DNA of 64,000 nucleotides, from the NCBI GenBank assembly GCA_963729625.1, contig CAVSOU010000008.1:896001-960000 (forward strand), in the 5' to 3' direction. The notes beneath the pieces are model-generated. The model ran no database searches. It was not told where the DNA came from and worked only from the letters and a program-made list of their open reading frames with translations. Source of the stretch: an uncultured bacterium. Lineage in GTDB: Bacteria; Chloroflexota; UBA5177; JANWHV01. The translations under genes and the position numbers were made by a program. Position 1 is the stretch's first letter. Each line of letters opens with the position of its first letter. Shown here piece after piece: positions 1-64,000 of the stretch.

Positions 1-248
1 TGGTCATCGCGGTTGATCAGCGTGCGGCGCGACAAGGGCACGGTAAATCGCTCGTACGGAACGTGCACGTAACTGACGAGGCGGATCACGATCGGGGAAT
101 CAATAGACATCCGCTCAGAGTGCAGCTGCGCAGACCCGTCGACCTCGATCGGCTCAGCTTTCTCCTTGAGGAGGAGAACAATCGCGCGCTGAATGGAGAT
201 GAAGTTTAGTCGCTGGTAGGTGGCATTGAGTACAAGTACGTGGCCCAC
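1..248 (-). CDS. HNH endonuclease family protein (McrA/HNH_5-like), 5' part; runs off the window
   Basis: Read manually on the minus strand from GTG at 248 (GAGAGG upstream): VGHVLVLNATYQRLNFISIQRAIVLLLKEKAE...PIVIRLVSYVHVP...VPLSRRTLINRDD, the typical N-terminus of this family; the HNH motif itself lies beyond the window. Confidence 0.8.
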   Translation of the reverse strand, partial: MGHVLVLNATYQRLNFISIQRAIVLLLKEKAEPIEVDGSAQLHSERMSIDSPIVIRLVSYVHVPYERFTVPLSRRTLINRDD

Positions 249-955
249 CTTCTGCAATTCCTCTCTTACCAGCCAGCAGGGACACCACGGGATCTGGCCC
301 ACGCCCGGCCAGGCTGGCTTTGCCGAAACCCAGTCATTTTGTCAAGTTGTCGACCTCTTCGCGTAGCTCTTTGCCGCGACCTCGTCCATGGAAGACGCTG
401 GATTTCGAACATGTGCCAGATGAAGAAGGTGCCGGCCACAGAGGCCAGGCACCTTCAATGAATGACGACGGACCCCCATATGAGATGGGGTATCTGAACG
501 GCGCCCATGCGCTCATGCCTGCACCCTGTGCCCTTTGCCCGTCCATCGAACTGCGATGCATGGTCGCGCATAGGAATCCTCGTGAGGCGTAGCCCTGAGC
601 CGTCCACAATCTGCACTAATTCTAGGCAGTGGCCCCTTGATGTGTCAATTCGCGCGTCACAGTCTGAAGCGCGCCATTTCCCCTGGCGGCAGAGGTGCCC
701 ATCGGCTACAATGAGCGCAATCAAGCCAACTGCCAGCCGCCTGAACAGCGGAAATCGGTACAGAATCGTCGATTGGGCGCGGCGCAGGCGGTCGGCGACT
801 CTGACAGGAATACCGGAGTGGCGCCGCCACTTGGAAGGCGGCAATCAGGTGAGCATACTGCATCCGAGCGCCGGTGGCGCCGCTAATTCTGACCGAGGTC
901 CGAGGGGCAATGCTGGCTGCCGAGGATCGAATCATAGAGAGGTCTTGCTACCGTT

Positions 956-3322
956 ATGCCGCGCGCCCGTAAGGCTCACATGGCTTCGAATCGGGATGTG
1001 CTCAGGCTCCCGGCGCTGCCGCTGATCAACACTGTCGTTTATCCCCAGGTCGGCATCAGCCTCTACGTCACGCGCGACCCCTCGATCCGTGCGGTGGAGG
1101 AAGCAGCTAACAGGAATCTCTCACTTCTCGTGGTAGCCCAGCGCGACCCCGGGAAGGAAGACGTGACACCGGACGATCTGTACCTCATCGGCACGGAAGC
1201 CACCGTTGGCAGGATCCTCAAGCTCCCGGACGGCCATACAAACGTGCTCGTGCAGGGCGTTCGCCGCGTCCGCATTCTTGGATTCGATCAGCTCAATCCC
1301 TACCTTGTCGCGCGTGTTGAGCCGATCGCGGAGAATCTCGACAAGCCGCTCACGACCGAAGCGCTCATGCGCGCTGTCCTGGCGCTGTTCGACAAGTGTG
1401 TCAAGGCAAGCAAGACGCTTCCCGAAGAGCACTTTATCGCGGCAATGAACGTCGAAGAGCCGGGCAGGTTGGCTGACTTGATTGCCAGCAGCCTGGATCT
1501 CTCTATGGCTCAGCGGCAGGATCTGCTTGAAACGCTTGACCCCGCCGAACGCCTGGAGAAGATCAATATCCACCTGAGCCGCGAGCTGGAGCTGCTCGAT
1601 TTGCAGAATCGCATACACTCGCAAGTCCAGCAGGAGGTCGATAAATCGCAGCGCGAGTTCTTCTTGCGCGAGCAGCTCAAGGCTATTCAGAAAGAGCTCG
1701 GCGAGACCGACAGCTTCACCAAGGACCTTAGCGACCTGCGAGAACGCCTCGACGCGCTGACCCTCCCGGATGACGTGCGCGACAAGGCCACTGTTGAGCT
1801 GCGACGGCTGGCCGCAATGCCGATGGCCTCGCCTGAGGTCGGCATCATCCACACCTATCTGGACTGGCTGATCAATCTTCCATGGAGCGCTGCCACTGAG
1901 GACAAGCTCGACATCCGTGTGGCATCGCGTGTGCTGGACGAGCAACACTATGGGCTGCCGAAAGCCAAAGAGCGGATTCTCGAGTACATGGCCGTCCGGC
2001 AGCTTTCCGCCAGTACTCGGAGCCCCATTCTCTGTTTTGTGGGGCCGCCGGGCGTCGGCAAGACCAGCCTGGGCAAGTCAATCGCTCAGGCCCTGGGGCG
2101 CAAGTTCGTCCGCATCTCCCTTGGCGGTGTACACGACGAGGCAGAAATCCGTGGCCATCGCCGCACGTATATCGGCGCGCTGCCCGGCCGCATCGTACAG
2201 ACCATGCGACAGGCCGCAATGATCAATCCAGTCTTCATGCTGGATGAAATCGACAAGCTGGGTGCCGATTTCCGTGGCGACCCTTCGGCCGCCCTGCTCG
2301 AGGTCCTCGATCCGGAGCAGAATCACGCGTTCTCCGACCACTACCTGGACGTTCCGTACAACCTTTCGAAGGTGCTGTTTGTCTGCACCGCCAACATGCT
2401 GGATAACGTTCCACCAGCTCTGCGTGACCGGCTTGAGGTCATTGAGCTCGCCGGATACATCGAAGAAGAAAAGATTCACATCGCGGAGAAGTTCCTGGTG
2501 CCTCGCCAGCGCGCGGATCACGGTCTGCCTGAGAAGGTGCGATTCACACCCGCCGCGCTGCGACGCATCGTGCGGGAGTACACGCACGAGGCCGGCGTCC
2601 GCAATCTCGAGCGCGAGATCGCGACGATAGCGCGCAAAGTGGCGCGGTCAATCGCCGAGGGCCGGAAGGGAATCTCGGTTATTGGTCAGCGGGCCATCGA
2701 ACGTTATCTCGGCCCGCCGCGGTTCAGTTACGGCTTGGCGGAAGAGCAGGACGAGATTGGCGTCGCGACAGGCGTGGCCGTGACCGGAGCCGGCGGTGAT
2801 CTCATCGCCGTGGAGGTGGCGCTTGTTCCTGGGAAAGGCGCCATGATCCTGACCGGTCAGCTTGGGGATGTGATGCGCGAATCTGCTCAGGCAGCGCTGA
2901 GTTATGCGCGGTCACGCTCGAAAGAGCTGGGATTGGACGACAAATTCTATGAATCGTATGACGTCCACATCCACATACCTGCCGGCGCAGTACCCAAGGA
3001 TGGACCGTCGGCGGGCATCACCATGGCCACGGCCCTCATCTCGGCGCTCACCCACAGGCCGGTGTACAGGCACCTGGCCATGACGGGGGAGATTACCCTG
3101 CGCGGTCAGGTGCTACCCGTCGGCGGCCTCAAGGAGAAGGTGCTTGCCGCGCATCGCGCAGGGCTAACGACATTTGTGGCACCATCAAAGAATCAGAAGG
3201 ACCTACCGGACGTGCCTCGAGATGTTCAGCGCGATTTGCGTATCATATTTGTCGATCACATGGACAAGGTGTTACCGCTCGCGCTTGGGGATCATGTGGG
3301 TCTTAAAGTCGTGAAAGGCTAA
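956..3322 (+). CDS. lon: ATP-dependent Lon protease
   Basis: LON N-domain, Walker [10 protein letters not shown], Walker [20 protein letters not shown], catalytic PKDGPSAG and downstream Lys (GGLKEK). Start may be 980. Confidence 0.97.
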
Positions 3323-3507
3323 GTCTGGTATTTTCGCCCAGGGGGCCCGGAGGGTATACTGAAGGGCAATCTTCCGACACAAGGTACACCGGAGATCCAG
3401 GCACTAAGGCACGGTTTCAGGGATGCTGCGTTCCTATAGCGCGTTTTCGCTGCATGGGCATGGCATCGGTACGGCGCACAGTCTTTGACGGTGTTGAGGA
3501 GGAGTGC

Positions 3508-4032
3508 ATGGCAGTTGAATCGGTGCGACCTTCCACGACGGTCAGCCGCAATCGGTTCATGGTGGCCGTCTTAGGGGGAATCAGCACGCTCATTGGCCTG
3601 TTCTATGTCGGCGCGCTGCTCAGGTACCTCTACCCAAAGAACACGGACGAGCCGGCTCAGCCGGTTACTCTCTCGAGCCAGGGAGTGACCGATCCCAATA
3701 CCAAGGAGCTGCTGGCATTCCAGAACGGCGTAGCCGGACCCTTCAATCATCCGACGGTTCCCGATGGAAGCGTTGTGGTCGGACTCTTCGTCGAGAAGAT
3801 CGATGCCAACGGCGCGCTTACGGAAGACAACATTCGTGTGGTCGAGCAGACATGCACGCATCTCGGGTGTCCGGTTGCCTGGGCGCCCAAGGATAATCGC
3901 TTCGAGTGCCCGTGCCATGGCAGCCAGTTCAACCGCGACCTCTCGGTCTACCATGGACCGGCCGCCGATTCACTTCATGCGCACCACTTCACTCTGGGCA
4001 ACGGCACGATCACCATAACGGGGAGGGTATAG
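3508..4032 (+). CDS. qcrA: Rieske iron-sulfur subunit of a Rieske/cytochrome b complex
   Basis: CTHLGC and CPCHGSQF boxes; N-terminal Tat-like SRNRFM plus TM helix; GAGGAGG RBS before ATG 3508. Confidence 0.92.
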   Translation: MAVESVRPSTTVSRNRFMVAVLGGISTLIGLFYVGALLRYLYPKNTDEPAQPVTLSSQGVTDPNTKELLAFQNGVAGPFNHPTVPDGSVVVGLFVEKIDANGALTEDNIRVVEQTCTHLGCPVAWAPKDNRFECPCHGSQFNRDLSVYHGPAADSLHAHHFTLGNGTITITGRV

Positions 4033-4039
4033 GTCGAGA

Positions 4040-4801
4040 ATGGCACGCCAAGCTCGCATCAACCCCGCGATGCGCTGGGTCGACGATCGGTTGCACGTGG
4101 CCGGGGTCATAGACGCCGCGCTGAGCCACCCGGTGCCCAAGCGGGTGCATCCTCTGGATTATCTTGGTGAGTCGACGCTCTTCGTGTTCATCAACCAGAT
4201 GGTCACTGGAATCCTGCTGGCGATGTTCTACAACGCATCGGCTCATACGCCGTATTCTTACGATCCCAGCACGGGGAAGGCGGCGCCGACCATCGCATGG
4301 AACAGCATCAATCACATCATGAACGACGTCCCGCTTGGATCGCTGATCCGCAGCATGCACTACTGGGGCAACTACTTTATGGTCGTACTGGTCTTCGCCC
4401 ATATGCTGCGCGGCTTCTATGGCGGCGCCTATAAGTATCCGCGCGAGCTCACCTGGCTGACCGGCGTGGCTTTGCTGCTGGTCACTTTGGGTTTCGCTTT
4501 CACGGGCTACTTGCTGCCCTGGGACCAGAAGGCATACTGGGCCACTCAGGTGGGCGTCAATATCGGGGCGACCGCGCCGATTCTGGGCCCGACCATCGGC
4601 CTGCTGCTGCGCGGCGGCCCCACGCTCAACGGCGACACCTTGACGCGGTTCTTTGCCATTCACATGCTGGTGTTGCCGGCGTTGATCGTGACGCTGATAG
4701 GCGTGCACATACTGCTTACCAATATCCAGGGCGTAAGCGAGGCCGATGGTCTCGTGCTGGAAGGCGACGAGGCGGTGGTGCATGAAGGAGGGCGTCACTG
4801 A
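4040..4801 (+). CDS. qcrB: Cytochrome b6-type subunit (N-terminal half of split cytochrome b)
   Basis: RSMHYWG...FAHMLRGF, YKYPRELTW, GYLLPWDQKAYWA, TLTRFFAIH...IGVH: four haem-ligand His residues. Confidence 0.93.
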   Translation: MARQARINPAMRWVDDRLHVAGVIDAALSHPVPKRVHPLDYLGESTLFVFINQMVTGILLAMFYNASAHTPYSYDPSTGKAAPTIAWNSINHIMNDVPLGSLIRSMHYWGNYFMVVLVFAHMLRGFYGGAYKYPRELTWLTGVALLLVTLGFAFTGYLLPWDQKAYWATQVGVNIGATAPILGPTIGLLLRGGPTLNGDTLTRFFAIHMLVLPALIVTLIGVHILLTNIQGVSEADGLVLEGDEAVVHEGGRH

Positions 4802-4803
4802 GC

Positions 4804-6063
4804 ATGGATAACTCGCCCGCGCCGCGCGGCATGCGGCCGCCCGACAAGAAACCGGTACGCATTACCGTTCCGGAGCGCCAGCATTCGCGCTACGGCGATC
4901 CGTTCTTTCCCAAGGTGCCGTTCCAGGCAATGTTCTACATCACCGCAATCTTTGCCGCGCTCCTCTTCCTGGCGATCACCAACCCGGCGCCGCTCCAGGA
5001 TCCGGCGGATCCGCTGAACCACGCGGCTATCGATCCGAAGCCCGAATGGTACTTCATGTTCTTGTTCCAGCTTCTGAAGTACTTCCCGGGCATATGGGTG
5101 CCTGTTGGCACGGTGGTCATTCCAACCATAATTGTTCTCCTGCTGCTGTTCCTGCCGTTCTACGACACGAACTGGGCGCGGAAGATAGTGCGCAGACCAG
5201 TTGCGCTCCTCTCGATGACCGCAGGCATGATCGGTGTCATGGTCCTGACGTGGGGCGGCCTTGGCTTCCCCAAGCCCAGCTTTGTGACCACCAGTACCGT
5301 GGCCACCGGAACGTCCGGGGCCGGGGCGGCAGACAAGTGGCAGAAGGTGACGCATATCTTTCAAGCGCGCTGCGCGACGTGCCACATCTCCACCAATTCC
5401 GGCGGGCTCAAGCTCGATAGCTACGCGTCGCTGCTGGCAGGCGGCACGGTTGTCCCCGGTTCGGTGATCGTGCCCGGCGACCACGCGAAGAGCATTTTGT
5501 GGCAGATTACCAGCACGGCCGGCCCGTGGCCCGGTGGTCAGCGCATGCCGTTTGGCGGCCCGTACCTGTCGACATCCGACGAGGCAACCATCGCGTCCTG
5601 GATCGACGGTCTCAAATCGTCTGGCGGGGCAAAGTCCTCTGGTGGCACTGCGCCGGCGACTGGGTCTACGCCTGCCGGCGCCGCTGCATCGACCGCCGTC
5701 TCTTCGGCGACGAGCGGCGCGACCGGTGGCGGATCGACGCCGGCAGCGGCCGGAAGTACAGTGTCGTTCAAGACGGACATCCAGTCGATCTTCCAGTCGC
5801 AATGCTCCGTCTGCCATATCCAGTCGGTAAATGGAGGCCTCAGTCTCAGAAGCTACGATACGCTGATGAAAGGGAGCACCAGCCTGCCAGGCACAGTGGT
5901 GAAGCCCGGCGATCACGCGAACAGCATCTTGTGGCAGATCACGCAACCGAACGGGCCGTGGCCAGGCAGCGCGCGAATGCCGTTCAGCGGACCTCCCTAC
6001 TTGTCGCCCGCGCAGATCGCCTCCATCGCGGCCTGGATCGATCAGGGTGCGAAGAATAACTGA
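4804..6063 (+). CDS. qcrC: Subunit IV (PEWY) fused to two c-type cytochrome domains
   Basis: PKPEWYF Qo motif and 3 TM helices, then two similar domains with CATCH and CSVCH, each followed by GGL.L.SY..L..G and RMPF.GP; Ser/Thr/Gly/Ala linker between them. Confidence 0.88.
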   Translation: MDNSPAPRGMRPPDKKPVRITVPERQHSRYGDPFFPKVPFQAMFYITAIFAALLFLAITNPAPLQDPADPLNHAAIDPKPEWYFMFLFQLLKYFPGIWVPVGTVVIPTIIVLLLLFLPFYDTNWARKIVRRPVALLSMTAGMIGVMVLTWGGLGFPKPSFVTTSTVATGTSGAGAADKWQKVTHIFQARCATCHISTNSGGLKLDSYASLLAGGTVVPGSVIVPGDHAKSILWQITSTAGPWPGGQRMPFGGPYLSTSDEATIASWIDGLKSSGGAKSSGGTAPATGSTPAGAAASTAVSSATSGATGGGSTPAAAGSTVSFKTDIQSIFQSQCSVCHIQSVNGGLSLRSYDTLMKGSTSLPGTVVKPGDHANSILWQITQPNGPWPGSARMPFSGPPYLSPAQIASIAAWIDQGAKNN

Positions 6064-6069
6064 GGGCGA

Positions 6070-6318
6070 GTGGGGATGGCTGCTTCGAAGACGGACCGGC
6101 GCGCGATGGTGGTCACGGGGTGGGTAATGACCGTCATTGGATCGGGAACCGTGCTGTTCTGGGTGCTGTACGAAGCCGCGATGGACTTCGGTAATGCGCC
6201 TTTGCCGACGCTGGTGGGCGTGCTGGTGGTGCTCGGGCTGTTATGCCTTTTGGTGCCGCTGCCGCTCTGGCTCGCCACCCGGCGCGCCCGCGCGAGGAAG
6301 AGCCCAATCCACCAGTGA
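6070..6318 (+). CDS. Small two-TM membrane protein, last gene of the qcr operon
   Basis: Starts 6 nt after the qcrC stop; two hydrophobic segments. Confidence 0.65.
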   Translation: MGMAASKTDRRAMVVTGWVMTVIGSGTVLFWVLYEAAMDFGNAPLPTLVGVLVVLGLLCLLVPLPLWLATRRARARKSPIHQ

Positions 6319-6382
6319 CATGAGGGCGGTGCCTGAGCGGCCTCAACTGGGGGTCGATTCTACGGAATTCGTGCTCAGGCCG

Positions 6383-6417
6383 GCATCTGGCCCCACCTCG
6401 AGGCAGGGGCCAGATGC
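6383..6417. terminator. GC-rich hairpin between convergent genes
   Basis: GCATCTGGCCCC-N11-GGGGCCAGATGC perfect 12-bp inverted repeat; no U-tract. Confidence 0.55.
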
Positions 6418-6429
6418 ACACGCCGCGTG

Positions 6430-7242
6430 TCAGCTATCGAGATTGTCGTCGTAGGTGTCGCCGAGGTCGTCCGCATCCCCACTGTCGTCCGGCTCGGCCT
6501 CGTAGGCGCCGTACGCATCTTCCTCGTCTTCGATCATGCGATCTTGCCGCACCAGAGTGTCCTTAGTGTAGGGCTTGAACCCGCTGCTGGTCTCGGGTGG
6601 GAAGGAAACACGCCCAGTCAGCTGCGGCGCTTGGTGGGTCTCGCGGAGCATAACACGTATGTAGCGGCCCTCAATGCGAACAACCGCGGCTTCGTACTGA
6701 TTGCCGCCGCCTATCAACTCGACCAGTCGCGCGCTGAGCTTGCCGTCGAGCATGCCCAGCTCCTGGCCACTTGTCGTATAGACCGCGATGAGATCTCCGT
6801 GTGGCTCCAGCTTCACGCGATCGCCGGCTGATAGCTTGGCCACGACCTCCTTGGGGACCGCCGTGAAGATCGATCGCGCAACCGTCTTGCCCGTTTCTTC
6901 GATGAAGAAGCGCGCGTCGACGGAATCATGGCGGTCGCGAGAAACCGGCAACACGTCTTCCCTGATCAGGCTCAAGCGCTCGGCGTTGCGCTTGGCAATT
7001 GCGTTGCCCGGCTCGATGCGCAGGGCATGCGCATACGCTTCACGCGCGTCGCCAATGCGTCCGAGCTCGGCATAGGACTTCCCGAGACGATTCCAGGCTT
7101 CGACGTCGGGCTCGAACAACTCGACGAGCTTCCTATTCTTTTCCGCGGCCTCTTCCCACGAATTGCTCATGGCCGCTTTTATCGACTCTTCAATCACCCT
7201 GCGCCGGTTACGTTGGCGCTCTTCCTGCTGCAGCTCATTCAT
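6430..7242 (-). CDS. TPR protein with C-terminal HIRAN-like beta domain and acidic tail
   Basis: WEEAAEKN...VEAWNRLGKSYAELG...AYAHALRIEPGNAIAKRN (TPR) and FFIEETGKT motif; start placed at MNELQQ. Confidence 0.8.
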   Translation of the reverse strand: MNELQQEERQRNRRRVIEESIKAAMSNSWEEAAEKNRKLVELFEPDVEAWNRLGKSYAELGRIGDAREAYAHALRIEPGNAIAKRNAERLSLIREDVLPVSRDRHDSVDARFFIEETGKTVARSIFTAVPKEVVAKLSAGDRVKLEPHGDLIAVYTTSGQELGMLDGKLSARLVELIGGGNQYEAAVVRIEGRYIRVMLRETHQAPQLTGRVSFPPETSSGFKPYTKDTLVRQDRMIEDEEDAYGAYEAEPDDSGDADDLGDTYDDNLDS

Positions 7243-7416
7243 TTCTGTATGATGTGTCCTTTCGTCACCATCACATAGGATACCTGCACCGAACGATCCG
7301 GTGGGCACACGGTGTTGCGAGTCGCCTCGCGCCGCGGTGTCCGTTATCCCCCCGTTCGACCACTGCACCGAGGTCGCGCAGCGCGGAAGCCTACTTCCTG
7401 TCGGACAAACGGTCCT

Positions 7417-8706
7417 CTACGCTGGGACTGCCTGGAGCGCCCATGGGCTTGTCTTCACCACGCGGGCGCGCACCAGCCGTCCACGAAGCATCTCCACACC
7501 TCGAGGCATATAGACAAGCTTGCCAGACCGCGTGCGCCCCCGCCATTGCGGCGTATCTTTGCGTGCCGATTGCGCGTCCTCGATCAGCGCCTCCACGGTC
7601 GTGTCCAGGAAAGCCGCGTTCCGGCGCGCGGCTATCGGCTCCTGAAGCGCCTCGACGCGATGGAGCCGCTCCTCCTTGACTTCTTGCGGAATGTCGTCAT
7701 CCCAGGTGGCGGAGACTGTGCCCTCGCGCGGCGAATAGCACGCCGTATGCACTTTGTCGAATTCGCATGCCGCGAGCACGGAGAGCGTTTGTTGGAATTG
7801 TGCTTCCGTCTCACCGGGGAATCCCACGATGATATCAGTCGACAGCGCGACCCCAGGCACGGACGCTCTTATGCGCTCAGCGAGCTCCACGCATGCGGCG
7901 CCGGTGTATCCTCGCCGCATTCGGCGCAGCACGACGTCGTCGCCTGACTGGATCGCTACGTGAATGTGCTCGCATACGCGGGATAGCCGCGCGACCGCCT
8001 CGATCAATCGCTGGTCCATGTTGCGTGGATGTGAGGTCATGAAGCGCACGCGCTCGAGCCCGGGCACCGCATCGACAGCTTGGAGCAGATCGGCGAGGTG
8101 ACTGCGGTCCGGAAGGTCGCGCCCGTAGGTGTCGATGTTCTGGCCGAGAAGCGTCACTTCCTTCACGCCGCGCGTGACAAAGGCCGCGACATCTTCCACC
8201 ACGTCTTCCACCGGCCTGCTACGTTCTCGACCTCGCCGGTACGGGACGATACAGAACGTGCAGAACTTGTTGCAGCCCTGCATGACGGTGAGATAGGTGC
8301 TGACTGGCTGCTCGTAACTCATGACGGGTTCCTGTACGAGTGGAAGACCTGTAATCTCCCGCGCCTCGAGCTGGCTCAAAAAGTGGTCGATCGCGCCCGG
8401 CCGAAAAAAGAAGTCCACCATGGGTAGCTTTCGCTCCATGGCCGCGAGGTCCGGCTCGACGGAGCAGCCCGTCAGCGCGATCATCAAGTCGGGATCGTAC
8501 CGTTTACGATACGCCAGCGCGCCGAGCTGGCCTTGCACACGCTGCTCGGCGCTCTCGCGCACCGTGCAGGAATTGAGTATGACCAGGTCGGCGTCTTCGA
8601 GCGAGGCGACAGGCTTCAGGCCGCGTTTCCGCAGGGCAAGAGAAATCGCCGCACTCTCGGCTACGTTCATCTGGCAGCCGATTGTCCAGACATGAAAACG
8701 GTGCAT
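7417..8706 (-). CDS. miaB: tRNA-2-methylthio-N6-dimethylallyladenosine synthase MiaB
   Basis: GCQMN, NSCTVRE, radical SAM CNKFCTFC, RFMTSHP, DIIVGFPGET, YSPREGT and C-terminal TRAM domain. Confidence 0.95.
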   Translation of the reverse strand: MHRFHVWTIGCQMNVAESAAISLALRKRGLKPVASLEDADLVILNSCTVRESAEQRVQGQLGALAYRKRYDPDLMIALTGCSVEPDLAAMERKLPMVDFFFRPGAIDHFLSQLEAREITGLPLVQEPVMSYEQPVSTYLTVMQGCNKFCTFCIVPYRRGRERSRPVEDVVEDVAAFVTRGVKEVTLLGQNIDTYGRDLPDRSHLADLLQAVDAVPGLERVRFMTSHPRNMDQRLIEAVARLSRVCEHIHVAIQSGDDVVLRRMRRGYTGAACVELAERIRASVPGVALSTDIIVGFPGETEAQFQQTLSVLAACEFDKVHTACYSPREGTVSATWDDDIPQEVKEERLHRVEALQEPIAARRNAAFLDTTVEALIEDAQSARKDTPQWRGRTRSGKLVYMPRGVEMLRGRLVRARVVKTSPWALQAVPA

Positions 8707-8803
8707 GTGCGCGCTTGCCGCCCCTCCAGAATGTACAACGATGCTAACGGCATCACATTATGTTGTCAACCAGCCACGGTATACTGCACCCATCTGGACG
8801 CTC

Positions 8804-9697
8804 ATGTCGGACCTACTCGGGAGCGCCTCGTTGAACAATGAGCTCGAGTGCTGGAGTGCGTGGCTGCTACAGTCGCGTCTTCGCGGACCTCGCGGGAAAG
8901 ATACACTCGATTTTCTCACCTCGATTCGCGATCGAGTTTTGGACCGTGCGCAACTTAGCCCGGGCGACTACGTACTTGATATCGGGTCGGGCTATGGACT
9001 GCTTGCTTTCGGCGCACTCCACCGTGTCGGTAACGCTGGTCTGGTAGTCGTCGACGACATTTCGCAAGAGGTGCTGGACGAGTGCGCGCGGATTGCGGAC
9101 GCCGCCCAGGTCGCGCATCGGATGCGCTTCATTCGTAACAGCGCTGTGGAGCTTGCAGACGTACCCGATGCGTCGATCGACGCGGTTCTCACGCGCTCGG
9201 TGCTCATGTACGTGCACGATAAGCGCTCCGTAGTCGCAGAGATTCGCCGCGTGCTGCGCCCAGGCGGACGTATCTCACTGTTCGAGCCCGTCACCACGGT
9301 TGCAATGGATAGACCACTGTTCGGCGTCGATCCCGGGCCCGTTGCCGATCTTGCCGCTCGTGTCGAGGATGCTCTCGATGCATCACAGGGCTCGGACCCC
9401 TCCGTCGCGCCGGACTCCGACGAGCGCGAACTCTTTCGTCTCTTTGACGGAGCGGCGTTCTCGCGCCTGGATCTTGAGCTCCACCTTGGACTTCGGCGCG
9501 AGCGCAAAGACGGACACTGGTTTGACGCCATGCTGGACGGCGGCGTCCACTCGCACGCGGGCACCCTGCGGGAAGCCGTCGAAAAGGCGCTCAGCCCTGA
9601 GGACGCCGATCGCTACCTTGACTACTATCGGCACGCTGCGTCTGGCGCGGGTGTTGCAATACGACACGCTTATGTGTACTTGAGCGGGTGCATCTGA
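8804..9697 (+). CDS. Class I SAM-dependent methyltransferase
   Basis: VLDIGSGYG motif I, DDIS, DASIDAVLTRSVL, RVLRPGGRI. Start uncertain (8804 or TTG 8831); ORF-track start 8705 overlaps the miaB start. Confidence 0.85.
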   Translation: MSDLLGSASLNNELECWSAWLLQSRLRGPRGKDTLDFLTSIRDRVLDRAQLSPGDYVLDIGSGYGLLAFGALHRVGNAGLVVVDDISQEVLDECARIADAAQVAHRMRFIRNSAVELADVPDASIDAVLTRSVLMYVHDKRSVVAEIRRVLRPGGRISLFEPVTTVAMDRPLFGVDPGPVADLAARVEDALDASQGSDPSVAPDSDERELFRLFDGAAFSRLDLELHLGLRRERKDGHWFDAMLDGGVHSHAGTLREAVEKALSPEDADRYLDYYRHAASGAGVAIRHAYVYLSGCI

Positions 9698-9777
9698 CGC
9701 GCCGGCGACCGCGTCCGAATCGCGCGTTTCGGTCGCAATGGACTGCTTGAAGCCGGTATCGCTGAAGAATAGGGGTG

Positions 9778-9786
9778 TGCTATAAT
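9778..9786 (+). promoter_or_regulatory. Extended -10 promoter element (TGC-TATAAT) upstream of the vWA operon
   Basis: Perfect TGnTATAAT about 150 nt before ATG 9933. Confidence 0.55.
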
Positions 9787-9932
9787 CGAACCGCCCAGAG
9801 CATGGGCAGTGCCACGGCTCTTGGCTGGAAGCGAGACGTCGTCCCCTGTGCATTTGAGTTATCCGGTGTGACATGACTCCGGAATGGTCGCTCAAGTCGT
9901 GCAGTGCTACCTGTAAGGAGAGCTGATCCTCC

Positions 9933-11219
9933 ATGCCGACTACCCTTGAGATCATACCCGCTTACGCCAACATCCCCGTTGCTTCCCCTGCGGCGAACTA
10001 TGCGGCAGTCAGGATCCATCCGGATATCGCTGTCCGGGCCCGCCCACAGGTGCAGATCGGCCTCGTTATCGATACCAGTGGCAGCATGGATGGTCAGATA
10101 CAGGCGCGCGGTCAGAGGAAGATCGATCTTGTGAAAGCCGCGGCTGCCAACGTCGTGAACCAGCTTCAGGATGGCGATGCCATCTGCCTCATTGCCTTCT
10201 CGGATCGCGTTCAGATTCTTGTGCCTGCAACCGTAGTAGGGAGCGATCGGACCCGGCTCCTTAACGCGATACGCAATCTTCGCGCCGACGGCGGCACGCT
10301 GATGGGCGATGGTATCGCGGCGGCCCAGCAACAGTTCTATGCCCTGCCCGCGCAAAGTGCCGTGCGCAAGATCGTGGTGCTCACCGATGGCCAGACCAAC
10401 GACGAGGATCGCTGCTATCAGCTCGCGGAGCAGACGCAAATACCGCTCATGCTCGGAGGCATCGGCGATGACTATAACGGACGCCTACTCACCGAGATGT
10501 CCCGGAGCGCGCGCGGAGTGTCCGAGTATATGGATCGCGCCGAGTCCGTGGGAGATTTCTTCAAAGAAGTCCTGGTAACCGTCCAGTCAACCATTCTCAC
10601 GAACGCGGTGCTGCTCATGGACTATCGCCAGCGGTTCCGCCCAAAGCGGATCCATGAAGTAGCTCCCGAGCTGAAGTCGTTTGACTTTACCCCAGTCACG
10701 CCTACCAACCGCCATACCGAAGTGAAGCTGGGCGACGTTCAGCGTGATGGAATGACCCTGCTCGTGGAGTACATTTATGAGGGCGGGGCCGGGTTTGCTA
10801 GCGAGTTCCAGGTGGCCACTCTGACCTTACGGTACGACCAGCCGCCGAACAGCGGGCTTGAAGTCCGCTCAGACGACTTCACCGTGCAATTGGCTGACGT
10901 AACGGGTTTTCCGCCGATGAATCCCGATGTCAAGCAATATGTGGACCACGCGGCAGTCGAGACTGCTCAGACGCAACTGCTGCAGGCTGCTCAGGCCGGC
11001 GACGTGTCGGGCGCGACGCAGAAGCTCAATATTCTGCAGCAGAGCCTCGAGCGCGTTGGAGCGGATCCGAACTTCATTCAGCAGACGGTCAGCACGATGA
11101 AGCTGCAGCTCAAGGACGCGGGGAGTACCGCCGCAATCGCCGACTCCTCGGCTACCAAGAAGTTGACAAGCGGCACGAGAAAACTCGTGCTGCCTCAGAA
11201 TCAAGATCAGGGTTCTTGA
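9933..11219 (+). CDS. von Willebrand factor A domain protein
   Basis: MIDAS DTSGSM, GGT, VLTDG; AAGGAG RBS; C-terminal TKKLTSGTRKL. Confidence 0.9.
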   Translation: MPTTLEIIPAYANIPVASPAANYAAVRIHPDIAVRARPQVQIGLVIDTSGSMDGQIQARGQRKIDLVKAAAANVVNQLQDGDAICLIAFSDRVQILVPATVVGSDRTRLLNAIRNLRADGGTLMGDGIAAAQQQFYALPAQSAVRKIVVLTDGQTNDEDRCYQLAEQTQIPLMLGGIGDDYNGRLLTEMSRSARGVSEYMDRAESVGDFFKEVLVTVQSTILTNAVLLMDYRQRFRPKRIHEVAPELKSFDFTPVTPTNRHTEVKLGDVQRDGMTLLVEYIYEGGAGFASEFQVATLTLRYDQPPNSGLEVRSDDFTVQLADVTGFPPMNPDVKQYVDHAAVETAQTQLLQAAQAGDVSGATQKLNILQQSLERVGADPNFIQQTVSTMKLQLKDAGSTAAIADSSATKKLTSGTRKLVLPQNQDQGS

Positions 11220-11354
11220 GGGCATACCCGCCGTTTCTTGCCGGGAGCGGGACGAACCGGAACGGCAGTCCTGCGACGTGGGGAATCTCAGCGGTTGGCG
11301 GCTTCAGCCCTCTCGGCGTTGGCGGAGCGTAGCGGAGTCAAGTGAAAGGATCGT

Positions 11355-12125
11355 TTGACCATGGTTAAGTGCCCGCAATGCGGTGCGGAGAACTTCCCCG
11401 GTATGGCGTACTGCGAGCAATGTGGCACGGCGCTCCCCACTCCGGAGGTCGCGGTCGCACCGACTCCGGAGACCGCTCAAGCTCCCACGGGCGATACAAG
11501 CGCGGCGGATGCGATTTCCGGCGCTCAAGCACTGATCGACCAGCTCGGAGACGACACGTCCAATGCCGGGCCCACCGCGCAGGAAGCAACGCACCCGGTT
11601 GCGGCCGCAGACGGCGTTGCCTCAGGCCCTGCTGCAGTCGCCGCGCCTGCTGACAACGCGGCGATCGACGCTTCGCCGGCCGCCGCCTCTGCTGCAGGTT
11701 CCGCGCCCATCGACGTCCCTGCCTCCGCTGCGCCCGCACCGGCTCCGCCTGACGGCGCCGCAAGCGGATTCCCGCAGACAGCTGTACCTCTGCCTGCGGC
11801 CACGCTCACGATCACGTTCTCTGACGGCGCCACATTTACTGTGAAGCAAGATGTAGTCAATGTCGGCCGTGCCGACATTGCTCAGAACTGGCATCCAGAG
11901 TTGGACGTCATTCCGTTTGGCGGAGGGGATCCGAATTTCGGCGTGTCACGGCACCAGGCAGTGATACGGCGCGATGGCAGCGCGTTCTCAATCCTCGATG
12001 TCGGCTCAACCAATGGCACGTACGTCAACGGACGCATGCTCGACTACAATAAAGCGGTCGAGCTGCATGACGGCGATGCTATTGCCTTCGGCGCGTTCAA
12101 CGGCAAGATCGGTATCGGTGCCTAA
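11355..12125 (+). CDS. Zinc-ribbon plus FHA domain protein
   Basis: CPQC...CEQC, Ala/Pro linker, FHA motifs VGR, GVSRHQA, DVGSTNGTYVNG. Confidence 0.92.
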   Translation: MTMVKCPQCGAENFPGMAYCEQCGTALPTPEVAVAPTPETAQAPTGDTSAADAISGAQALIDQLGDDTSNAGPTAQEATHPVAAADGVASGPAAVAAPADNAAIDASPAAASAAGSAPIDVPASAAPAPAPPDGAASGFPQTAVPLPAATLTITFSDGATFTVKQDVVNVGRADIAQNWHPELDVIPFGGGDPNFGVSRHQAVIRRDGSAFSILDVGSTNGTYVNGRMLDYNKAVELHDGDAIAFGAFNGKIGIGA

Positions 12126-12155
12126 CGGACGAGTCGATTGCGAACGAGGAGCACT

Positions 12156-13900
12156 ATGGGCAGAATCTGGCGCGTGTTTGGACGCGGCACGAGCGGAGAT
12201 ACGGACCGTCAGAGCGGTACAGATAGGCAAGACAGCACGCACGTGGGAGCCTTTTCGATGAGTGAGACAGGTGGCCAGGCGTCCGCCTCCGACCGCGGGC
12301 CCGACGATACCGCGGAGGACCCCGGCAAAGGAAGTCGCCAGCCAGAGGCTCCGACTGCCGCTGCAGACGGCGAACAGGCCTTGCGGCATGCCGACGCGGT
12401 GCAACAGCCCGCTGTGCGTACTCAGGCTGAAGGTGGTAACACGACGCGCGCCGAGACCCTCCCGACCGCGCCGATACAAGATCCCGACTCAGCGCTCGTC
12501 GCGCCCTCACTCGCGGCCCCTGCGCCAGCAGGTGACGAGACCCTTCCCGTGGCGCCGCTGGTAGAAGCTCCCGATCTAACTCTCGCCCTAGCAGCCGAAG
12601 CCACCCTCCCTGCGGGAAACGAATCCCGCGAGGCGGCAGCAGGCGCTGCAGTGAGCAACGTCGAATCACCTGCGCCAGGAGCGCCGCAGGACCATGACAC
12701 TGCGCCGCAGGCAGAGGTTCCGCCCAGATCAGTGACTCCGACACCGGATCGCCGGAGAGCATCGCGCCTCTGGCCTCCGCGTCGGAGATGGCAATCGGTA
12801 CGCTGCTTGCCGACCGCTTCACCGTCCTGCGCGAGCTGACGCCCGATGCGGCGTCCACGCTACTGGGAGGACCCCTTCCTTCCGACACAACGACTTTCTA
12901 TGCGGTCGAAGATCGTGTCTACAACGAGCATTGCTGGGCCTGTGGCTCGACGCACAACGATCCAAGCGATCACACGCAGCGCTTCTGTGTTGACTGCGGA
13001 GCGCCAAGACAGCACGAGTGGGTTCTCGCGCGCGCCGCCGCGCCGGCGGGCACCTCTGATGAGATTGACTACGGAGATGCCTTCTACCGCGTCCTGCACC
13101 GGCGCAAGCAGTTTGGCAGCGGCGGCATGGCGGTTGAGGTGGCTGCATTTAGCGCCGAGGGGCCCCATCACCCCAACGAAGATAGCTGTTGGACCGCAGT
13201 GATGTCAGGCTGCTACAACTCCAAGGCGGACGCAGTTTGCGTCGCGGTGGTGGCCGATGGGATGGGCGGCTATGCTCCAGGAAGCGGACTGATCAGTAAA
13301 GAGATCGTGAGCACTGTCGGCACCTACGTTTTCGGCCGGATCACCGTCGATCGCGAAAGCGCCCTCAGCGATGCTGATCTGCGCGGCACCGTGCGCGAGG
13401 CCATCGCGGAGGCCAATCGCAGAGTACTGGAAGAAATTGCCAGACATGGCGAGATGGGTGCGACGCTCGTTGTGGCGATAATCTACGGGCGCACGGCTTA
13501 TTTGGCGAACATAGGCGATAGCAGGGCGTACTACGTGTCGCCATCGGGCGAAGTCGAACAGATCACGCGTGACCAATCACTCGTCCAGCAGCAAGTCTCG
13601 CTTGGCCTGATGCGCGCCGATGCCGTGTTCACGGCAGCAGGTAACAATGTGATTCTCCACGCGGTGGGCGAGGAGCGCGTTGAAGAGGTGTTCGACTGGT
13701 ACGTACAGGTACTTGAGCCGAACTGCTGTGTGCTGCTCTGTACGGATGGCTACTGGAAAACCATGCGACAGGATATCTGGAGCATCTCCTCTCCACCTGT
13801 GGAATCATCGTTGCATGGCCTCGCAGAGAGGCTGGTGCAGACGGCGATTGACCAGAACTCGGATGACAATACGTCCGTCATCCTGATCGGCGTCGAGTAG
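12156..13900 (+). CDS. PP2C-family Ser/Thr phosphatase with zinc ribbon and long low-complexity N-terminus; apparent frameshift near 12700 (or two genes)
   Basis: 12788-13900 has CWAC/CVDC, NEDS, VADGMGG, NIGDSRAY, LCTDG, DDNTS. The upstream ORF (to 12839) is low-complexity and overlaps it in another frame. Confidence 0.8.
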
Positions 13901-13938
13901 CTGTAGTCGGCGTGCCGCCAGCATACTAGGGAAACGTC

Positions 13939-14502
13939 ATGGGCATCCTGGAACGTGCAGCGAACCTGCTCGAACGTGTGCAGGGCCGGACGACGGCGAT
14001 GACACAGCAGGCAGCCCGACGCGTGCGCTGCGCCCCAGAGATCGCGGCTCTCGATGGGCGCCTCGCGACTCTCCGAGCTCAGCTCGAGCAATCCGTGTCC
14101 GAGGTCGGAAAGCTCGCTTTTCGCCAGTGGAAGAACGGCGACGCCAGCCAAGCCGATGCCATAAAGGCGCTATGCCGGGCCATCGACGGCATGAACGGCG
14201 ACTACCAGCAGCTGCTCGGCGAACTTGCGGATCTCAGAGCCTCGGCGTCAGTTCCCACCGCGCGGGTGGAGCTGTCCCGTTCGAGCTGCTACATCGCTCT
14301 TGGCTCTGCACAGCCCGCGGCGTCGGCAGCTGAGCAAGTAGATGCTAGTTTGGCCTCGGCTCGTACCGGTGGCATCCTGGGTACGCATGGCGTTGGAGCG
14401 GAGCTGGTCACGCCAGGTCGGACGAAGCGATGTCCTGAGTGCTTCGCGGATGTACCAGGATCTCAGCAGTACTGCCCTACGTGTGGCATTCGCATGGAGT
14501 GA
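13939..14502 (+). CDS. Coiled-coil plus C-terminal double zinc-ribbon protein
   Basis: Helical N-half; CPEC...YCPTCG at the C-terminus. Confidence 0.8.
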   Translation: MGILERAANLLERVQGRTTAMTQQAARRVRCAPEIAALDGRLATLRAQLEQSVSEVGKLAFRQWKNGDASQADAIKALCRAIDGMNGDYQQLLGELADLRASASVPTARVELSRSSCYIALGSAQPAASAAEQVDASLASARTGGILGTHGVGAELVTPGRTKRCPECFADVPGSQQYCPTCGIRME

Positions 14503-14508
14503 GATAGA

Positions 14509-15018
14509 TTGATGGACGTGCTCAAGGCTGCAGGTAGGGTGGGCTCGGCCGGGCGTCACGTGGTGGCCGCCGCGGTGCAGCAGAAGCAACTGGAGACAGA
14601 ACGAGAGGTCCTCGCCGAGCTGCGTTCCGACGCTCTTACCCTGAGGGCGCAGATCGGCGAGGAGATGTTCAAGCTCTGGAAGGCTGGACAACCGTGCCCG
14701 CGCTGGCTCGACGAGATCTGCCAGTCCCTGGAAAGCACTTCCGCGGCTATTGCCCGGCAGCGCGCGATCATCGCTCAACTAGTCGAGGGCGGCGTACCTG
14801 CCGGCGACAACGAGACTCACCAGACCGTAACGGCGCCAGCGATCGAAGTGGTCGAGGCGCCTGCCACGCTCCTTGAGGCCGAGCCTGCTTCGCCTCCGCG
14901 GATTACGGCCGGCACGATACCGCAACCCGACCCGCCGTGCGTCACGTGCCCTAGCTGTGGTGAAGCCGAAGTGGGCGGAAGGCGCTTCTGCGGTTTCTGC
15001 GGAACAAAGCTTTCGTAG
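14509..15018 (+). CDS. Coiled-coil plus C-terminal double zinc-ribbon protein (similar architecture to the preceding gene)
   Basis: IGEEMFKLWKAG resembles VGKLAFRQWKNG of the previous ORF; CPSC...FCGFCG. Confidence 0.8.
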   Translation: MMDVLKAAGRVGSAGRHVVAAAVQQKQLETEREVLAELRSDALTLRAQIGEEMFKLWKAGQPCPRWLDEICQSLESTSAAIARQRAIIAQLVEGGVPAGDNETHQTVTAPAIEVVEAPATLLEAEPASPPRITAGTIPQPDPPCVTCPSCGEAEVGGRRFCGFCGTKLS

Positions 15019-15129
15019 GCTGCTGCTACCACACGCATCCGGGCGCGGGCTGGCGGAGATCCGTGCCCGCCAGGTACACTAACAGCGCGCCTGGCCGGCA
15101 ACAACGATGGCTATAGTTGGAGATAGAGC

Positions 15130-16326
15130 ATGCCCGACGACGAGAGCGATGATCAGCCTGGTGAGAATCCGGGCGTAGAGCCCGAGGGGGACTCGGAGGA
15201 GCGGCCCAGCAAAGGTCCGGTCACCGTGCAACGGCGCACGCGCAGGCCGCGCCCGGTGCCGCGTACGGGGTATGTCCCCGGTCGCCGGCCGCGCGTGGAA
15301 GAGACCCATTCGATGAGTCCCTACGTCGTGCCGGTCGTGGCACTTGTCGCACTCGTGGCGCTGCTCCTAGCGCTCGTCGTCGCCAAGGTGCACAATTCGA
15401 CTACCGCATCTCCGGGCCCAACGGCGACGGCGACGGTAGCCCCGGTGACCCCCAGCGCGACACCGCGCCCGACGAGCACGCCGATGAAGATTGCGACGCC
15501 GCTCACGACGAAGGCCGGCGTGGCGGCAGAGGTGAATGGCGAGTCGATTCCTATGAGCCTCTACGTGGACTACTCCAACTCAGCGCTCAACCAGCTTCAG
15601 GTGGATCACCAGGACGCCACCACGGGCGCGACAATCAAGGCTGTCGACGTGCGAACAGCGGCGGGGAAGGCGGCTGTGAAGAAGACGCGGCAGCAGATTC
15701 TGGACAGTTTGGTCAAGAACTACCTTCTCGTCGCGTACGCGCGGGATCATCATCTGATGCCGACCCAGCTGGAAATCACCACCGTTCTCTCCGGGTACTA
15801 TAGCCAGGGCGGCGGCAAGGACGCCTTCATGAAGATGGCGCAGGACCAGGGATTCTCGGCTGCCGACGTCAATGAGATAGCGTCGACAACGGCAGCCATC
15901 CAATCCGTGATGACCAAGGTGACCGCGAATGTTTCCTGCAAGCCATGCGGCGAGCGACACGCGCGTCACATTCTGCTCAAGGCGACGGACCAGAAGCTGG
16001 CGTTGACTGTAGCGAAGCACTTGCAGGCAGACAAGGGGTCAGATTTCGCGGCCTACGCCAAGAAGTACTCGACCGACACCGGTAGCGCCAAGCAGGGCGG
16101 AGACCTGGGTTGGTTCGCCCAGACCGACATGGTGAAGGAATTCGGCGATGCTGCGTTTGCGCTCAAGATCGGCCAGGTGAGCAATCCGGTAAAGTCTACC
16201 TACGGCTGGCACGTGATTCAAGTCCTGGGCGAGCGTGCTTCGGCGACTCAGAAGAGCGACTACTTCACTGCATGGGCGAGCAAGCTGCAGAAGACATCGG
16301 TTGAGCACACGTACGTGAAGATATAG
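15130..16326 (+). CDS. Membrane-anchored parvulin-type peptidylprolyl isomerase (PrsA/SurA-like foldase)
   Basis: TM helix, Pro/Thr linker, AAEVNGESI, HARHIL, FAAYAKKYSTDTGSAKQGGDLGWF, MVKEF, YGWHVI. Confidence 0.92.
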   Translation: MPDDESDDQPGENPGVEPEGDSEERPSKGPVTVQRRTRRPRPVPRTGYVPGRRPRVEETHSMSPYVVPVVALVALVALLLALVVAKVHNSTTASPGPTATATVAPVTPSATPRPTSTPMKIATPLTTKAGVAAEVNGESIPMSLYVDYSNSALNQLQVDHQDATTGATIKAVDVRTAAGKAAVKKTRQQILDSLVKNYLLVAYARDHHLMPTQLEITTVLSGYYSQGGGKDAFMKMAQDQGFSAADVNEIASTTAAIQSVMTKVTANVSCKPCGERHARHILLKATDQKLALTVAKHLQADKGSDFAAYAKKYSTDTGSAKQGGDLGWFAQTDMVKEFGDAAFALKIGQVSNPVKSTYGWHVIQVLGERASATQKSDYFTAWASKLQKTSVEHTYVKI

Positions 16327-16359
16327 GCGATCGGCGTATCTCTTCGGCTGAGAGATCTG

Positions 16360-16388
16360 GGAGGCCGCCTCTGTTCAGGGCGGCCTCC
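16360..16388 (+). terminator. Hairpin after the PPIase gene
   Basis: GGAGGCCGCC-N9-GGCGGCCTCC; weak U-tract. Confidence 0.5.
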
Positions 16389-16522
16389 TGGCGTCGGGCG
16401 AGAGGTTCGTCGCCGTCGCCTGAAGCAGCACGGAGTTTGGCGTATCGCTCTTGGACGATGCTGGTACACTCCTCACCAGGCTGGAGAGAAGGCCCAGCTT
16501 CCAGCGGTCTGCGAGGAGTTCC

Positions 16523-18433
16523 GTGTCCGTAGTACTGGTTGATTCGCTCCTGTCAGCGCGACTGTTTCTCGTTCCACAGCTTGCCGGCGAGCGCCTCTAC
16601 TTCGTGAGTAACATGAGCGGACGGCTGAGTCTGTACGCCATGGACGCAAGCGGAAGTGTACCGGAACCGCTGTTGCCTCCCGGCATTGCGCTGCAGAATC
16701 CTGAGCTGGTCGGCGGGCATTTGTTTCGCGTGTGCGCGGATCTGGGCGTTATCTGCGTGATGATCGATCGGGATGGCGACGAGAACTACCAGCCAATGGT
16801 TATCCCGCTTGATGGAGGTATACCGGAGTCCGCATTCAGCGATCACTTTGCGGATTGCCGCGTGCATCTTGAAGGCGGCGACGTCGAAACTGGGATCGTG
16901 TACCTCGTTGCCGAGATGCGCCACGAATCACTGAGCACCGCGTACCAGGCCGACCTGAGGACGCGCGAGCTCACGCCGATGTTTGCCAGTCGGTACAGCC
17001 TCAACGTGCGAGCATGGTCCGAGGATCACGTCTGTGCGGCCATCACCGAAGAGTACTCAGTCGGCGACGTCGTGCTCAGGCTGTGGGACAGAGCTCGGAA
17101 CGGCGCCCGGTTGCTGTTCGGAACGCCGATTGAGGAACGCGGGCAGTCCAAGGACGTTCCTCTCACCGGCTTCAGCTCTGGGTGTTTCACGGACGACCAG
17201 CGTAGCTATCTCTGCGTTACGGGCATTTTCGACGACACGTTCGGCCTGGGGCGCATCCATCTCGATGCTCCTCACATGATCGACCCGGTGCGAATCCTGA
17301 ACGCCCGGCATGAAGGAAGGGGCATCCTTGTCTCGATTCAGCGGCTGAAGAACGACCGCTACCTGGCCGGCTACAATATCGATGGAAGCTCCTGGCTCTA
17401 CGAAGGCAGGATCGACGAAGCGACGCTCGAGCTGACGCTCGCGCGTACGCTTTGCGGCACCGAATCGCTCGCTGATGGCGTGCTGGAGTCTACGCACTAT
17501 GACACGTCGAGTGATCGGCTTGCTTTTTCTTTCTCCAACGCGGTTTCGCCGACACAGCTGTTCGTCGTCGACCGTTCCTCCGCAAGCATTCCGCGCCAGT
17601 TGACGCGCGAGCGCGTGTTGGCTGTGCCGCGAGCACATCTATCGCGCGGAGAAGACGCGTCGTTTACGTCGTTCGATGGTCTCAGCATTTCCGCTCGGCT
17701 CTACATGCCCGCGCCTGCCCTCGGTTTTGAAGGACCGCGACCGCTCGTCTACTATATCCACGGCGGTCCTCACAGCCAGGAACGACCGGACTTCGCCTGG
17801 TTCTCCATGCCGTTGATTCAGATTCTCACGCTGAATGGCTTCGCCGTGTTCGTCCCCAATGTGCGGGGCAGCAACGGCTATGGGCTCTCTTTTGTGAAGA
17901 AAGTGGATCGTGACTGGGGCGGCGCTGATCGGCTTGACCACGTGCATGCGATGCGAATTCTTGGCAGTGACCAGCGTCTTGACGTGACTCGCGCAGGCGT
18001 CGTCGGTCGCTCCTATGGCGGGTACATGACGCTCACCCTGGCCGCGCGCCACCCCGAGCTGTGGTCCGCTGCTGTCGACATGTTTGGACCATACGATCTG
18101 CTCACCTTCCTGGAACACATACCACCGACCTGGCGACCCGAGTTCAAGATCATGCTCGGGGACGCGGTACACGACCGAGACTTTCTCGTCGAGCGGTCGC
18201 CGGTCACCTACATTGGCAATGTGTCCTGCCCGATGCTGGTAATCCAAGGGAAGAACGATCCGCGCGTCGTCGAATCGGAATCACGCGCGGTGGTGGCGTC
18301 GCTTCGAGCGATGGGGAAGAGCGTCGAGTATCTGCTCTTCGAGAACGAAGGTCACGATGTTCTGAAGCACGAGAATCGGGTGACCTGCTACAGCGCAATC
18401 ACCGGCTTCTTCGCCAGGCACCTCCGGCCATAG
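16523..18433 (+). CDS. S9 family (prolyl oligopeptidase/acylaminoacyl) peptidase
   Basis: IHGGPH, NVRGSNGYG, nucleophile GRSYGG, QGKNDPRV, EGH; GAGGAG RBS before GTG 16523. Confidence 0.92.
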   Translation: MSVVLVDSLLSARLFLVPQLAGERLYFVSNMSGRLSLYAMDASGSVPEPLLPPGIALQNPELVGGHLFRVCADLGVICVMIDRDGDENYQPMVIPLDGGIPESAFSDHFADCRVHLEGGDVETGIVYLVAEMRHESLSTAYQADLRTRELTPMFASRYSLNVRAWSEDHVCAAITEEYSVGDVVLRLWDRARNGARLLFGTPIEERGQSKDVPLTGFSSGCFTDDQRSYLCVTGIFDDTFGLGRIHLDAPHMIDPVRILNARHEGRGILVSIQRLKNDRYLAGYNIDGSSWLYEGRIDEATLELTLARTLCGTESLADGVLESTHYDTSSDRLAFSFSNAVSPTQLFVVDRSSASIPRQLTRERVLAVPRAHLSRGEDASFTSFDGLSISARLYMPAPALGFEGPRPLVYYIHGGPHSQERPDFAWFSMPLIQILTLNGFAVFVPNVRGSNGYGLSFVKKVDRDWGGADRLDHVHAMRILGSDQRLDVTRAGVVGRSYGGYMTLTLAARHPELWSAAVDMFGPYDLLTFLEHIPPTWRPEFKIMLGDAVHDRDFLVERSPVTYIGNVSCPMLVIQGKNDPRVVESESRAVVASLRAMGKSVEYLLFENEGHDVLKHENRVTCYSAITGFFARHLRP

Positions 18434-18993
18434 TTGAGGCCGCGACCGGGCTGGTCGGTCTCAGACCGTCGATCTGGACGGCTTCTCGGATCCGGACAAT
18501 CTCGAGCCGAGAGCAACCGCAGGTTCGCGGGCCTGGAGACAGGTCAGCGCCCCGGAGCAGGCCAGGGCGCTGAAGGACCGCAGGGAGGGCTCTCAGATAT
18601 CAGGAAGGACCTTTGATCAAGGGGTGCTTTCGGTGCCCGCCGCGGACGTCCCGCGACGATGAAATATCATATGCGAAAATGCTTCGCCCGAGGACTGGGC
18701 GATATGACCCAGTCACCGCCTCACGCTTGTCGGCCGGGATTTGACGAAGTCGCTTCTGCAACGCGGATTCCACAGGCTCGGCTTCGACTTCCAGGATTGT
18801 CATCGGTTGCGTCCTTCGTTTTACGATAGTGCACGCTTGCGTCGATGTCACGCGTCTCATGCACGTATAGACGACGTCGATACACGCATTGTGGCGTGCC
18901 ATTGGAGTGGTCGAAAGTAGGGTTGTGGACAAGTACCGGCGCAACTCGCGCAGATGCGGGCAAGTTGTCCACATAGGCGACCAGGTCGACGAC

Positions 18994-19896
18994 CTACCGG
19001 CCGCCAACGATCACGAGTACCGCGACGACAAGCGGCCAGCACAAATTGAAGAGCGATTCGCCGACACTGCCGGTGCGAACGCGAACGCTGCGGGGAAGCA
19101 AGTGCAGACTGGACCGCGATTCACCCGGCCACCACAGCGGTATGCCGCGAATTGTAAGCGCGTCTGCCACCAAGTGTGAGATATAGCCGAATCCAAATGC
19201 CGCGCCGATGCCGGGTAGTGCTGGAACCAGTGCGGGCCCAAGCGCGATCGACAGCAGGCAGAGCGCGATCGCCGCGGGAGGCGCATGCGTCCAGCCTCGA
19301 TGGTGTCCTGGCAAGCGATTGACGAGACCAGACACTCCGCCGGCCGCGACGAGGGCCGCGGCCGCTCCAATCGAGCCGATCGCCAGGGCATAGGCTTGCC
19401 GCCACTGCTCCTCCCACACGAGCAAGCCTTCTGGCGGCAACCAGCGTGCCACGACCGCCTCGGCGCCGGCCAGGAGGGCCAGCAGCCATAAGAGCAGCGT
19501 GAAGGGCCGGTCGAGGCGCCCGGCATAGCCGCCGAGCAAGGCCGACATGAGGCGGCCACCGGCGTTTGCGGCGGAAAGCGTCAACCGCACTGGGCCGCAG
19601 CCGGGCGCTCGGCTCATGCCGATGCCCGCGCGCTGGAGCGCGCGGCTTTGGCGAGCAGGCAGTCGCGTGACCAGCGAACCCGGCTGATCGATATCGGGAA
19701 GCACGCTACCCAGTCCGGCGGCAGCGACGAGGGCGATCCAGACGGCAGGACTGAATTGAGGAACGCTCAGGGCGCGCGATCCTGCCAACGTGTATGTGAC
19801 GTGGTCGTATCGGTGTGCTGAACCCGCGATTCCCGTGAGCGCTGCAAGGGGTGCGGATGTCGCCACCCCGAAGGCAAGGTGGGTCCGTCCAAGCAT
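18994..19896 (-). CDS. Membrane-bound metal-dependent hydrolase (YdjM-like)
   Basis: MLGRTH, GSVLPDIDQPGS, HRGWTH, GYISHLVADALT..GIPLWWP. Confidence 0.88.
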   Translation of the reverse strand: MLGRTHLAFGVATSAPLAALTGIAGSAHRYDHVTYTLAGSRALSVPQFSPAVWIALVAAAGLGSVLPDIDQPGSLVTRLPARQSRALQRAGIGMSRAPGCGPVRLTLSAANAGGRLMSALLGGYAGRLDRPFTLLLWLLALLAGAEAVVARWLPPEGLLVWEEQWRQAYALAIGSIGAAAALVAAGGVSGLVNRLPGHHRGWTHAPPAAIALCLLSIALGPALVPALPGIGAAFGFGYISHLVADALTIRGIPLWWPGESRSSLHLLPRSVRVRTGSVGESLFNLCWPLVVAVLVIVGGR

Positions 19897-20378
19897 CTAG
19901 GGGCGCCCGAACGCGGAGAGGCCGGGGGCACGAGTGCGTGCGCTGCCGTCGTGCTCCTTGCGCCGGTGCTGCACGCACTGCAGACGGCGGTCAGGGTGAT
20001 GCGTCGTCGAGCCGTTTGCGACCATATGGTTCCATCCTTTGATGACGCGGCGGCGTTCCGCGCCTCCACATTGTATACGGCGAAGGAGGAGGCACGCCGC
20101 CCAGCACGGTCCTCGAGATGCGAGCATTCGCGGGAGCCGTTCCGCTTCAGTTCTGTGTGAGATTGTGATGTAACGATGGCTCACGGCCTGCCCGTGCTTG
20201 TACTATGCACGTGTGGATCTGCTCGGTGTGCTGACTGGGGACGGCGGATGAATCGGCGTGCAGGCTGATCGGGTAATGGGCGGGGTCAACAGCAACAGCA
20301 TCTTTGCGTGGCCAGCAGTGGCTAGGCGCTTGACGCCCGATCGAGTGAGGTGCGGAGAAAACGGCGTTAGGGCGTGAG

Positions 20379-21317
20379 ATGGACGTGACCAAGGCGCAAG
20401 GGCAGTCGACGGAGGTTTCCCAAGTCGTTGCGTCGCCACGTGCCATGCCGGCCTTGATCCTGAAGGCCATGCGACCGCGACAGTGGACCAAGAACCTGCT
20501 CTGCGCGGCTGCGTTGGTCATGGCGAATCGGTACAGAGACGGCGTTTCGGACCTCAGAATGTTGCTCTGCGTCGTGCTCTTCTGCGCGCTTTCCGGCACG
20601 GTGTACTTGCTCAATGACTCGCTCGACGTCGAGCAGGACCGATTGCACCCCACCAAGCGCTTCCGACCGGTGGCATCCGGCCGGTTGCCGGTTCGCGTGG
20701 CCCAGGCGGCAGCGGCGGTGATCGGCGTTTGCAGCCTGCTGGTGAGCCTCAGCCTTGGCTATCCCTTCCTTGAGACGGCGGCCGCATACATGGTCTTGCA
20801 GCTTGGCTATATCTTCTATTTCAAGCATGAGGTGCTGCTGGATGTGTTTGCCATCGCGCTCGGCTATGTGCTCCGCGCGGCAGCGGGTGCGGTAGCGATA
20901 CGTGTCGAGATTTCCGTCTGGCTGTACCTGTGCACGATCCTCGGCGGTCTCTTCCTGGCGCTTGGCAAGCGCAGGGGAGAACTGATCGAATTGGAGGATC
21001 TGGCTGCCGACCATCGGCGTAATCTGGGCGAATACAGTCTGGCGCTTGTCGACCAGCTGATCACCATCGTGTCTTCGTCGACGATCGTCGCCTACTCGCT
21101 GTACACGTTCACTGCGCCGAACCTTCCGGCGAATCATCAGATGATGGTTACGGTTCCCTTCGCCGTGTATGGCGTGTTTCGGTATCTGTATCTGGTACAC
21201 GAGCGCGGGCAGGGGGGCAGTCCCGAGGAAGTACTGCTACGCGACCATTCGCTGCAAGTCTGCATAATCTTGTGGGGTCTGATAGCGATCGCCGTGGTGA
21301 GTAGGCTTGGCTCGTAA
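20379..21317 (+). CDS. UbiA-family decaprenyl-phosphate phosphoribosyltransferase-like protein
   Basis: MRPRQWTKN, YLLNDSLDVEQDRLHPTKRFRPVASG, FKHEVLLD, LGKRRGE, FRYLYL. Confidence 0.9.
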   Translation: MDVTKAQGQSTEVSQVVASPRAMPALILKAMRPRQWTKNLLCAAALVMANRYRDGVSDLRMLLCVVLFCALSGTVYLLNDSLDVEQDRLHPTKRFRPVASGRLPVRVAQAAAAVIGVCSLLVSLSLGYPFLETAAAYMVLQLGYIFYFKHEVLLDVFAIALGYVLRAAAGAVAIRVEISVWLYLCTILGGLFLALGKRRGELIELEDLAADHRRNLGEYSLALVDQLITIVSSSTIVAYSLYTFTAPNLPANHQMMVTVPFAVYGVFRYLYLVHERGQGGSPEEVLLRDHSLQVCIILWGLIAIAVVSRLGS

Positions 21318-22287
21318 GCTTTTCCTCTCGGTATTCTTTGGGCTCATCGTGCTCAGCGCCCTCGCCTTGATCGGCGACGCGCCGCGTGTTGCCAACGCAC
21401 TGCGCCGGTTCCCGCCGGGATACCTACCGCCCATCCTTATGCTGACGCTCTGGAACTACGCGCTGCGCTTTGTAAAGTGGCACATGTACCTGCACAGGCT
21501 TCGCATTGCCATCGTGTTTGCCGACAGCATTGGGATATTCCTCTGCGGCCTCTCCATGGCGATCACCCCGGGCAAGGCAGGCGAGCTACTCAAGAGCATT
21601 CTCTTGCGCCGGCGCGTGGGCACGCCACTTACGACGTCGGCACCAGTAGTGCTGGCCGAGCGACTGACCGATGGCCTTGCGATGATGGGACTTGCGGCCA
21701 GCGGCCTGATCCTGTATCGACGAGCCGTGCCGCCGATCGTGGTGCTGTTGATCGTGTTTGCGGCAATCGTCGCCGTGTCGCAGGCTCCATTTGTGCGCAC
21801 CCACATGCTGCCCTGGCTGCAGGCACATCCTCGCCTTGCCAGACGCGCGGACGAGATCGGGCGCCTCTTCGCCAGTGCGCGACTTCTCTTGGCGCCGGAC
21901 ATGCTTGTTGCGGCTGTATGCATCGGTCTCATCTCGTGGAGCGGCGAATGCATCGCGTTCTACCTGGTGCTCCATGGCCTCGGTATGGGCACAGGGTGGG
22001 AGCTATTGATCCAGGCGGCATTTGTGCTTGCTGTGTCGACCCTGATAGGCTCCGCGTCGCTCTCGCCTGGTGGGCTTGGGTCAGCGGAAGCCAGCTCAGC
22101 GGCATTGCTGGTGGCCGTGACCCACACGCAGCTCACGACCGCAGTGGCGGCCACGCTGCTGATTCGGCTGTGTACGCTCTGGTTCGGCGTGTGCGTGGGC
22201 CTCGCGTCACTGTGGTTCTATCGGCATCGGCTCGGAGGATGGCAGGAGCCTGAATCTGCTTCTTCAGCTGCCTCGCAGCCGACCTGA
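21307..22287 (+). CDS. Lysylphosphatidylglycerol synthase TM / flippase-like membrane protein
   Basis: NYALRFVKW, ITPGKAGELLK, AERLTD, PGGLGSAEA, IRLCTLWF; overlaps the previous stop. Confidence 0.88.
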   Translation: MARKLFLSVFFGLIVLSALALIGDAPRVANALRRFPPGYLPPILMLTLWNYALRFVKWHMYLHRLRIAIVFADSIGIFLCGLSMAITPGKAGELLKSILLRRRVGTPLTTSAPVVLAERLTDGLAMMGLAASGLILYRRAVPPIVVLLIVFAAIVAVSQAPFVRTHMLPWLQAHPRLARRADEIGRLFASARLLLAPDMLVAAVCIGLISWSGECIAFYLVLHGLGMGTGWELLIQAAFVLAVSTLIGSASLSPGGLGSAEASSAALLVAVTHTQLTTAVAATLLIRLCTLWFGVCVGLASLWFYRHRLGGWQEPESASSAASQPT

Positions 22288-22440
22288 CAGAGCGAGTGAG
22301 CGGCAAGCTCACGGAGTGCATCGTCGCGGAGCGGGAAACGGGACTTTCACGCAGGGAGCAGGGAGCTCCGAGATCCATGTCCCAGCGGTTGGCCCGGCCC
22401 ATACGATGTGTGTGAGTAAGGGTGAGATGTCCGCACTCGC

Positions 22441-23871
22441 TTGACCGCAAGCGTGAATGGCTGGGTATACTATCACGGCACGCCATGGAAACGCGGGGTG
22501 CCGGCGAGCCTGCCAAGGACGGATATGCTTCAAGAAGACGACTGGACCTACGGGCCCAACGGGCTGCCCATGGAGGTCCCGAGCCTGCACACGCAGCCGA
22601 CGCTTGTCCTGGCACCCGTCCCAATGCCACGCCCGCCAAAGAAGAAGCGACGATGGTTGCTTCGTATCGGTCTCGTTCTACTGTGCCTGTTCGTCGTCCT
22701 AGTTGGAAGCTTCGGGTTCTTCTGGGTTGACCCGCCCGCGCTCGGCTGGATTAGCCAGCCGTTTCTGCCATCGGCTTCCAACGTCGTTCCGTGGAACGGG
22801 TCTGATCCTATCAATATTCTTGCTCTGGGAGAAGACCAACGGTATCCAGGTGAGAAGACGCATTCCGACACGATCATTGTCATGACCGTCAATCCGAGCA
22901 ACGGGAAAGTGCGCCTGGTCTCGATACCGCGCGATCTCGCGGCGAGTGTTCCCGGCTATGGAGAGATGAGCAAGATCAACGAGGGGAATTATCTTGGCGG
23001 TCCAAGATACGAGGCATACACGATTGAGCACGCGCTGGGCATTCCGATCAATTACTATGTGGTTCTGCGGTTTCAGACATTCAAGACCGTGATAGACGCG
23101 CTCGGCGGTGTCGATATCAACGTCGACCAGAAGATAGACGATCCGACCTACCCGGCATTGCAGGGTAATGGGTATGCTCCTCTGCACCTCAATCCGGGTA
23201 TGCAGCACATGGATGGAGCGACTGCGCTGGCCTATGTACGCGAGCGACACTCGTACACGACGGGCGATGAGGTGCGGGTCCAGCATCAGCAGCAGCTGAT
23301 CTCGGCGATGAAATCGCAGGCGCTTCGGCCCGGCACGCTGTTCCGCCTCCCGGCCATTTACAACGCGGTGCGCAATGCGTTCCAGACGAATTTGCCGGGC
23401 AGCATGCTGCCCGTGGTCTTTCTGGAGATGATCAAGTCCGGGAGCATGGAGCACGTCTATTTCAGCGACACAAACGGGATGGTGACGCAGTGCATTGGAT
23501 ATGACGCCGGTGCCGATCTCTGTCCTACGCCCGCCTTCCAGCCGCGCATCAGCGAGCTGTTCCAACAGCAGCCACTCGACAACGAACATGCGACGGTGTT
23601 CATTCAGAACGGAAGCCATCTCGCGGGCGAGGCTGCGGCCGTGGCTGCTACGCTTGCGACCTGCCATCTCAACGTCGTTGGTAGCGGTAACGCCGACACG
23701 AACGACCATGCGCACACCGCAGTGATCGTCAACAGCGCGTACCCTGCCGCACCGTACACAACGCGGCTGCTGCGGCAGATGTTCCAGGCTCGGTTACTGA
23801 CGATGCGCATGCCCGAGACACATGCGCAGATCGTGCTGCTGCTTGGCAACGACGTGCCGCAAGTGCAATAG
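22441..23871 (+). CDS. LCP (LytR-CpsA-Psr) family protein with LytR_C domain
   Basis: TM helix, INILALGED, SDTIIV, SIPRD, VIDALGGVDI, ALAYVRER, C-terminal VFIQNG...IVLLLGND. Confidence 0.92.
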   Translation: MTASVNGWVYYHGTPWKRGVPASLPRTDMLQEDDWTYGPNGLPMEVPSLHTQPTLVLAPVPMPRPPKKKRRWLLRIGLVLLCLFVVLVGSFGFFWVDPPALGWISQPFLPSASNVVPWNGSDPINILALGEDQRYPGEKTHSDTIIVMTVNPSNGKVRLVSIPRDLAASVPGYGEMSKINEGNYLGGPRYEAYTIEHALGIPINYYVVLRFQTFKTVIDALGGVDINVDQKIDDPTYPALQGNGYAPLHLNPGMQHMDGATALAYVRERHSYTTGDEVRVQHQQQLISAMKSQALRPGTLFRLPAIYNAVRNAFQTNLPGSMLPVVFLEMIKSGSMEHVYFSDTNGMVTQCIGYDAGADLCPTPAFQPRISELFQQQPLDNEHATVFIQNGSHLAGEAAAVAATLATCHLNVVGSGNADTNDHAHTAVIVNSAYPAAPYTTRLLRQMFQARLLTMRMPETHAQIVLLLGNDVPQVQ

Positions 23872-24040
23872 GGGCTGTGTCATTCGGGGTGTGGCGGTGG
23901 TCCGCGGGAATTCCGGGGGAAGCTCAGCGCGCAATTGTCCGGCGAGTTCGCAGGTCAGTCGGGCCGCACTTGCGATGGGCAGGCCGGCGTGGTAGGATCT
24001 CCCCATTGGGCCGGCGCCTCGGGATAGCGCGCGGCTGAAT

Positions 24041-24113
24041 GCGGGTGTAACTCAGTTGGCAGAGTGTCTGCTTCCCAAGCAGAATGTCGCCGGTTCGAGC
24101 CCGGTCACCCGCT
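24041..24113 (+). tRNA. tRNA-Gly (CCC)
   Basis: GCGGGTG acceptor pairs with CACCCGC; D-arm CTCAGTTGGCAGAG; anticodon arm TCTGC-TTCCCAA-GCAGA; T-arm GCCGG-TTCGAGC-CCGGT; CCA not encoded. Confidence 0.96.
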
Positions 24114-24158
24114 CTCTAAACGTGTCAAAATCGCTCTTTTTCGACCTGGAGGATCTGT

Positions 24159-24180
24159 CTTCCCCGCCGCTTCCCCGCCA
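24159..24180 (+). repeat. Tandem 11-bp direct repeat CTTCCCCGCCR x2, 45 nt after the tRNA
   Basis: CTTCCCCGCCG CTTCCCCGCCA seen directly. Confidence 0.6.
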
Positions 24181-24603
24181 GACGTCGCGGCGACTGCCGC
24201 GGGAAGGCGCCTGAGAGCCTCTCCAAAGCGCCATGGGCCGGCCTTGATGGCATGGCCTGAGTGTCATGCGGCAGCGGTTTTCTCTTGAACGCCGGTCGTC
24301 CGTGTCATGTGCCCCACGCGCGCAGCGCGGGACAGGCCGTCTGAGTGTCTGCCGTTGCGAACAGGGTAATGAAGGGCCTGGAGTCGGCACACAACATGCA
24401 ATCTCGATGCTTTGGCCATGTATGAAATCTCGGGGCGACGCATGAGTATGCTGTTGACCGATTGCACTGCGCAGGCGTGATCTCGACCTAGCACCCGCCG
24501 GGAAGCAGCCTCCACTTTGAGGCTTGGGCCGTTATCTGAAACTTCGGCAGGCGTCCAGCGCGCCCTCGAACGCGGCGATCGCTCGGCTAGAGACTGCAAA
24601 CGG

Positions 24604-25576
24604 CTATCGTTTGCCTACACGCCGAACACTTGGCGCACGCGTTCGATCGGTGACGAAGGCCTGCACGTCGGGGTAACGAGCGTCAGCACTCATGCTCAGG
24701 GCGCGCGCCAACGCGGACTCAACGGCCGGGTTCAATTCTGGCACGAGGTCACACGCTGGCGGGAACTGGAACGGCATATGCCGCTTCGGGTCCCTGCCGG
24801 TGAGCATGTGATTCAGACTTGCAGCGAGCGCGTACTGGTCTGGCCGCGGCTCCGCCATGCCCTGGTACAGTTCAGGTGGTGCGTAGCCCGGCGTCCCGAT
24901 CGTGGTACCGCCTGTTGCCATGGCTGGCCTCGCCACGCCGAAATCGATGAGCATAACCTGCCCATCCGGACGGAGCATGAAGTTCTCCGGTTTGAGATCG
25001 CGGAACACGGTAGGTGGAACGCGACTGTGCAGGTAATCGAGCGCCTCGGCCAACTGCTTTGCCCACCCAAGGACCTCCGACTCGGGTAATCCCGGCGCAC
25101 CTCGCGACGCGATCTCGCTCTCAACGGTCCTGCCCGGTACCATCTGCAGGACAAGTCAGCCACTCGTCTGCTCCTCCAACCAGTCCTTAATGTCGCTGAT
25201 ATGCGGATGGGAAAGGCTAGCCAAGATGGTCGCTTCGCGCTGGAACAATACACGCCCTTGCGGCGCAGCGTCCGGCAATGGTATGTGCTTCAGCGCGCAT
25301 GCTCGGCACGCGAGGCGTTCATCAACAGCCCGCCTGTCACACACTGCCCATGTTGCCGGAGCCAAGGCGAGAACCCACGCGGTAACGACCGCCAACGAGC
25401 AGGCCAGGTTGAACGACTACCGTCTGTGGTCCCTGCGGCCCACGCGTTGGCTGAGCCTGGACAACTCCAGCGTTCTCGCTGCTTGGCGCTGCAGCGAGCG
25501 AGATTCCGTAGTGCGGGCACTGTTTGTCCGAGGCGATCACTGGCCGGCCGCACGATGGTCAGGCACCACTTGCCAT
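24604..25576 (-). pseudogene. Zinc-ribbon plus Hanks-type Ser/Thr kinase pseudogene
   Basis: MASGA*PSCGRP..CPHYG, GRYRVGSRLGSGNMGSV*, ALKHI, FQREATILASLSHPHI, stop, FRDLKPEN, IDFGVAR, GTPGYAPPE; at least three stops and a frameshift. Confidence 0.88.
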
Positions 25577-25950
25577 GGCCACCCCTCCGAGATTGGGGCT
25601 AGGGAAGAAGAGACGGCGGTCGCCATCCGGAACATCAGCTGTGCGATATCCAGCGTGCCTAGTAGCCAGACGCAGCAATAATACGCTTGCGCACGTACTT
25701 ATGCCAATAGGCGACGCGACGCCGAATTGGCAGCGTACGGTCAAGACGATGCCAGGAACCTGGCGGGCGCTGGGACCTCGCCAATACGAAAGTCTCCGCT
25801 AGTCAGAGCCTACCCTGCACGCTCAGTCGCTGGTTGCTCAATGCCAGAGCCCACCAGAGATAGGCCGGATCGGCGCACAAACGTCGCGGTCCATCAGTCC
25901 TCTGGGCGTTGCGTGCCAATCCCTCGCTGTGAGCAACCAGCGTTAAGAAG

Positions 25951-25974
25951 CGAGGTGGCTCAAGGGCCACCTCG
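25951..25974 (-). terminator. Probable intrinsic terminator of the 26005-29220 gene
   Basis: CGAGGTGGC-N6-GCCACCTCG followed by CTTCTT on the minus strand. Confidence 0.65.
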
Positions 25975-26004
25975 TTGTGCGCAGGCCTGGCGTACACTCT
26001 CAGG

Positions 26005-29000
26005 CTAGTTCGTGACCGAGCTATGCGTCAGCGTAAACCTGCTCTGAGCGCCGCTTGCTAGCGTCACGCCCACGGCGACGCATTCGTCTGCACTGGCGCA
26101 GCTCACGGCTCGCGGCTCTAGTCCTGCCACGTTCAGTGGTTCCGCGATCCAGGAGACACCGCCGTCCTCGCTGTCAAGCACAAAGGCCCCGTCCCCCGAC
26201 CCCCCGCCCCAGGCTCCCACAGCAAAGCAGATCCGGGTATCGGGGCAACTGACCGCTTGCAGCCCCCAGGCGCTCGTCGCCTGTATGCTCCACGTAGCAC
26301 CGGCGTCCGCAGTTCGCAGGATAGAGCGATCTCCAACGGCCACGCAGACGCGCTCGCTTGAACAGCTCACACCGACTGGATTGGTCATGAGGCCGGTATC
26401 TAGCCACCGCTGAGTCCATCTCACGCCACCGTCGTCGCTGGTGAGGATGACACCGTACGCTGGCAACGCGTCCGGAAAACCTGGTGAGTCCGCCATTCCG
26501 CCCACGGCTACACAGGCGCGAGCACTCGCACAGACCACGCCGTTAAGGACGGTGTTGCGATCGACAGTCTGGCGCGTCCAGTGGACCCCACTGTCGCGAC
26601 TGACAAAAATGACCCCTGGCTGTCCCCCAGCGACGCACAACCCTTCGCTCCTGCAACTGACGCTGGCGGCCCCCCACGCGCCAAACCCCGACTGATCCCG
26701 CATCCCAAGCCGTTCAGTCCACGTCATACCGCCATCACTGCTACTCAGGATGATGCCGCCTTTCGACCCGTTACCGGCGGTGACGCACGCACTGTCGCTT
26801 GCGCAATCGACGGCATAGAGTTCAATCGCGCTCGGTACTCCCCTACCGGTCCAGCTGACGCCTCCGTCCGTGCTTGTGAAGACCTCGCCACCGTGACCAC
26901 CATTGCCGACGGCCACGCACCGGCGCGCCGTGGGGCAGCTTATGCCGTGCAGTATTGCGTTCGCCCCCAAGTCACGGCGAGTCCATTTGCTCACCCCATA
27001 GGCGTTGGTCAAGATGGTTCCGTCAGAGCCCACAATTACGCACGCGTTTGCGGCGGCGCACGAGACATCGCTCGGCAAGGAACCCGGGTGCTCCTGGTTC
27101 CAGCTGGCCCCACCATCCATGCTGATTAGGATGCCGCGGGAGTAGACGGCCACGCATGCGGTAGGAGTCGGACAGCTGACGCTGGCTAGATCATCGTTGC
27201 TTATGAGCGGATTGCTGTGGCGAATCCAGCTCACGCCTCCATCGGCGCTGGTCAGAGTAATGCCGCTCGGGCCCACGGCTACGCATGTGACCAGGTTGGA
27301 GCACGTGACACTAGTCAGGCTCTGATTGGGGCCGCGCACCGGACTGATTTGCTGGGTCCATGTGGCGCCACGGTCGACACTCGTCAGCACGGCGTCGCCC
27401 ACAACTACGCACCTGTTCACGTTCGGGCAGCTCACGCTGTCGAGAATCGCATTGTCAGACACCGGACTCGGGCGCTGCGTCCAAGTCGCACCACCGTCAG
27501 CGCTCTCTTCTATTACACCGTGGTCTCCAACAGCCACGCACACGTCTACCGTCGCACAGCTTACCCGGTCGAGCAACGCACCGCGATCACCCGTGGGAGG
27601 AACCGAAGGACGGACGATCCACGTCCTCCCACCGTCGGAGCTTGTGAGAACGCTGGTGCCTTTTCGCCAGGAATCGCCAAGGCCCAGTGCCACGCAGCTG
27701 CCACCGCCTAGGCAGGTAACGCTCACCAGCTGGTCGCCCGTCCCAGACGTTCGATTGATCCACGTAGCGCCGACGTCTGTGCTCTGAAGGATACTACCCC
27801 TTGCGCCCACGGCCACGCAGAGGTCGATCTTCGGGCAGCTCACGCTGTTCAAATCGTATCCCGTGTCAGATGCAGGGTCCGCGCGCGCGATCCACGTTGA
27901 ACCACCGTCCCGGGTGGTCGCGATGGTTCCATCCCCGCCCACAGCCACGCAGAAGCTCTGGCCTGTGCAGCTGATGGCGTTTGGCAGCCAGTGCGACAGC
28001 CCCGAGGCGTGGCTGGCCCAGGTGGCGCCTCCGTCAGAACTGCTGATGAGGGTGCCCTCCCCGCCCACGGCCATGCAGAAGCTCTTGCTCGCGCAGCTCA
28101 CACCGCGCAAATCTTCGCTCGTGCCGGAGTCTCGCGCGGACCACGTCAGGCCGCCGTCCACGCTCATCAGCACGGTGCCGCCGGCGCCAACGGCCACGCA
28201 AGCGCTCTTGCAGTCAACACCATAAAGGGCCGGAGTCGTGTTCGGGCGCGTTCCCCAGGTCGCGCCACCGTCTCCGGTAACGAGCAGCCCGCCGCTATCG
28301 CCCACTACCACGCATATGCCCGTTCCCGAGCAGCTCACGGCATTCAGGGAGGAGCTGGCGTCCGTATTGACTTGTCGCCAGGTGATTCCTCCATTCTCCG
28401 TCGTGTTAACGCGACCGTTCTCCCCCACAGCCATGCAGTACTTCGTGCTCAGGCAACTGACACCTCGTAGGACTGAGTCAAAACTGGACGTCGGCTGCCG
28501 CCAAGTGCTACCGCCATCCGCGCTGACTGCCACGCTGCCTTCGTCGCCGGAGGCACCGACAACGACGCACAAAGCCGGCGCCGCGCAACTGACGCTGTAA
28601 ATGTCCTGACCGGCGGAGAACGCTTCTACGGCAGGATTCACACGGCGCGTCCACGTGGCCCCGTCATCACTACTGACCAGCAGCGTACCGTTCCTGCCCA
28701 CGGCTACGCATTCGGGCGTGGTTGCGCAGCTGACGCCAGCTAGCGGTTCACGCCTCGCCGGCACAGCGTGCCATATCCACGCGGTGTGCAGCGCGGAAAG
28801 CTCGCTGGAGTGCGTGGGTGTAGGTGGCGGCACTGGCGTTCCACCGCCCGTAGAGTTCCCCGGCGTCGCCGTAAGCACCGGGCCGAGCGGGGAGTAGGCA
28901 ACAGGGTGCGAGCCTCCTCCGCCAAGGATTCGCACGATCGCTGTCGCCGCGACGATCAGCACTACAAGGCAGGCAATGACTACTAGACGACGCGAGGGTC

Positions 29001-29220
29001 TTGACAGGGGTTCACGTCTTGTTCGTAGGCTCGGAGATGCCGAGCCGGGTTCGTCCGCGCTCGCAGTCTGCTGGTGGCCGAGACGAGAACTCGGCGTGCT
29101 CTTCTCCGCCGTGCCGCCTTCTGCGCCTAAGGAAGCAGGCAGTGCGGCGCCACACCTGCCACAGAACGCGTGATCTGGCGCGCTATCGAACCCGCACTGC
29201 CCACACCGAGACGTTGGCAT
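26005..29220 (-). CDS. Zinc-ribbon / TM / 21-blade Cys-paired Asp-box (BNR/YCF48-like) beta-propeller protein
   Basis: CGQC...FCGRCG, TM helix LVVIACLVVLIVAATAIV, Pro/Thr linker, then 21 repeats of L..VSC-x5-CVAVG..G.IL.S.DGG.TW. Start placed at MPTSRC. Confidence 0.9.
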   Translation of the reverse strand: MPTSRCGQCGFDSAPDHAFCGRCGAALPASLGAEGGTAEKSTPSSRLGHQQTASADEPGSASPSLRTRREPLSRPSRRLVVIACLVVLIVAATAIVRILGGGGSHPVAYSPLGPVLTATPGNSTGGGTPVPPPTPTHSSELSALHTAWIWHAVPARREPLAGVSCATTPECVAVGRNGTLLVSSDDGATWTRRVNPAVEAFSAGQDIYSVSCAAPALCVVVGASGDEGSVAVSADGGSTWRQPTSSFDSVLRGVSCLSTKYCMAVGENGRVNTTENGGITWRQVNTDASSSLNAVSCSGTGICVVVGDSGGLLVTGDGGATWGTRPNTTPALYGVDCKSACVAVGAGGTVLMSVDGGLTWSARDSGTSEDLRGVSCASKSFCMAVGGEGTLISSSDGGATWASHASGLSHWLPNAISCTGQSFCVAVGGDGTIATTRDGGSTWIARADPASDTGYDLNSVSCPKIDLCVAVGARGSILQSTDVGATWINRTSGTGDQLVSVTCLGGGSCVALGLGDSWRKGTSVLTSSDGGRTWIVRPSVPPTGDRGALLDRVSCATVDVCVAVGDHGVIEESADGGATWTQRPSPVSDNAILDSVSCPNVNRCVVVGDAVLTSVDRGATWTQQISPVRGPNQSLTSVTCSNLVTCVAVGPSGITLTSADGGVSWIRHSNPLISNDDLASVSCPTPTACVAVYSRGILISMDGGASWNQEHPGSLPSDVSCAAANACVIVGSDGTILTNAYGVSKWTRRDLGANAILHGISCPTARRCVAVGNGGHGGEVFTSTDGGVSWTGRGVPSAIELYAVDCASDSACVTAGNGSKGGIILSSSDGGMTWTERLGMRDQSGFGAWGAASVSCRSEGLCVAGGQPGVIFVSRDSGVHWTRQTVDRNTVLNGVVCASARACVAVGGMADSPGFPDALPAYGVILTSDDGGVRWTQRWLDTGLMTNPVGVSCSSERVCVAVGDRSILRTADAGATWSIQATSAWGLQAVSCPDTRICFAVGAWGGGSGDGAFVLDSEDGGVSWIAEPLNVAGLEPRAVSCASADECVAVGVTLASGAQSRFTLTHSSVTN

Positions 29221-29649
29221 CTCTGGGCTCCCCTGGCCCTGCACGAAGGCCCGGCCATAAGCACGCGCATGCTTGATCGCCTCAAAGCCTAGCCGAAACG
29301 GCAGCAGAGAGTAAGGGCCATTCGTCACCGCGATAGCCGCTGAGTACCTCATTCACTGCCTGGGAATGTACGCGATCGGCGGCGATCTTCTTTCCGAACG
29401 CCTATGCGTCAGCCGGTTCGCGACTTGTGGACTCAGTGGGTTCGCGGGCGCTGCTGCGGCAACTGCCCAGCGTCAGCAGCCGTGTGACCGCACTCTGGGA
29501 GGAGACCCTGCGGCCGGGGAGGATCTGGCAGACGAGCCTGCGGAAGCGTCGTGTGCTGAGTCGGCTCCTGCGCCAGCGGCAGGCGAAAGTAACGCGTCAG
29601 CCGCCGCGCCGCACCTGTGCACTGCCAGTAATCTCCCAAATGGGGTGCA

Positions 29650-30566
29650 GGGCCGGACCAACGAGCTGGTGGTCAGCCGGACCGACCCGGGTGCCGGAGT
29701 GGTCGGCCGTGAGGGCGTCCCGCTCGCGCTCTATCACAAGGTCCACGCCGGCATGGATGGCGGCACGGCGCGCATCATCACCGCGCTCGACGTCACGCCA
29801 GGCGACATCCCCGACGAAGCGCTGCTGGACCGTATCTGCAAAGAGCATGAAGGCACGACCGGCCGGCTGGTGGCCGAAGTAATCGCCGACGCCAAGTTCG
29901 GCACGAATGCCAACTACACGCGGCTGGAAGCGCAGGGCAAGTGCGCCAGCATCCCACCGCATGAGGCCGGCGACCAGCACCGGGCTATCGCCCGGGACCA
30001 GTTCACGTACGACGCCGCGCGGGACCGCTTCGTCTGTCCCCAGGGCCATCCGTTGACGCACCAGGGCACCTCCCATACGGCGAACGCCACCGGATCCGTT
30101 ATCTACCGCGCCTCGCCGAAGACCTGCGGCGGCTGCCCGCTGAAAGCCGCCTGCTGCGGCGACGCACAGGCGCGCACCATTTCCCGACCGGACGATGGCG
30201 GGCTCTCCGATCGGGTCCGCGCCTACCTGGCCACCCCAGTGGCCAAACACAGCGTCCGCCAACGGCTCTACTGGGCGGAGCCACCGATAGCCGAACTGAA
30301 GGAGCGGCACGGGTTACGGCGGGCACAAGGTCGCGGGCGCGCCGCCGTGTTGATCCAGACCTTGGGTGCCGCGATGGCTTACAACATCAAGAAGCTGGCC
30401 TGACGTTGCCGCTGGCAGCCCCAGGAAACGGCCCTGGCCTAGCGGCCAGAGCCCAAGGCCGGCCATCGGCCATCGTACCGCAGCCTGAGGCCGTGTTTCC
30501 ACCAAGCAGTCTGTATCCTGCTGAGCACCCTTGCCAGCCTGCTCCCGCGAGTTCGGCAACACGCTG
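29650..30566 (+). mobile_element. IS1182-family element remnant (5'-truncated transposase ending at 30403)
   Basis: SRTDP, VIADAKFG, FTYDAARDRFVCPQGHPL, YRAS..CGGCPLKAACC, AEPPIAELKERHGLRRA, AYNIKKL; candidate right end GAGTTCGGCAACACGCTG at 30549-30566. N-terminal half and left end absent. Confidence 0.82.
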
Positions 30567-30857
30567 ACTGGAAGCATTTAGTGGTGTGAGGCCCTCGTTG
30601 ACTAGAGGCAATTCGACCAGATTCGTAGGATCTTGCCCATATCTTCCCCCGAGATTCAGGGTCCGACCTAAACAGCTTCTTCAGCCTGGCGCTGGTTGGC
30701 TCGCCCGCATATCCCTCCGTCGCTGTCTTCACGCCCCGAACTGAACGATCGCTCTTGCAGCCGTACCCGTCGCTCCAAATCTTGCGCATGCCATTCGGCG
30801 AGTAGGTGGTCTGCTGCTCGACCGCCGCACGGTCCTTTTCCGCCACCAACGGCGAAC

Positions 30858-30889
30858 AGCATAACAGCCGAGCATTAGGCGGGCATTAG
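30858..30889 (-). promoter_or_regulatory. Direct-repeat promoter element, copy 1
   Basis: Minus strand CTAATGC-CCGC-CTAATGC-TCGGCTGT-TATGCT. Confidence 0.8.
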
Positions 30890-30913
30890 GCGGACCGGCG
30901 AACGTGCGACGCG

Positions 30914-31819
30914 CTAGCCCTGCCATCCGTCGCCGAGTCGCAGTCGCAAGTCGTCGTCAGATAGGCCGGCAGCGCGGTCACCTCGTTGGAGCCCAACCGC
31001 AGACTCCACCGGCCAGCCGCTCGCTTCCGCCAGCCACGCTGCACTCACGCTCCCGCTGCGTACCACATGTAGCGCCGGCGCTTCGTCCAGGAGCGGCAGG
31101 CGGATTCGCGTGTGATCGCTGAACGCTCCAGCCGACTCCATGCGTGCGTCATGGGCGACGAAATCGAAGGGCACCTGCTCTCGCATGGACGCCCAGTCGG
31201 CAAGTGCATGCAGGGAGTAGAATGGTCGGTTCCGCGCGTCGCTCAACGGAAGCACGCGGTACAGCGCTCCCCTTGCTCCACCAGCTGCGAGCAACTCCGC
31301 CAAGAGCGTCCAGGCAATATCGTGCATCCACAGGAAGGCGGCGTGAGGTGCCGCCCCGGCGATATCGATCGGCATATGATTGGCGCCAACCTCTTGATAT
31401 GGAGTCGTGGCCGAGCCACACGGACCGTGGCTCGGCACTGCAGCCTGACCCAGGGGTGCGACTACCTCGAGCGGCGCCGAGACGCTGGCATAGAGCTCGA
31501 CCAGCCGCTCGGGTAGACGGAAGGCTGGATGCACCAGTGAAACGTCGATCAGTGGAATGGCGGCTCGAGGAGACGCGAGAAACACCGGTATCCGTGGGTA
31601 TGCCCGCAGAGTGGCGGACTTCCCACCGCGCCCGCCCGCTTCGCGAGCCAGCTCGTGCGACGCTCTGCCCAGCACGTGAAAAACGCCGGAATAAAAGGCT
31701 GACGACCGGCCAGATGCCAGCTCGCGCGCCACAACGCCGAGATGCCGGATGTCATTCAGCCAGTACACCGGCAGGCGCCGCGCCCCCACGGTCAGCCATT
31801 CCGGCGGGGTCATTTGCAT
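30914..31819 (-). CDS. Hypothetical protein (301 aa)
   Basis: Long ORF with protein-like composition downstream of promoter copy 2; no family recognised. Confidence 0.6.
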   Translation of the reverse strand: MQMTPPEWLTVGARRLPVYWLNDIRHLGVVARELASGRSSAFYSGVFHVLGRASHELAREAGGRGGKSATLRAYPRIPVFLASPRAAIPLIDVSLVHPAFRLPERLVELYASVSAPLEVVAPLGQAAVPSHGPCGSATTPYQEVGANHMPIDIAGAAPHAAFLWMHDIAWTLLAELLAAGGARGALYRVLPLSDARNRPFYSLHALADWASMREQVPFDFVAHDARMESAGAFSDHTRIRLPLLDEAPALHVVRSGSVSAAWLAEASGWPVESAVGLQRGDRAAGLSDDDLRLRLGDGWQG

Positions 31820-32007
31820 GCGGTTCTCGCTTCCAACACGCGACCTTCGCGCCTCGGCGAGGGATCAACGGACCAAGTAGGTGGCACCGCTAGCACAGAT
31901 GAGTCTGCATGATGCCGAGGCAGCACGTTACTGCGGGCCCTGTCACGATCGAGCATGCGTGCTCATCCGTGTGTGAATGTCGACCTACCGAGACAGCCCC
32001 GCGTCCT

Positions 32008-32039
32008 ATACTACGCGACCACCATTAGGCTGGCGTGAG
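32008..32039 (-). promoter_or_regulatory. Direct-repeat promoter element, copy 2 (degenerate)
   Basis: Minus strand CTCACGC-CAGC-CTAATGG-TGGTCGCG-TAGTAT; lacks the TG. Confidence 0.6.
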
Positions 32040-32161
32040 CCGGACAGCGCCAGCTGGACAGCTGGCGCTGTCCGCGTTCCCGCGGTCATCGATAACTCCA
32101 ACGCCGGTGCGTAACCGCTGCCGTGCACTGCTATACTCACGAGCAACCAGCACAGCACGAG

Positions 32162-33454
32162 GTGAAAGCGACGAAAGAGCCGGCGCTGCCGTACCAACGG
32201 AACATTGGCGAAGATGCCCAAACCCTTCTGGCCGGAAGCAGTACCGCCCCGCTGAGCAAACGGGCCATTGCTGGGTACTGTGCCGCCTCGGTCGGCTCTG
32301 GATTTTACTTCGCCTTCAGCAGCGCTGCCCTGCCTCTGCTGATCCCCAGCAGCAACGTGCTTCTCCTCAATCTGATGAGCAACACGCGTTCGATCGAAGG
32401 CACGGTGATCCAGCCGTTTATTGGCTCGTGGAGCGATCGCACCTGGACGCGCCTGGGCCGACGCAGGCCGTTCATGGCGGCTGCTCTGCCGCTCAGCGCG
32501 TTCTTTCTCGCACTGACTCCGGCGGCACCCGGCCTGCTTGGCATAGTCATGTGCATTGTCCTCTTCTCACTGTTCTTCAATGTGGCCGCCGATCCATACG
32601 CCGCGCTGGAGGCCGATATCGCGCCGCCTGCCCAGCGGCCCATCTTGAACGGCATGGCAACGACGGTCACATTCTTCGGCCAAGTCGGGCTCGGGCTGAT
32701 CCTGGGATTTGGATCATTTAAGGATCGTCTGCCGTCGTGGACGTACGCGCTGGTGGCTGCGGCACTCATGCTCAGCTGGCTGATCACGATCGGCTCCGTG
32801 CACGAGCGGCGAGAGTCGGCGCACATGCAGCAGCACTATAGCTTTCAGATCTATGTACGGGTGCTTCGTGCGCATCGCCAAGCGTTCCGCTGTCTATGCG
32901 CATTCTTCTGCTACAGCACTGGCATCAACGTCATCCTGGTGAACCTCACGCCTTACGCGACCCATGTCCTGGGTGTCGGCAAAGGCGAAGCCATCCAGTT
33001 GTTCCTCCTGGTTGTCCTGATGATCGGTCTGGTCACTTTGCCCGCGAGCTGGCTTGCCACGCGGATCGGGATTCGGGCGGTGCTGGCGGCCGGCATGGTG
33101 GTCATGGCCTTCGGTGCGATCGGCGTGCTCATGGCGCATTCCGTTGCCACCGTCATTCCGTGGATCCTGGTTGCGGGGATCGGGTGCGGTGGTGTTTCCG
33201 CACTCACCTGGCCGCTCCTCATGCAGCTCATACCGACGGAGCATGCCGGCGTCTTCGCCGGGCTCAAGACAAGCGCCGAATCGATCTCCGCGTTCTTCTC
33301 GGCCTTCGTGGCCTTCGCCATGATCGGGCTGTGGGGATACAGAAGCATCTTCCTCGCCCTGCTGCTCGCGATTACCGCGAGTCTGGTCGTGCTCCGGACA
33401 ATTCGGGAAAGCGAAGCGGCTCAGGAAGTCGCCGCGGCACTGGCAATCGCCTGA
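32162..33454 (+). CDS. MFS transporter (SLC45/GPH sugar-type)
   Basis: QPFIGSWSDRTWTRLGRRRPF, FNVAADPYAALEADI; about 12 TM segments. Start uncertain; TGCTATACT at 32129-32137 suggests a start downstream of ORF-track 32123. Confidence 0.9.
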   Translation: MKATKEPALPYQRNIGEDAQTLLAGSSTAPLSKRAIAGYCAASVGSGFYFAFSSAALPLLIPSSNVLLLNLMSNTRSIEGTVIQPFIGSWSDRTWTRLGRRRPFMAAALPLSAFFLALTPAAPGLLGIVMCIVLFSLFFNVAADPYAALEADIAPPAQRPILNGMATTVTFFGQVGLGLILGFGSFKDRLPSWTYALVAAALMLSWLITIGSVHERRESAHMQQHYSFQIYVRVLRAHRQAFRCLCAFFCYSTGINVILVNLTPYATHVLGVGKGEAIQLFLLVVLMIGLVTLPASWLATRIGIRAVLAAGMVVMAFGAIGVLMAHSVATVIPWILVAGIGCGGVSALTWPLLMQLIPTEHAGVFAGLKTSAESISAFFSAFVAFAMIGLWGYRSIFLALLLAITASLVVLRTIRESEAAQEVAAALAIA

Positions 33455-33556
33455 GCCGGCCAAGGCTATCCCTTGGACCCGCTCCGACCCCTTGTAGTGG
33501 GGGTGCATTCGCGCATGTTGACCGGCCCATGCCTTGCCCTGCAACATGTATCCCGC

Positions 33557-33588
33557 CTAACGCTCGCCTAATGCCTCCGTGCTAGGCT
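33557..33588 (+). promoter_or_regulatory. Direct-repeat promoter element, copy 3
   Basis: CTAACGC-TCGC-CTAATGC-CTCCGTGC-TAGGCT. Confidence 0.8.
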
Positions 33589-33727
33589 TGGCTTAAGTCT
33601 GAGGGCCGCTGTTGACGCACCGGGGGCACCAAGAGCGCGATGCTGCGTGCAGGTCAGTGCCGCCCCATCTTGTCTGCCGTCTGCAGCAGGCGAAGTCGGA
33701 CGAGTCATGCAGGAGGGGGATAGGACG

Positions 33728-35191
33728 ATGTACGGATCGAGCATAGGCAGCAGCGCAAGCTCGGCGCAAGGACCGGCCATCGGGGCGACGATCACGGCAA
33801 TGGTGGCGGGCGCAGGCGCCGCATTGAGCGCCTTCATGCCCTGGATCACGGCGAGCGCCAGCAACCAGAACGGATACTACAGCGCCACGAGCTACTCGTG
33901 GAGTGGCCTGGACGCGACAGTCCTGGACGGCTGGTTCGCGCTCGTGCTTGGCCTGGCAGTGGCGTTGATCGAGCTTGCGGTGCTGGTCCGTGGCCGTGAT
34001 GGAGGGCAAGCCCAGGGCATGGTGGAGGTCGCGCTGGCCGGCCTGCTCATTGCCGTCAGCGCGCGCTATATTGCCGCTGTGTCTGCCGTCAGCGGCGCGA
34101 TCGCCGGCTCTTCGCTGGCATGGCTGAAGAACTACCCATCAATCAGCGTCGGCGCCGGTTTGATTCTGGCACTGATCGCGGCGCTTGTCGTAGCGCTCGC
34201 AGGCTTCACGCGGATACTGGCCGGCGGGAGCGCCGAGGCCCTGCCGACGAGCACGACGTCGCTGGCGATAACGGGCAGGCCTCTGGTTTCAGAGCCGGGA
34301 TTCCTGTCGCAGGATTTCGTGACGGGTGACTTCAGTAGCGTGGCCTTCGCGGGCAATGAACATGGTGCGGCAGTGGGATCGCTCGGCACTCTGGCCTTCA
34401 CACACGACGGCGGCCGGACCTGGATGAGTCGGTTGACCGGTGACGTCACCAGCCTGCAGGCCATCGCCTTTACCGAGGACCAGGTGGGCTGGACGGTCGG
34501 CCGCTCCGGCACCATTCTGCACACCGGCGATGGTGGGAGAACGTGGCAACGCCAGGCAAGCAACGTACGCCAGGAACTGCGAGGTATCGCGTGTGCGAGC
34601 GCGATGGTCGCCTGGGCAGTAGGCGATCTTGGCACAATCGTGCGTACCGTCGACGGCGGAGCGACCTGGATCGTGGCTGAGAGTACGGGCCCAGGCGTGC
34701 TGCGTGCGGTGGCCTGTGCCGGGCCAAGGGTGGCGTGGATCGTGGGCGACGGTGGCACCATCCTCAAGTCAGCGGATGGCGGAGAGACGTGGGTCCCGCA
34801 GCGGAGCGACCTTGACCACAATCTCTGGGGCATAGCGTGCGTCGACGAGAATACGGCGTGGGCCGTGAGTCACCGGGGCACGATACTGTACAGCAGCGAC
34901 GGCGGCTCGACCTGGGTGGCACAGCGATCGGAGACCAGCCAGCCGCTGAACGCGGTGGCGTTCTACGACGCGCTCCACGGCCTGGCAGTCGGTCCCCGAG
35001 GCACGGTTCTCGTCACCACGGACGGCGGGCAGCGCTGGCAGCCGGCGCGGAGTGGCACAGACGTCGAGCTCTATGGCGCCCGCTGGGTAGGCGTCAAGGA
35101 GGCCTGGGTGGCCGGTTCCGCAGGTACGTTGTTGCACACCACCGATGGCGGTTTGACCTCGATGCAGGTACGGGTGCGCGAGTATCAGTGA
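33728..35191 (+). CDS. Four-TM membrane module fused to a 7-blade YCF48/BNR propeller
   Basis: SAFMPWITA...SWSGLD..VLDGW and four hydrophobic segments, then 7 repeats W.VG..GTI..T.DGG.TW; GGAGGGGG upstream of ATG 33728. Confidence 0.88.
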   Translation: MYGSSIGSSASSAQGPAIGATITAMVAGAGAALSAFMPWITASASNQNGYYSATSYSWSGLDATVLDGWFALVLGLAVALIELAVLVRGRDGGQAQGMVEVALAGLLIAVSARYIAAVSAVSGAIAGSSLAWLKNYPSISVGAGLILALIAALVVALAGFTRILAGGSAEALPTSTTSLAITGRPLVSEPGFLSQDFVTGDFSSVAFAGNEHGAAVGSLGTLAFTHDGGRTWMSRLTGDVTSLQAIAFTEDQVGWTVGRSGTILHTGDGGRTWQRQASNVRQELRGIACASAMVAWAVGDLGTIVRTVDGGATWIVAESTGPGVLRAVACAGPRVAWIVGDGGTILKSADGGETWVPQRSDLDHNLWGIACVDENTAWAVSHRGTILYSSDGGSTWVAQRSETSQPLNAVAFYDALHGLAVGPRGTVLVTTDGGQRWQPARSGTDVELYGARWVGVKEAWVAGSAGTLLHTTDGGLTSMQVRVREYQ

Positions 35192-35664
35192 CCTGCTCAC
35201 GTCCGAAGAGTGAAGTGACCCTTCTCGGCTTGCAGGGCCGACCACACAGTCGCTCTCGGAATCCCGGTTACATGGGTCGGGATGCCAGAGTGACTTTGTT
35301 GGCGGCAACGGCGCCAATCCGGGTGGGTGCTGGACCTGGATCCTGAAGGGCACCGCGGACTACTACGGCGCTGGCGGGCACGGCTTCGTCATTTGCGGCG
35401 GCTGAGCATCGGCATTCGCAGGGGAGCCGACGGAACGCCGGTCGTTACGCCGCTTGGCGATGCGCCGCGAGGCTAGAGTGGCGTGAGCGGGATTTGAAGG
35501 GCCGAGGGAGAGTGAGCGATGAGCTGCTGGAGAAGATGAGTGCTTCCGACGGGACTGGCTTTGGCATTGCTCGCCCCACTTGGCCGGACGGGCTGCGTAG
35601 CCTCGAGTCAGCTCACCGCATCAGAGCTTGCGGGCGTTGTTCAGCTTCAATGGGAGGACGTAGC

Positions 35665-36696
35665 GTGGGCACTTGGATTGCAGGCCTGGCAACTGCCGCG
35701 AGTCTATTGGTAACGAGCCTGGCTCCGCTGGGAAGCATTGCGGTGGTAGCAACTTCGGCCGCCGTCTCGCCTAACTTCACCTTCTTCTCTCTTCCAGGTC
35801 GCAGCTCCCCTCGATTCGTGGAGCGCGGAGCAGACGGGAGTATCTGGTTTGCCACGGACAGAGGTATGGGGCGCGTAACGCCTGCCGGCCGGATTATCGA
35901 ATACGCCGCACCAGCCGGCGAGCCGATCTTCGAGGTGGGTGGGATCACGGCAGGTCCGCTTGGCAGAATATGGTTCACAGACGATCGTCTCTCGATTGGC
36001 TGGATAGCGCCGTCCGGTGCGATGGGAGAGTTTCCACTGCCCCAAACTGTCGGGTATGGTCGGCTTGGCGGCATCGCTGCCGGGCGCGACGGCAATCTCT
36101 GGTTTACCGAGGTGGACCTCGGGCGTATTGGCCGGATGTCGCCGACAGGCACAATTCATGAGTTCTCGGTCCGCGGCACTCCACCGACGGACATTCAGGC
36201 GACATCCAACGGAACTGTCTGGTTCGCTAGCTCCTACGACAATATGGTGGGGACCATCGACGGCAACGGCCGCGTGCGCACGTACCGCCTGCCTAGGACA
36301 TTTGCGTGGGGAGGCGGGGGGCCGCAAGCCATAGCGGCCGATGCGAAAGGCAATCTGTGGTTTAGTATGCCCAACACCGGCGGCGAAGGCGGCGGGCCAG
36401 GAAGTCTGCCAGAGGGCGGAGGGATCGGAAGGATCGATTGGGCAGGCCATGTGCTACTGTTTCCGACGCAGGGCATGTATCCGTCCTGCATCGCCGTCGA
36501 CCACCAGGCCAATGTCTGGTTCGGGTCCTTCCGGCGCAACGTCTTGGGACGAATGACGGCTAACGGGACGCTCGAATCATACGCACTCCCGGGAAAGGAG
36601 AGTACCGTCACTGACCTCACAGTGGGCGGCGACGGCAGCATCTGGTTTGCCGATATGGAGAATAACCGCATAGGACGCTTCAGACCATCGCAGTGA
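35665..36696 (+). CDS. Secreted Vgb (virginiamycin B lyase)-like beta-propeller protein
   Basis: Signal-like N-terminus; repeats G.DG.IWF, GI.AG.DGNLWFTE...RIGRM; GGGAGG RBS before GTG 35665. Confidence 0.87.
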   Translation: MGTWIAGLATAASLLVTSLAPLGSIAVVATSAAVSPNFTFFSLPGRSSPRFVERGADGSIWFATDRGMGRVTPAGRIIEYAAPAGEPIFEVGGITAGPLGRIWFTDDRLSIGWIAPSGAMGEFPLPQTVGYGRLGGIAAGRDGNLWFTEVDLGRIGRMSPTGTIHEFSVRGTPPTDIQATSNGTVWFASSYDNMVGTIDGNGRVRTYRLPRTFAWGGGGPQAIAADAKGNLWFSMPNTGGEGGGPGSLPEGGGIGRIDWAGHVLLFPTQGMYPSCIAVDHQANVWFGSFRRNVLGRMTANGTLESYALPGKESTVTDLTVGGDGSIWFADMENNRIGRFRPSQ

Positions 36697-36879
36697 TGGC
36701 CGCCTCCATCTGAACTGCGACACAGGTCTCAGTCGTAGCGACTGCGCTCCCCAACTATCGTCTGTGGTATGCAGAGCGGTTGCTGCGGACGCTCACGCGT
36801 GTCACAACCGCCTTCCGTTCCGTCCAGTAGTGGCAGCGGGGAGAGCCTCTGTAGCATCAACGTTGTGTGCGGATTCCAG

Positions 36880-36911
36880 CTAATGGCGGCCTAATGCTCA
36901 GGTGCTAGGAT
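36880..36911 (+). promoter_or_regulatory. Direct-repeat promoter element, copy 4
   Basis: CTAATGG-CGGC-CTAATGC-TCAGGTGC-TAGGAT. Confidence 0.8.
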
Positions 36912-37156
36912 GCGCGTGTCGTCGTAGTCGCTTCCGACGCAGATGAGGCAGGAATCGCGTGCGAGGACAGGACTGAGAAGGCAGGAGATCATTGCTCCCG
37001 AAGAGTCATATGCCGGGCAGGCTGACAAGCCCAGTCCAGGAAACTTGTGGCTCGCGTCGGCCTCCTCAGTCCGAGGGCCGACCAAGCCTGCGAATCGCCG
37101 GATGGCGACAAGGGGTGCGAATTCCTCAAGATGTTTGAACAGAAAGGCTTGTCGCC

Positions 37157-40100
37157 GTGAATGTACTGAGCCGCCGATGCTGCTCTGCCGCACTGCTGTT
37201 GCTCACGCTGGTCCAACCGACCTTCGACTATGCGCACTCAGCCGTGGCAGCAAGCGGCAACGCAGCCAGCGACCTACGCGTCTCGCGCGGCTCACTCGTT
37301 GCTGGTGACTCGACCTGGTCTGTTCAGAACTCCGGGTCGCGAGAATCTCTGATGGGCGTGAGCTGCCGCACCAAGGGAGACTGCGTAGCCGTAGGCACGA
37401 ACGGTGCCATTCTGACCAGCTCCGATGGCGGAGCTTCATGGACCGGCAGGACGTCGGGCACAAGCCGTACGCTGCTTGGCGTGAGCTGCCCGACTCCCAG
37501 CACCTGTGTTGCCGTCGGTGACGCAGGCACCGTCTTGACCAGCTCCGATGGCGGACTACGCTGGGTGAGCCAGACCTCAGCCACCAGCAGGGCCCTGTTC
37601 GCCGTTAGCTGTCCTGACGCGAGTATCTGCGTCGCCGTGGGCAATAGCGGCGTCATCCTGACCAGCGCGAATGGAGGCGCCAGCTGGACAAGCCACGCCT
37701 CAGGCACGACCAATCAGTTCACTGGTGTCAGTTGCCCAAGCATCAACGACTGTGTGGCTGTGAGCGGGATCGGCACCATCGCAACGAGCCGAGACGGTGG
37801 CACGACCTGGGCGAGTCGGACGATCAGCGCCGGCTCGAGCGTGTTGGCCGTCAGTTGCATCAGTGTTAGCGCCTGCGTGGCGGTTGGTAATAGCGGAACG
37901 ATTCTGACAAGCAAAGATATTGGCGCAACCTGGACACGCCGGGCCTCAAGCACCACCGCGTTGCTCCGTGGGGTCACCTGCGCTAGCGACGGCGCCTGCG
38001 CCGCGGCAGGTTATGGCGGCACCCTGCTCCTCAGCATCGACGGTGGAGCGACCTGGACCCGCCGATTGTCGGGTACCGGCAACGATCTGGAAGCTGCCAG
38101 CTGCCTAAACAAGACTTCCTGCGTGATCGTGGGCGGCAAGGGCACCATCCTGCAAAGTCATGCTTCGGCTATCTCGCAGCCAAGTTCGCACAGCGTGGCA
38201 CGAGTTGCCAAGGGCATGGCCTGGATCGCGCGATCTTCAGGTACCCTGCATGGCCTACAGAACGTGGTCTGCCCGACTACCAAGCACTGTGTAGCAGTCG
38301 GCGGATGGGGAACCGTTATCAGTGACGATGGGGGTACCACTTGGGCAGCTGCTCGTGGCGGTGGCAACGCCAATGGCGTCAGTTGTCCGAGCATAGAGAT
38401 GTGCGTTGCCGTAGGCGGTAGCGGCCTGATCCATACCACTAACAATGGTGGCCGTACTTGGCACGAAAGCCGGATCAGGGAGGGAAGCAATCTGTACGGC
38501 GTAAGCTGTCCGACGGCCAGGGACTGTGTTGCCGTCGGCGAGATAGCTATGCAAGTTCTTGTCGAGACCAGCGGTGACGGCGGGAGCACCTGGACTCCGC
38601 AGCGACTCGCTCAGGGTGTCGGCGCTGTAGCGGTGAGCTGTGTCAGCACCGGCCTGTGCGTTGCGGTCGGCGGCGCCCCACACGGCAGTCCTGAACGACG
38701 AGCGATTCTTACCTCGGATGACCGAGGTAGCGCCTGGGCTATTCAGTATTTGGGCATCGGCTCCACGCTGTGGGGCGTCACATGCTTGAGTACCGGCTCG
38801 TGCATTGCGGTTGGTGACGGTGGCACCATTCTGACCAGCAGCGACCGCGGTAGGACTTGGACCAGCCGTGCTTCGGGCACGACCAAGTGGTTGCAAGGGG
38901 TAAGTTGTGGCAGCGCGACCTGGTGCGTCGCCGTTGGCGAAACTGGCTCGATTCTGAGCAGCGCCGATGGTGGAGCGACCTGGACGCACCAAAACTCGGG
39001 CTCAGGCCGCGATTTGTTCAGAGTCAGCTGCCCGAGCAGCAGCCTTTGTGTGGCCGTCGGCCAGAGCGACACGATTCTCCAAGGTCGCGCAGCGAGCAGT
39101 ATCACCACGCCCGCTCCCCTCACGTCTAACCAGCAACGTCTGGCCAAGGCGATCGGTCAGTACGCGACCATGCTCGATGCCGCCTTCGTCCAGATCGAGG
39201 GCGTCACCAAGGAGCTGGGACGCGAAGGACAGTATTACCGTGACCAGGTGCACGCTGACCAGTACAAGGTGTGGACCAGCATTGGCCAGGCCGCGATCGA
39301 CACGTGTATCGCCGGCTGGGGCGCGATCGACGGTCATACCAGCTCAGACATCCTCGCTCGGCTTACCAGCGTTTCCACGGACTTCGGCATGGGCTATGCC
39401 AAGAAAGCCAGTATAGAATCCCTCTCGACAGCGTTGGTTCGACGCCTGGCCGATCACTCGCTTGACGATCAAGCGGGAATCATCGCCAGTATTTTCGATC
39501 GATCGCTACGACCTGCCCTCGACAAGGACCTCGCGCAACTGAAGCACAACCCGCCCGATCTCTCCACCAGCGATACCGATGCCGCAATTCACGCTCTGCA
39601 GATGCGGGAGGACGCGCTCGGCTGGATCGGCATTCGGCAGCCCGATGGTAGCGCGGCGATCCTCCAGGAAGCATTCTATAAGCAAGGGAGCTCGCACGTC
39701 GGCGCGGACCTGGTCAGTGATCTCTGGCAGACGGCCGCGCCCCTCATGGCCGATGCGCTCGTGCCGGGTAGCGGCGTCGTGGCGTCCGCGCTGATCGGCT
39801 TATGGAACACGGCCGTAGCACAGCAGAAGCTTACGGCCGACGAGCAGGTGGTGGCAGAATATCAGCTAGCCCTGCTCTCCATGGAAACGTACGCTAGCCG
39901 CGTGCACGATGCGGCGACTCTGGTCATTGGCAGCCTGCGAGCAAAGCCGGTGGTCGTCGGCAAGCTGCTCTCAGGCACTTTGGGCAATCTGCAGATTACG
40001 GACAAGCGCACGGCGCCGACACGCACGAATCACGACGGCACGCTGCGCGAGCATCTGAACCTCACGGTTGAGAACGCCAGCCCAGCCACGCCGTTTCACC

Positions 40101-41338
40101 TGCTCATCACCTACAACACGGGATTTGATATCAACGGCACGCTGACCCTTCTGCCTCCCAAACAGGGAACGCTGCACCTGTCTGTCCTGGCCACGCTCGA
40201 CGCCTTCCAGGTGAGCGGCAAGGGGAAGCTCGTGTCAAGTGTGAATGTCTCAGGTAAATTGCCTGCATCCCTGGCCTTCACACTGGTAGATTCCAGCCAG
40301 CATGTGGATCTGGCGCCGGGAAAGGACGAGCAGATCAACGTCGCACTGCTGGCAGAGCCGAAGCCGGGCGACTTTGTGCTGGTAGACAGTAAGCGCTTTC
40401 CCAACGATCGTGCCGTGCACTTCCCGCTGAAGCCTTCCCCACGTCCAGTCGTGTCCCAATGGTCCTGGCACACTACCACGTCGAGCATCTCAACCATGTT
40501 GACCGACATCGCCTGTCTCAGTCCAAACCGTTGCCTGGTCGTTGGGAACAGCGGCACCATCTTGGTCAGCAACGATGGCGGAGACAGCTGGAGCGGTCGG
40601 CCCTCCGGAACCACCGACGACCTGGAGGGCATCGCTTGCCCCAGCAGCACCCGGTGCCTGGCGGTGGGGAACAATGGCAGGGTCCTGACAAGCTCAGACG
40701 GTGGTACAACCTGGAGCAAGCAATCGTCGGGCATCACCAACTATCTGCAGGCGATCACATGCCCGAGTCTCGACCAGTGCTTGGCGGTGGGCGACGGCGG
40801 TACGATCATACACAGCACCGACGGTGGAACAAGATGGAACACGCTGAGCTCAGGCACTACGACCCATCTGGCGGGCGTCACATGCTATGGCTCTCTCCGC
40901 TGCCTGGCCGTGGGATACAGTGGCACAATCCTCATCAGCGCGGACGCCGGGAGGAGCTGGAATAGCCCGTCGTCAGGGACTTCTCAGGTACTCGGTGGAA
41001 TTACCTGCACCAGTACCACACATTGCCTGGCTGTCGGCTGGGGCGGCACGATCCTTAGCAGCACGGACGGAGGCGCAGCGTGGAGAAGCCGACCCCCGCT
41101 GACCACGCGTTACCTTCAGCGCATACGCTGCCCAGGTGCCGGCAGTTGTCTGGCTGTGGGGGATGGCGGCACCATCCTGACCAGCCCCGACGGCGGCACG
41201 ACCTGGCATAGTCAGCTATCGGGCACCACAGAGGCGCTCTGGGGGATCGCCTGTCCCAGCCCTTCTCGATGCATTGTCGTCGGAGGCGATCCAGCTACGG
41301 GCAGAGCCGCCGGTACCATCCTGGCCGGGCATAGGTGA
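37157..41338 (+). CDS. Large secreted protein: two 7-blade Cys-paired Asp-box propellers, helical plus beta-rich core, third propeller
   Basis: Signal peptide; 7+7 repeats, about 450 aa non-repetitive middle, 7 more repeats. Confidence 0.9.
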   Translation: MNVLSRRCCSAALLLLTLVQPTFDYAHSAVAASGNAASDLRVSRGSLVAGDSTWSVQNSGSRESLMGVSCRTKGDCVAVGTNGAILTSSDGGASWTGRTSGTSRTLLGVSCPTPSTCVAVGDAGTVLTSSDGGLRWVSQTSATSRALFAVSCPDASICVAVGNSGVILTSANGGASWTSHASGTTNQFTGVSCPSINDCVAVSGIGTIATSRDGGTTWASRTISAGSSVLAVSCISVSACVAVGNSGTILTSKDIGATWTRRASSTTALLRGVTCASDGACAAAGYGGTLLLSIDGGATWTRRLSGTGNDLEAASCLNKTSCVIVGGKGTILQSHASAISQPSSHSVARVAKGMAWIARSSGTLHGLQNVVCPTTKHCVAVGGWGTVISDDGGTTWAAARGGGNANGVSCPSIEMCVAVGGSGLIHTTNNGGRTWHESRIREGSNLYGVSCPTARDCVAVGEIAMQVLVETSGDGGSTWTPQRLAQGVGAVAVSCVSTGLCVAVGGAPHGSPERRAILTSDDRGSAWAIQYLGIGSTLWGVTCLSTGSCIAVGDGGTILTSSDRGRTWTSRASGTTKWLQGVSCGSATWCVAVGETGSILSSADGGATWTHQNSGSGRDLFRVSCPSSSLCVAVGQSDTILQGRAASSITTPAPLTSNQQRLAKAIGQYATMLDAAFVQIEGVTKELGREGQYYRDQVHADQYKVWTSIGQAAIDTCIAGWGAIDGHTSSDILARLTSVSTDFGMGYAKKASIESLSTALVRRLADHSLDDQAGIIASIFDRSLRPALDKDLAQLKHNPPDLSTSDTDAAIHALQMREDALGWIGIRQPDGSAAILQEAFYKQGSSHVGADLVSDLWQTAAPLMADALVPGSGVVASALIGLWNTAVAQQKLTADEQVVAEYQLALLSMETYASRVHDAATLVIGSLRAKPVVVGKLLSGTLGNLQITDKRTAPTRTNHDGTLREHLNLTVENASPATPFHLLITYNTGFDINGTLTLLPPKQGTLHLSVLATLDAFQVSGKGKLVSSVNVSGKLPASLAFTLVDSSQHVDLAPGKDEQINVALLAEPKPGDFVLVDSKRFPNDRAVHFPLKPSPRPVVSQWSWHTTTSSISTMLTDIACLSPNRCLVVGNSGTILVSNDGGDSWSGRPSGTTDDLEGIACPSSTRCLAVGNNGRVLTSSDGGTTWSKQSSGITNYLQAITCPSLDQCLAVGDGGTIIHSTDGGTRWNTLSSGTTTHLAGVTCYGSLRCLAVGYSGTILISADAGRSWNSPSSGTSQVLGGITCTSTTHCLAVGWGGTILSSTDGGAAWRSRPPLTTRYLQRIRCPGAGSCLAVGDGGTILTSPDGGTTWHSQLSGTTEALWGIACPSPSRCIVVGGDPATGRAAGTILAGHR

Positions 41339-41525
41339 ATTGTCGTCGCCACAGGAATCGGCGCTTGCGCCACGAATGAGGCACTGCGTATGGATGGGGC
41401 GCAGTCGAACGCAGATGCACTGATCAGACCGGGGGTTGGCATCGATCGGACGCGGGACGCCAGAAAGCCTGCGAGATCCTGGACAAACGTAAGTGAACGT
41501 TCAGTTGTGCTTGGAGAGATGGCAA

Positions 41526-41974
41526 ATGCTGCATAGTGCAACATCGCGTCGCTTCCCGCTTGCTTTGCTAGTACTGACGCTCGGCCTGTTCTCAGCTCCG
41601 CAGGTTCCAGTGTCTGCTCAGAACTCAGCCGCGCCGCTCCCTGCCTTTCACGGCCACTTCGCGGTGCTCATGGGCAGGCCGAATCTGCCGAGCTACACGA
41701 CCTATGCGCTCTACGTCGTCGATACGGTGGGCCGGGTGCAGGTATCCGTGAGGTCGACGGATCAGCGTACGGTTGGGCTGGGCAACAACACCTCAGCTAC
41801 ACCGCTGCCGTTGGTGAGCACCTCGGACTAGCGAGCCTGACCAGCACAAACTCCGGTACCAGCTGGATCAGCCGGACGCCGGTCACGGGCAGCAACCTGG
41901 TCAGTGTGAACTGCCCGCTTGTAGGCGACTGTGTCGCAGTCGGCATGGACGGCAGCATTCTGCAGTGGAAGTGA
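41526..41974 (+). pseudogene. Truncated secreted protein followed by an orphan terminal Asp-box blade
   Basis: Signal peptide (..QVPVSA) ORF stops at 41831; next fragment LTSTNSGTSWISRTPVTGSNLVSVNCPLVGDCVAVGMDGSILQWK* has no start. Confidence 0.6.
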
Positions 41975-42561
41975 TCAATTGAGCCCTGAACGCCCGATGA
42001 CGCAGGGAAGAGGTGATAGGTGTGAATAGGCGATACGTGAACACAGTCGGTCTGGTCGTAATGTTGGCCCTGGTGGCGAGCGTCGCATTTACCTGCGGGC
42101 GGTCCGGCGCGACGAGCTCGTCCTTGGGAACACCGACGCCTTCATCGCGGCGCGAGCCTCGACGGCGATACCGGTTACGACTGGAAGTGCATCGAACAGA
42201 CCGACGTTCACGTAGGAATCGACATGGATGCGGCATGGAGACTCCTGGTGGTTGACCGCTCTGGGGAGCCAAGCTCGCCGTGGAGCAGCGACTCGCGGCT
42301 AGCGGACACTGCCGGCCGAAGAGTAAACCTGCCCACGATCGCTGGGCACTGCACAAGCCATAGTGGAGGAGACACGACCGTGGCACGCACTCAGCCGCGA
42401 GCCATCTCTCGAGGTACGAGGGTTCTTGAACGGCCGCGTGCGCGGTCCACCCCAGCGACTTGGTCAAGCCGGCTGTGGTGCCGAGGTATCATCATACTGC
42501 ACGAGCTCAGCATCACGATGGCACTATCGCTGAGTGATCGCAGCGAAGGAGAGACTCGCCG

Positions 42562-43617
42562 GTGTACGAGGAAGCGGAGCAGGTCCACAAGGCACATCGC
42601 GATTACTACCTTCGACTCGCCGAGCGGGCCAGCAAGTCGCTGCTGACCAGGGAACACGAGGCATGGCTCGCCCAGCTTGCCGCCGACGACGGTAACCTGC
42701 GCGCGGCACTGGAGTGGAGCAAGGATCAGCCTGACAGTGGCGATACCCTCACGCGGCTTTCCACTGCCTTGACGACCTACTGGGAGTTCACGGGCCGCAT
42801 GAGCGAAGGCCGGAAGTGGAGTGAAGAGGCCCTCGCAAGGTCGTCGGCGTCCGAAGAGCGTGTCCGATCGCTCGTAGCCGCGTCACGGCTTGTGATGGCA
42901 GTTGAAGATTTCGAGACCGCCGGCGCTATGCTCGACGAGAGCATGGCCTTGGCGCTGGCAAACGACGATGCATACGGCGAAGCGGAGACGTACTCGCATC
43001 GGGGGTATCTCGCCCTTACGAGACACGATCTGCCGGCATCGATAGAAGCCCATACGTCCGGCCTCGCGCGATGGCGGGCATTGGGTCTCGACGACCACGT
43101 CGCCGACTCGCTCACCTGTCTTGGCATGAACACGCTTCTCCTGGGCGACGTCCCACGGGCGATTGCGTATCTCGAAGAGAGCCTCGCGCTCTGCCGTCGA
43201 AGCAGCACGCGATTCTACCTCGCGGATGCGCTCCTCGCGCTCGGGTTTGCCCGGTTCCTGAGCGGGGATCCAGCGGCCGGGGTGCACCTGCTGGCTGAAG
43301 GCATGCAGGTGGCACAGGCCCTGAGCGCGGTGCAGCTTGTCGCCCGGGCTCTGGAAGAGTTTGCCTTTGTCGCGGGGATGACCGGCGACGCGGGGCGAGC
43401 GGCCCAACTGCTGGGTGCCGCACAGGCATATCGCGAACGGATCAACGTGCCGATGCCGCGCGCGTACCACGACCTTTATCAGCAACTGCTCGGCACACTG
43501 CAGGCGCAGATGGGGGCCGCCGCGCTTGACGAGGCGATCGCGCACGGACGGACGCTCACTATTGAGCAGGCAATGACCCTGGCGCTGGCATTCGGCGGAG
43601 CAAGCGACCAGGCGTGA
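42562..43617 (+). pseudogene. C-terminal TPR region of an AfsR/SARP- or LuxR-type ATPase-TPR regulator; N-terminal DNA-binding and ATPase domains missing
   Basis: HRDYYLRLAE...WLAQLAADDGNLRAALEWS, YWEFTGRMSEGRKW, LEESLALCR, RAAQLLGAA, GRTLTIEQAMTLAL; no Walker A in the ORF. Confidence 0.8.
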
Positions 43618-43663
43618 AAGTGCACATTCCGAACGCGCCCGCACGTGCCGAAGCACACGCCAA

Positions 43664-43695
43664 CTAATGGCCGGCTAATGGCTGCCTGCTAGAAT
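43664..43695 (+). promoter_or_regulatory. Direct-repeat promoter element, copy 5
   Basis: CTAATGG-CCGG-CTAATGG-CTGCCTGC-TAGAAT. Confidence 0.82.
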
Positions 43696-43870
43696 TGTGA
43701 GCGTCGGGCTCAACAGCGTGGCTCGAGACCCGGCGCGCCGGATCTCTAGTTATTAAGTGGGGCGCCTGGCGCATACGGCGAGTACTGTGAGTTCGCTGCC
43801 TAAGCAGCGGGTTCAAACATTAGGAGACGCCAACCCTGCCGACGAACCGGATGAACGAGTGGAGGCCTTG

Positions 43871-44839
43871 ATGGGCGCTGCGATTGCCCCGGCACGCATA
43901 ACAGTGCTGGTGTTGCTGGTATTCGTGGCTTCAGTAACTTCATGTGGGGCGTCGAGTGCGGCGACGCCTCAGGTCAGGTTTGGTGCCACGGCAGGACTTA
44001 CCCTGGAACGTCGCCTTGCCAGCGCATCCGATATGACTGAGGCGGCGCCTGCCCAAGCTCAGTCTATGACCCTCTCAACGTATTCGGTTGTGGTAAATCA
44101 GACGGTTACGTTTACGGCCACGGGCTTTCTTGCCAGCACCGCCGATGCGCCTCAATTTACCACACAGAGGGTCGTTGACATCGCCAACTCCTCGACGCAC
44201 GATCTTCCGTCAATTCTCATCGACATCTTCGGCGAAGCGATTGGGACTTTCACGATAGATCCTGAATGGGGCTTTTCACGCGGTGACTTTCTGTCTTTAA
44301 CCCTCACGGGACCTGATCCGGGCGGTGGCACGGCGTCCGTGAGCACGGCTTTGACTATTCGACAGTCAACCGTCACGGGAAGCGCCAATGGCGCGATAGT
44401 CACGTACTCCGGGACCGGGTTCGCGGCGGCTGAGAACGTGGTTGTGAGCCTTGTTCCGGTCCCAATCGGCAGCGCAATGGATGTTCCGCTAAGTACGACA
44501 CAGGCAGACTGGACGGGCAGTTTTTCCGGCGTAGCTGCAGTGCCAATCGGCGCGACTCTCGCACCTGGCGTCTTTCAGGTGTCAGCCACAGGTGCCAGAA
44601 GCGGCTACATCGCTCAGTCTGAGCTTGTTATCGCTGTTCCGATGCCGACTGCCACTTCAACGCCAGCGCCGACAAACACGTTCACCCCTATCCTAATAGC
44701 CGCCGATGGCCCGCACCTCTGCCCTCACGCCGGTCACGTAAGCATGGGCATCATCGCGGTTCGTGCTGGTGACCCACACTTCCGCGGTCATCCTGTGATT
44801 GTTGCCGATGGGTTGCCATCCGGAGTCATAGTTGGCTGA
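43871..44839 (+). CDS. Secreted or lipoprotein with two Ig-like domains; probably truncated in a Pro/Thr linker near 44690
   Basis: GGAGG RBS, signal ending VTSC, two G.GF-type beta repeats (TATGFLA, SGTGFAAAENVVV), PTATSTPAPT linker. Confidence 0.7.
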   Translation: MGAAIAPARITVLVLLVFVASVTSCGASSAATPQVRFGATAGLTLERRLASASDMTEAAPAQAQSMTLSTYSVVVNQTVTFTATGFLASTADAPQFTTQRVVDIANSSTHDLPSILIDIFGEAIGTFTIDPEWGFSRGDFLSLTLTGPDPGGGTASVSTALTIRQSTVTGSANGAIVTYSGTGFAAAENVVVSLVPVPIGSAMDVPLSTTQADWTGSFSGVAAVPIGATLAPGVFQVSATGARSGYIAQSELVIAVPMPTATSTPAPTNTFTPILIAADGPHLCPHAGHVSMGIIAVRAGDPHFRGHPVIVADGLPSGVIVG

Positions 44840-45010
44840 GGCAGGGCGAGGCACGCCTGCCAGTGCCAGCAGGCACGCTAGAACTCCCACTACACGGAGG
44901 CTTCGAGGGAGGCGATGCCGCGCCGGCGCCTTTGCAGGCCCGAGCAGGACCACGTCGCCAAAGGCCGCCGGGCCGCTGTGGTGTCTGGATCTGATTCGAA
45001 GACGCTTCAT
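44693..45010 (-). pseudogene. N-terminal fragment of a secreted protein
   Basis: GAGGA upstream; signal-like LRVVGVLACLLALAGVPRPASA, then about 45 aa before a stop at the junction with the convergent gene. Confidence 0.55.
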
Positions 45011-45240
45011 AGCCTTTTCCTCATTGCGCCGAGATTACCTTTGCCCGGCCCGGAAAACCCATTCGCCATCGATCCGCTTTGCTCGCACGCACGCAGCGGA
45101 TCACCGCGCGCCGCCGGTGGTCTGCCAGCACGGTAATCGAGACGAGAAGACCTCCAGCCAAGGCGTGACGCCAACCATTCCGATTCCCTTTCAACCCGCC
45201 AGGCCGTGATGGCTATGCGCGCAGCCGAATATCGGCGCTC

Positions 45241-48200
45241 TCAGTGCGTGGCGATCGTGTAGAGCCTCCCGCTGCTGTGCCCGGATACATCCGGGAAGTA
45301 CATCATCTTCGCCTGGGTTGGGATGGCGTGATAGGTGCCCGCGGTTGTCAGGTGGATCTGGTAGCTGTACTGGTATGTCCCCGCCGGCAGATAGTCTGCG
45401 AACAGTACGGCTCGATCGTCGCGCAGGTCGACGTGCGAGATGTACCAGCTGAGATCTGTCGTTCCCTTCGGGATTGAGGTGAGGGTCGTGATGCTGCTCA
45501 ACAGGCTGGTGGTGCGCAGCGACGGATCGACCGGCTCCGCGCCGGCCGGCAGAGGATCCTCGATTTGCAGGTAATACAGGTCTTCCGGCGCCGTAATGCT
45601 CAGCACCACGCGGACATCGGACCCTGCCCGACCGTTGCCGCCCACTATGGCCTCATAGCGGCGATTCACCACGATGCCGTGCTCTACCGGTGCAGCGTTG
45701 ACCGCCGACTTGTAGGCGTGCAGTGTGACCGTATAGGCGATCTGTCCCCCGCCTTGCTGCTCGAGCGTCACAGGCACCCTGGCCACGCCGGCAAGAGCCG
45801 CCAGCGGCACGACGAAGGTATGGTCTTTGCCGCGATTGGCATCGTCGATGGTGCCCTCGCCGATGGTCTTTCCGTTGACCAGAACGCTGAACTTGCTGGT
45901 GCCGCCAGGAGACTGGTTCCGAGCCGCGTAGTCTGCGAGGGCGCGCATCGTCACGGCCGTGCTCTGTGTGCTGACCCAGGCTCCGTCGAGCTGCCGCGAC
46001 TTGATCCAGCGGAGGGCCGCGTCCGTCAACGGGGTGCCCGGGTCGAGCTGCATCAGGGCGTCCAGGACGATGGAGGTCGCAGAGGCATCGCTTTCCATCA
46101 TCAGCCAGTCGGGCGACTTATCCGACCAGTGCGCCTGATTGTCGTACTGTTGTACCGTGCTTAGAATGCTTTCCAGCAGTGTCTGGACTCGAGGATCGCT
46201 CACGCCAGACAGCTGGGCAATCGCTTGCGCGAGGTAGGCCCGCGCAAACGGCAGGATGTTCTGATAGCTGTAGTAGAGATTGCTGGCAAAGCCGGGATCC
46301 GAGAAGCCGGCCCGAATCAGCAGGTACGCAACGTAGGCCTGCAGATCGTACAGATACGTCGACGATGGCGTGTAGGTGAAGTAGCCCGATCCTGTCGATG
46401 CCGGGTTGACTGCCCAGTTTCGCACGAAGACGGCAGCCTTGTTCAGGACGCCAACGTCGACGGTGTAGCCCAGGTCCCTGAGCGTCAGCAGACCGTCGAG
46501 CACCCAGGCGCTGGCGGACGGCTGGCTCATATCCTCAGGCCACCAGCCCCAACCTCCGTCGCTGTTCTGCATGCCATACAGTCGCTGGAGACCGGCGCTT
46601 ACCACGAGCGGCACGCCGGCGGCGACACTGGGAGCGACGCCACTCAGGGACGACGGCAAACGAGCCGCTTCCGCCAGTCCCACAATCCTGCTGGTGGTCT
46701 GTTCCGAACAGTCGTACGGGTAGTTGACGAGATAGCTCGCGGCGCGGCCGAGCCCTGACACCGGCGATGGCGACAGCGTCACGGTGAGGTCACCTTCGCC
46801 GGGCATCATGTCCGATGTGATGTCCACCAACTGTGTGACTTTTGTAGAGAATACCCCGCTGGTGGCCGTGGTGCTCAGCATGGTATTGGCCTCTACGGGC
46901 AGACTCACCTGCAGGCTATCGGAGAGGCTCGGACTGCCAAATGCGTTGGCCGCAAAGAGGAAAGTCTGAGCGCCGATGGCGTTGGCCCGCACGGGCCACT
47001 GTACCACGCGCGAGCCGCCGGCCGGCACTTTGACGGTGCTGGTGTAGTCCTGCGGCGGCACTGCTGCGCCGGCACTGGACCCGCTCGTGCTCACGTGCAG
47101 CCTGACGGCGACCATCTGGGTTTTGCCAGTCAGGTTATCCACGACCGCGCCGGCAAGCGCGGAGTCGCCGAGGGTCAGGAAGCGAGGCAGCGCGGGCTCC
47201 AGCAGCAGATCCTTGCTGCTGATCAGATCCAAGCTGCTTTCACCCAGCTGGGTTGACGCCGTGCTGCCGATCGCGCTGAAGGTCCAGGTGGTGAGATTGT
47301 CGGGCAGGACCACCGTGACCGATGCATTGCCATGAGCATCTGTGACCACCGACGGGTTCCAATAGGCCGTATCCGGGAACTTGGCGCGCGGAGCCGGCCC
47401 TTCGCCTGCGCCTCCGCCACCACCGCCCTTTGTGCCAAGCTGCTGGTCGAGGTTCAACCGATCGATGTACTGGGTAAGCGAGCCGGCGCTCTCGACGCCG
47501 AGGTCGCGCTCTCGGTAGAACGTATCCAGCAGCGTGGGATTGCTGCTCGACGCCAGTGCCAGCACCGCCTTGTCCACCAGCGCTACGGCGAGCTCTGCCC
47601 GTACTCCGCGGCCCAAGGCGTTAAGCGTGTGTATGGCGAAGGTGACTTTCTGGCCGGGCTTTGCCTTGGGCGGATAGGCGTGGATCGACACATGAAGCTT
47701 CTGGGACGAAATGTCCACCGGCAGGGTCACATATCCGAGCTTCCACTCCGGCAGATTGGTATCGGCACCCGGCCCCTTGACGAGGGTGACGCTCACATAC
47801 ACGTCCGGCGCGTAGAGCCCCACTATCGGCACGCTGACGGTCGAGCTGTTCGTCCGCAGGGTGAGAACCTGGTGGCTGAGCACGCCGCCGCGCTCGACCG
47901 TGACCAGCGCCGTCACGCCCGCCAACGGCGCGGTCACCAGGATGTGCGCCACGTTGCCGGGCTTGTAGCTCTGCTTGTCCGGCACCAGCCGGATGCGGTC
48001 GTTGTTCGGCGGCTGCCAGGCCACGTATGGCGCACCCGCGGACGCGCACCACAGCGATAACCTGGCGACGGATGGCCGGCGAGCACTGTCGCTGGCCGTC
48101 GCCACCACGACATATTCACCGCCGGTATTAGGCCGGACCAGTACGGAGGCCGTGCCCGACCTCCCGCTCCGCGTCAAGTAGGTGGCCACGAGCGTGTCTT

Positions 48201-50928
48201 TGTGCGTGGATTGCCAGTAGTAGAAGCCACTGCTGTCCCGCACGTAGCGGCTCATCCAGACCCGCTTATACAGCTTCACGGTAATGGGCACAGCGGAAAC
48301 GGTCCGCGAATCGTCGTCGGCAACGGCCACGAGCCTGATGGAAGTTGCCTTGCCCGCGGTCAGCACATAGCCTGCCGGCTTTAGCCCGACGTACACCGCC
48401 GACTTGTGCACCGCGACTTGGGCCTGCTGCGCGACTTGCTGGTTGTCGGGCCCCGTGACGATGGCTTCCAGCGTGAACTGCTGGCTCGTGGCGTTGCCTT
48501 TGATGCTTGCCGGTACGGCGAAGTGAAAGTCGCCGTTGGCGTACGTCATTCCGGCGCCCTGCGTAACCCTCTGGCCACCAGAGCTCTGCTGACTGCTGTC
48601 GACCCAGTCGTAATCGCCAAAGCTGTAGTCCGGGAACAGCGCGCTGCTGAAATAGAAGGAGTTTCGCGTGAGATTCCAGGCAACCGACGCCTGCGCGACC
48701 GGCGCGCCAAAGTAGTAGCGGGCGCGCACCTGCACGCCGATCTTCTCGCCCTGAACGTAATCTGCGTTCGCGCCGCGGTCGCTAATCACCGACAGCGCGT
48801 AGGTGGGCGCCTCATAGGCCGCCACTTCGAAGCTGGCAGCGGTCGAGCTGTTGCCGAGAACGGCTGCCATGTAGTAGGTGCCCAGCGACGCGCCGGTGCC
48901 CAGCAGCACCTTGCCGCTGAAGCCGCCAAATCTATCGAGAGACAGCCAGCCCTGGTACACCACGAGATAGCGCGCATCGCGCACGGTCACCTTGACCGGC
49001 TTGCCGGCGGGCGGAGTGCTGTATCGCCCGTCGTTATCCTGGCGCGCGATCCCCTTGAAGTAGACCGGCTGCCCCGGCCGATAGATGGGCCGCTCAGTTG
49101 TCAGATGCATGCGCACCGGTTGCAAGTAGGTGGTGAACCGGAGGTTGAAGTCCCATGGACTCACGCCGTTATTCCAGTCAAGCGAGCAGGCCGCGACGTC
49201 GCCTGAGCGCGTGAGCTCGGCCAGCACGGCGTGCTGCAAGACCGAATCGTTGCTTCGCAGGACCTTGACCGTCGCTTGGAAGACACCGGTCCGGTCGGTT
49301 CGCCCTGTGGCCAGCACGCTGCTCTTGTCGGCAAGCACGCGGACCGACTCGCCGCGGACCGGCTTGCCGGTCCGGAGATCGGTAGCCCAGACGAACACTT
49401 GGTGCTGCCCCACCTTGAGCGTGACCGATGTGCGGGTGATCAAGACCAACAAGTGGTCGGCCGGCGTGAACTGATTGGCCGGATTCCAGGCGTCTACGAG
49501 GTAGTAGCCGGGCGCCAGCGGCCGCCCGCCAACCATCAACGGCTGCTTCACCAGGTTGGCCTTGCTGAGCGCCGCCTGCGAAGGCACCTGCCAGATAGCG
49601 AGCGGGCGCAGGCCCGCGGGAGGCTCTCCATGCCAGTTGCTGGGCGAACTCGACAGCAAGCTCTGGAACTGACCGCCGTTCAAATGGTAGAGGCTCAGCA
49701 GAATGCTGGGCAGATTGACGACACGGGCGTAGATGCTGGCGCTTCTGTAGGCGTCGTAGGCGGCGACAGGTCCCTGGCTAACGAGTGTAATGCTCGGCGG
49801 CGCCGGCTGGGTGGTGAATGACATCGTGTAGCGCCGCGGCAGCGATTGCCCGGCGATGCCGATACGGGCAGGGTCGATTACGATCCTGTACGTGACGGAC
49901 GGCAGGAAATCGGCGTTCACGATGAGGGCTGTGCCGGTCTGGTCGGTATATACGCTCGCGTAGTCTACCTTCGGGATAATGTGGACGGCTTTGTGCGCCA
50001 GGGCTTGATCGATCGGAGCCGACAGCCTGATCCTGATGCCGTTGCTCGTATCGACGCCGGTCGCACCGGGGAAGGGCGTCGTGTCGACGACGCTAAGCGG
50101 TCCGGCCACGCTGTACTGCCACACGTAGGTTTGCGTCATGGGCAGCGGCCCGGCCGTGCTGCGGACCCCCGGCCCTTCGATCGCTTCTGCTCGAGCACCA
50201 AGAGGCAGAGCCCTGGCCGGGTGAAAGGTCATGATCGTATCTCTGGCCAGCGGGGGCGTTTGGCTGGAGCCGCCAGACGCCTGCTGCCGTGGCACGACCG
50301 CTTCGGAGCCGTCCGGCTGTGTGGCAAGCACGGGGCCGTTCCAGGCAAAACGCCCAGGCACTCTTGCCCTATTGGCGAGCAAGGTGAACCCAGCCTCAGC
50401 AGAAGCATGCTGCACGGGCTGGTTGAACACCACTTGCACGGCGTCGCGCGGCAGGGCAAATGCCGTTCCGTTCACGGGTACCGTGCTGAGGACACCGGGG
50501 CGAAGGGTTGAGAACCCAAACGAGTAGGGCTCGACGAGCTGGGAGCCATCTGTGGCCGTGAGACCCGGCTTGGTGGCTACCAGATACTGCGTGGCAGGCG
50601 CCAGCCCTTTGGGAACCTGATATGACCAGATGCTCGTGTTGATCCAGCGTCCCTGTCCGGCTACGGGCGGCGCGATCGTCGCCGGGGCATGTGCGCCGGC
50701 CACGCCGACGTCGCCCAGGGTCACCACCGGCCTGTCGAACGTGATGGAAATGAAACCTGAAGCAGGAACCTCCATGCTACCGGCGGGAGGCGTGGTGCTC
50801 ACGACCTGCAGTGCCGCCGCCGCCGCGCTACCATGGCGGGGTTCCTGCAATGTTGCCGAGAGCAGCGCAACCACAACAGCCAGGCGGGCCGCGACCCGCA
50901 AACTACCGGAAAGAATCGCCTTACACAT
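45241..50928 (-). CDS. Bacterial alpha-2-macroglobulin family protein with N-terminal Ig-like (Big_5) domains
   Basis: TERPIYRPGQ, RAKFPDTAYWNP, LPDNLTTW, thioester motif YPYDCSEQ, QNSDGGWGWW, STQST, IEDPLPAGAE, MYFPDV; signal peptide. Confidence 0.95.
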   Translation of the reverse strand: MCKAILSGSLRVAARLAVVVALLSATLQEPRHGSAAAAALQVVSTTPPAGSMEVPASGFISITFDRPVVTLGDVGVAGAHAPATIAPPVAGQGRWINTSIWSYQVPKGLAPATQYLVATKPGLTATDGSQLVEPYSFGFSTLRPGVLSTVPVNGTAFALPRDAVQVVFNQPVQHASAEAGFTLLANRARVPGRFAWNGPVLATQPDGSEAVVPRQQASGGSSQTPPLARDTIMTFHPARALPLGARAEAIEGPGVRSTAGPLPMTQTYVWQYSVAGPLSVVDTTPFPGATGVDTSNGIRIRLSAPIDQALAHKAVHIIPKVDYASVYTDQTGTALIVNADFLPSVTYRIVIDPARIGIAGQSLPRRYTMSFTTQPAPPSITLVSQGPVAAYDAYRSASIYARVVNLPSILLSLYHLNGGQFQSLLSSSPSNWHGEPPAGLRPLAIWQVPSQAALSKANLVKQPLMVGGRPLAPGYYLVDAWNPANQFTPADHLLVLITRTSVTLKVGQHQVFVWATDLRTGKPVRGESVRVLADKSSVLATGRTDRTGVFQATVKVLRSNDSVLQHAVLAELTRSGDVAACSLDWNNGVSPWDFNLRFTTYLQPVRMHLTTERPIYRPGQPVYFKGIARQDNDGRYSTPPAGKPVKVTVRDARYLVVYQGWLSLDRFGGFSGKVLLGTGASLGTYYMAAVLGNSSTAASFEVAAYEAPTYALSVISDRGANADYVQGEKIGVQVRARYYFGAPVAQASVAWNLTRNSFYFSSALFPDYSFGDYDWVDSSQQSSGGQRVTQGAGMTYANGDFHFAVPASIKGNATSQQFTLEAIVTGPDNQQVAQQAQVAVHKSAVYVGLKPAGYVLTAGKATSIRLVAVADDDSRTVSAVPITVKLYKRVWMSRYVRDSSGFYYWQSTHKDTLVATYLTRSGRSGTASVLVRPNTGGEYVVVATASDSARRPSVARLSLWCASAGAPYVAWQPPNNDRIRLVPDKQSYKPGNVAHILVTAPLAGVTALVTVERGGVLSHQVLTLRTNSSTVSVPIVGLYAPDVYVSVTLVKGPGADTNLPEWKLGYVTLPVDISSQKLHVSIHAYPPKAKPGQKVTFAIHTLNALGRGVRAELAVALVDKAVLALASSSNPTLLDTFYRERDLGVESAGSLTQYIDRLNLDQQLGTKGGGGGGAGEGPAPRAKFPDTAYWNPSVVTDAHGNASVTVVLPDNLTTWTFSAIGSTASTQLGESSLDLISSKDLLLEPALPRFLTLGDSALAGAVVDNLTGKTQMVAVRLHVSTSGSSAGAAVPPQDYTSTVKVPAGGSRVVQWPVRANAIGAQTFLFAANAFGSPSLSDSLQVSLPVEANTMLSTTATSGVFSTKVTQLVDITSDMMPGEGDLTVTLSPSPVSGLGRAASYLVNYPYDCSEQTTSRIVGLAEAARLPSSLSGVAPSVAAGVPLVVSAGLQRLYGMQNSDGGWGWWPEDMSQPSASAWVLDGLLTLRDLGYTVDVGVLNKAAVFVRNWAVNPASTGSGYFTYTPSSTYLYDLQAYVAYLLIRAGFSDPGFASNLYYSYQNILPFARAYLAQAIAQLSGVSDPRVQTLLESILSTVQQYDNQAHWSDKSPDWLMMESDASATSIVLDALMQLDPGTPLTDAALRWIKSRQLDGAWVSTQSTAVTMRALADYAARNQSPGGTSKFSVLVNGKTIGEGTIDDANRGKDHTFVVPLAALAGVARVPVTLEQQGGGQIAYTVTLHAYKSAVNAAPVEHGIVVNRRYEAIVGGNGRAGSDVRVVLSITAPEDLYYLQIEDPLPAGAEPVDPSLRTTSLLSSITTLTSIPKGTTDLSWYISHVDLRDDRAVLFADYLPAGTYQYSYQIHLTTAGTYHAIPTQAKMMYFPDVSGHSSGRLYTIATH

Positions 50929-51088
50929 ACCGAGTCCCTCCCCTTTCAACAAGCCGCGCACCAGCTCTCCGCGTGGTTGCCTTCGAGTCGTTGGCGGAAC
51001 GACTCCATCTCTATGCCCCGATACCTGCCGCTGGCCTTGCGTCGCATCGTCCGTCCGGTCTCCCCATCACCATGCATCCCACAAACAT

Positions 51089-53461
51089 CTACATCGGCGG
51101 CTGCGGGTTGATCACGCGCACCGTGGCTACAGCGCTGCTGACGAGCCGGCCCGAGGCATCGCGGCCCACGGCCTGGATGCGATGCGTGCCCGTCTTCATC
51201 GGCCACATCCACTCGCCGCCGCTTCCGCTCAGAACGGTCACCACGCGGCCGTCAACCAGGATCTCCAGGCTCCCGGGTTTGACCGCCACCGACTGTGCGT
51301 CGACCGGCACGGCCTGGTAGACATGCGGAATGGAGGGGCTCAACTGGTACTGCGACCCGGTGGGTGGCGCGTTCAGTGTCACTACAGGTTGCTGCGGCGC
51401 GCAGCAGAGTGCGCGATGCGGCTGCGTTCCCGCGATAAAGACTTCGTCCTGGCTTTCCTGGCACTTGCTGTCCGGGGGCAGTCCCGTGCCGGGGCAGATG
51501 GATTCGTGCACGATGCCGGGCGGCACGGCGAAATCTCGCGCCGGCACGTGGACGAGCGCGGACTCCATGAAATCGTGCCAGATAGGCGCTGCACCGGCGA
51601 TACCGCTGACATCGCGCATGGGCGTGTTGTCGGCATTCCCAACCCAGACGCCCGCGGCCAGATCGGGCGTGTAGCCAACCGTCCAGTTATCGTGGAAATC
51701 CGTTGTCGTACCGGTCTTGGCGGCGGCCGGCCGGTCGAGCAAGAGCGGGCTGTCCGGACCGAACTCGGGCGTCCGTGCGGTGTTGTCGGAGAGAATGCTG
51801 GTGATCAGGTAGGCGACCTGCGGCGAGACGGCGCGCCGACCGCTGTCCGGCTGCCAGGCATAGAGCACCGTGCCCCGGCTATTGGTCACACGCAGGATCG
51901 CCACGGGATCGTGGTGGACGCCCGCAGCGGCGAAGCTGGCGTAGGCATCGGTCAGGTCGAGCAGCCTCACTTCACCGCCGCCCAGCGTCAGCGCAAGACC
52001 GTAGCGATGCGCGTCGTTCATCGTCGTAATGCCCGCGGCATGCGCGACGTCGAGCATAGCCGCCAGACCTACATGGTTCAGTACTTTGACCGCCGGCACG
52101 TTGTAGGAATTGGCCAGTGCCGTGCGCAACGTGACCAAGCCGTGGAACTGCAGGTCATAGTTCTGGGGCTCGAACGGTATGCCCTCCCTGGTGGGAAACG
52201 CACTTGGCACATCGTTCACGAGCGTAGCCGGCGTCATCGGCAGCACGCTCCGTGACGATGCCGGGCGGGAGAACGCGGCCGCATAGGTGAAGGGTTTGAT
52301 GGCCGAGCCGGGTTGCCGCGGGGCAAGCGCGACGTTGACCGCGCCGTCGATGCGGCTGTCGGCGTAGTCGGCGCTGCCGACCATGGCCAGAATCTGGCCC
52401 GTATGGGGGTCTATTGCCACCAACGCGCCATCGTTGACATCGTGATCCTTCTGCAGCAGCTGCACGTGCAGCTGTACCGCTGCCTCGGCTTGTCGCTGCA
52501 GGTTCAAGTCAAGGCTCGTGGTGACCTGCAGTCCTCCCTGCTCAAGGGCGTCGTGGCCGTACTGCTGCTCGAGCAGCGAAACCACGTAGTAGACGAAGTG
52601 CGGGGCGAGGGGGCCGTGACCGGCTATCGCCAGTCCGAGTGGCTCCGCGCCCGCCAGCTGCTGCTGACCGGTCGTGATATACCCGTCCTTGCGCATGAGC
52701 CGCAGCACATCTGCTCGGCGTGCGCGAGCCGCCTCGGGCGAAGTGAGCGGGTTGTAGAGGGTGGGCGAGCGCGGGATACCGGCGAGCAGCGCGCACTGCG
52801 CCAGGTCGAGAATCGAAACCGGCTTCCCGAAATATGCCTCCGCGGCGGCCTCGGCGCCGTACGCAAGGTTCCCGTAGTAGACGTTATTGAGGTAGAGCGC
52901 CAACACGTCATTCTTCGACATGCGCGAGGACAGCTGCAACGCGAGCGCCACCTCGTGCAGTTTCCTGCTCAGTGTCCGCTGGTAGCGTTCGTTCGCAGGC
53001 AGCAGGATGGTGCGCACGAGTTGTTGCGTGATCGTGCTTCCTCCGAATGCCGGGCTCTCCAGGCGCGCGTCGAGAAACAGGGAACGCGCCATGGCGCCCA
53101 AGTCGATGCCAGGGTTGCTGTAGAAGGAAGCGTCCTCGGCCGCTATGGTTCCCTCTCGCAGAGCGACTGGGATACTGGTCAAAGGGACGGTCATGCGACG
53201 GCCGCCAGGCCCGATGATCTCGTAGAGCAGGTTGCCGTGGCGATCCAGGATACGGGTGCTGGGGGCCGGCACAAACGCGTTCAGATTGCCGGGCAGGGGA
53301 TAGATGCAGAAGAGTGCGATCACGCCGGCGACCAGCATCAGGAGGACGGCAGCCACGCAGACGCACATCCACCGAAGCAGTCGCCAGAGCCGGCGTCGCT
53401 GTCTCGGCTTGCCAGCGGTATCGGGCTGGCCCGGCCCTGTAGGTGCGGACGGAGGAGTCAT
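51089..53461 (-). CDS. pbpC: Penicillin-binding protein 1C-like (transglycosylase, transpeptidase, C-terminal beta domain)
   Basis: AAEDASFY, GGSTITQQL, RKLHE, YLNNVYYG, RQPGSAIKPF, SYNVPAV, KTGTT; directly upstream of the alpha-2-macroglobulin gene. Start uncertain. Confidence 0.88.
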   Translation of the reverse strand: MTPPSAPTGPGQPDTAGKPRQRRRLWRLLRWMCVCVAAVLLMLVAGVIALFCIYPLPGNLNAFVPAPSTRILDRHGNLLYEIIGPGGRRMTVPLTSIPVALREGTIAAEDASFYSNPGIDLGAMARSLFLDARLESPAFGGSTITQQLVRTILLPANERYQRTLSRKLHEVALALQLSSRMSKNDVLALYLNNVYYGNLAYGAEAAAEAYFGKPVSILDLAQCALLAGIPRSPTLYNPLTSPEAARARRADVLRLMRKDGYITTGQQQLAGAEPLGLAIAGHGPLAPHFVYYVVSLLEQQYGHDALEQGGLQVTTSLDLNLQRQAEAAVQLHVQLLQKDHDVNDGALVAIDPHTGQILAMVGSADYADSRIDGAVNVALAPRQPGSAIKPFTYAAAFSRPASSRSVLPMTPATLVNDVPSAFPTREGIPFEPQNYDLQFHGLVTLRTALANSYNVPAVKVLNHVGLAAMLDVAHAAGITTMNDAHRYGLALTLGGGEVRLLDLTDAYASFAAAGVHHDPVAILRVTNSRGTVLYAWQPDSGRRAVSPQVAYLITSILSDNTARTPEFGPDSPLLLDRPAAAKTGTTTDFHDNWTVGYTPDLAAGVWVGNADNTPMRDVSGIAGAAPIWHDFMESALVHVPARDFAVPPGIVHESICPGTGLPPDSKCQESQDEVFIAGTQPHRALCCAPQQPVVTLNAPPTGSQYQLSPSIPHVYQAVPVDAQSVAVKPGSLEILVDGRVVTVLSGSGGEWMWPMKTGTHRIQAVGRDASGRLVSSAVATVRVINPQPPM

Positions 53462-53683
53462 CGGTGTCGCGCCAATTGCTGTCGATCGACTGCCCCTTCT
53501 CCGGTTGGGACGGATTGATGTGCACTCTCCGCACATGTGCCGTACGTGCACGGCGCGGTCCCTGCCCTCCGCGTGATCGCCGCAGTATACCGCCGGCGAC
53601 GTGCCGCAGTTTTCGACGGGCACCTTTGGTCCTTCCTCCGGCGAATCGCCGCTCCTCGGCTTCGGGAGACCCTACGCGAACGC

Positions 53684-53715
53684 AGCATAACACGATGCCA
53701 TTAGGTGACCATTAG
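53684..53715 (-). promoter_or_regulatory. Direct-repeat promoter element, copy 6
   Basis: Minus strand CTAATGG-TCAC-CTAATGG-CATCGTGT-TATGCT. Confidence 0.82.
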
Positions 53716-54059
53716 GCGGCTACGCCACATATAGGCCGCCATCTGCGGTCGCTACCGGACGCACGCACGCTCGTCTGATTCCGCCTGTTCGTGGGGCGTG
53801 AGCTGTTCACGCAGGTCACACCCACCGGTGACGGCCTCTGCGGCACCTCAGACCATAGGCACAGTCGAGCTGGTCGAGCAAATACGATCTGCATCATGAC
53901 AAGCGTGGCCAGCCGACGACGCGCTCGGCGTGCAACCCGGAGCGTCGGTGCGGTGACTCCGTACCAACGGCGGTTGCGGGGCACGGAGCACTGCGGCGAT
54001 CGGCCATCAGCGCCTTGAGATATCTCGGAGTCGGCGCGCGCGGTCCGGTATGCTGGTGG

Positions 54060-54799
54060 CTACCCCCACACCGGCCCGTGAGGCGTGATTCCGGTCGCCT
54101 GGGCGCTCGCTCGGTCGCCGCTCTTACCGACGACTACCACCATGACCGCGTACTTGTTGGAGGATGCTTGGATATCGAACGTGAGCGTCGGACGCTCGAA
54201 CGCGCCAGCACTGTCGGTTGTCCCTTGCCGGCGATAGACGTTCGTCTGCGTCACCCCAGTCGTGTCTGGAGCGATTACGGTGTACGCCACGGTGATGCCT
54301 TCCATGGGTACGAAGCCCTTGCCAGACAGCTGGCAGGCGATCTCACTCGCGCTACTATGCGCGCAGGCAAAGAACAGCCGTGGGCGTGCCGAGGGTATGC
54401 TGGCACTGGCAAAGTCGCCGTCGTCCCCGGCCACCGTGGCGGTAATGCGGTAGCCCGGATAGGAAGCGTCGAGCATGAAGTAGAATGCGGGCCGCAGGAA
54501 GCTGCCCTGCGTGTCGACCACACCGCGGCGCTGATAGGTGGGTCTTCTGCGCGCTCGGTCCACCAACACCCACGGTGACGATGTACGTGATCGAGATCCC
54601 TTCTGCGGCGACGAACCCGCTCCCCGAGATCTGGCAGGCAGCCGACGTGCCAGCCCGAGACGGCGCACGCGAGGGTGACATGCGGGCCGGCTGCCGCGGC
54701 GCCGGCAACGCCAATAAGGGATGGCAGTAGTACAACCGCGGAGAGCGCCGCGCATACCTGGAGCGCGAGCCTGCGTGCCGCACAACGCGATTTGACCAT
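54060..54799 (-). pseudogene. Secreted protein with two tandem Ig-like repeats, split by two frameshifts (possibly sequencing errors)
   Basis: GGAGG RBS, signal MVKSRC...GAAAAGP; ACQISGSGFVAAEGISITY and ACQLSGKGFVPMEGITVAY repeats distributed over three frames. Confidence 0.72.
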
Positions 54800-55172
54800 A
54801 GCGCACCTCCATGTACCTGGACCTGACAGGGTGAAGACGGACCTTCGACTTGCCTTACATGCAACCTCCAGCTTCGGCATGATGGCGGCGTGCGGGAGCC
54901 GGCTCCGGCCGGGTGTAGCGGCTTGCGTTCCATCCGCCAGCATGACCGAGCCGTGGCGAGGCCATTCGGGATTGCAGTCGTATGGAAGAGACGAGGCCCC
55001 CCGCGGCCGAATGGGTGGGCGGATGACTCCGCCGCATCGTCGCCGGCATGCCCCGCGAATCATCGCGCGTCGGCTCGGGGTTCCGCCGCAGCGGGTCGGC
55101 GCCAAGCGCGGGACCTATCCTGCCGCTGCGGGATCCGATGCCTGCCGGGCCGTGAGCCGGGCTGGCGCGTGC

Positions 55173-55856
55173 TCACGGCGAGCCGCCCACGTGCCAGGCG
55201 CCGGCAAGGACCGCGACCGCCCCTGCCACGGCTACCAGCCAGAGCCCCGCGCCCGTGCTCACCGACACGTAGCTCGCCAGCCAGCTAAAGCCCGAGCTCT
55301 TGAGCGCCATGGCCGTGGCGTTGACCGCAGCGATGTCGCGTGCCGAGACCGCCAGCAGCCCTGCCCCGAGCACGATCTCGGCCATTCCCAGCCCCACCCT
55401 GCCCTCCTTCCGGCGAGTCCAGGCGAGCAACGGGACCAAAACGAGGGCGCAGCCGAGCATCACCGCATACCAGCCGTCGAGCACCTGCGGGTCGAATCCA
55501 CTCCACGACACCGACGTGGTGGATGTATAGCTGTTGCCGGTGGAATCCTGAGTGTAACTGTTCTTCGCCGCGGTAATCCACGGCGTGAACGCCGCGATCG
55601 CGGCCGTGGCACCGGCCGCCAGGGCGAGCCAGCTTGCCACGGACGCCAGATCGGACCCGGGCACCTCCTCAGTCTGGCCGGGCACGCGGGGCAGCTCGCT
55701 CCTCACCGTCGGCTCCTGGATCTGCCGCCCGTCGGCACGAGGAATATCGACCGTCGTCGTCGCGCCGAGTGGATAGCCGCATGCCCAGCATCGCTGGCGA
55801 TCGCTCCTGTTCAGGTTCGGCGTGCTACAGCGCGGACAGCGCACCTCTTCGTCCAT
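55173..55856 (-). CDS. Zinc-ribbon plus four-TM membrane protein
   Basis: CPRC...CWACG, then AAFTPWITA...SWSGFD.QVLDGW; GGAGG RBS. Confidence 0.85.
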   Translation of the reverse strand: MDEEVRCPRCSTPNLNRSDRQRCWACGYPLGATTTVDIPRADGRQIQEPTVRSELPRVPGQTEEVPGSDLASVASWLALAAGATAAIAAFTPWITAAKNSYTQDSTGNSYTSTTSVSWSGFDPQVLDGWYAVMLGCALVLVPLLAWTRRKEGRVGLGMAEIVLGAGLLAVSARDIAAVNATAMALKSSGFSWLASYVSVSTGAGLWLVAVAGAVAVLAGAWHVGGSP

Positions 55857-55895
55857 AGCAGCCTCCATAGAGCCCGGCGTCAGCCTGCTCTTCTC

Positions 55896-56330
55896 CTACG
55901 ACCAACCCTGCCGGTTCATATTCTCGGCCGATTTGTAGGCGTCCACGATGTTCCAGATCCAGAGGATCGGCGTGGTGATGAAGCCGATAACGGCGAGAAT
56001 CAGGATGCAGGAGATCACGCTGAACACGAAGAACAGGATCGCTTTGCCGAATTGCCCGTTGTAGATCTGGCCGAGCCCGGGGATGAAGAATGAGAGCACC
56101 GCTGCCAACCCGGCGCTCTTCTCGTTCCGGACGTAGACCGTTTGGGGCTGGCTCATCGGGGGCGCATAGTACATCGGCGGCGGCGGCGCGCCCCACGATG
56201 GCGCCGGACTCCCCTGCACCGCGTTGGCTGCGACCGCGATCGGCGCGCCGCACTTCTGGCAGAACCTCGCGTCAGCCTGCAGCCTGACGCCGCATTTAGC
56301 GCAGAATTCCGCGCGCGAGTCCTCGTACAC
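55896..56330 (-). CDS. Zinc-ribbon plus TM2-like membrane protein
   Basis: FCAKCG...FCQKCG, Pro-rich linker, KSAGLAAVLSFFIPGLGQIYNGQFGKAI...WNIVDAY. Confidence 0.9.
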   Translation of the reverse strand: MYEDSRAEFCAKCGVRLQADARFCQKCGAPIAVAANAVQGSPAPSWGAPPPPMYYAPPMSQPQTVYVRNEKSAGLAAVLSFFIPGLGQIYNGQFGKAILFFVFSVISCILILAVIGFITTPILWIWNIVDAYKSAENMNRQGWS

Positions 56331-56421
56331 TGTCGATCTCCTTCCGCCACAGATCTCAGATCCCGGGCCACCGCGTCGCGGCTCCGTTCTGCCGTGCCTG
56401 AAGTGCCCGCTACCGGCACAC

Positions 56422-56453
56422 AGCATAGCAGCCAAGCATTAGGCGGGCATTAG
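56422..56453 (-). promoter_or_regulatory. Direct-repeat promoter element, copy 7
   Basis: Minus strand CTAATGC-CCGC-CTAATGC-TTGGCTGC-TATGCT. Confidence 0.82.
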
Positions 56454-56720
56454 GCGGCGAGCCGCTCGCGGCGGGCGTTGCTTCCATGATCCGGAACGGG
56501 ATGCTGTGCCTCACCACTCCGCAGCGATATCAGCAGGCACGACCGCGGCGACGCTGGTGGCGGGTGTACGGCAGCGCGACGCGATGCGGCCGGGTGCGCC
56601 GGCCACTGGAGATCGCTAGCAGGCATGGCGCGGGCCCCAGAGCGCCGCGCTACTCCGTGGTGCACACAGCAGCCGCGCTACCGGCCTCGGCGCGTGGGGA
56701 CGGTTGAAGCGCGAGACTCT

Positions 56721-57179
56721 TCACGGGGCCGACTTCGACGCCCATGGGGCGCCGGCGGAGGGAGGAATAACGACCTCAAGATCGGGGAGCATGCGCCCAA
56801 GATCCAGCGCGTCGAAGGTCAGCAGGAGGTCGACGCGCAGTTGGGCGTGGGCGCCGATGAGGAAGTCTGCCAGGATACACCGGGGCCAGCCTACCCCGCT
56901 CGCCTGGCGGCGACCCGCATAGCTGCGATAGGATGCCGCCGCAAAGAGCCAGACGTCGCGCGCGAGATCCACCTCCACACCGATCTCGGCGGCTAGGAAG
57001 CGATCGAGCGAGGCCACCTGCATACCCGGCGCGTCCGCGAGCTCCGCGTAAACGGGACCGCTAACCACCAAGCCTACCGAGCCGATGAAACGATCCAGAA
57101 AGGGAACGAGAACCGACGCGCTCGCGCCGTCGCCACGCAGGACCGGCAGGAGCACGTTCGTATCCACGGCAGCAGACAT
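56721..57179 (-). CDS. vapC: PIN-domain (VapC-type) toxin
   Basis: AVDTNVL, VYAEL, ADFLIGAHA, LLTFD. Confidence 0.88.
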   Translation of the reverse strand: MSAAVDTNVLLPVLRGDGASASVLVPFLDRFIGSVGLVVSGPVYAELADAPGMQVASLDRFLAAEIGVEVDLARDVWLFAAASYRSYAGRRQASGVGWPRCILADFLIGAHAQLRVDLLLTFDALDLGRMLPDLEVVIPPSAGAPWASKSAP

Positions 57180-57201
57180 ACGTGTCTATGCCCCCGGCAC
57201 G

Positions 57202-57477
57202 TCAGGGCACGTCATCGCCGGAGCGGATCGCACGCAGGAACGCCGCGTCGTCCGCGGGACCCGTGCCGGCCGGGTGCGGGGCGATCCCGACCACCGTGCG
57301 GAGAGAGGGCCCGGCCGCCGTGCGCCCAGCAGGCAGGACCAGAAGCGAGCCGCGCGTCGTGCGCGCGAACGCGACGCGATCTCCGGGCTGGATGCCGGCC
57401 GCGCGCAGCGTCTCGGCGGGAATCACCACCCCCCGCTCGGACACGGTCACTTCCGGCAGGTTGCTCGCTTGCTGCAT
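57202..57477 (-). CDS. AbrB/MazE/SpoVT-type antitoxin
   Basis: VTVSERGVVIPAETLRAAGIQPGDRVAF; directly upstream of the PIN toxin. Confidence 0.82.
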   Translation of the reverse strand: MQQASNLPEVTVSERGVVIPAETLRAAGIQPGDRVAFARTTRGSLLVLPAGRTAAGPSLRTVVGIAPHPAGTGPADDAAFLRAIRSGDDVP

Positions 57478-57692
57478 CGGCACCCTCTGGACGCGCCCCT
57501 CGGTCCCGGGCGGCGGACACCGACCTGCTGTCAATCCTGCAGCACCGCTGCTCCACGACGGCGTGCGCCTCGCTCGCCTCGAGTATAGCCCAGACAACCA
57601 CTGCAAGATACTATTGCTTATCCTGCACGCATGTGAGGCGTACAGCATAGTGATGCGGCACGCTGTGGTCGAGCTTGCCCCTGCGCCGTCGC

Positions 57693-57724
57693 CTAACGCC
57701 GGCCTAATGGCACGGTGCTATAGT
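57693..57724 (+). promoter_or_regulatory. Direct-repeat promoter element, copy 8
   Basis: CTAACGC-CGGC-CTAATGG-CACGGTGC-TATAGT. Confidence 0.82.
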
Positions 57725-57823
57725 GCGCGTGGGGCCACGCCACTCGCCGGTTGCCCCGTGCCAGGCATCGCACCTTGCCGCCCGTTGGACGGCGGCAGAC
57801 GATAGACGGAACAGGAGGCCGCA

Positions 57824-58790
57824 ATGTCTCGAGCCGTGTCAACCTGTCTCTTCATCGCGCTTCTCACGCTCATGGCTCCGTGCTCCCGGGCCGAGGCTGG
57901 CCCGTCAGGGGCGAGCATCGCGGGCGTGCGCGTTTGCACTGCCGGCCATTACGATCACGCTGCATTCTTCTGCAGTCTCTCCGACACCGCGATAAGCGTC
58001 GATGCGTACCCGGCGGCGCGCCTCTCTATCTCGGGGCTGGCCGGGGGCACATTCACGAGCAATACGCTCACGCTTCATGCTGGAGCAGCGCACGGCGGAC
58101 GGGTTCGCAGAGTTGGGGCGGTTGAGCCTGGACGTCGGCCTCGCCGACACCGTCACCACGCTGCAACTGCGCACCGCGTTTACGCGGCTCGGCGTGCAGC
58201 CGCTCGTCGGCACCACGTATCGCGTCGAGGCAGACGAGACGAACGGCAGCCAGCAGCTCCTGCTTGGGGTGGCAGTCTTCGCCCTGCGCGCGGCCGCGCC
58301 GGCCGTCGTCACGTCGGGCGGAACGCAGGCGCTTGTGATCATCAAGCAGTACGGCGCCGCTCTCCGCTCCTATCCATCCAGCGACGCGCCAATCCAGACG
58401 ACGCTCTCCTGCGGCGCCAGGGTGGCGTCATTCGACCTGCAGAACGGCTGGTACCACGTGAGGACCGCCGCCGGTTCCGTGGGCTGGGTGGGCGGCGCGC
58501 GTGCCGCACCGGTCGCCGGCGCCCCGACCTACAACTGCAGCAACGCGATCACCTATCAGGTCGGCACGCGCGTGGTGACGCATGTGGCCAGCGGCTGTCT
58601 GAGCCTGCGGGCCACCCCGTCGCGCCAGGCGACCTACGCCCACTGCGTGCCAAACGGGCACGTCTACGTGATCATCAATGGGCCGATCAGCGTGGCCGGC
58701 GAGGACTGGTTCGGCGTGTTCAGCTCGTCGACCGGAAGCGGGTGGTCCCTGGCGAACTACCTTCTTCTTTACGACACATCCGGTGAGTGA
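57824..58790 (+). CDS. Secreted protein with two C-terminal bacterial SH3 domains; frameshift near 58075
   Basis: AGGAGG RBS and signal peptide in the first frame; ALRSYPSSDAP...NGWYHVR...GWV and LSLRATPS...DWFGV...GWSLANYL in the second. Confidence 0.8.
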
Positions 58791-58926
58791 GTAGGTAACG
58801 GCCTTCCGCGGGAACGGGAAGCGCGGGAATGGCGATGACCCGCAAGCCCCCGGCGCGCGGTCGGTCCGGCACGTACGTGACCGCCCGTGGCATTCGACAT
58901 ATGTCGCGGCATAAGGCATCAATTCG

Positions 58927-59021
58927 GCAGGAAGCAGGAAGCAGGAAGCAGGAAGCAGGAAGCAGGAAGCAGGAAGCAGGAAGCAGGAAGCAGGAAGCAG
59001 GAAGCAGGGAGCAGGGAGCAG
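58927..59021 (+). repeat. Heptamer tandem repeat (GCAGGAA)11(GCAGGGA)2GCAG
   Basis: Counted directly; intergenic between convergent genes. Confidence 0.95.
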
Positions 59022-59089
59022 CTCTGGATCGCCCAAAACCCTTAGTGGCAGGCATGGGAACCGGCTGATTGGAGGTGGAATAGGCCGAG

Positions 59090-59408
59090 TCGAGCCACCA
59101 TGCGCCCGCTCTTGCGCCTGTCGCCGCAACCACTCGGGAATGGTAGTCCTCATGCGCTTGGAAGCTTGCTGCCGCAGTTGACGCTGTGCTTCCAGCTTGA
59201 CGAGCTCCATGAGGTCTTCGATAGCCGCGTAGCTCTCGAGTTCATTGCGCTCATCGTCGGTCAGGGTGCCGTCGCGCTCGCCGGCGATCAACGCGTACGC
59301 GCGATCAGCCACGTCCGCGGACGGACGGAAAGCGATGAGTTGCTCAGGCGCTGGATGCTGTGCCAGGAATCGGGCGATCTCCAGCGCGGCCTGTGTCCTC
59401 AGCAGCAA
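59090..59408 (-). pseudogene. Small antitoxin-like protein running into a truncated HNH nuclease start
   Basis: EIARFLAQHPAPEQLIAFRPS...GTLTDDERNELESY, then MRTTIPEWLRRQAQERA, which breaks off before the expected CxxC. Confidence 0.6.
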
Positions 59409-59576
59409 CGTCGCAATCCCCTCTGTGACTGAACCGTTCTCATGGCACCACGCATGACCTGGGTGACGAAGGCCAAGAGTCCTCTGGGAAGGACGTGCGC
59501 CGGCATCAGCCCGGCGTTGGTCGGCTCCCACTTCAATGCCATTCGTGGCTAATCACAGCTACCACCCAAGCAGGCG

Positions 59577-60200
59577 TCAGCGCGCCGGAGCTGCAATGCC
59601 GTACACCTCTCGCACCCGGTTGTTGCGCGCGCTGTCGTGGGACCACGCGAGCGTTAGCATACCGAGCGCCACGTCGGAAACTATCTTATGGACCCTATCG
59701 GTGTGCCTATCCCAGATCCACAGGTTCGCAGTGTCGCTGCTCGTCATCCCGTTTGAGAATGCCAGGAAGCGGCCGTTCGGCGACCAGGCATTGTAGCCCG
59801 ACCTAGGGGCGTCCCCAAGAGGAGGGTAGTAGGGGCTGGATGACCACGCCCCAGCCAGTATCCGAATCGCGCCGCTCAGGACGTTGATGACCGCAAGCTG
59901 TACGTGGGCGGCCTCGATGGCGATCATCGATCCATCCGGAGACCACTGCAGCGCCTGCACACGCCACGGCGTCCGGAGCGCGCGTGCTCGTCCGCCATCA
60001 ATGGACTTGACGTACAGTTTCCCGCCCGTCACGTATGCCAGCAACTGACCAGTTGAAGTTGCCTGCGCTCGAAATTCAGCGCGGGCGATGCCGGCGCCGC
60101 CCATATTGCTCCGGCTCGAGGCTTGGCAAGGCGAGGTATTGACCGCAAGGGCCAACAGCATCGTCACCCACCACCGTGACGACATGCTACACATTTCCAT
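59577..60200 (-). CDS. Secreted TolB-like (PD40/WD40) propeller protein, probably truncated
   Basis: Signal peptide; LQWSPDGSMIA, AWSPNGRFLAF, AWSHDS; only about three blades before the stop. Confidence 0.75.
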   Translation of the reverse strand: MEMCSMSSRWWVTMLLALAVNTSPCQASSRSNMGGAGIARAEFRAQATSTGQLLAYVTGGKLYVKSIDGGRARALRTPWRVQALQWSPDGSMIAIEAAHVQLAVINVLSGAIRILAGAWSSSPYYPPLGDAPRSGYNAWSPNGRFLAFSNGMTSSDTANLWIWDRHTDRVHKIVSDVALGMLTLAWSHDSARNNRVREVYGIAAPAR

Positions 60201-60277
60201 CACTCCTCAACATCCGCCCGGGCGTCGACACCGCAGCGACCTGCCCGCACTCTGCGTCGTGTACGTCACCGCCGCAC

Positions 60278-60309
60278 AGCATAGCAGCACGCCATTAGGC
60301 CGGCATTAG
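60278..60309 (-). promoter_or_regulatory. Direct-repeat promoter element, copy 9
   Basis: Minus strand CTAATGC-CGGC-CTAATGG-CGTGCTGC-TATGCT. Confidence 0.82.
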
Positions 60310-60366
60310 GCGGCGCACCCTGCCGCTCCCGCCGACCCCGGCGCACACCCGCCGGATACTTCGCCC

Positions 60367-62325
60367 CTACGGTGTGCTTGCCACGACGGCCACCGCGCGA
60401 TCGTTGCCCCGGTCGAGCTCCGCGATCGCGCCGTCGGGATTGACTACGGCACTGGCTCGCAGCAGGCCGCCGGCCAGGCCACCTGGCACGGTCAGCGTCA
60501 GAACCGCGTCTTCGTAGATTCCCAGCTCGCCCCTGCAGCGCACGACCATGCTGCCGGCGCACGACATGCCGGTTGCGTGCCGCGTCCCGGCATCGCCCGC
60601 GCCCGAGATCCTGCTCTCCAGCAGCACGCCTCCGGCCGGACGGGCGCCGATGTTGCGCACCACGATCGTGAAGCGCGCCCCAACGGCATTCTCCAGCCGT
60701 TGCGCGGTGACCGTCACCGCAAGGTCGGCATACGGCGGCTGCAGCAGGTCCGGGCGCGCTCCCGCGATAACCTGCGCCGCCGCGGCCGGTGTGCGCGTGG
60801 TGCGGCCAAGGGCGAGACCGTGGTTGGCCCCCACGTCGGCAAGTGGGTTGAGGCAGGTGTCTTTGCCGAGCGCGATCGCGCGCGCGAACGGACTCGTACC
60901 CGGCAGGTCCGAGGGCGCCAGCCACTGCGTGTCGATATTCACCGACGAAAGCGCGGGCACGGATGGGCACGGCGCAAACACGTAGTCGCGCGGATTACCT
61001 ATCGTGAGTAAGCGGATCCCGTGGCCGCGAGCTTCCGCGGCGAGCGCCTGGTTGGTAACCTTCGCCCCATACAACACCCGCGAGACGCTCGCCTGCCCGC
61101 CGCGGGGATGCACGTGCGCGGGAATGGTATGGGCGATGGCGTACATCTGCTTCAGATCGCGGAACGGCGGCAGTCCGCCAACCGGCACTTGCGGCAGCAG
61201 CATGGCAGGGCAGTGCGGGCGGTAGTACTTGCTGCTCAGCCACAGCCCGGCCGCGTCGGGTATGCCGCCCAGCGGCGAGTCGATCGTGATAACACCGCCG
61301 AGTCGCCCGCCGTTCGGCAGCTTCCAGCCGAGCTGCTGGCGGAGGAACGCCACGTAGGCCAAGGCGATCAGGCCGCCCTGACTGTGCCCGACCAGGTAGA
61401 CTGTGCCTCCGTGGTGCGTCCGCAGGTAGCCCGAGATCATCTCATCCAGGCGCACCACATCGTCGTCGATAGTATTGGTGAACGTGTCCTGGCAGGCGAA
61501 GCGCGCGGGGTGCCAGCGCCCCTTACCGTCGAAGCTGCCACCGTTGTAGCTGAAAGGAATGAACGCCGGCGCGCGCGCGTGGAGCTTCGAGAGCTCGGCC
61601 TTCACACCCTTCTGGAAGCCGTCGAAATAGCCGTCGCCGCTCCTCGAGAGCACCCCGGGAATTAGGATCACGGCGCGGGGGGCCGGCGCGGGCGGCGCAC
61701 CGACCTGGATCGTGGTGCGGACCCAGCCGCGGTTGTCGCTTGTGTTGTCGCTGTACGCGTCGTCGTTGAAATTGAGCCACAGCGGACCGCTGCGCGGCGC
61801 CGCATGGCGGTAGCGCGAGCCGACGAGGAACACCTTGCGCGCCTCCGGCAGCACGCGCCGCGAGACGTAGCTGCCCGGCCCTGGTGGGTTGTAGCCGATG
61901 TACCCGATCAGCGCCGCCCAATGAGCGACGGCAGTTCGCGCGCACCAACTGCAGACGCCGATGTCGCGCAGATTGAGAAAGTTGTCCTGCGATTTCGACT
62001 GCAGCACCCGGTAGCCATCCGGGCCGGCGCTCGGGCGACCGGTATCGGGCGACCAGGAACCCGCCGCGGTGATCGCGATCCGTTCTCCTTGCCGCACCAT
62101 GAGCCCGGTGTACGCCCAGTGGGCGGAGGCGGTCACCACCATCTGGCGGCGACCGTAGGCGGACGCCGGCGCATCGGCGACGCTCCGGGCGACCTGACTC
62201 TCCACGGTCCTGACGGACGCCGTCGCCGCCGCCGCCGCGGGCAAGCTGGCCGGCGCGAGCGGCGCGATCGCCGTGCCCAGCAGCGCCAGCACGGCAAGCC
62301 AGTGACTGATACTGGTGCTACGCAT
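60367..62325 (-). CDS. Secreted LecA/PA-IL-like domain, alpha/beta hydrolase and CARDB/DUF11 fusion protein
   Basis: Signal peptide; WAYTGL.VRQGERIAITAAGSW...ALIGYIG...SGPLWLNFNDDAYSDN; VILIPG, GHSQGG, ITIDSPLGG; DLAVTV...VRNIG...VNPDGAIAELDRGND. Confidence 0.82.
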   Translation of the reverse strand: MRSTSISHWLAVLALLGTAIAPLAPASLPAAAAATASVRTVESQVARSVADAPASAYGRRQMVVTASAHWAYTGLMVRQGERIAITAAGSWSPDTGRPSAGPDGYRVLQSKSQDNFLNLRDIGVCSWCARTAVAHWAALIGYIGYNPPGPGSYVSRRVLPEARKVFLVGSRYRHAAPRSGPLWLNFNDDAYSDNTSDNRGWVRTTIQVGAPPAPAPRAVILIPGVLSRSGDGYFDGFQKGVKAELSKLHARAPAFIPFSYNGGSFDGKGRWHPARFACQDTFTNTIDDDVVRLDEMISGYLRTHHGGTVYLVGHSQGGLIALAYVAFLRQQLGWKLPNGGRLGGVITIDSPLGGIPDAAGLWLSSKYYRPHCPAMLLPQVPVGGLPPFRDLKQMYAIAHTIPAHVHPRGGQASVSRVLYGAKVTNQALAAEARGHGIRLLTIGNPRDYVFAPCPSVPALSSVNIDTQWLAPSDLPGTSPFARAIALGKDTCLNPLADVGANHGLALGRTTRTPAAAAQVIAGARPDLLQPPYADLAVTVTAQRLENAVGARFTIVVRNIGARPAGGVLLESRISGAGDAGTRHATGMSCAGSMVVRCRGELGIYEDAVLTLTVPGGLAGGLLRASAVVNPDGAIAELDRGNDRAVAVVASTP

Positions 62326-63547
62326 AGTACTGATCCTTTCGCCGGCCAGGAAGGTGCGCGTCGGGCAGCACGAGCCTGGCCACGCGATCGAGGACCAGCC
62401 CCACCACGATCACGATGCCAATCGCGAGCTGCTGCCAGAATTGGCTGACGCCCGCGAGCAGCAGCTCGTTGGTGAGCGCGGCGACGAGGATGGCCCCAAA
62501 CGCGGCGCCGGCAATGCTCAGCGCGTCTCCGCACAAGAGACCACCGCCTCCGACGACGGCGGCTGCCGCAGCCGGCACGAGATACTCGGAGCCCATACCC
62601 GGATCGAATGCCTGAACCCTGCCGAGCAGCAAAATGCCGGCCACCGCGGCGAGCGTGCCCGCAACCACGTGCGACAGCATAGCCACGGCAGGCGTGCCCG
62701 GTCTTGCGGTGGTCGGCCCGGGCGCTCCACCGGGGCCGGATCCAGGCAGCGCGAGCACTACCGCGGTCAGCACCACCCCTGCCACTAGGGCGGCGCCGAT
62801 CTCCACGAAGCCCGCGTTGTCCCAGGAGAGTGCATCCACTAGGTCCTCGACGAATCTAATAGGATAATCGCTAATCAGTAACGTGATACTGGTGATGGCG
62901 GCCATGCTGCCAAGAGTGATGGTGACCGACGGCAGGCCGAGCACCCCGACCAGCGCTCCGTTCGCGATGCCGCAGGCAACTCCCGCCAGTATCCCGGCGG
63001 CAACCGCGGTGACGCCGGGCTGGCCGTTCGCGGCCATCCACGCGCAGAATCACGCGCTCAGCCCCATGGTGGCGCCGACCGAGAGATCGATGCCGCCGGT
63101 AAACATCACCAGCGCAAGCCCGACGGCCGGCAGGCCGATGATCCCGGCGTCGAAGCCCAGCACTTGCAGGTTGGTCGAGCTAAAGAACAGGTCCGGCTTT
63201 GCGAACGCCAGCAAGACCACGAGCGCGGCGGCCATCGCGCCAAAGCGAAGCGCCATGGCCAGAAGGCTCGCGGGGCTCAACTCCAGCGCGGACGCCCGGT
63301 TGGGCGCGCCGGCTCGCGGAGGCGCGTACTGCCTTGGACCGGTCGGGCGGAGCGCGGCACTCAGGATGGCCGGAGGCTCCGGTCGCCGGCCGGAGGAGGA
63401 TCCTTGTACGTCGCCGCCCGCGGTTCCGCCGTCCGCGGGGTGTCCGGCGGAAATCGCGCGTCCACAGCGCGGGCAGAAGCTCGCCCGAGTCGCGGGAAGC
63501 GGCGACCCGCATCGCCCGCAGAACAGGGCTCTCTCCTCGGTCGTCAT
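62318..63547 (-). CDS. Zinc-ribbon fused RbsC-type (BPD_transp_2) ABC permease with in-frame TGA at 63050-63052
   Basis: FCGRCG...FCPRCG, then GGIDLSVG, GIANGALV..LGLPSVTITLG, AAAVVGG, GVSQFWQQ; both ORFs are in the same frame. Confidence 0.8.
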
Positions 63548-63594
63548 CGTGCACCATCCCCTCGCAGATGGCTGGCCGACCAGCCGACGACCCA

Positions 63595-63626
63595 AGGCTA
63601 ACAGACCGCCATTAGGCCGGCATTAG
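63595..63626 (-). promoter_or_regulatory. Direct-repeat promoter element, copy 10
   Basis: Minus strand CTAATGC-CGGC-CTAATGG-CGGTCTGT-TAGCCT. Confidence 0.82.
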
Positions 63627-63630
63627 GCGC

Positions 63631-64000
63631 TCAGCTCGGCTTGAGATGCCACTCCTTCCGGACGATTGCCAGCACCGTCGCTGCCACGCGTTGGGCGCCT
63701 CCACGGCTGAGATGGATGCCGTCAGCCTCCCGCACGTACATCCACTGCCCGCCCACCTGCAGCGCGTCGGCGTAGGCGCCGTGGTCGGTCACCAGCGGCA
63801 GTATGTCCACGTACTCGGCGCCCGGTATGCCGGCGGCCGCCTGGCGCAGCGCGAGATCGATCTGGAGGTCCGTGGCCGCCATGCTGCTGCTCCGCGCCGG
63901 TGGCATGGCGAGCCAGTAGACGCGCCGCACGCCGCCTTCGAGCCAGGTGCGCATGCAGATACGCGCCCGGCGGCGGTATTCCTGCAGCCACTGCTTCGTG
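63631..64000 (-). CDS. SGNH hydrolase / DUF459-like protein, C-terminal part
   Basis: W.QEYRRR, RVYWLAMPP, EYVDI, READGIHLSRGGA (DxxH); 5' end lies outside the window. Confidence 0.8.
   Translation of the reverse strand, partial: TKQWLQEYRRRARICMRTWLEGGVRRVYWLAMPPARSSSMAATDLQIDLALRQAAAGIPGAEYVDILPLVTDHGAYADALQVGGQWMYVREADGIHLSRGGAQRVAATVLAIVRKEWHLKPS

Follow-up and report, generated by a model that had tools for sequence, protein, structure and literature searches.

A promoter-like element made of two 11-bp direct repeats and a putative -10 hexamer recurs at 23 sites in this genome, and 22 of them lie within 94 kb of a single contig, in a block that also encodes two SARP-type regulators, SARP-A and SARP-B. 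Judged from sequence, geometry and distribution, the element is probably a SARP-dependent activator promoter bound by one or both of these block-encoded proteins.

An exact search of both strands of the window (the whole 64,000-nt stretch analysed) for CTAAYGS-N4-CTAATGS-N8-TANNNT returned nine matches, and 100 dinucleotide shuffles of the window gave a mean of 0.00 and a maximum of 0. When up to three mismatches were tolerated (shuffle control: mean 0.21, maximum 2), the sole extra match was 32008-32039 (-), which has one mismatch and the distal heptamer CTCACGC. The earlier note had listed ten copies of a rigid element; nine are exact, with the coordinates and strands it gave, and the tenth is a near copy. 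Its reading of the hexamers (TATGCT in four copies, and TAGTAT, TAGGCT, TAGGAT, TAGAAT, TATAGT and TAGCCT) and of a TG one base upstream in nine of the ten was borne out, and both the mismatch search and a weight-matrix scan agreed with it that positions 1-24113 hold no copy. The window sites and the genes that they precede are as follows.

Box 1, 30858..30889, minus strand: 52.3 bits; aims at a transposase insertion and then at the BNR gene 26005-29352 (-)
Transposase gene DDE_Tnp_1_6, 29366-30403, plus strand: between Box 1 and the 1115-aa BNR gene 26005-29352 (-)
Box 2, 32008..32039, minus strand: weak variant of 24.4 bits, distal heptamer CTCACGC, without TG
Box 2 target, 30914-31819, minus strand: downstream gene of 301 aa, of no known kind
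Box 3, 33557..33588, plus strand: 47.4 bits; downstream are the BNR/PSII_BNR gene 33647-35191 and the Vgb_lyase-like gene 35494-36696
Box 4, 36880..36911, plus strand: 43.4 bits; followed by the 1393-aa BNR/sortilin-like gene 37157-41338, small ORFs and the TPR gene 42562-43617
Box 5, 43664..43695, plus strand: 41.5 bits; downstream is the 360-aa ORF 43757-44839
Box 6, 53684..53715, minus strand: 45.8 bits; downstream are the PBP1c-type gene 51089-53623 and the alpha-2-macroglobulin gene 45241-50961
Box 7, 56422..56453, minus strand: 53.9 bits, the highest score; downstream is the zinc-ribbon membrane protein gene 55896-56435
Box 8, 57693..57724, plus strand: 47.3 bits; downstream is the SH3_3 protein gene 58002-58790
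Box 9, 60278..60309, minus strand: 50.6 bits; followed by the 208-aa propeller-like gene 59577-60203
Box 10, 63595..63626, minus strand: 44.7 bits; fills the 35-bp gap after gene 63631-65133
Box 10 targets, minus strand: downstream zinc-ribbon ORF 63050-63595, then 62318-63037 and 60367-62325

All ten window copies aim at an ORF on the same strand. They had been described as intergenic, and all do lie between ORFs accepted as genes; Box 8 sits within a 207-aa ORF (57182-57805 +) that has no family match and may be spurious. For the nine copies said to point into a start codon about 50-250 nt away, the distance from hexamer end to first usable start is 47-277 nt. Box 1 does face an IS-disrupted region, with the transposase gene on the other strand before the BNR gene. 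Box 7 reaches into the start of its downstream ORF when the longest possible version of that ORF is taken, and the unit behind this box continues beyond 55896-56435 with three further minus-strand ORFs, reaching 53712. The 360-aa ORF behind Box 5 (GC3 0.59) has no family match, and by eye its hydrophobic N-terminus, which ends in Cys, resembles a lipoprotein signal.

The weight-matrix scan of the 5.41-Mb genome, which the earlier note had proposed, scored all 23 sites at 24-54 bits and left the range from 12 to 24 bits empty; the reversed genome reached at most 16 bits. The single site outside the block is on a 94%-identical duplicate contig. With 23 sites rather than ten, restricted to one block, the candidate regulon is larger than had been thought. 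The random orientation or location across the genome that the earlier note had named as evidence against it was not seen, the sites being confined to the block, between genes and aimed at same-strand ORFs. By hand reading of the map, about 22 of the block's 25 transcription units carry a site.

The geometry is invariant. In 23/23 sites the heptamers start exactly 11 nt apart and the proximal heptamer ends exactly 8 nt before TANNNT, the putative -10, which has TG one base 5' in 21 of them. The proximal heptamer reads CTAATG in 22/23 sites and the distal one CTAAYG or CTCACG; the direct-repeat consensus is GC-CTAATG-S-NN, in two 11-bp units with about 8-9 positions conserved and 2-3 free in each. 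Conservation ends at the edges of a core of about 35 bp, and the flanks carry about 0 bits. The hexamers match the -10 consensus at a mean of 4.2/6 positions, with TATAAT in only 1/23. At 16-18 nt spacing the best match to the -35 consensus TTGACA is at most 3/6 in 22/23 sites, and neither repeat is placed 16-18 nt from the hexamer, where a hexamer-sized -35 would be. When every heptamer repeated at 11 bp ahead of N8-TANNNT was counted, with no motif specified in advance, only CTAATGC (11) and CTAATGG (7) were enriched; all heptamers pooled gave 124 vs 133 in the control. The earlier note did not recognise CTAATG as a described box, nor did we find one in the parts of the literature available to us.

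According to the available text of PMC10936776, the direct repeats of SARP promoters are spaced by one helical turn (11 bp, or 22 bp) and the 3' repeat stands 8 bp upstream of the -10; in each 11-bp repeat it is the first 8 bp that AfsR touches. The SARP-type geometry asserted in the earlier note matches this rule if TANNNT is taken as the -10, and two marks of a SARP box, 11-bp direct repeats and a poor -35 overlapped by them, are found here. The block and its remaining features are listed below; positions above 64000 are extended window coordinates.

tRNA-Gly(ccc), 24041..24114, plus strand: left edge of the block
Block, 26005 to 130905 (= C8:1026905): about 105 kb, of which 26005..64000 is in the window
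Twelve boxes beyond the window, first six: 68805(-), 77484(-), 77860(+), 85291(-), 88215(+), 97899(-)
Twelve boxes beyond the window, last six: 98071(+), 101268(+), 105691(+), 119855(-), 120400(+), 124264(+)
SARP-A, 85417-87894, plus strand: 825 aa
SARP-B, 129481-130905, plus strand: 474 aa

In the same-genus genome G001 the same tRNA-Gly is followed by genes that are found on another contig in the present genome. Block products include BNR, NHL and Kelch propeller proteins, zinc-ribbon membrane proteins, PBP1c with alpha-2-macroglobulin, GH3, DUF3160, two Ser/Thr kinases, whose genes adjoin both SARP genes, and two ABC transporters that bear FHA domains and are encoded in boxed operons; several insertion sequences also lie within the block. 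Pfam detected no DNA-binding regulator in the block other than SARP-A and SARP-B, and no sigma-factor gene. A weak Sigma70_r4_2 match was seen in one homologue outside the block. Control of secondary-metabolite genes from within their own cluster, a trait of the SARP family, is not apparent, and no PKS, NRPS or other biosynthetic enzymes were found among the block ORFs (Pfam 31 + 60, NCBIfam 38, PADLOC 66); since many block proteins have no family, the block may still hold a novel biosynthetic pathway.

Adjacency to BTAD and Trans_reg_C genes, a check proposed with the original observation, was found at SARP-A, which is flanked by two boxes, one 95 nt upstream (divergent) and one directly downstream. 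No box points into the SARP-A gene itself; SARP-B is encoded at the end of a boxed transcription unit. BTAD (PF03704) scores 37.9 and 49.9 bits in the two SARPs, above the cut-off of 22.1, and Trans_reg_C precedes it in both as a weak match below the Pfam cut-off (E 0.036 and 0.01). The AlphaFold model of SARP-A residues 40-300 (pLDDT 93.1) has as its six best PDB matches the AfsR SARP domains (8hvr, 8k60) and EmbR (2fez, 2ff4), with TM 0.65-0.68 over the whole model and a Foldseek E of about 4e-7 for EmbR. The SARP-A family profile finds AfsR at E 1.3e-76, the AfsR SARP domain alone (8hvr_I, positions 15-266) at 1.9e-36 and EmbR at 8.7e-26. The N-terminal OmpR-type winged-helix DNA-binding domain that characterises the SARP family is thus predicted by the model. 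In SARP-A, BTAD (161-292) is followed by a cyclase-homology fold (295-475) and by AAA_22 and NB-ARC-like matches (482-619); the modelled 295-475 region is closest in fold to class III adenylyl cyclase domains (Foldseek E about 1e-7, TM 0.62-0.65), and Guanylate_cyc was matched by 3/10 aligned homologues. With no match to GerE, the LuxR helix-turn-helix, SARP-A has the architecture of the SARP-LAL subtype, and SARP-B consists of a SARP domain and a cyclase-like domain and ends there. A 2024 review, in its available text, describes SARPs as 'exclusively found in actinobacteria', and this host, probably one of the Chloroflexota, is not an actinobacterium. As that is a statement of distribution and not a structural criterion, it does not exclude SARP-A and SARP-B from the family. 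No WhiB (PF02467) turned up in this 87%-complete genome or in any of the 41 phylum genomes that include it, the control being positive in Corynebacterium only.

Fifteen metagenome loci with the pattern were found, eight of them with sites of 37-45 bits. Those eight have no blastn match to this genome, and they carry homologues of block genes at 36-68% identity, three SARP genes among them; on these contigs, which come from few samples and several of which are close to one another, the box precedes homologous genes and adjoins homologous SARP genes, so that box and SARP recur together in a distant relative. The box after the MFS gene (orthologue of Box 3) is kept in loci L147 and L149, where it is the only well-aligned stretch of the spacer and the flanks diverge. 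The CTCACGC variant recurs before homologues of 30914-31819 in L147 and L148. The closest SARP homologue, P0002 (63% identity), keeps the recognition region almost intact, with two conservative changes in LWPDKELADPANSLREVLSKLR. None of four same-genus genomes yielded the box, and these do have SARP paralogues (<=42% identity); in 400 other genomes of the phylum it was not above chance (five single matches vs three for a control pattern).

The same architecture might instead be served by a tandem-binding winged-helix regulator encoded outside the block, either an OmpR-, PhoB- or GlnR-type response regulator or one of the other BTAD proteins, of which the genome has nine outside the block among 11 in all, with further regulators elsewhere. 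Pho-type boxes likewise consist of 11-bp direct repeats in place of the -35, and the start of SARP-A has no box of its own. We nevertheless hold an outside binder to be unlikely. The sites are confined to the block of SARP-A and SARP-B, in which Pfam detected no other DNA-binding regulator; the boxed metagenome contigs carry homologues of these two SARPs and not of other regulators, same-genus genomes have SARP paralogues without the box, and the 8-nt distance is the SARP figure.

An extended -10 is able to work without a -35, so a protein at -38 to -17 could repress instead of activate, and the repeats would then be an operator at which constitutive promoters are blocked until a signal arrives, possibly by the SARP-like proteins themselves. 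The frequent TG-N-TANNNT with its 4.2/6 hexamers could suffice without an activator, but most hexamers depart from the consensus (TATGCT or TAGGAT), the spacing, with TANNNT as the putative -10, is exactly that of SARP activation, and the BTA domain is an activation module that touches polymerase in AfsR complexes, as described in the available text of PMC10936776; we consider repression quite improbable. The spacing is rigid and the site scores form two classes, as in sigma regulons, which would also suit an alternative sigma factor devoted to these promoters that uses the heptamers as a -35 or UP-like element and needs no activator besides. But a pair of identical direct repeats offset by one helical turn speaks for two protomers rather than for a single sigma region 4; with neither repeat at the 16-18 nt position and no sigma-factor gene detected in the block by Pfam, this is very unlikely. 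That the element is a dispersed mobile repeat or recombination site and not a promoter, as the insertion sequences in the block might suggest, is hardly credible: similarity stops at the 35-bp core, every site lies between genes and aims at a same-strand ORF, and the core is kept in relatives while the flanks diverge.

We therefore favour the SARP-dependent promoter. The earlier proposal that a winged-helix SARP-type activator co-induces the set gains in silico support from the geometry, the block SARPs, the sites flanking SARP-A and the co-recurrence of box and SARP genes. Each element would be an activator-dependent promoter for the housekeeping sigma factor, with an extended -10 and no usable -35; given the transcription start that the hexamer predicts, the two repeats would occupy roughly -38 to -17. 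One or both block SARPs, SARP-A with its SARP domain, cyclase-homology domain and STAND ATPase and SARP-B with the first two, would bind there in an AfsR-like mode, two protomers side by side and one per repeat, and would activate by holding sigma region 4 and RNA polymerase, which makes up for the absent -35 contact. Signals probably enter through the adjacent Ser/Thr kinases and through the ATPase domain.

Since most of its transcription units are boxed, the block would switch on as one unit, and with one module before nearly every operon and two SARPs of its own, a set of surface and secreted proteins is probably induced in concert. A bolder and rather improbable reading is that of a self-contained 'regulon island', accessory DNA beside a tRNA-Gly with its own promoter code and SARP pair. 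If true, about 22 envelope and secreted-protein operons would stay silent until the island's own Ser/Thr-kinase and FHA sensing modules fire. On this reading the asymmetry of the box, with its near-constant proximal and variable distal heptamer, suggests two different protomers, which could be a SARP-A/SARP-B heterodimer; we found no report of such a binding mode in the available parts of the SARP literature.

Among known systems, the closest comparison is AfsR at the afs box of the afsS promoter in Streptomyces coelicolor (PDB 8hvr, 8k60). The afs box likewise has two 11-bp repeats that overlap the -35, each with about 8 conserved and 3 free positions; its 3' repeat stands 8 bp before the -10, the distance seen here to the putative -10. 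AfsR, like SARP-A, has an OmpR-type DNA-binding domain, a BTA domain and a STAND ATPase; the review, as far as available, has a Ser/Thr kinase acting on it, and here kinase genes adjoin both SARP genes. The repeat sequence differs, CTAATGS here against CGTT(T/C)ATCGNN in the available text of PMC10972967, and where AfsR has its base-contacting T88 and R92, alignment by hand places E and K of SARP-A, and Y and R of SARP-B. Unlike AfsR, SARP-A has a cyclase-homology domain between BTA and ATPase, lacks a TPR domain and comes from a host that is not an actinobacterium, and its candidate targets number 22 in one block, whereas the available sources name few promoters for AfsR.

The SARP-LAL regulators PimR, SanG and PolR, as the available texts of PMC5930380 and PMC10972967 describe them, join an N-terminal SARP to a guanylate-cyclase-like region and a large ATPase and lack a LuxR helix-turn-helix, as does SARP-A; the likeness is one of architecture and of box description. 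Their boxes are 22 nt long, two heptamers with a 4-nt spacer, as here, and the SanG and PolR heptamers are likewise described as overlapping the -35. PimR is described with a single target gene inside its antibiotic cluster, whereas here there are 22 promoters and no biosynthetic enzymes by Pfam. EmbR of Mycobacterium tuberculosis (PDB 2fez, 2ff4) shares the SARP fold with SARP-A. Its FHA domain is fused to the regulator, whereas here FHA domains are on the two ABC transporters of boxed operons. EmbR is linked to Ser/Thr kinases, and its context and the block are alike in bringing such kinases and FHA domains together in one signalling context.

Nine of the ten copies of the box (CTAAYGS-N4-CTAATGS-N8-TANNNT) that the earlier note had reported as exact in the window are indeed so, at the positions and on the strands claimed. 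The tenth, 32008-32039(-), is inexact: it has the distal heptamer CTCACGC and is the only further copy in the window when up to three mismatches are allowed. In 100 dinucleotide shuffles of the window there were 0 exact matches, against the 9 observed. The description of the hexamers and of a TG one base before the hexamer in nine of the ten copies was correct, and positions 1-24113 hold no copy, as had been claimed. The earlier note had also proposed a genome-wide matrix scan. With a weight matrix built from the window copies, we obtained 23 sites scoring 24.4-53.9 bits and none at 12-24 bits; the maximum in the reversed-genome control was 16 bits. Twenty-two of these sites are on C8, the 1.03-Mb contig of which the window is positions 896001-960000, where they span 926858-1020295 (30858-124295 in window coordinates, which are continued rightward past 64000 and are then called extended), and one is on contig C13.

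The genome assembly comprises 21 contigs totalling 5.41 Mb at ~63% GC, and is rated 87% complete with 5% contamination. The opening of C13 (C13:1-4963), which carries the 23rd site, is a 94.4%-identical copy of C8:1018336-1023309; that site is therefore not independent but reflects strain variation or a duplication. Separately, C13:16768-26393 copies part of contig C18. The C13 copies of C8 and C18 are 94-96% identical, which suggests either a second strain in the bin or a segmental duplication.

Genes were called by a simple script weighing ORF length against GC3, and their starts are predictions. All C8 sites fall in gaps between the genes accepted on this map, and each faces an ORF on the same strand, site 57693 being inside a 207-aa ORF without a family match; the first usable start is mostly 25-280 nt past the hexamer. 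Read by hand, the map of extended 26005-130905, a block of ~105 kb, has about 25 transcription units, 22 of which bear a box. The boxless ones are an MFS gene (32123-33454), the regulator gene SARP-A with a small trailing ORF, and a doubtful ORF (56721-57179). The located features of the block and its left edge are as follows.

Located features of the block
Window 24041-24114, tRNA-Gly(ccc)
Window 29366-30403, + strand, IS gene or fragment
Extended 102947-103522, + strand, IS gene or fragment
Extended 113462-114630, + strand, IS gene or fragment
Extended 120850-122202, - strand, IS gene or fragment
C8:981417-983894, SARP-A, 825 aa, BTAD domain
C8:1025481-1026905, SARP-B, 474 aa, BTAD domain

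At two sites a transposase gene lies exactly between the box and a BNR-family gene (DDE_Tnp_1_6 at 30858(-) and DDE_Tnp_1_4 at 120400(+)), and both BNR-family genes are therefore probably uncoupled from the regulon.

The block encodes seven paralogous BNR/PSII_BNR propeller proteins, NHL and Kelch propeller proteins, Vgb_lyase-like propellers with SH3 domains, several zinc-ribbon membrane proteins, PBP1c and alpha-2-macroglobulin, GH3, DUF3160, DUF459/GDSL and MFS transporter proteins, two FHA-domain ABC transporters, two Ser/Thr kinases, several transposases and many proteins without a family match. Neither biosynthetic enzymes nor a coherent defence system were detected in it, and a defence island was rejected because PADLOC gave only generic matches, to a kinase (PD-T4-6), an ABC ATPase and Uma2 (PDC-S03). 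Two adjacent ORFs in window 62318-63595(-), of 181 aa (with a zinc ribbon) and 239 aa, have partial matches to ribose-type ABC permeases and may be one frameshifted gene or a split zinc-ribbon-permease fusion. The protein kinase match of a 179-aa ORF directly past the tRNA-Gly (24604-25143(-)) is confined to profile positions 95-198 of 263, the C-terminal half of the domain, and the ORF resembles what is left of a gene at the block edge. In the same-genus genome G001 the tRNA-Gly is followed by genes that are found here in the middle of contig C7; hence the locus has undergone rearrangement and, in G001, does not hold the block. A simple insertion at the tRNA-Gly was rejected, since the locus is rearranged relative to G001 and no clean insertion was seen.

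SARP-A and SARP-B are the two BTAD genes of the block among 11 in the genome. They share 31% identity over 437 residues, and both have a sub-threshold Trans_reg_C match at residues ~74-127. SARP-A residues 40-300, used as a homologue query, retrieve proteins labelled 'SARP family transcriptional activator' by one source. For this region the AlphaFold model (pLDDT 93.1, pTM 0.89) has as its six best PDB matches the AfsR SARP domains (8hvr, 8k60) and EmbR (2fez, 2ff4); those of AfsR, from transcription initiation complexes, match with E ~4e-9 and TM 0.68. A single-sequence PDB search with the SARP-A N-terminus gave no meaningful match. A family profile built from distant homologues together with SARP-A and SARP-B matched AfsR with E 1.3e-76, the AfsR SARP domain alone with 1.9e-36, and EmbR with 8.7e-26. 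SARP-A residues 295-475 were modeled with pLDDT 85.5 and best resemble class III adenylyl cyclase domains; a homologue search with this region gave one weak match only, and a Guanylate_cyc match is present in 3 of 10 aligned homologues. Residues ~480-620 are a STAND-type ATPase. This architecture is the one described for SARP-LAL regulators such as PimR in PMC5930380 and PMC10972967.

Proteins related to the ATPase half of SARP-A (~330-820) form a greatly expanded family with various N-terminal domains: this genome has 24 scored matches and one same-genus genome up to 27, numbers that count matches and not gene copies. A 112-aa ORF at extended 87891-88229(+) overlaps the SARP-A stop and, across 64 aligned positions, shares 50% identity with the N-terminus of a stand-alone TPR protein (42562-43617(+)), which itself weakly matches the AfsR TPR region (NCBIfam NF053617, E 1.7e-8). 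An AfsR-like TPR sensor may have been lost from SARP-A or become separated from it.

Adjacency of sites to BTAD genes was another check proposed earlier. Two boxes flank SARP-A: 85291-85322(-) lies 95 nt upstream and faces away, and 88215-88246(+), directly behind the small trailing ORF, heads a kinase/FHA-ABC operon. Box 124264(+) heads a unit that ends with SARP-B and again includes an FHA-ABC transporter and a kinase. In a hand alignment the AfsR base-contact residues T88 and R92 are replaced by E and K in SARP-A and correspond to Y and R in SARP-B, so that SARP-A and SARP-B may differ in the half-site they read. P0002, the closest homologue of SARP-A (63% identity), has nearly the same recognition stretch, with two conservative changes; for the contig of P0002, a relative-locus search of metagenome contigs confirmed no relative.

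According to PMC10936776, SARP target promoters have direct repeats 11 or 22 bp apart, with the 3' repeat 8 bp from the -10, and in the afs box a pair of 11-bp repeats overlaps the -35. On the DNA, two SARP protomers sit next to each other and make contact with sigma region 4, and the first 8 bp of each repeat are covered by contacts (PMC10936776). The 11-nt period and the 8-nt distance to the hexamer are present in 23 of 23 sites, TG precedes the hexamer in 21, and in 22 the best match to the -35 consensus is at most 3 of 6. Of the 11 bp in each unit, some 8-9 (GC-CTAATG-S) show conservation and the other 2-3 vary freely. When any heptamer recurring 11 nt on (at most one mismatch) and followed by N8-TANNNT was counted, only CTAATGC (11) and CTAATGG (7) stood out in the genome, the total for all heptamers being 124 vs 133 in the reversed control.

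The reading best supported by these data is SARP-type activation at class-II-like promoters, which we regard as likely. The rival explanations are that the repeats are bound by some other winged-helix protein, that the box is a repressor operator, that it is recognized by a dedicated sigma factor, or that it is a mobile repeat. The last was rejected because the flanks carry no information: conservation is limited to a 35-bp core, with ~0 information outside.

The box was not found in four same-genus genomes or in 16 other genomes of the class, and 400 other genomes of the phylum gave five single matches vs three for a backwards control pattern (these counts include genome G018, flagged as unpublished). 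The same-genus genomes carry SARP-domain paralogues of at most 42% identity to SARP-A. In one of them (G004:C361, L156) a single TGAAACG-N4-TGAAACG-N8-TAGGCT, identical in geometry to the box, lies ~400 bp upstream of a SARP paralogue on the opposite strand and could be that paralogue's own box. Such elements with other heptamers number three across ~98 kb of loci from relatives, no more than background, and no further enriched heptamer with the box geometry was found in this genome.

With a stricter pattern, 15 loci were retrieved from public metagenome contigs. Eight (L138, L139, L141, L147, L148, L149, L151, L152; GC 63-68%), none of them similar to this genome by blastn, bear sites of 37-45 bits and encode homologues of block genes: MFS (68% identity), FHA-ABC (58%), DUF3160 (56%) and the 30914-31819 gene (42-45%). 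Among these homologues are three SARP genes, that of L148 being 50% identical to SARP-A over 814 residues, that of L147 48%, and that of L138/L139 nearest to SARP-B in the SARP domain. L138 and L139 are one sequence from two samples, as are L148 and L151, and there are therefore ~11 distinct metagenome sites, seven strong and four weak. This genome, L147 and L149, the last two of which are close to each other, share an orthologous box after the MFS gene; the heptamers, TG and TA...T are kept, and the remaining spacer is unalignable with this genome. The degenerate distal heptamer CTCACGC recurs ahead of the 30914-31819 homologues in L147 and L148. The remaining seven loci look like chance matches. 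So do the scored matches from a scan of genome contigs with the original pattern (at least 109 scattered single matches), since they reach at most 34 bits and lack the extra conserved positions of the box; the sites here have 37-54 bits except for one at 24 bits.

No WhiB was detected in this 87%-complete genome or in any of 41 phylum genomes including it, and the control search was positive in Corynebacterium, which places the host outside the actinobacteria. Among Atlas clusters, those nearest the SARP domain occur most often in Chloroflexota. In the literature SARPs are treated as actinobacterial switches of antibiotic gene clusters. A 2024 review describes them as 'exclusively found in actinobacteria' (PMC10972967). 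Cursory literature searches gave nothing relevant on SARP/BTAD proteins in Chloroflexi or on a CTAATG direct-repeat activator promoter.

The SARP promoter grammar appears here at 22 predicted promoters of an uncultured non-actinobacterial lineage, ahead of genes for surface, secreted and signalling proteins and no biosynthetic pathway. The prediction is clean and testable, with a 22-bp box, two candidate proteins and fixed spacers. The box is also a handle for co-expressing ~60 genes of unknown function, and may aid annotation in Chloroflexota, a phylum whose promoters and regulons have hardly been mapped. The promoter design itself is already known from SARP systems; as far as our searches show, what is new is the sequence of the box, the host phylum, the gathering of 22 targets in one block and their non-biosynthetic cargo.
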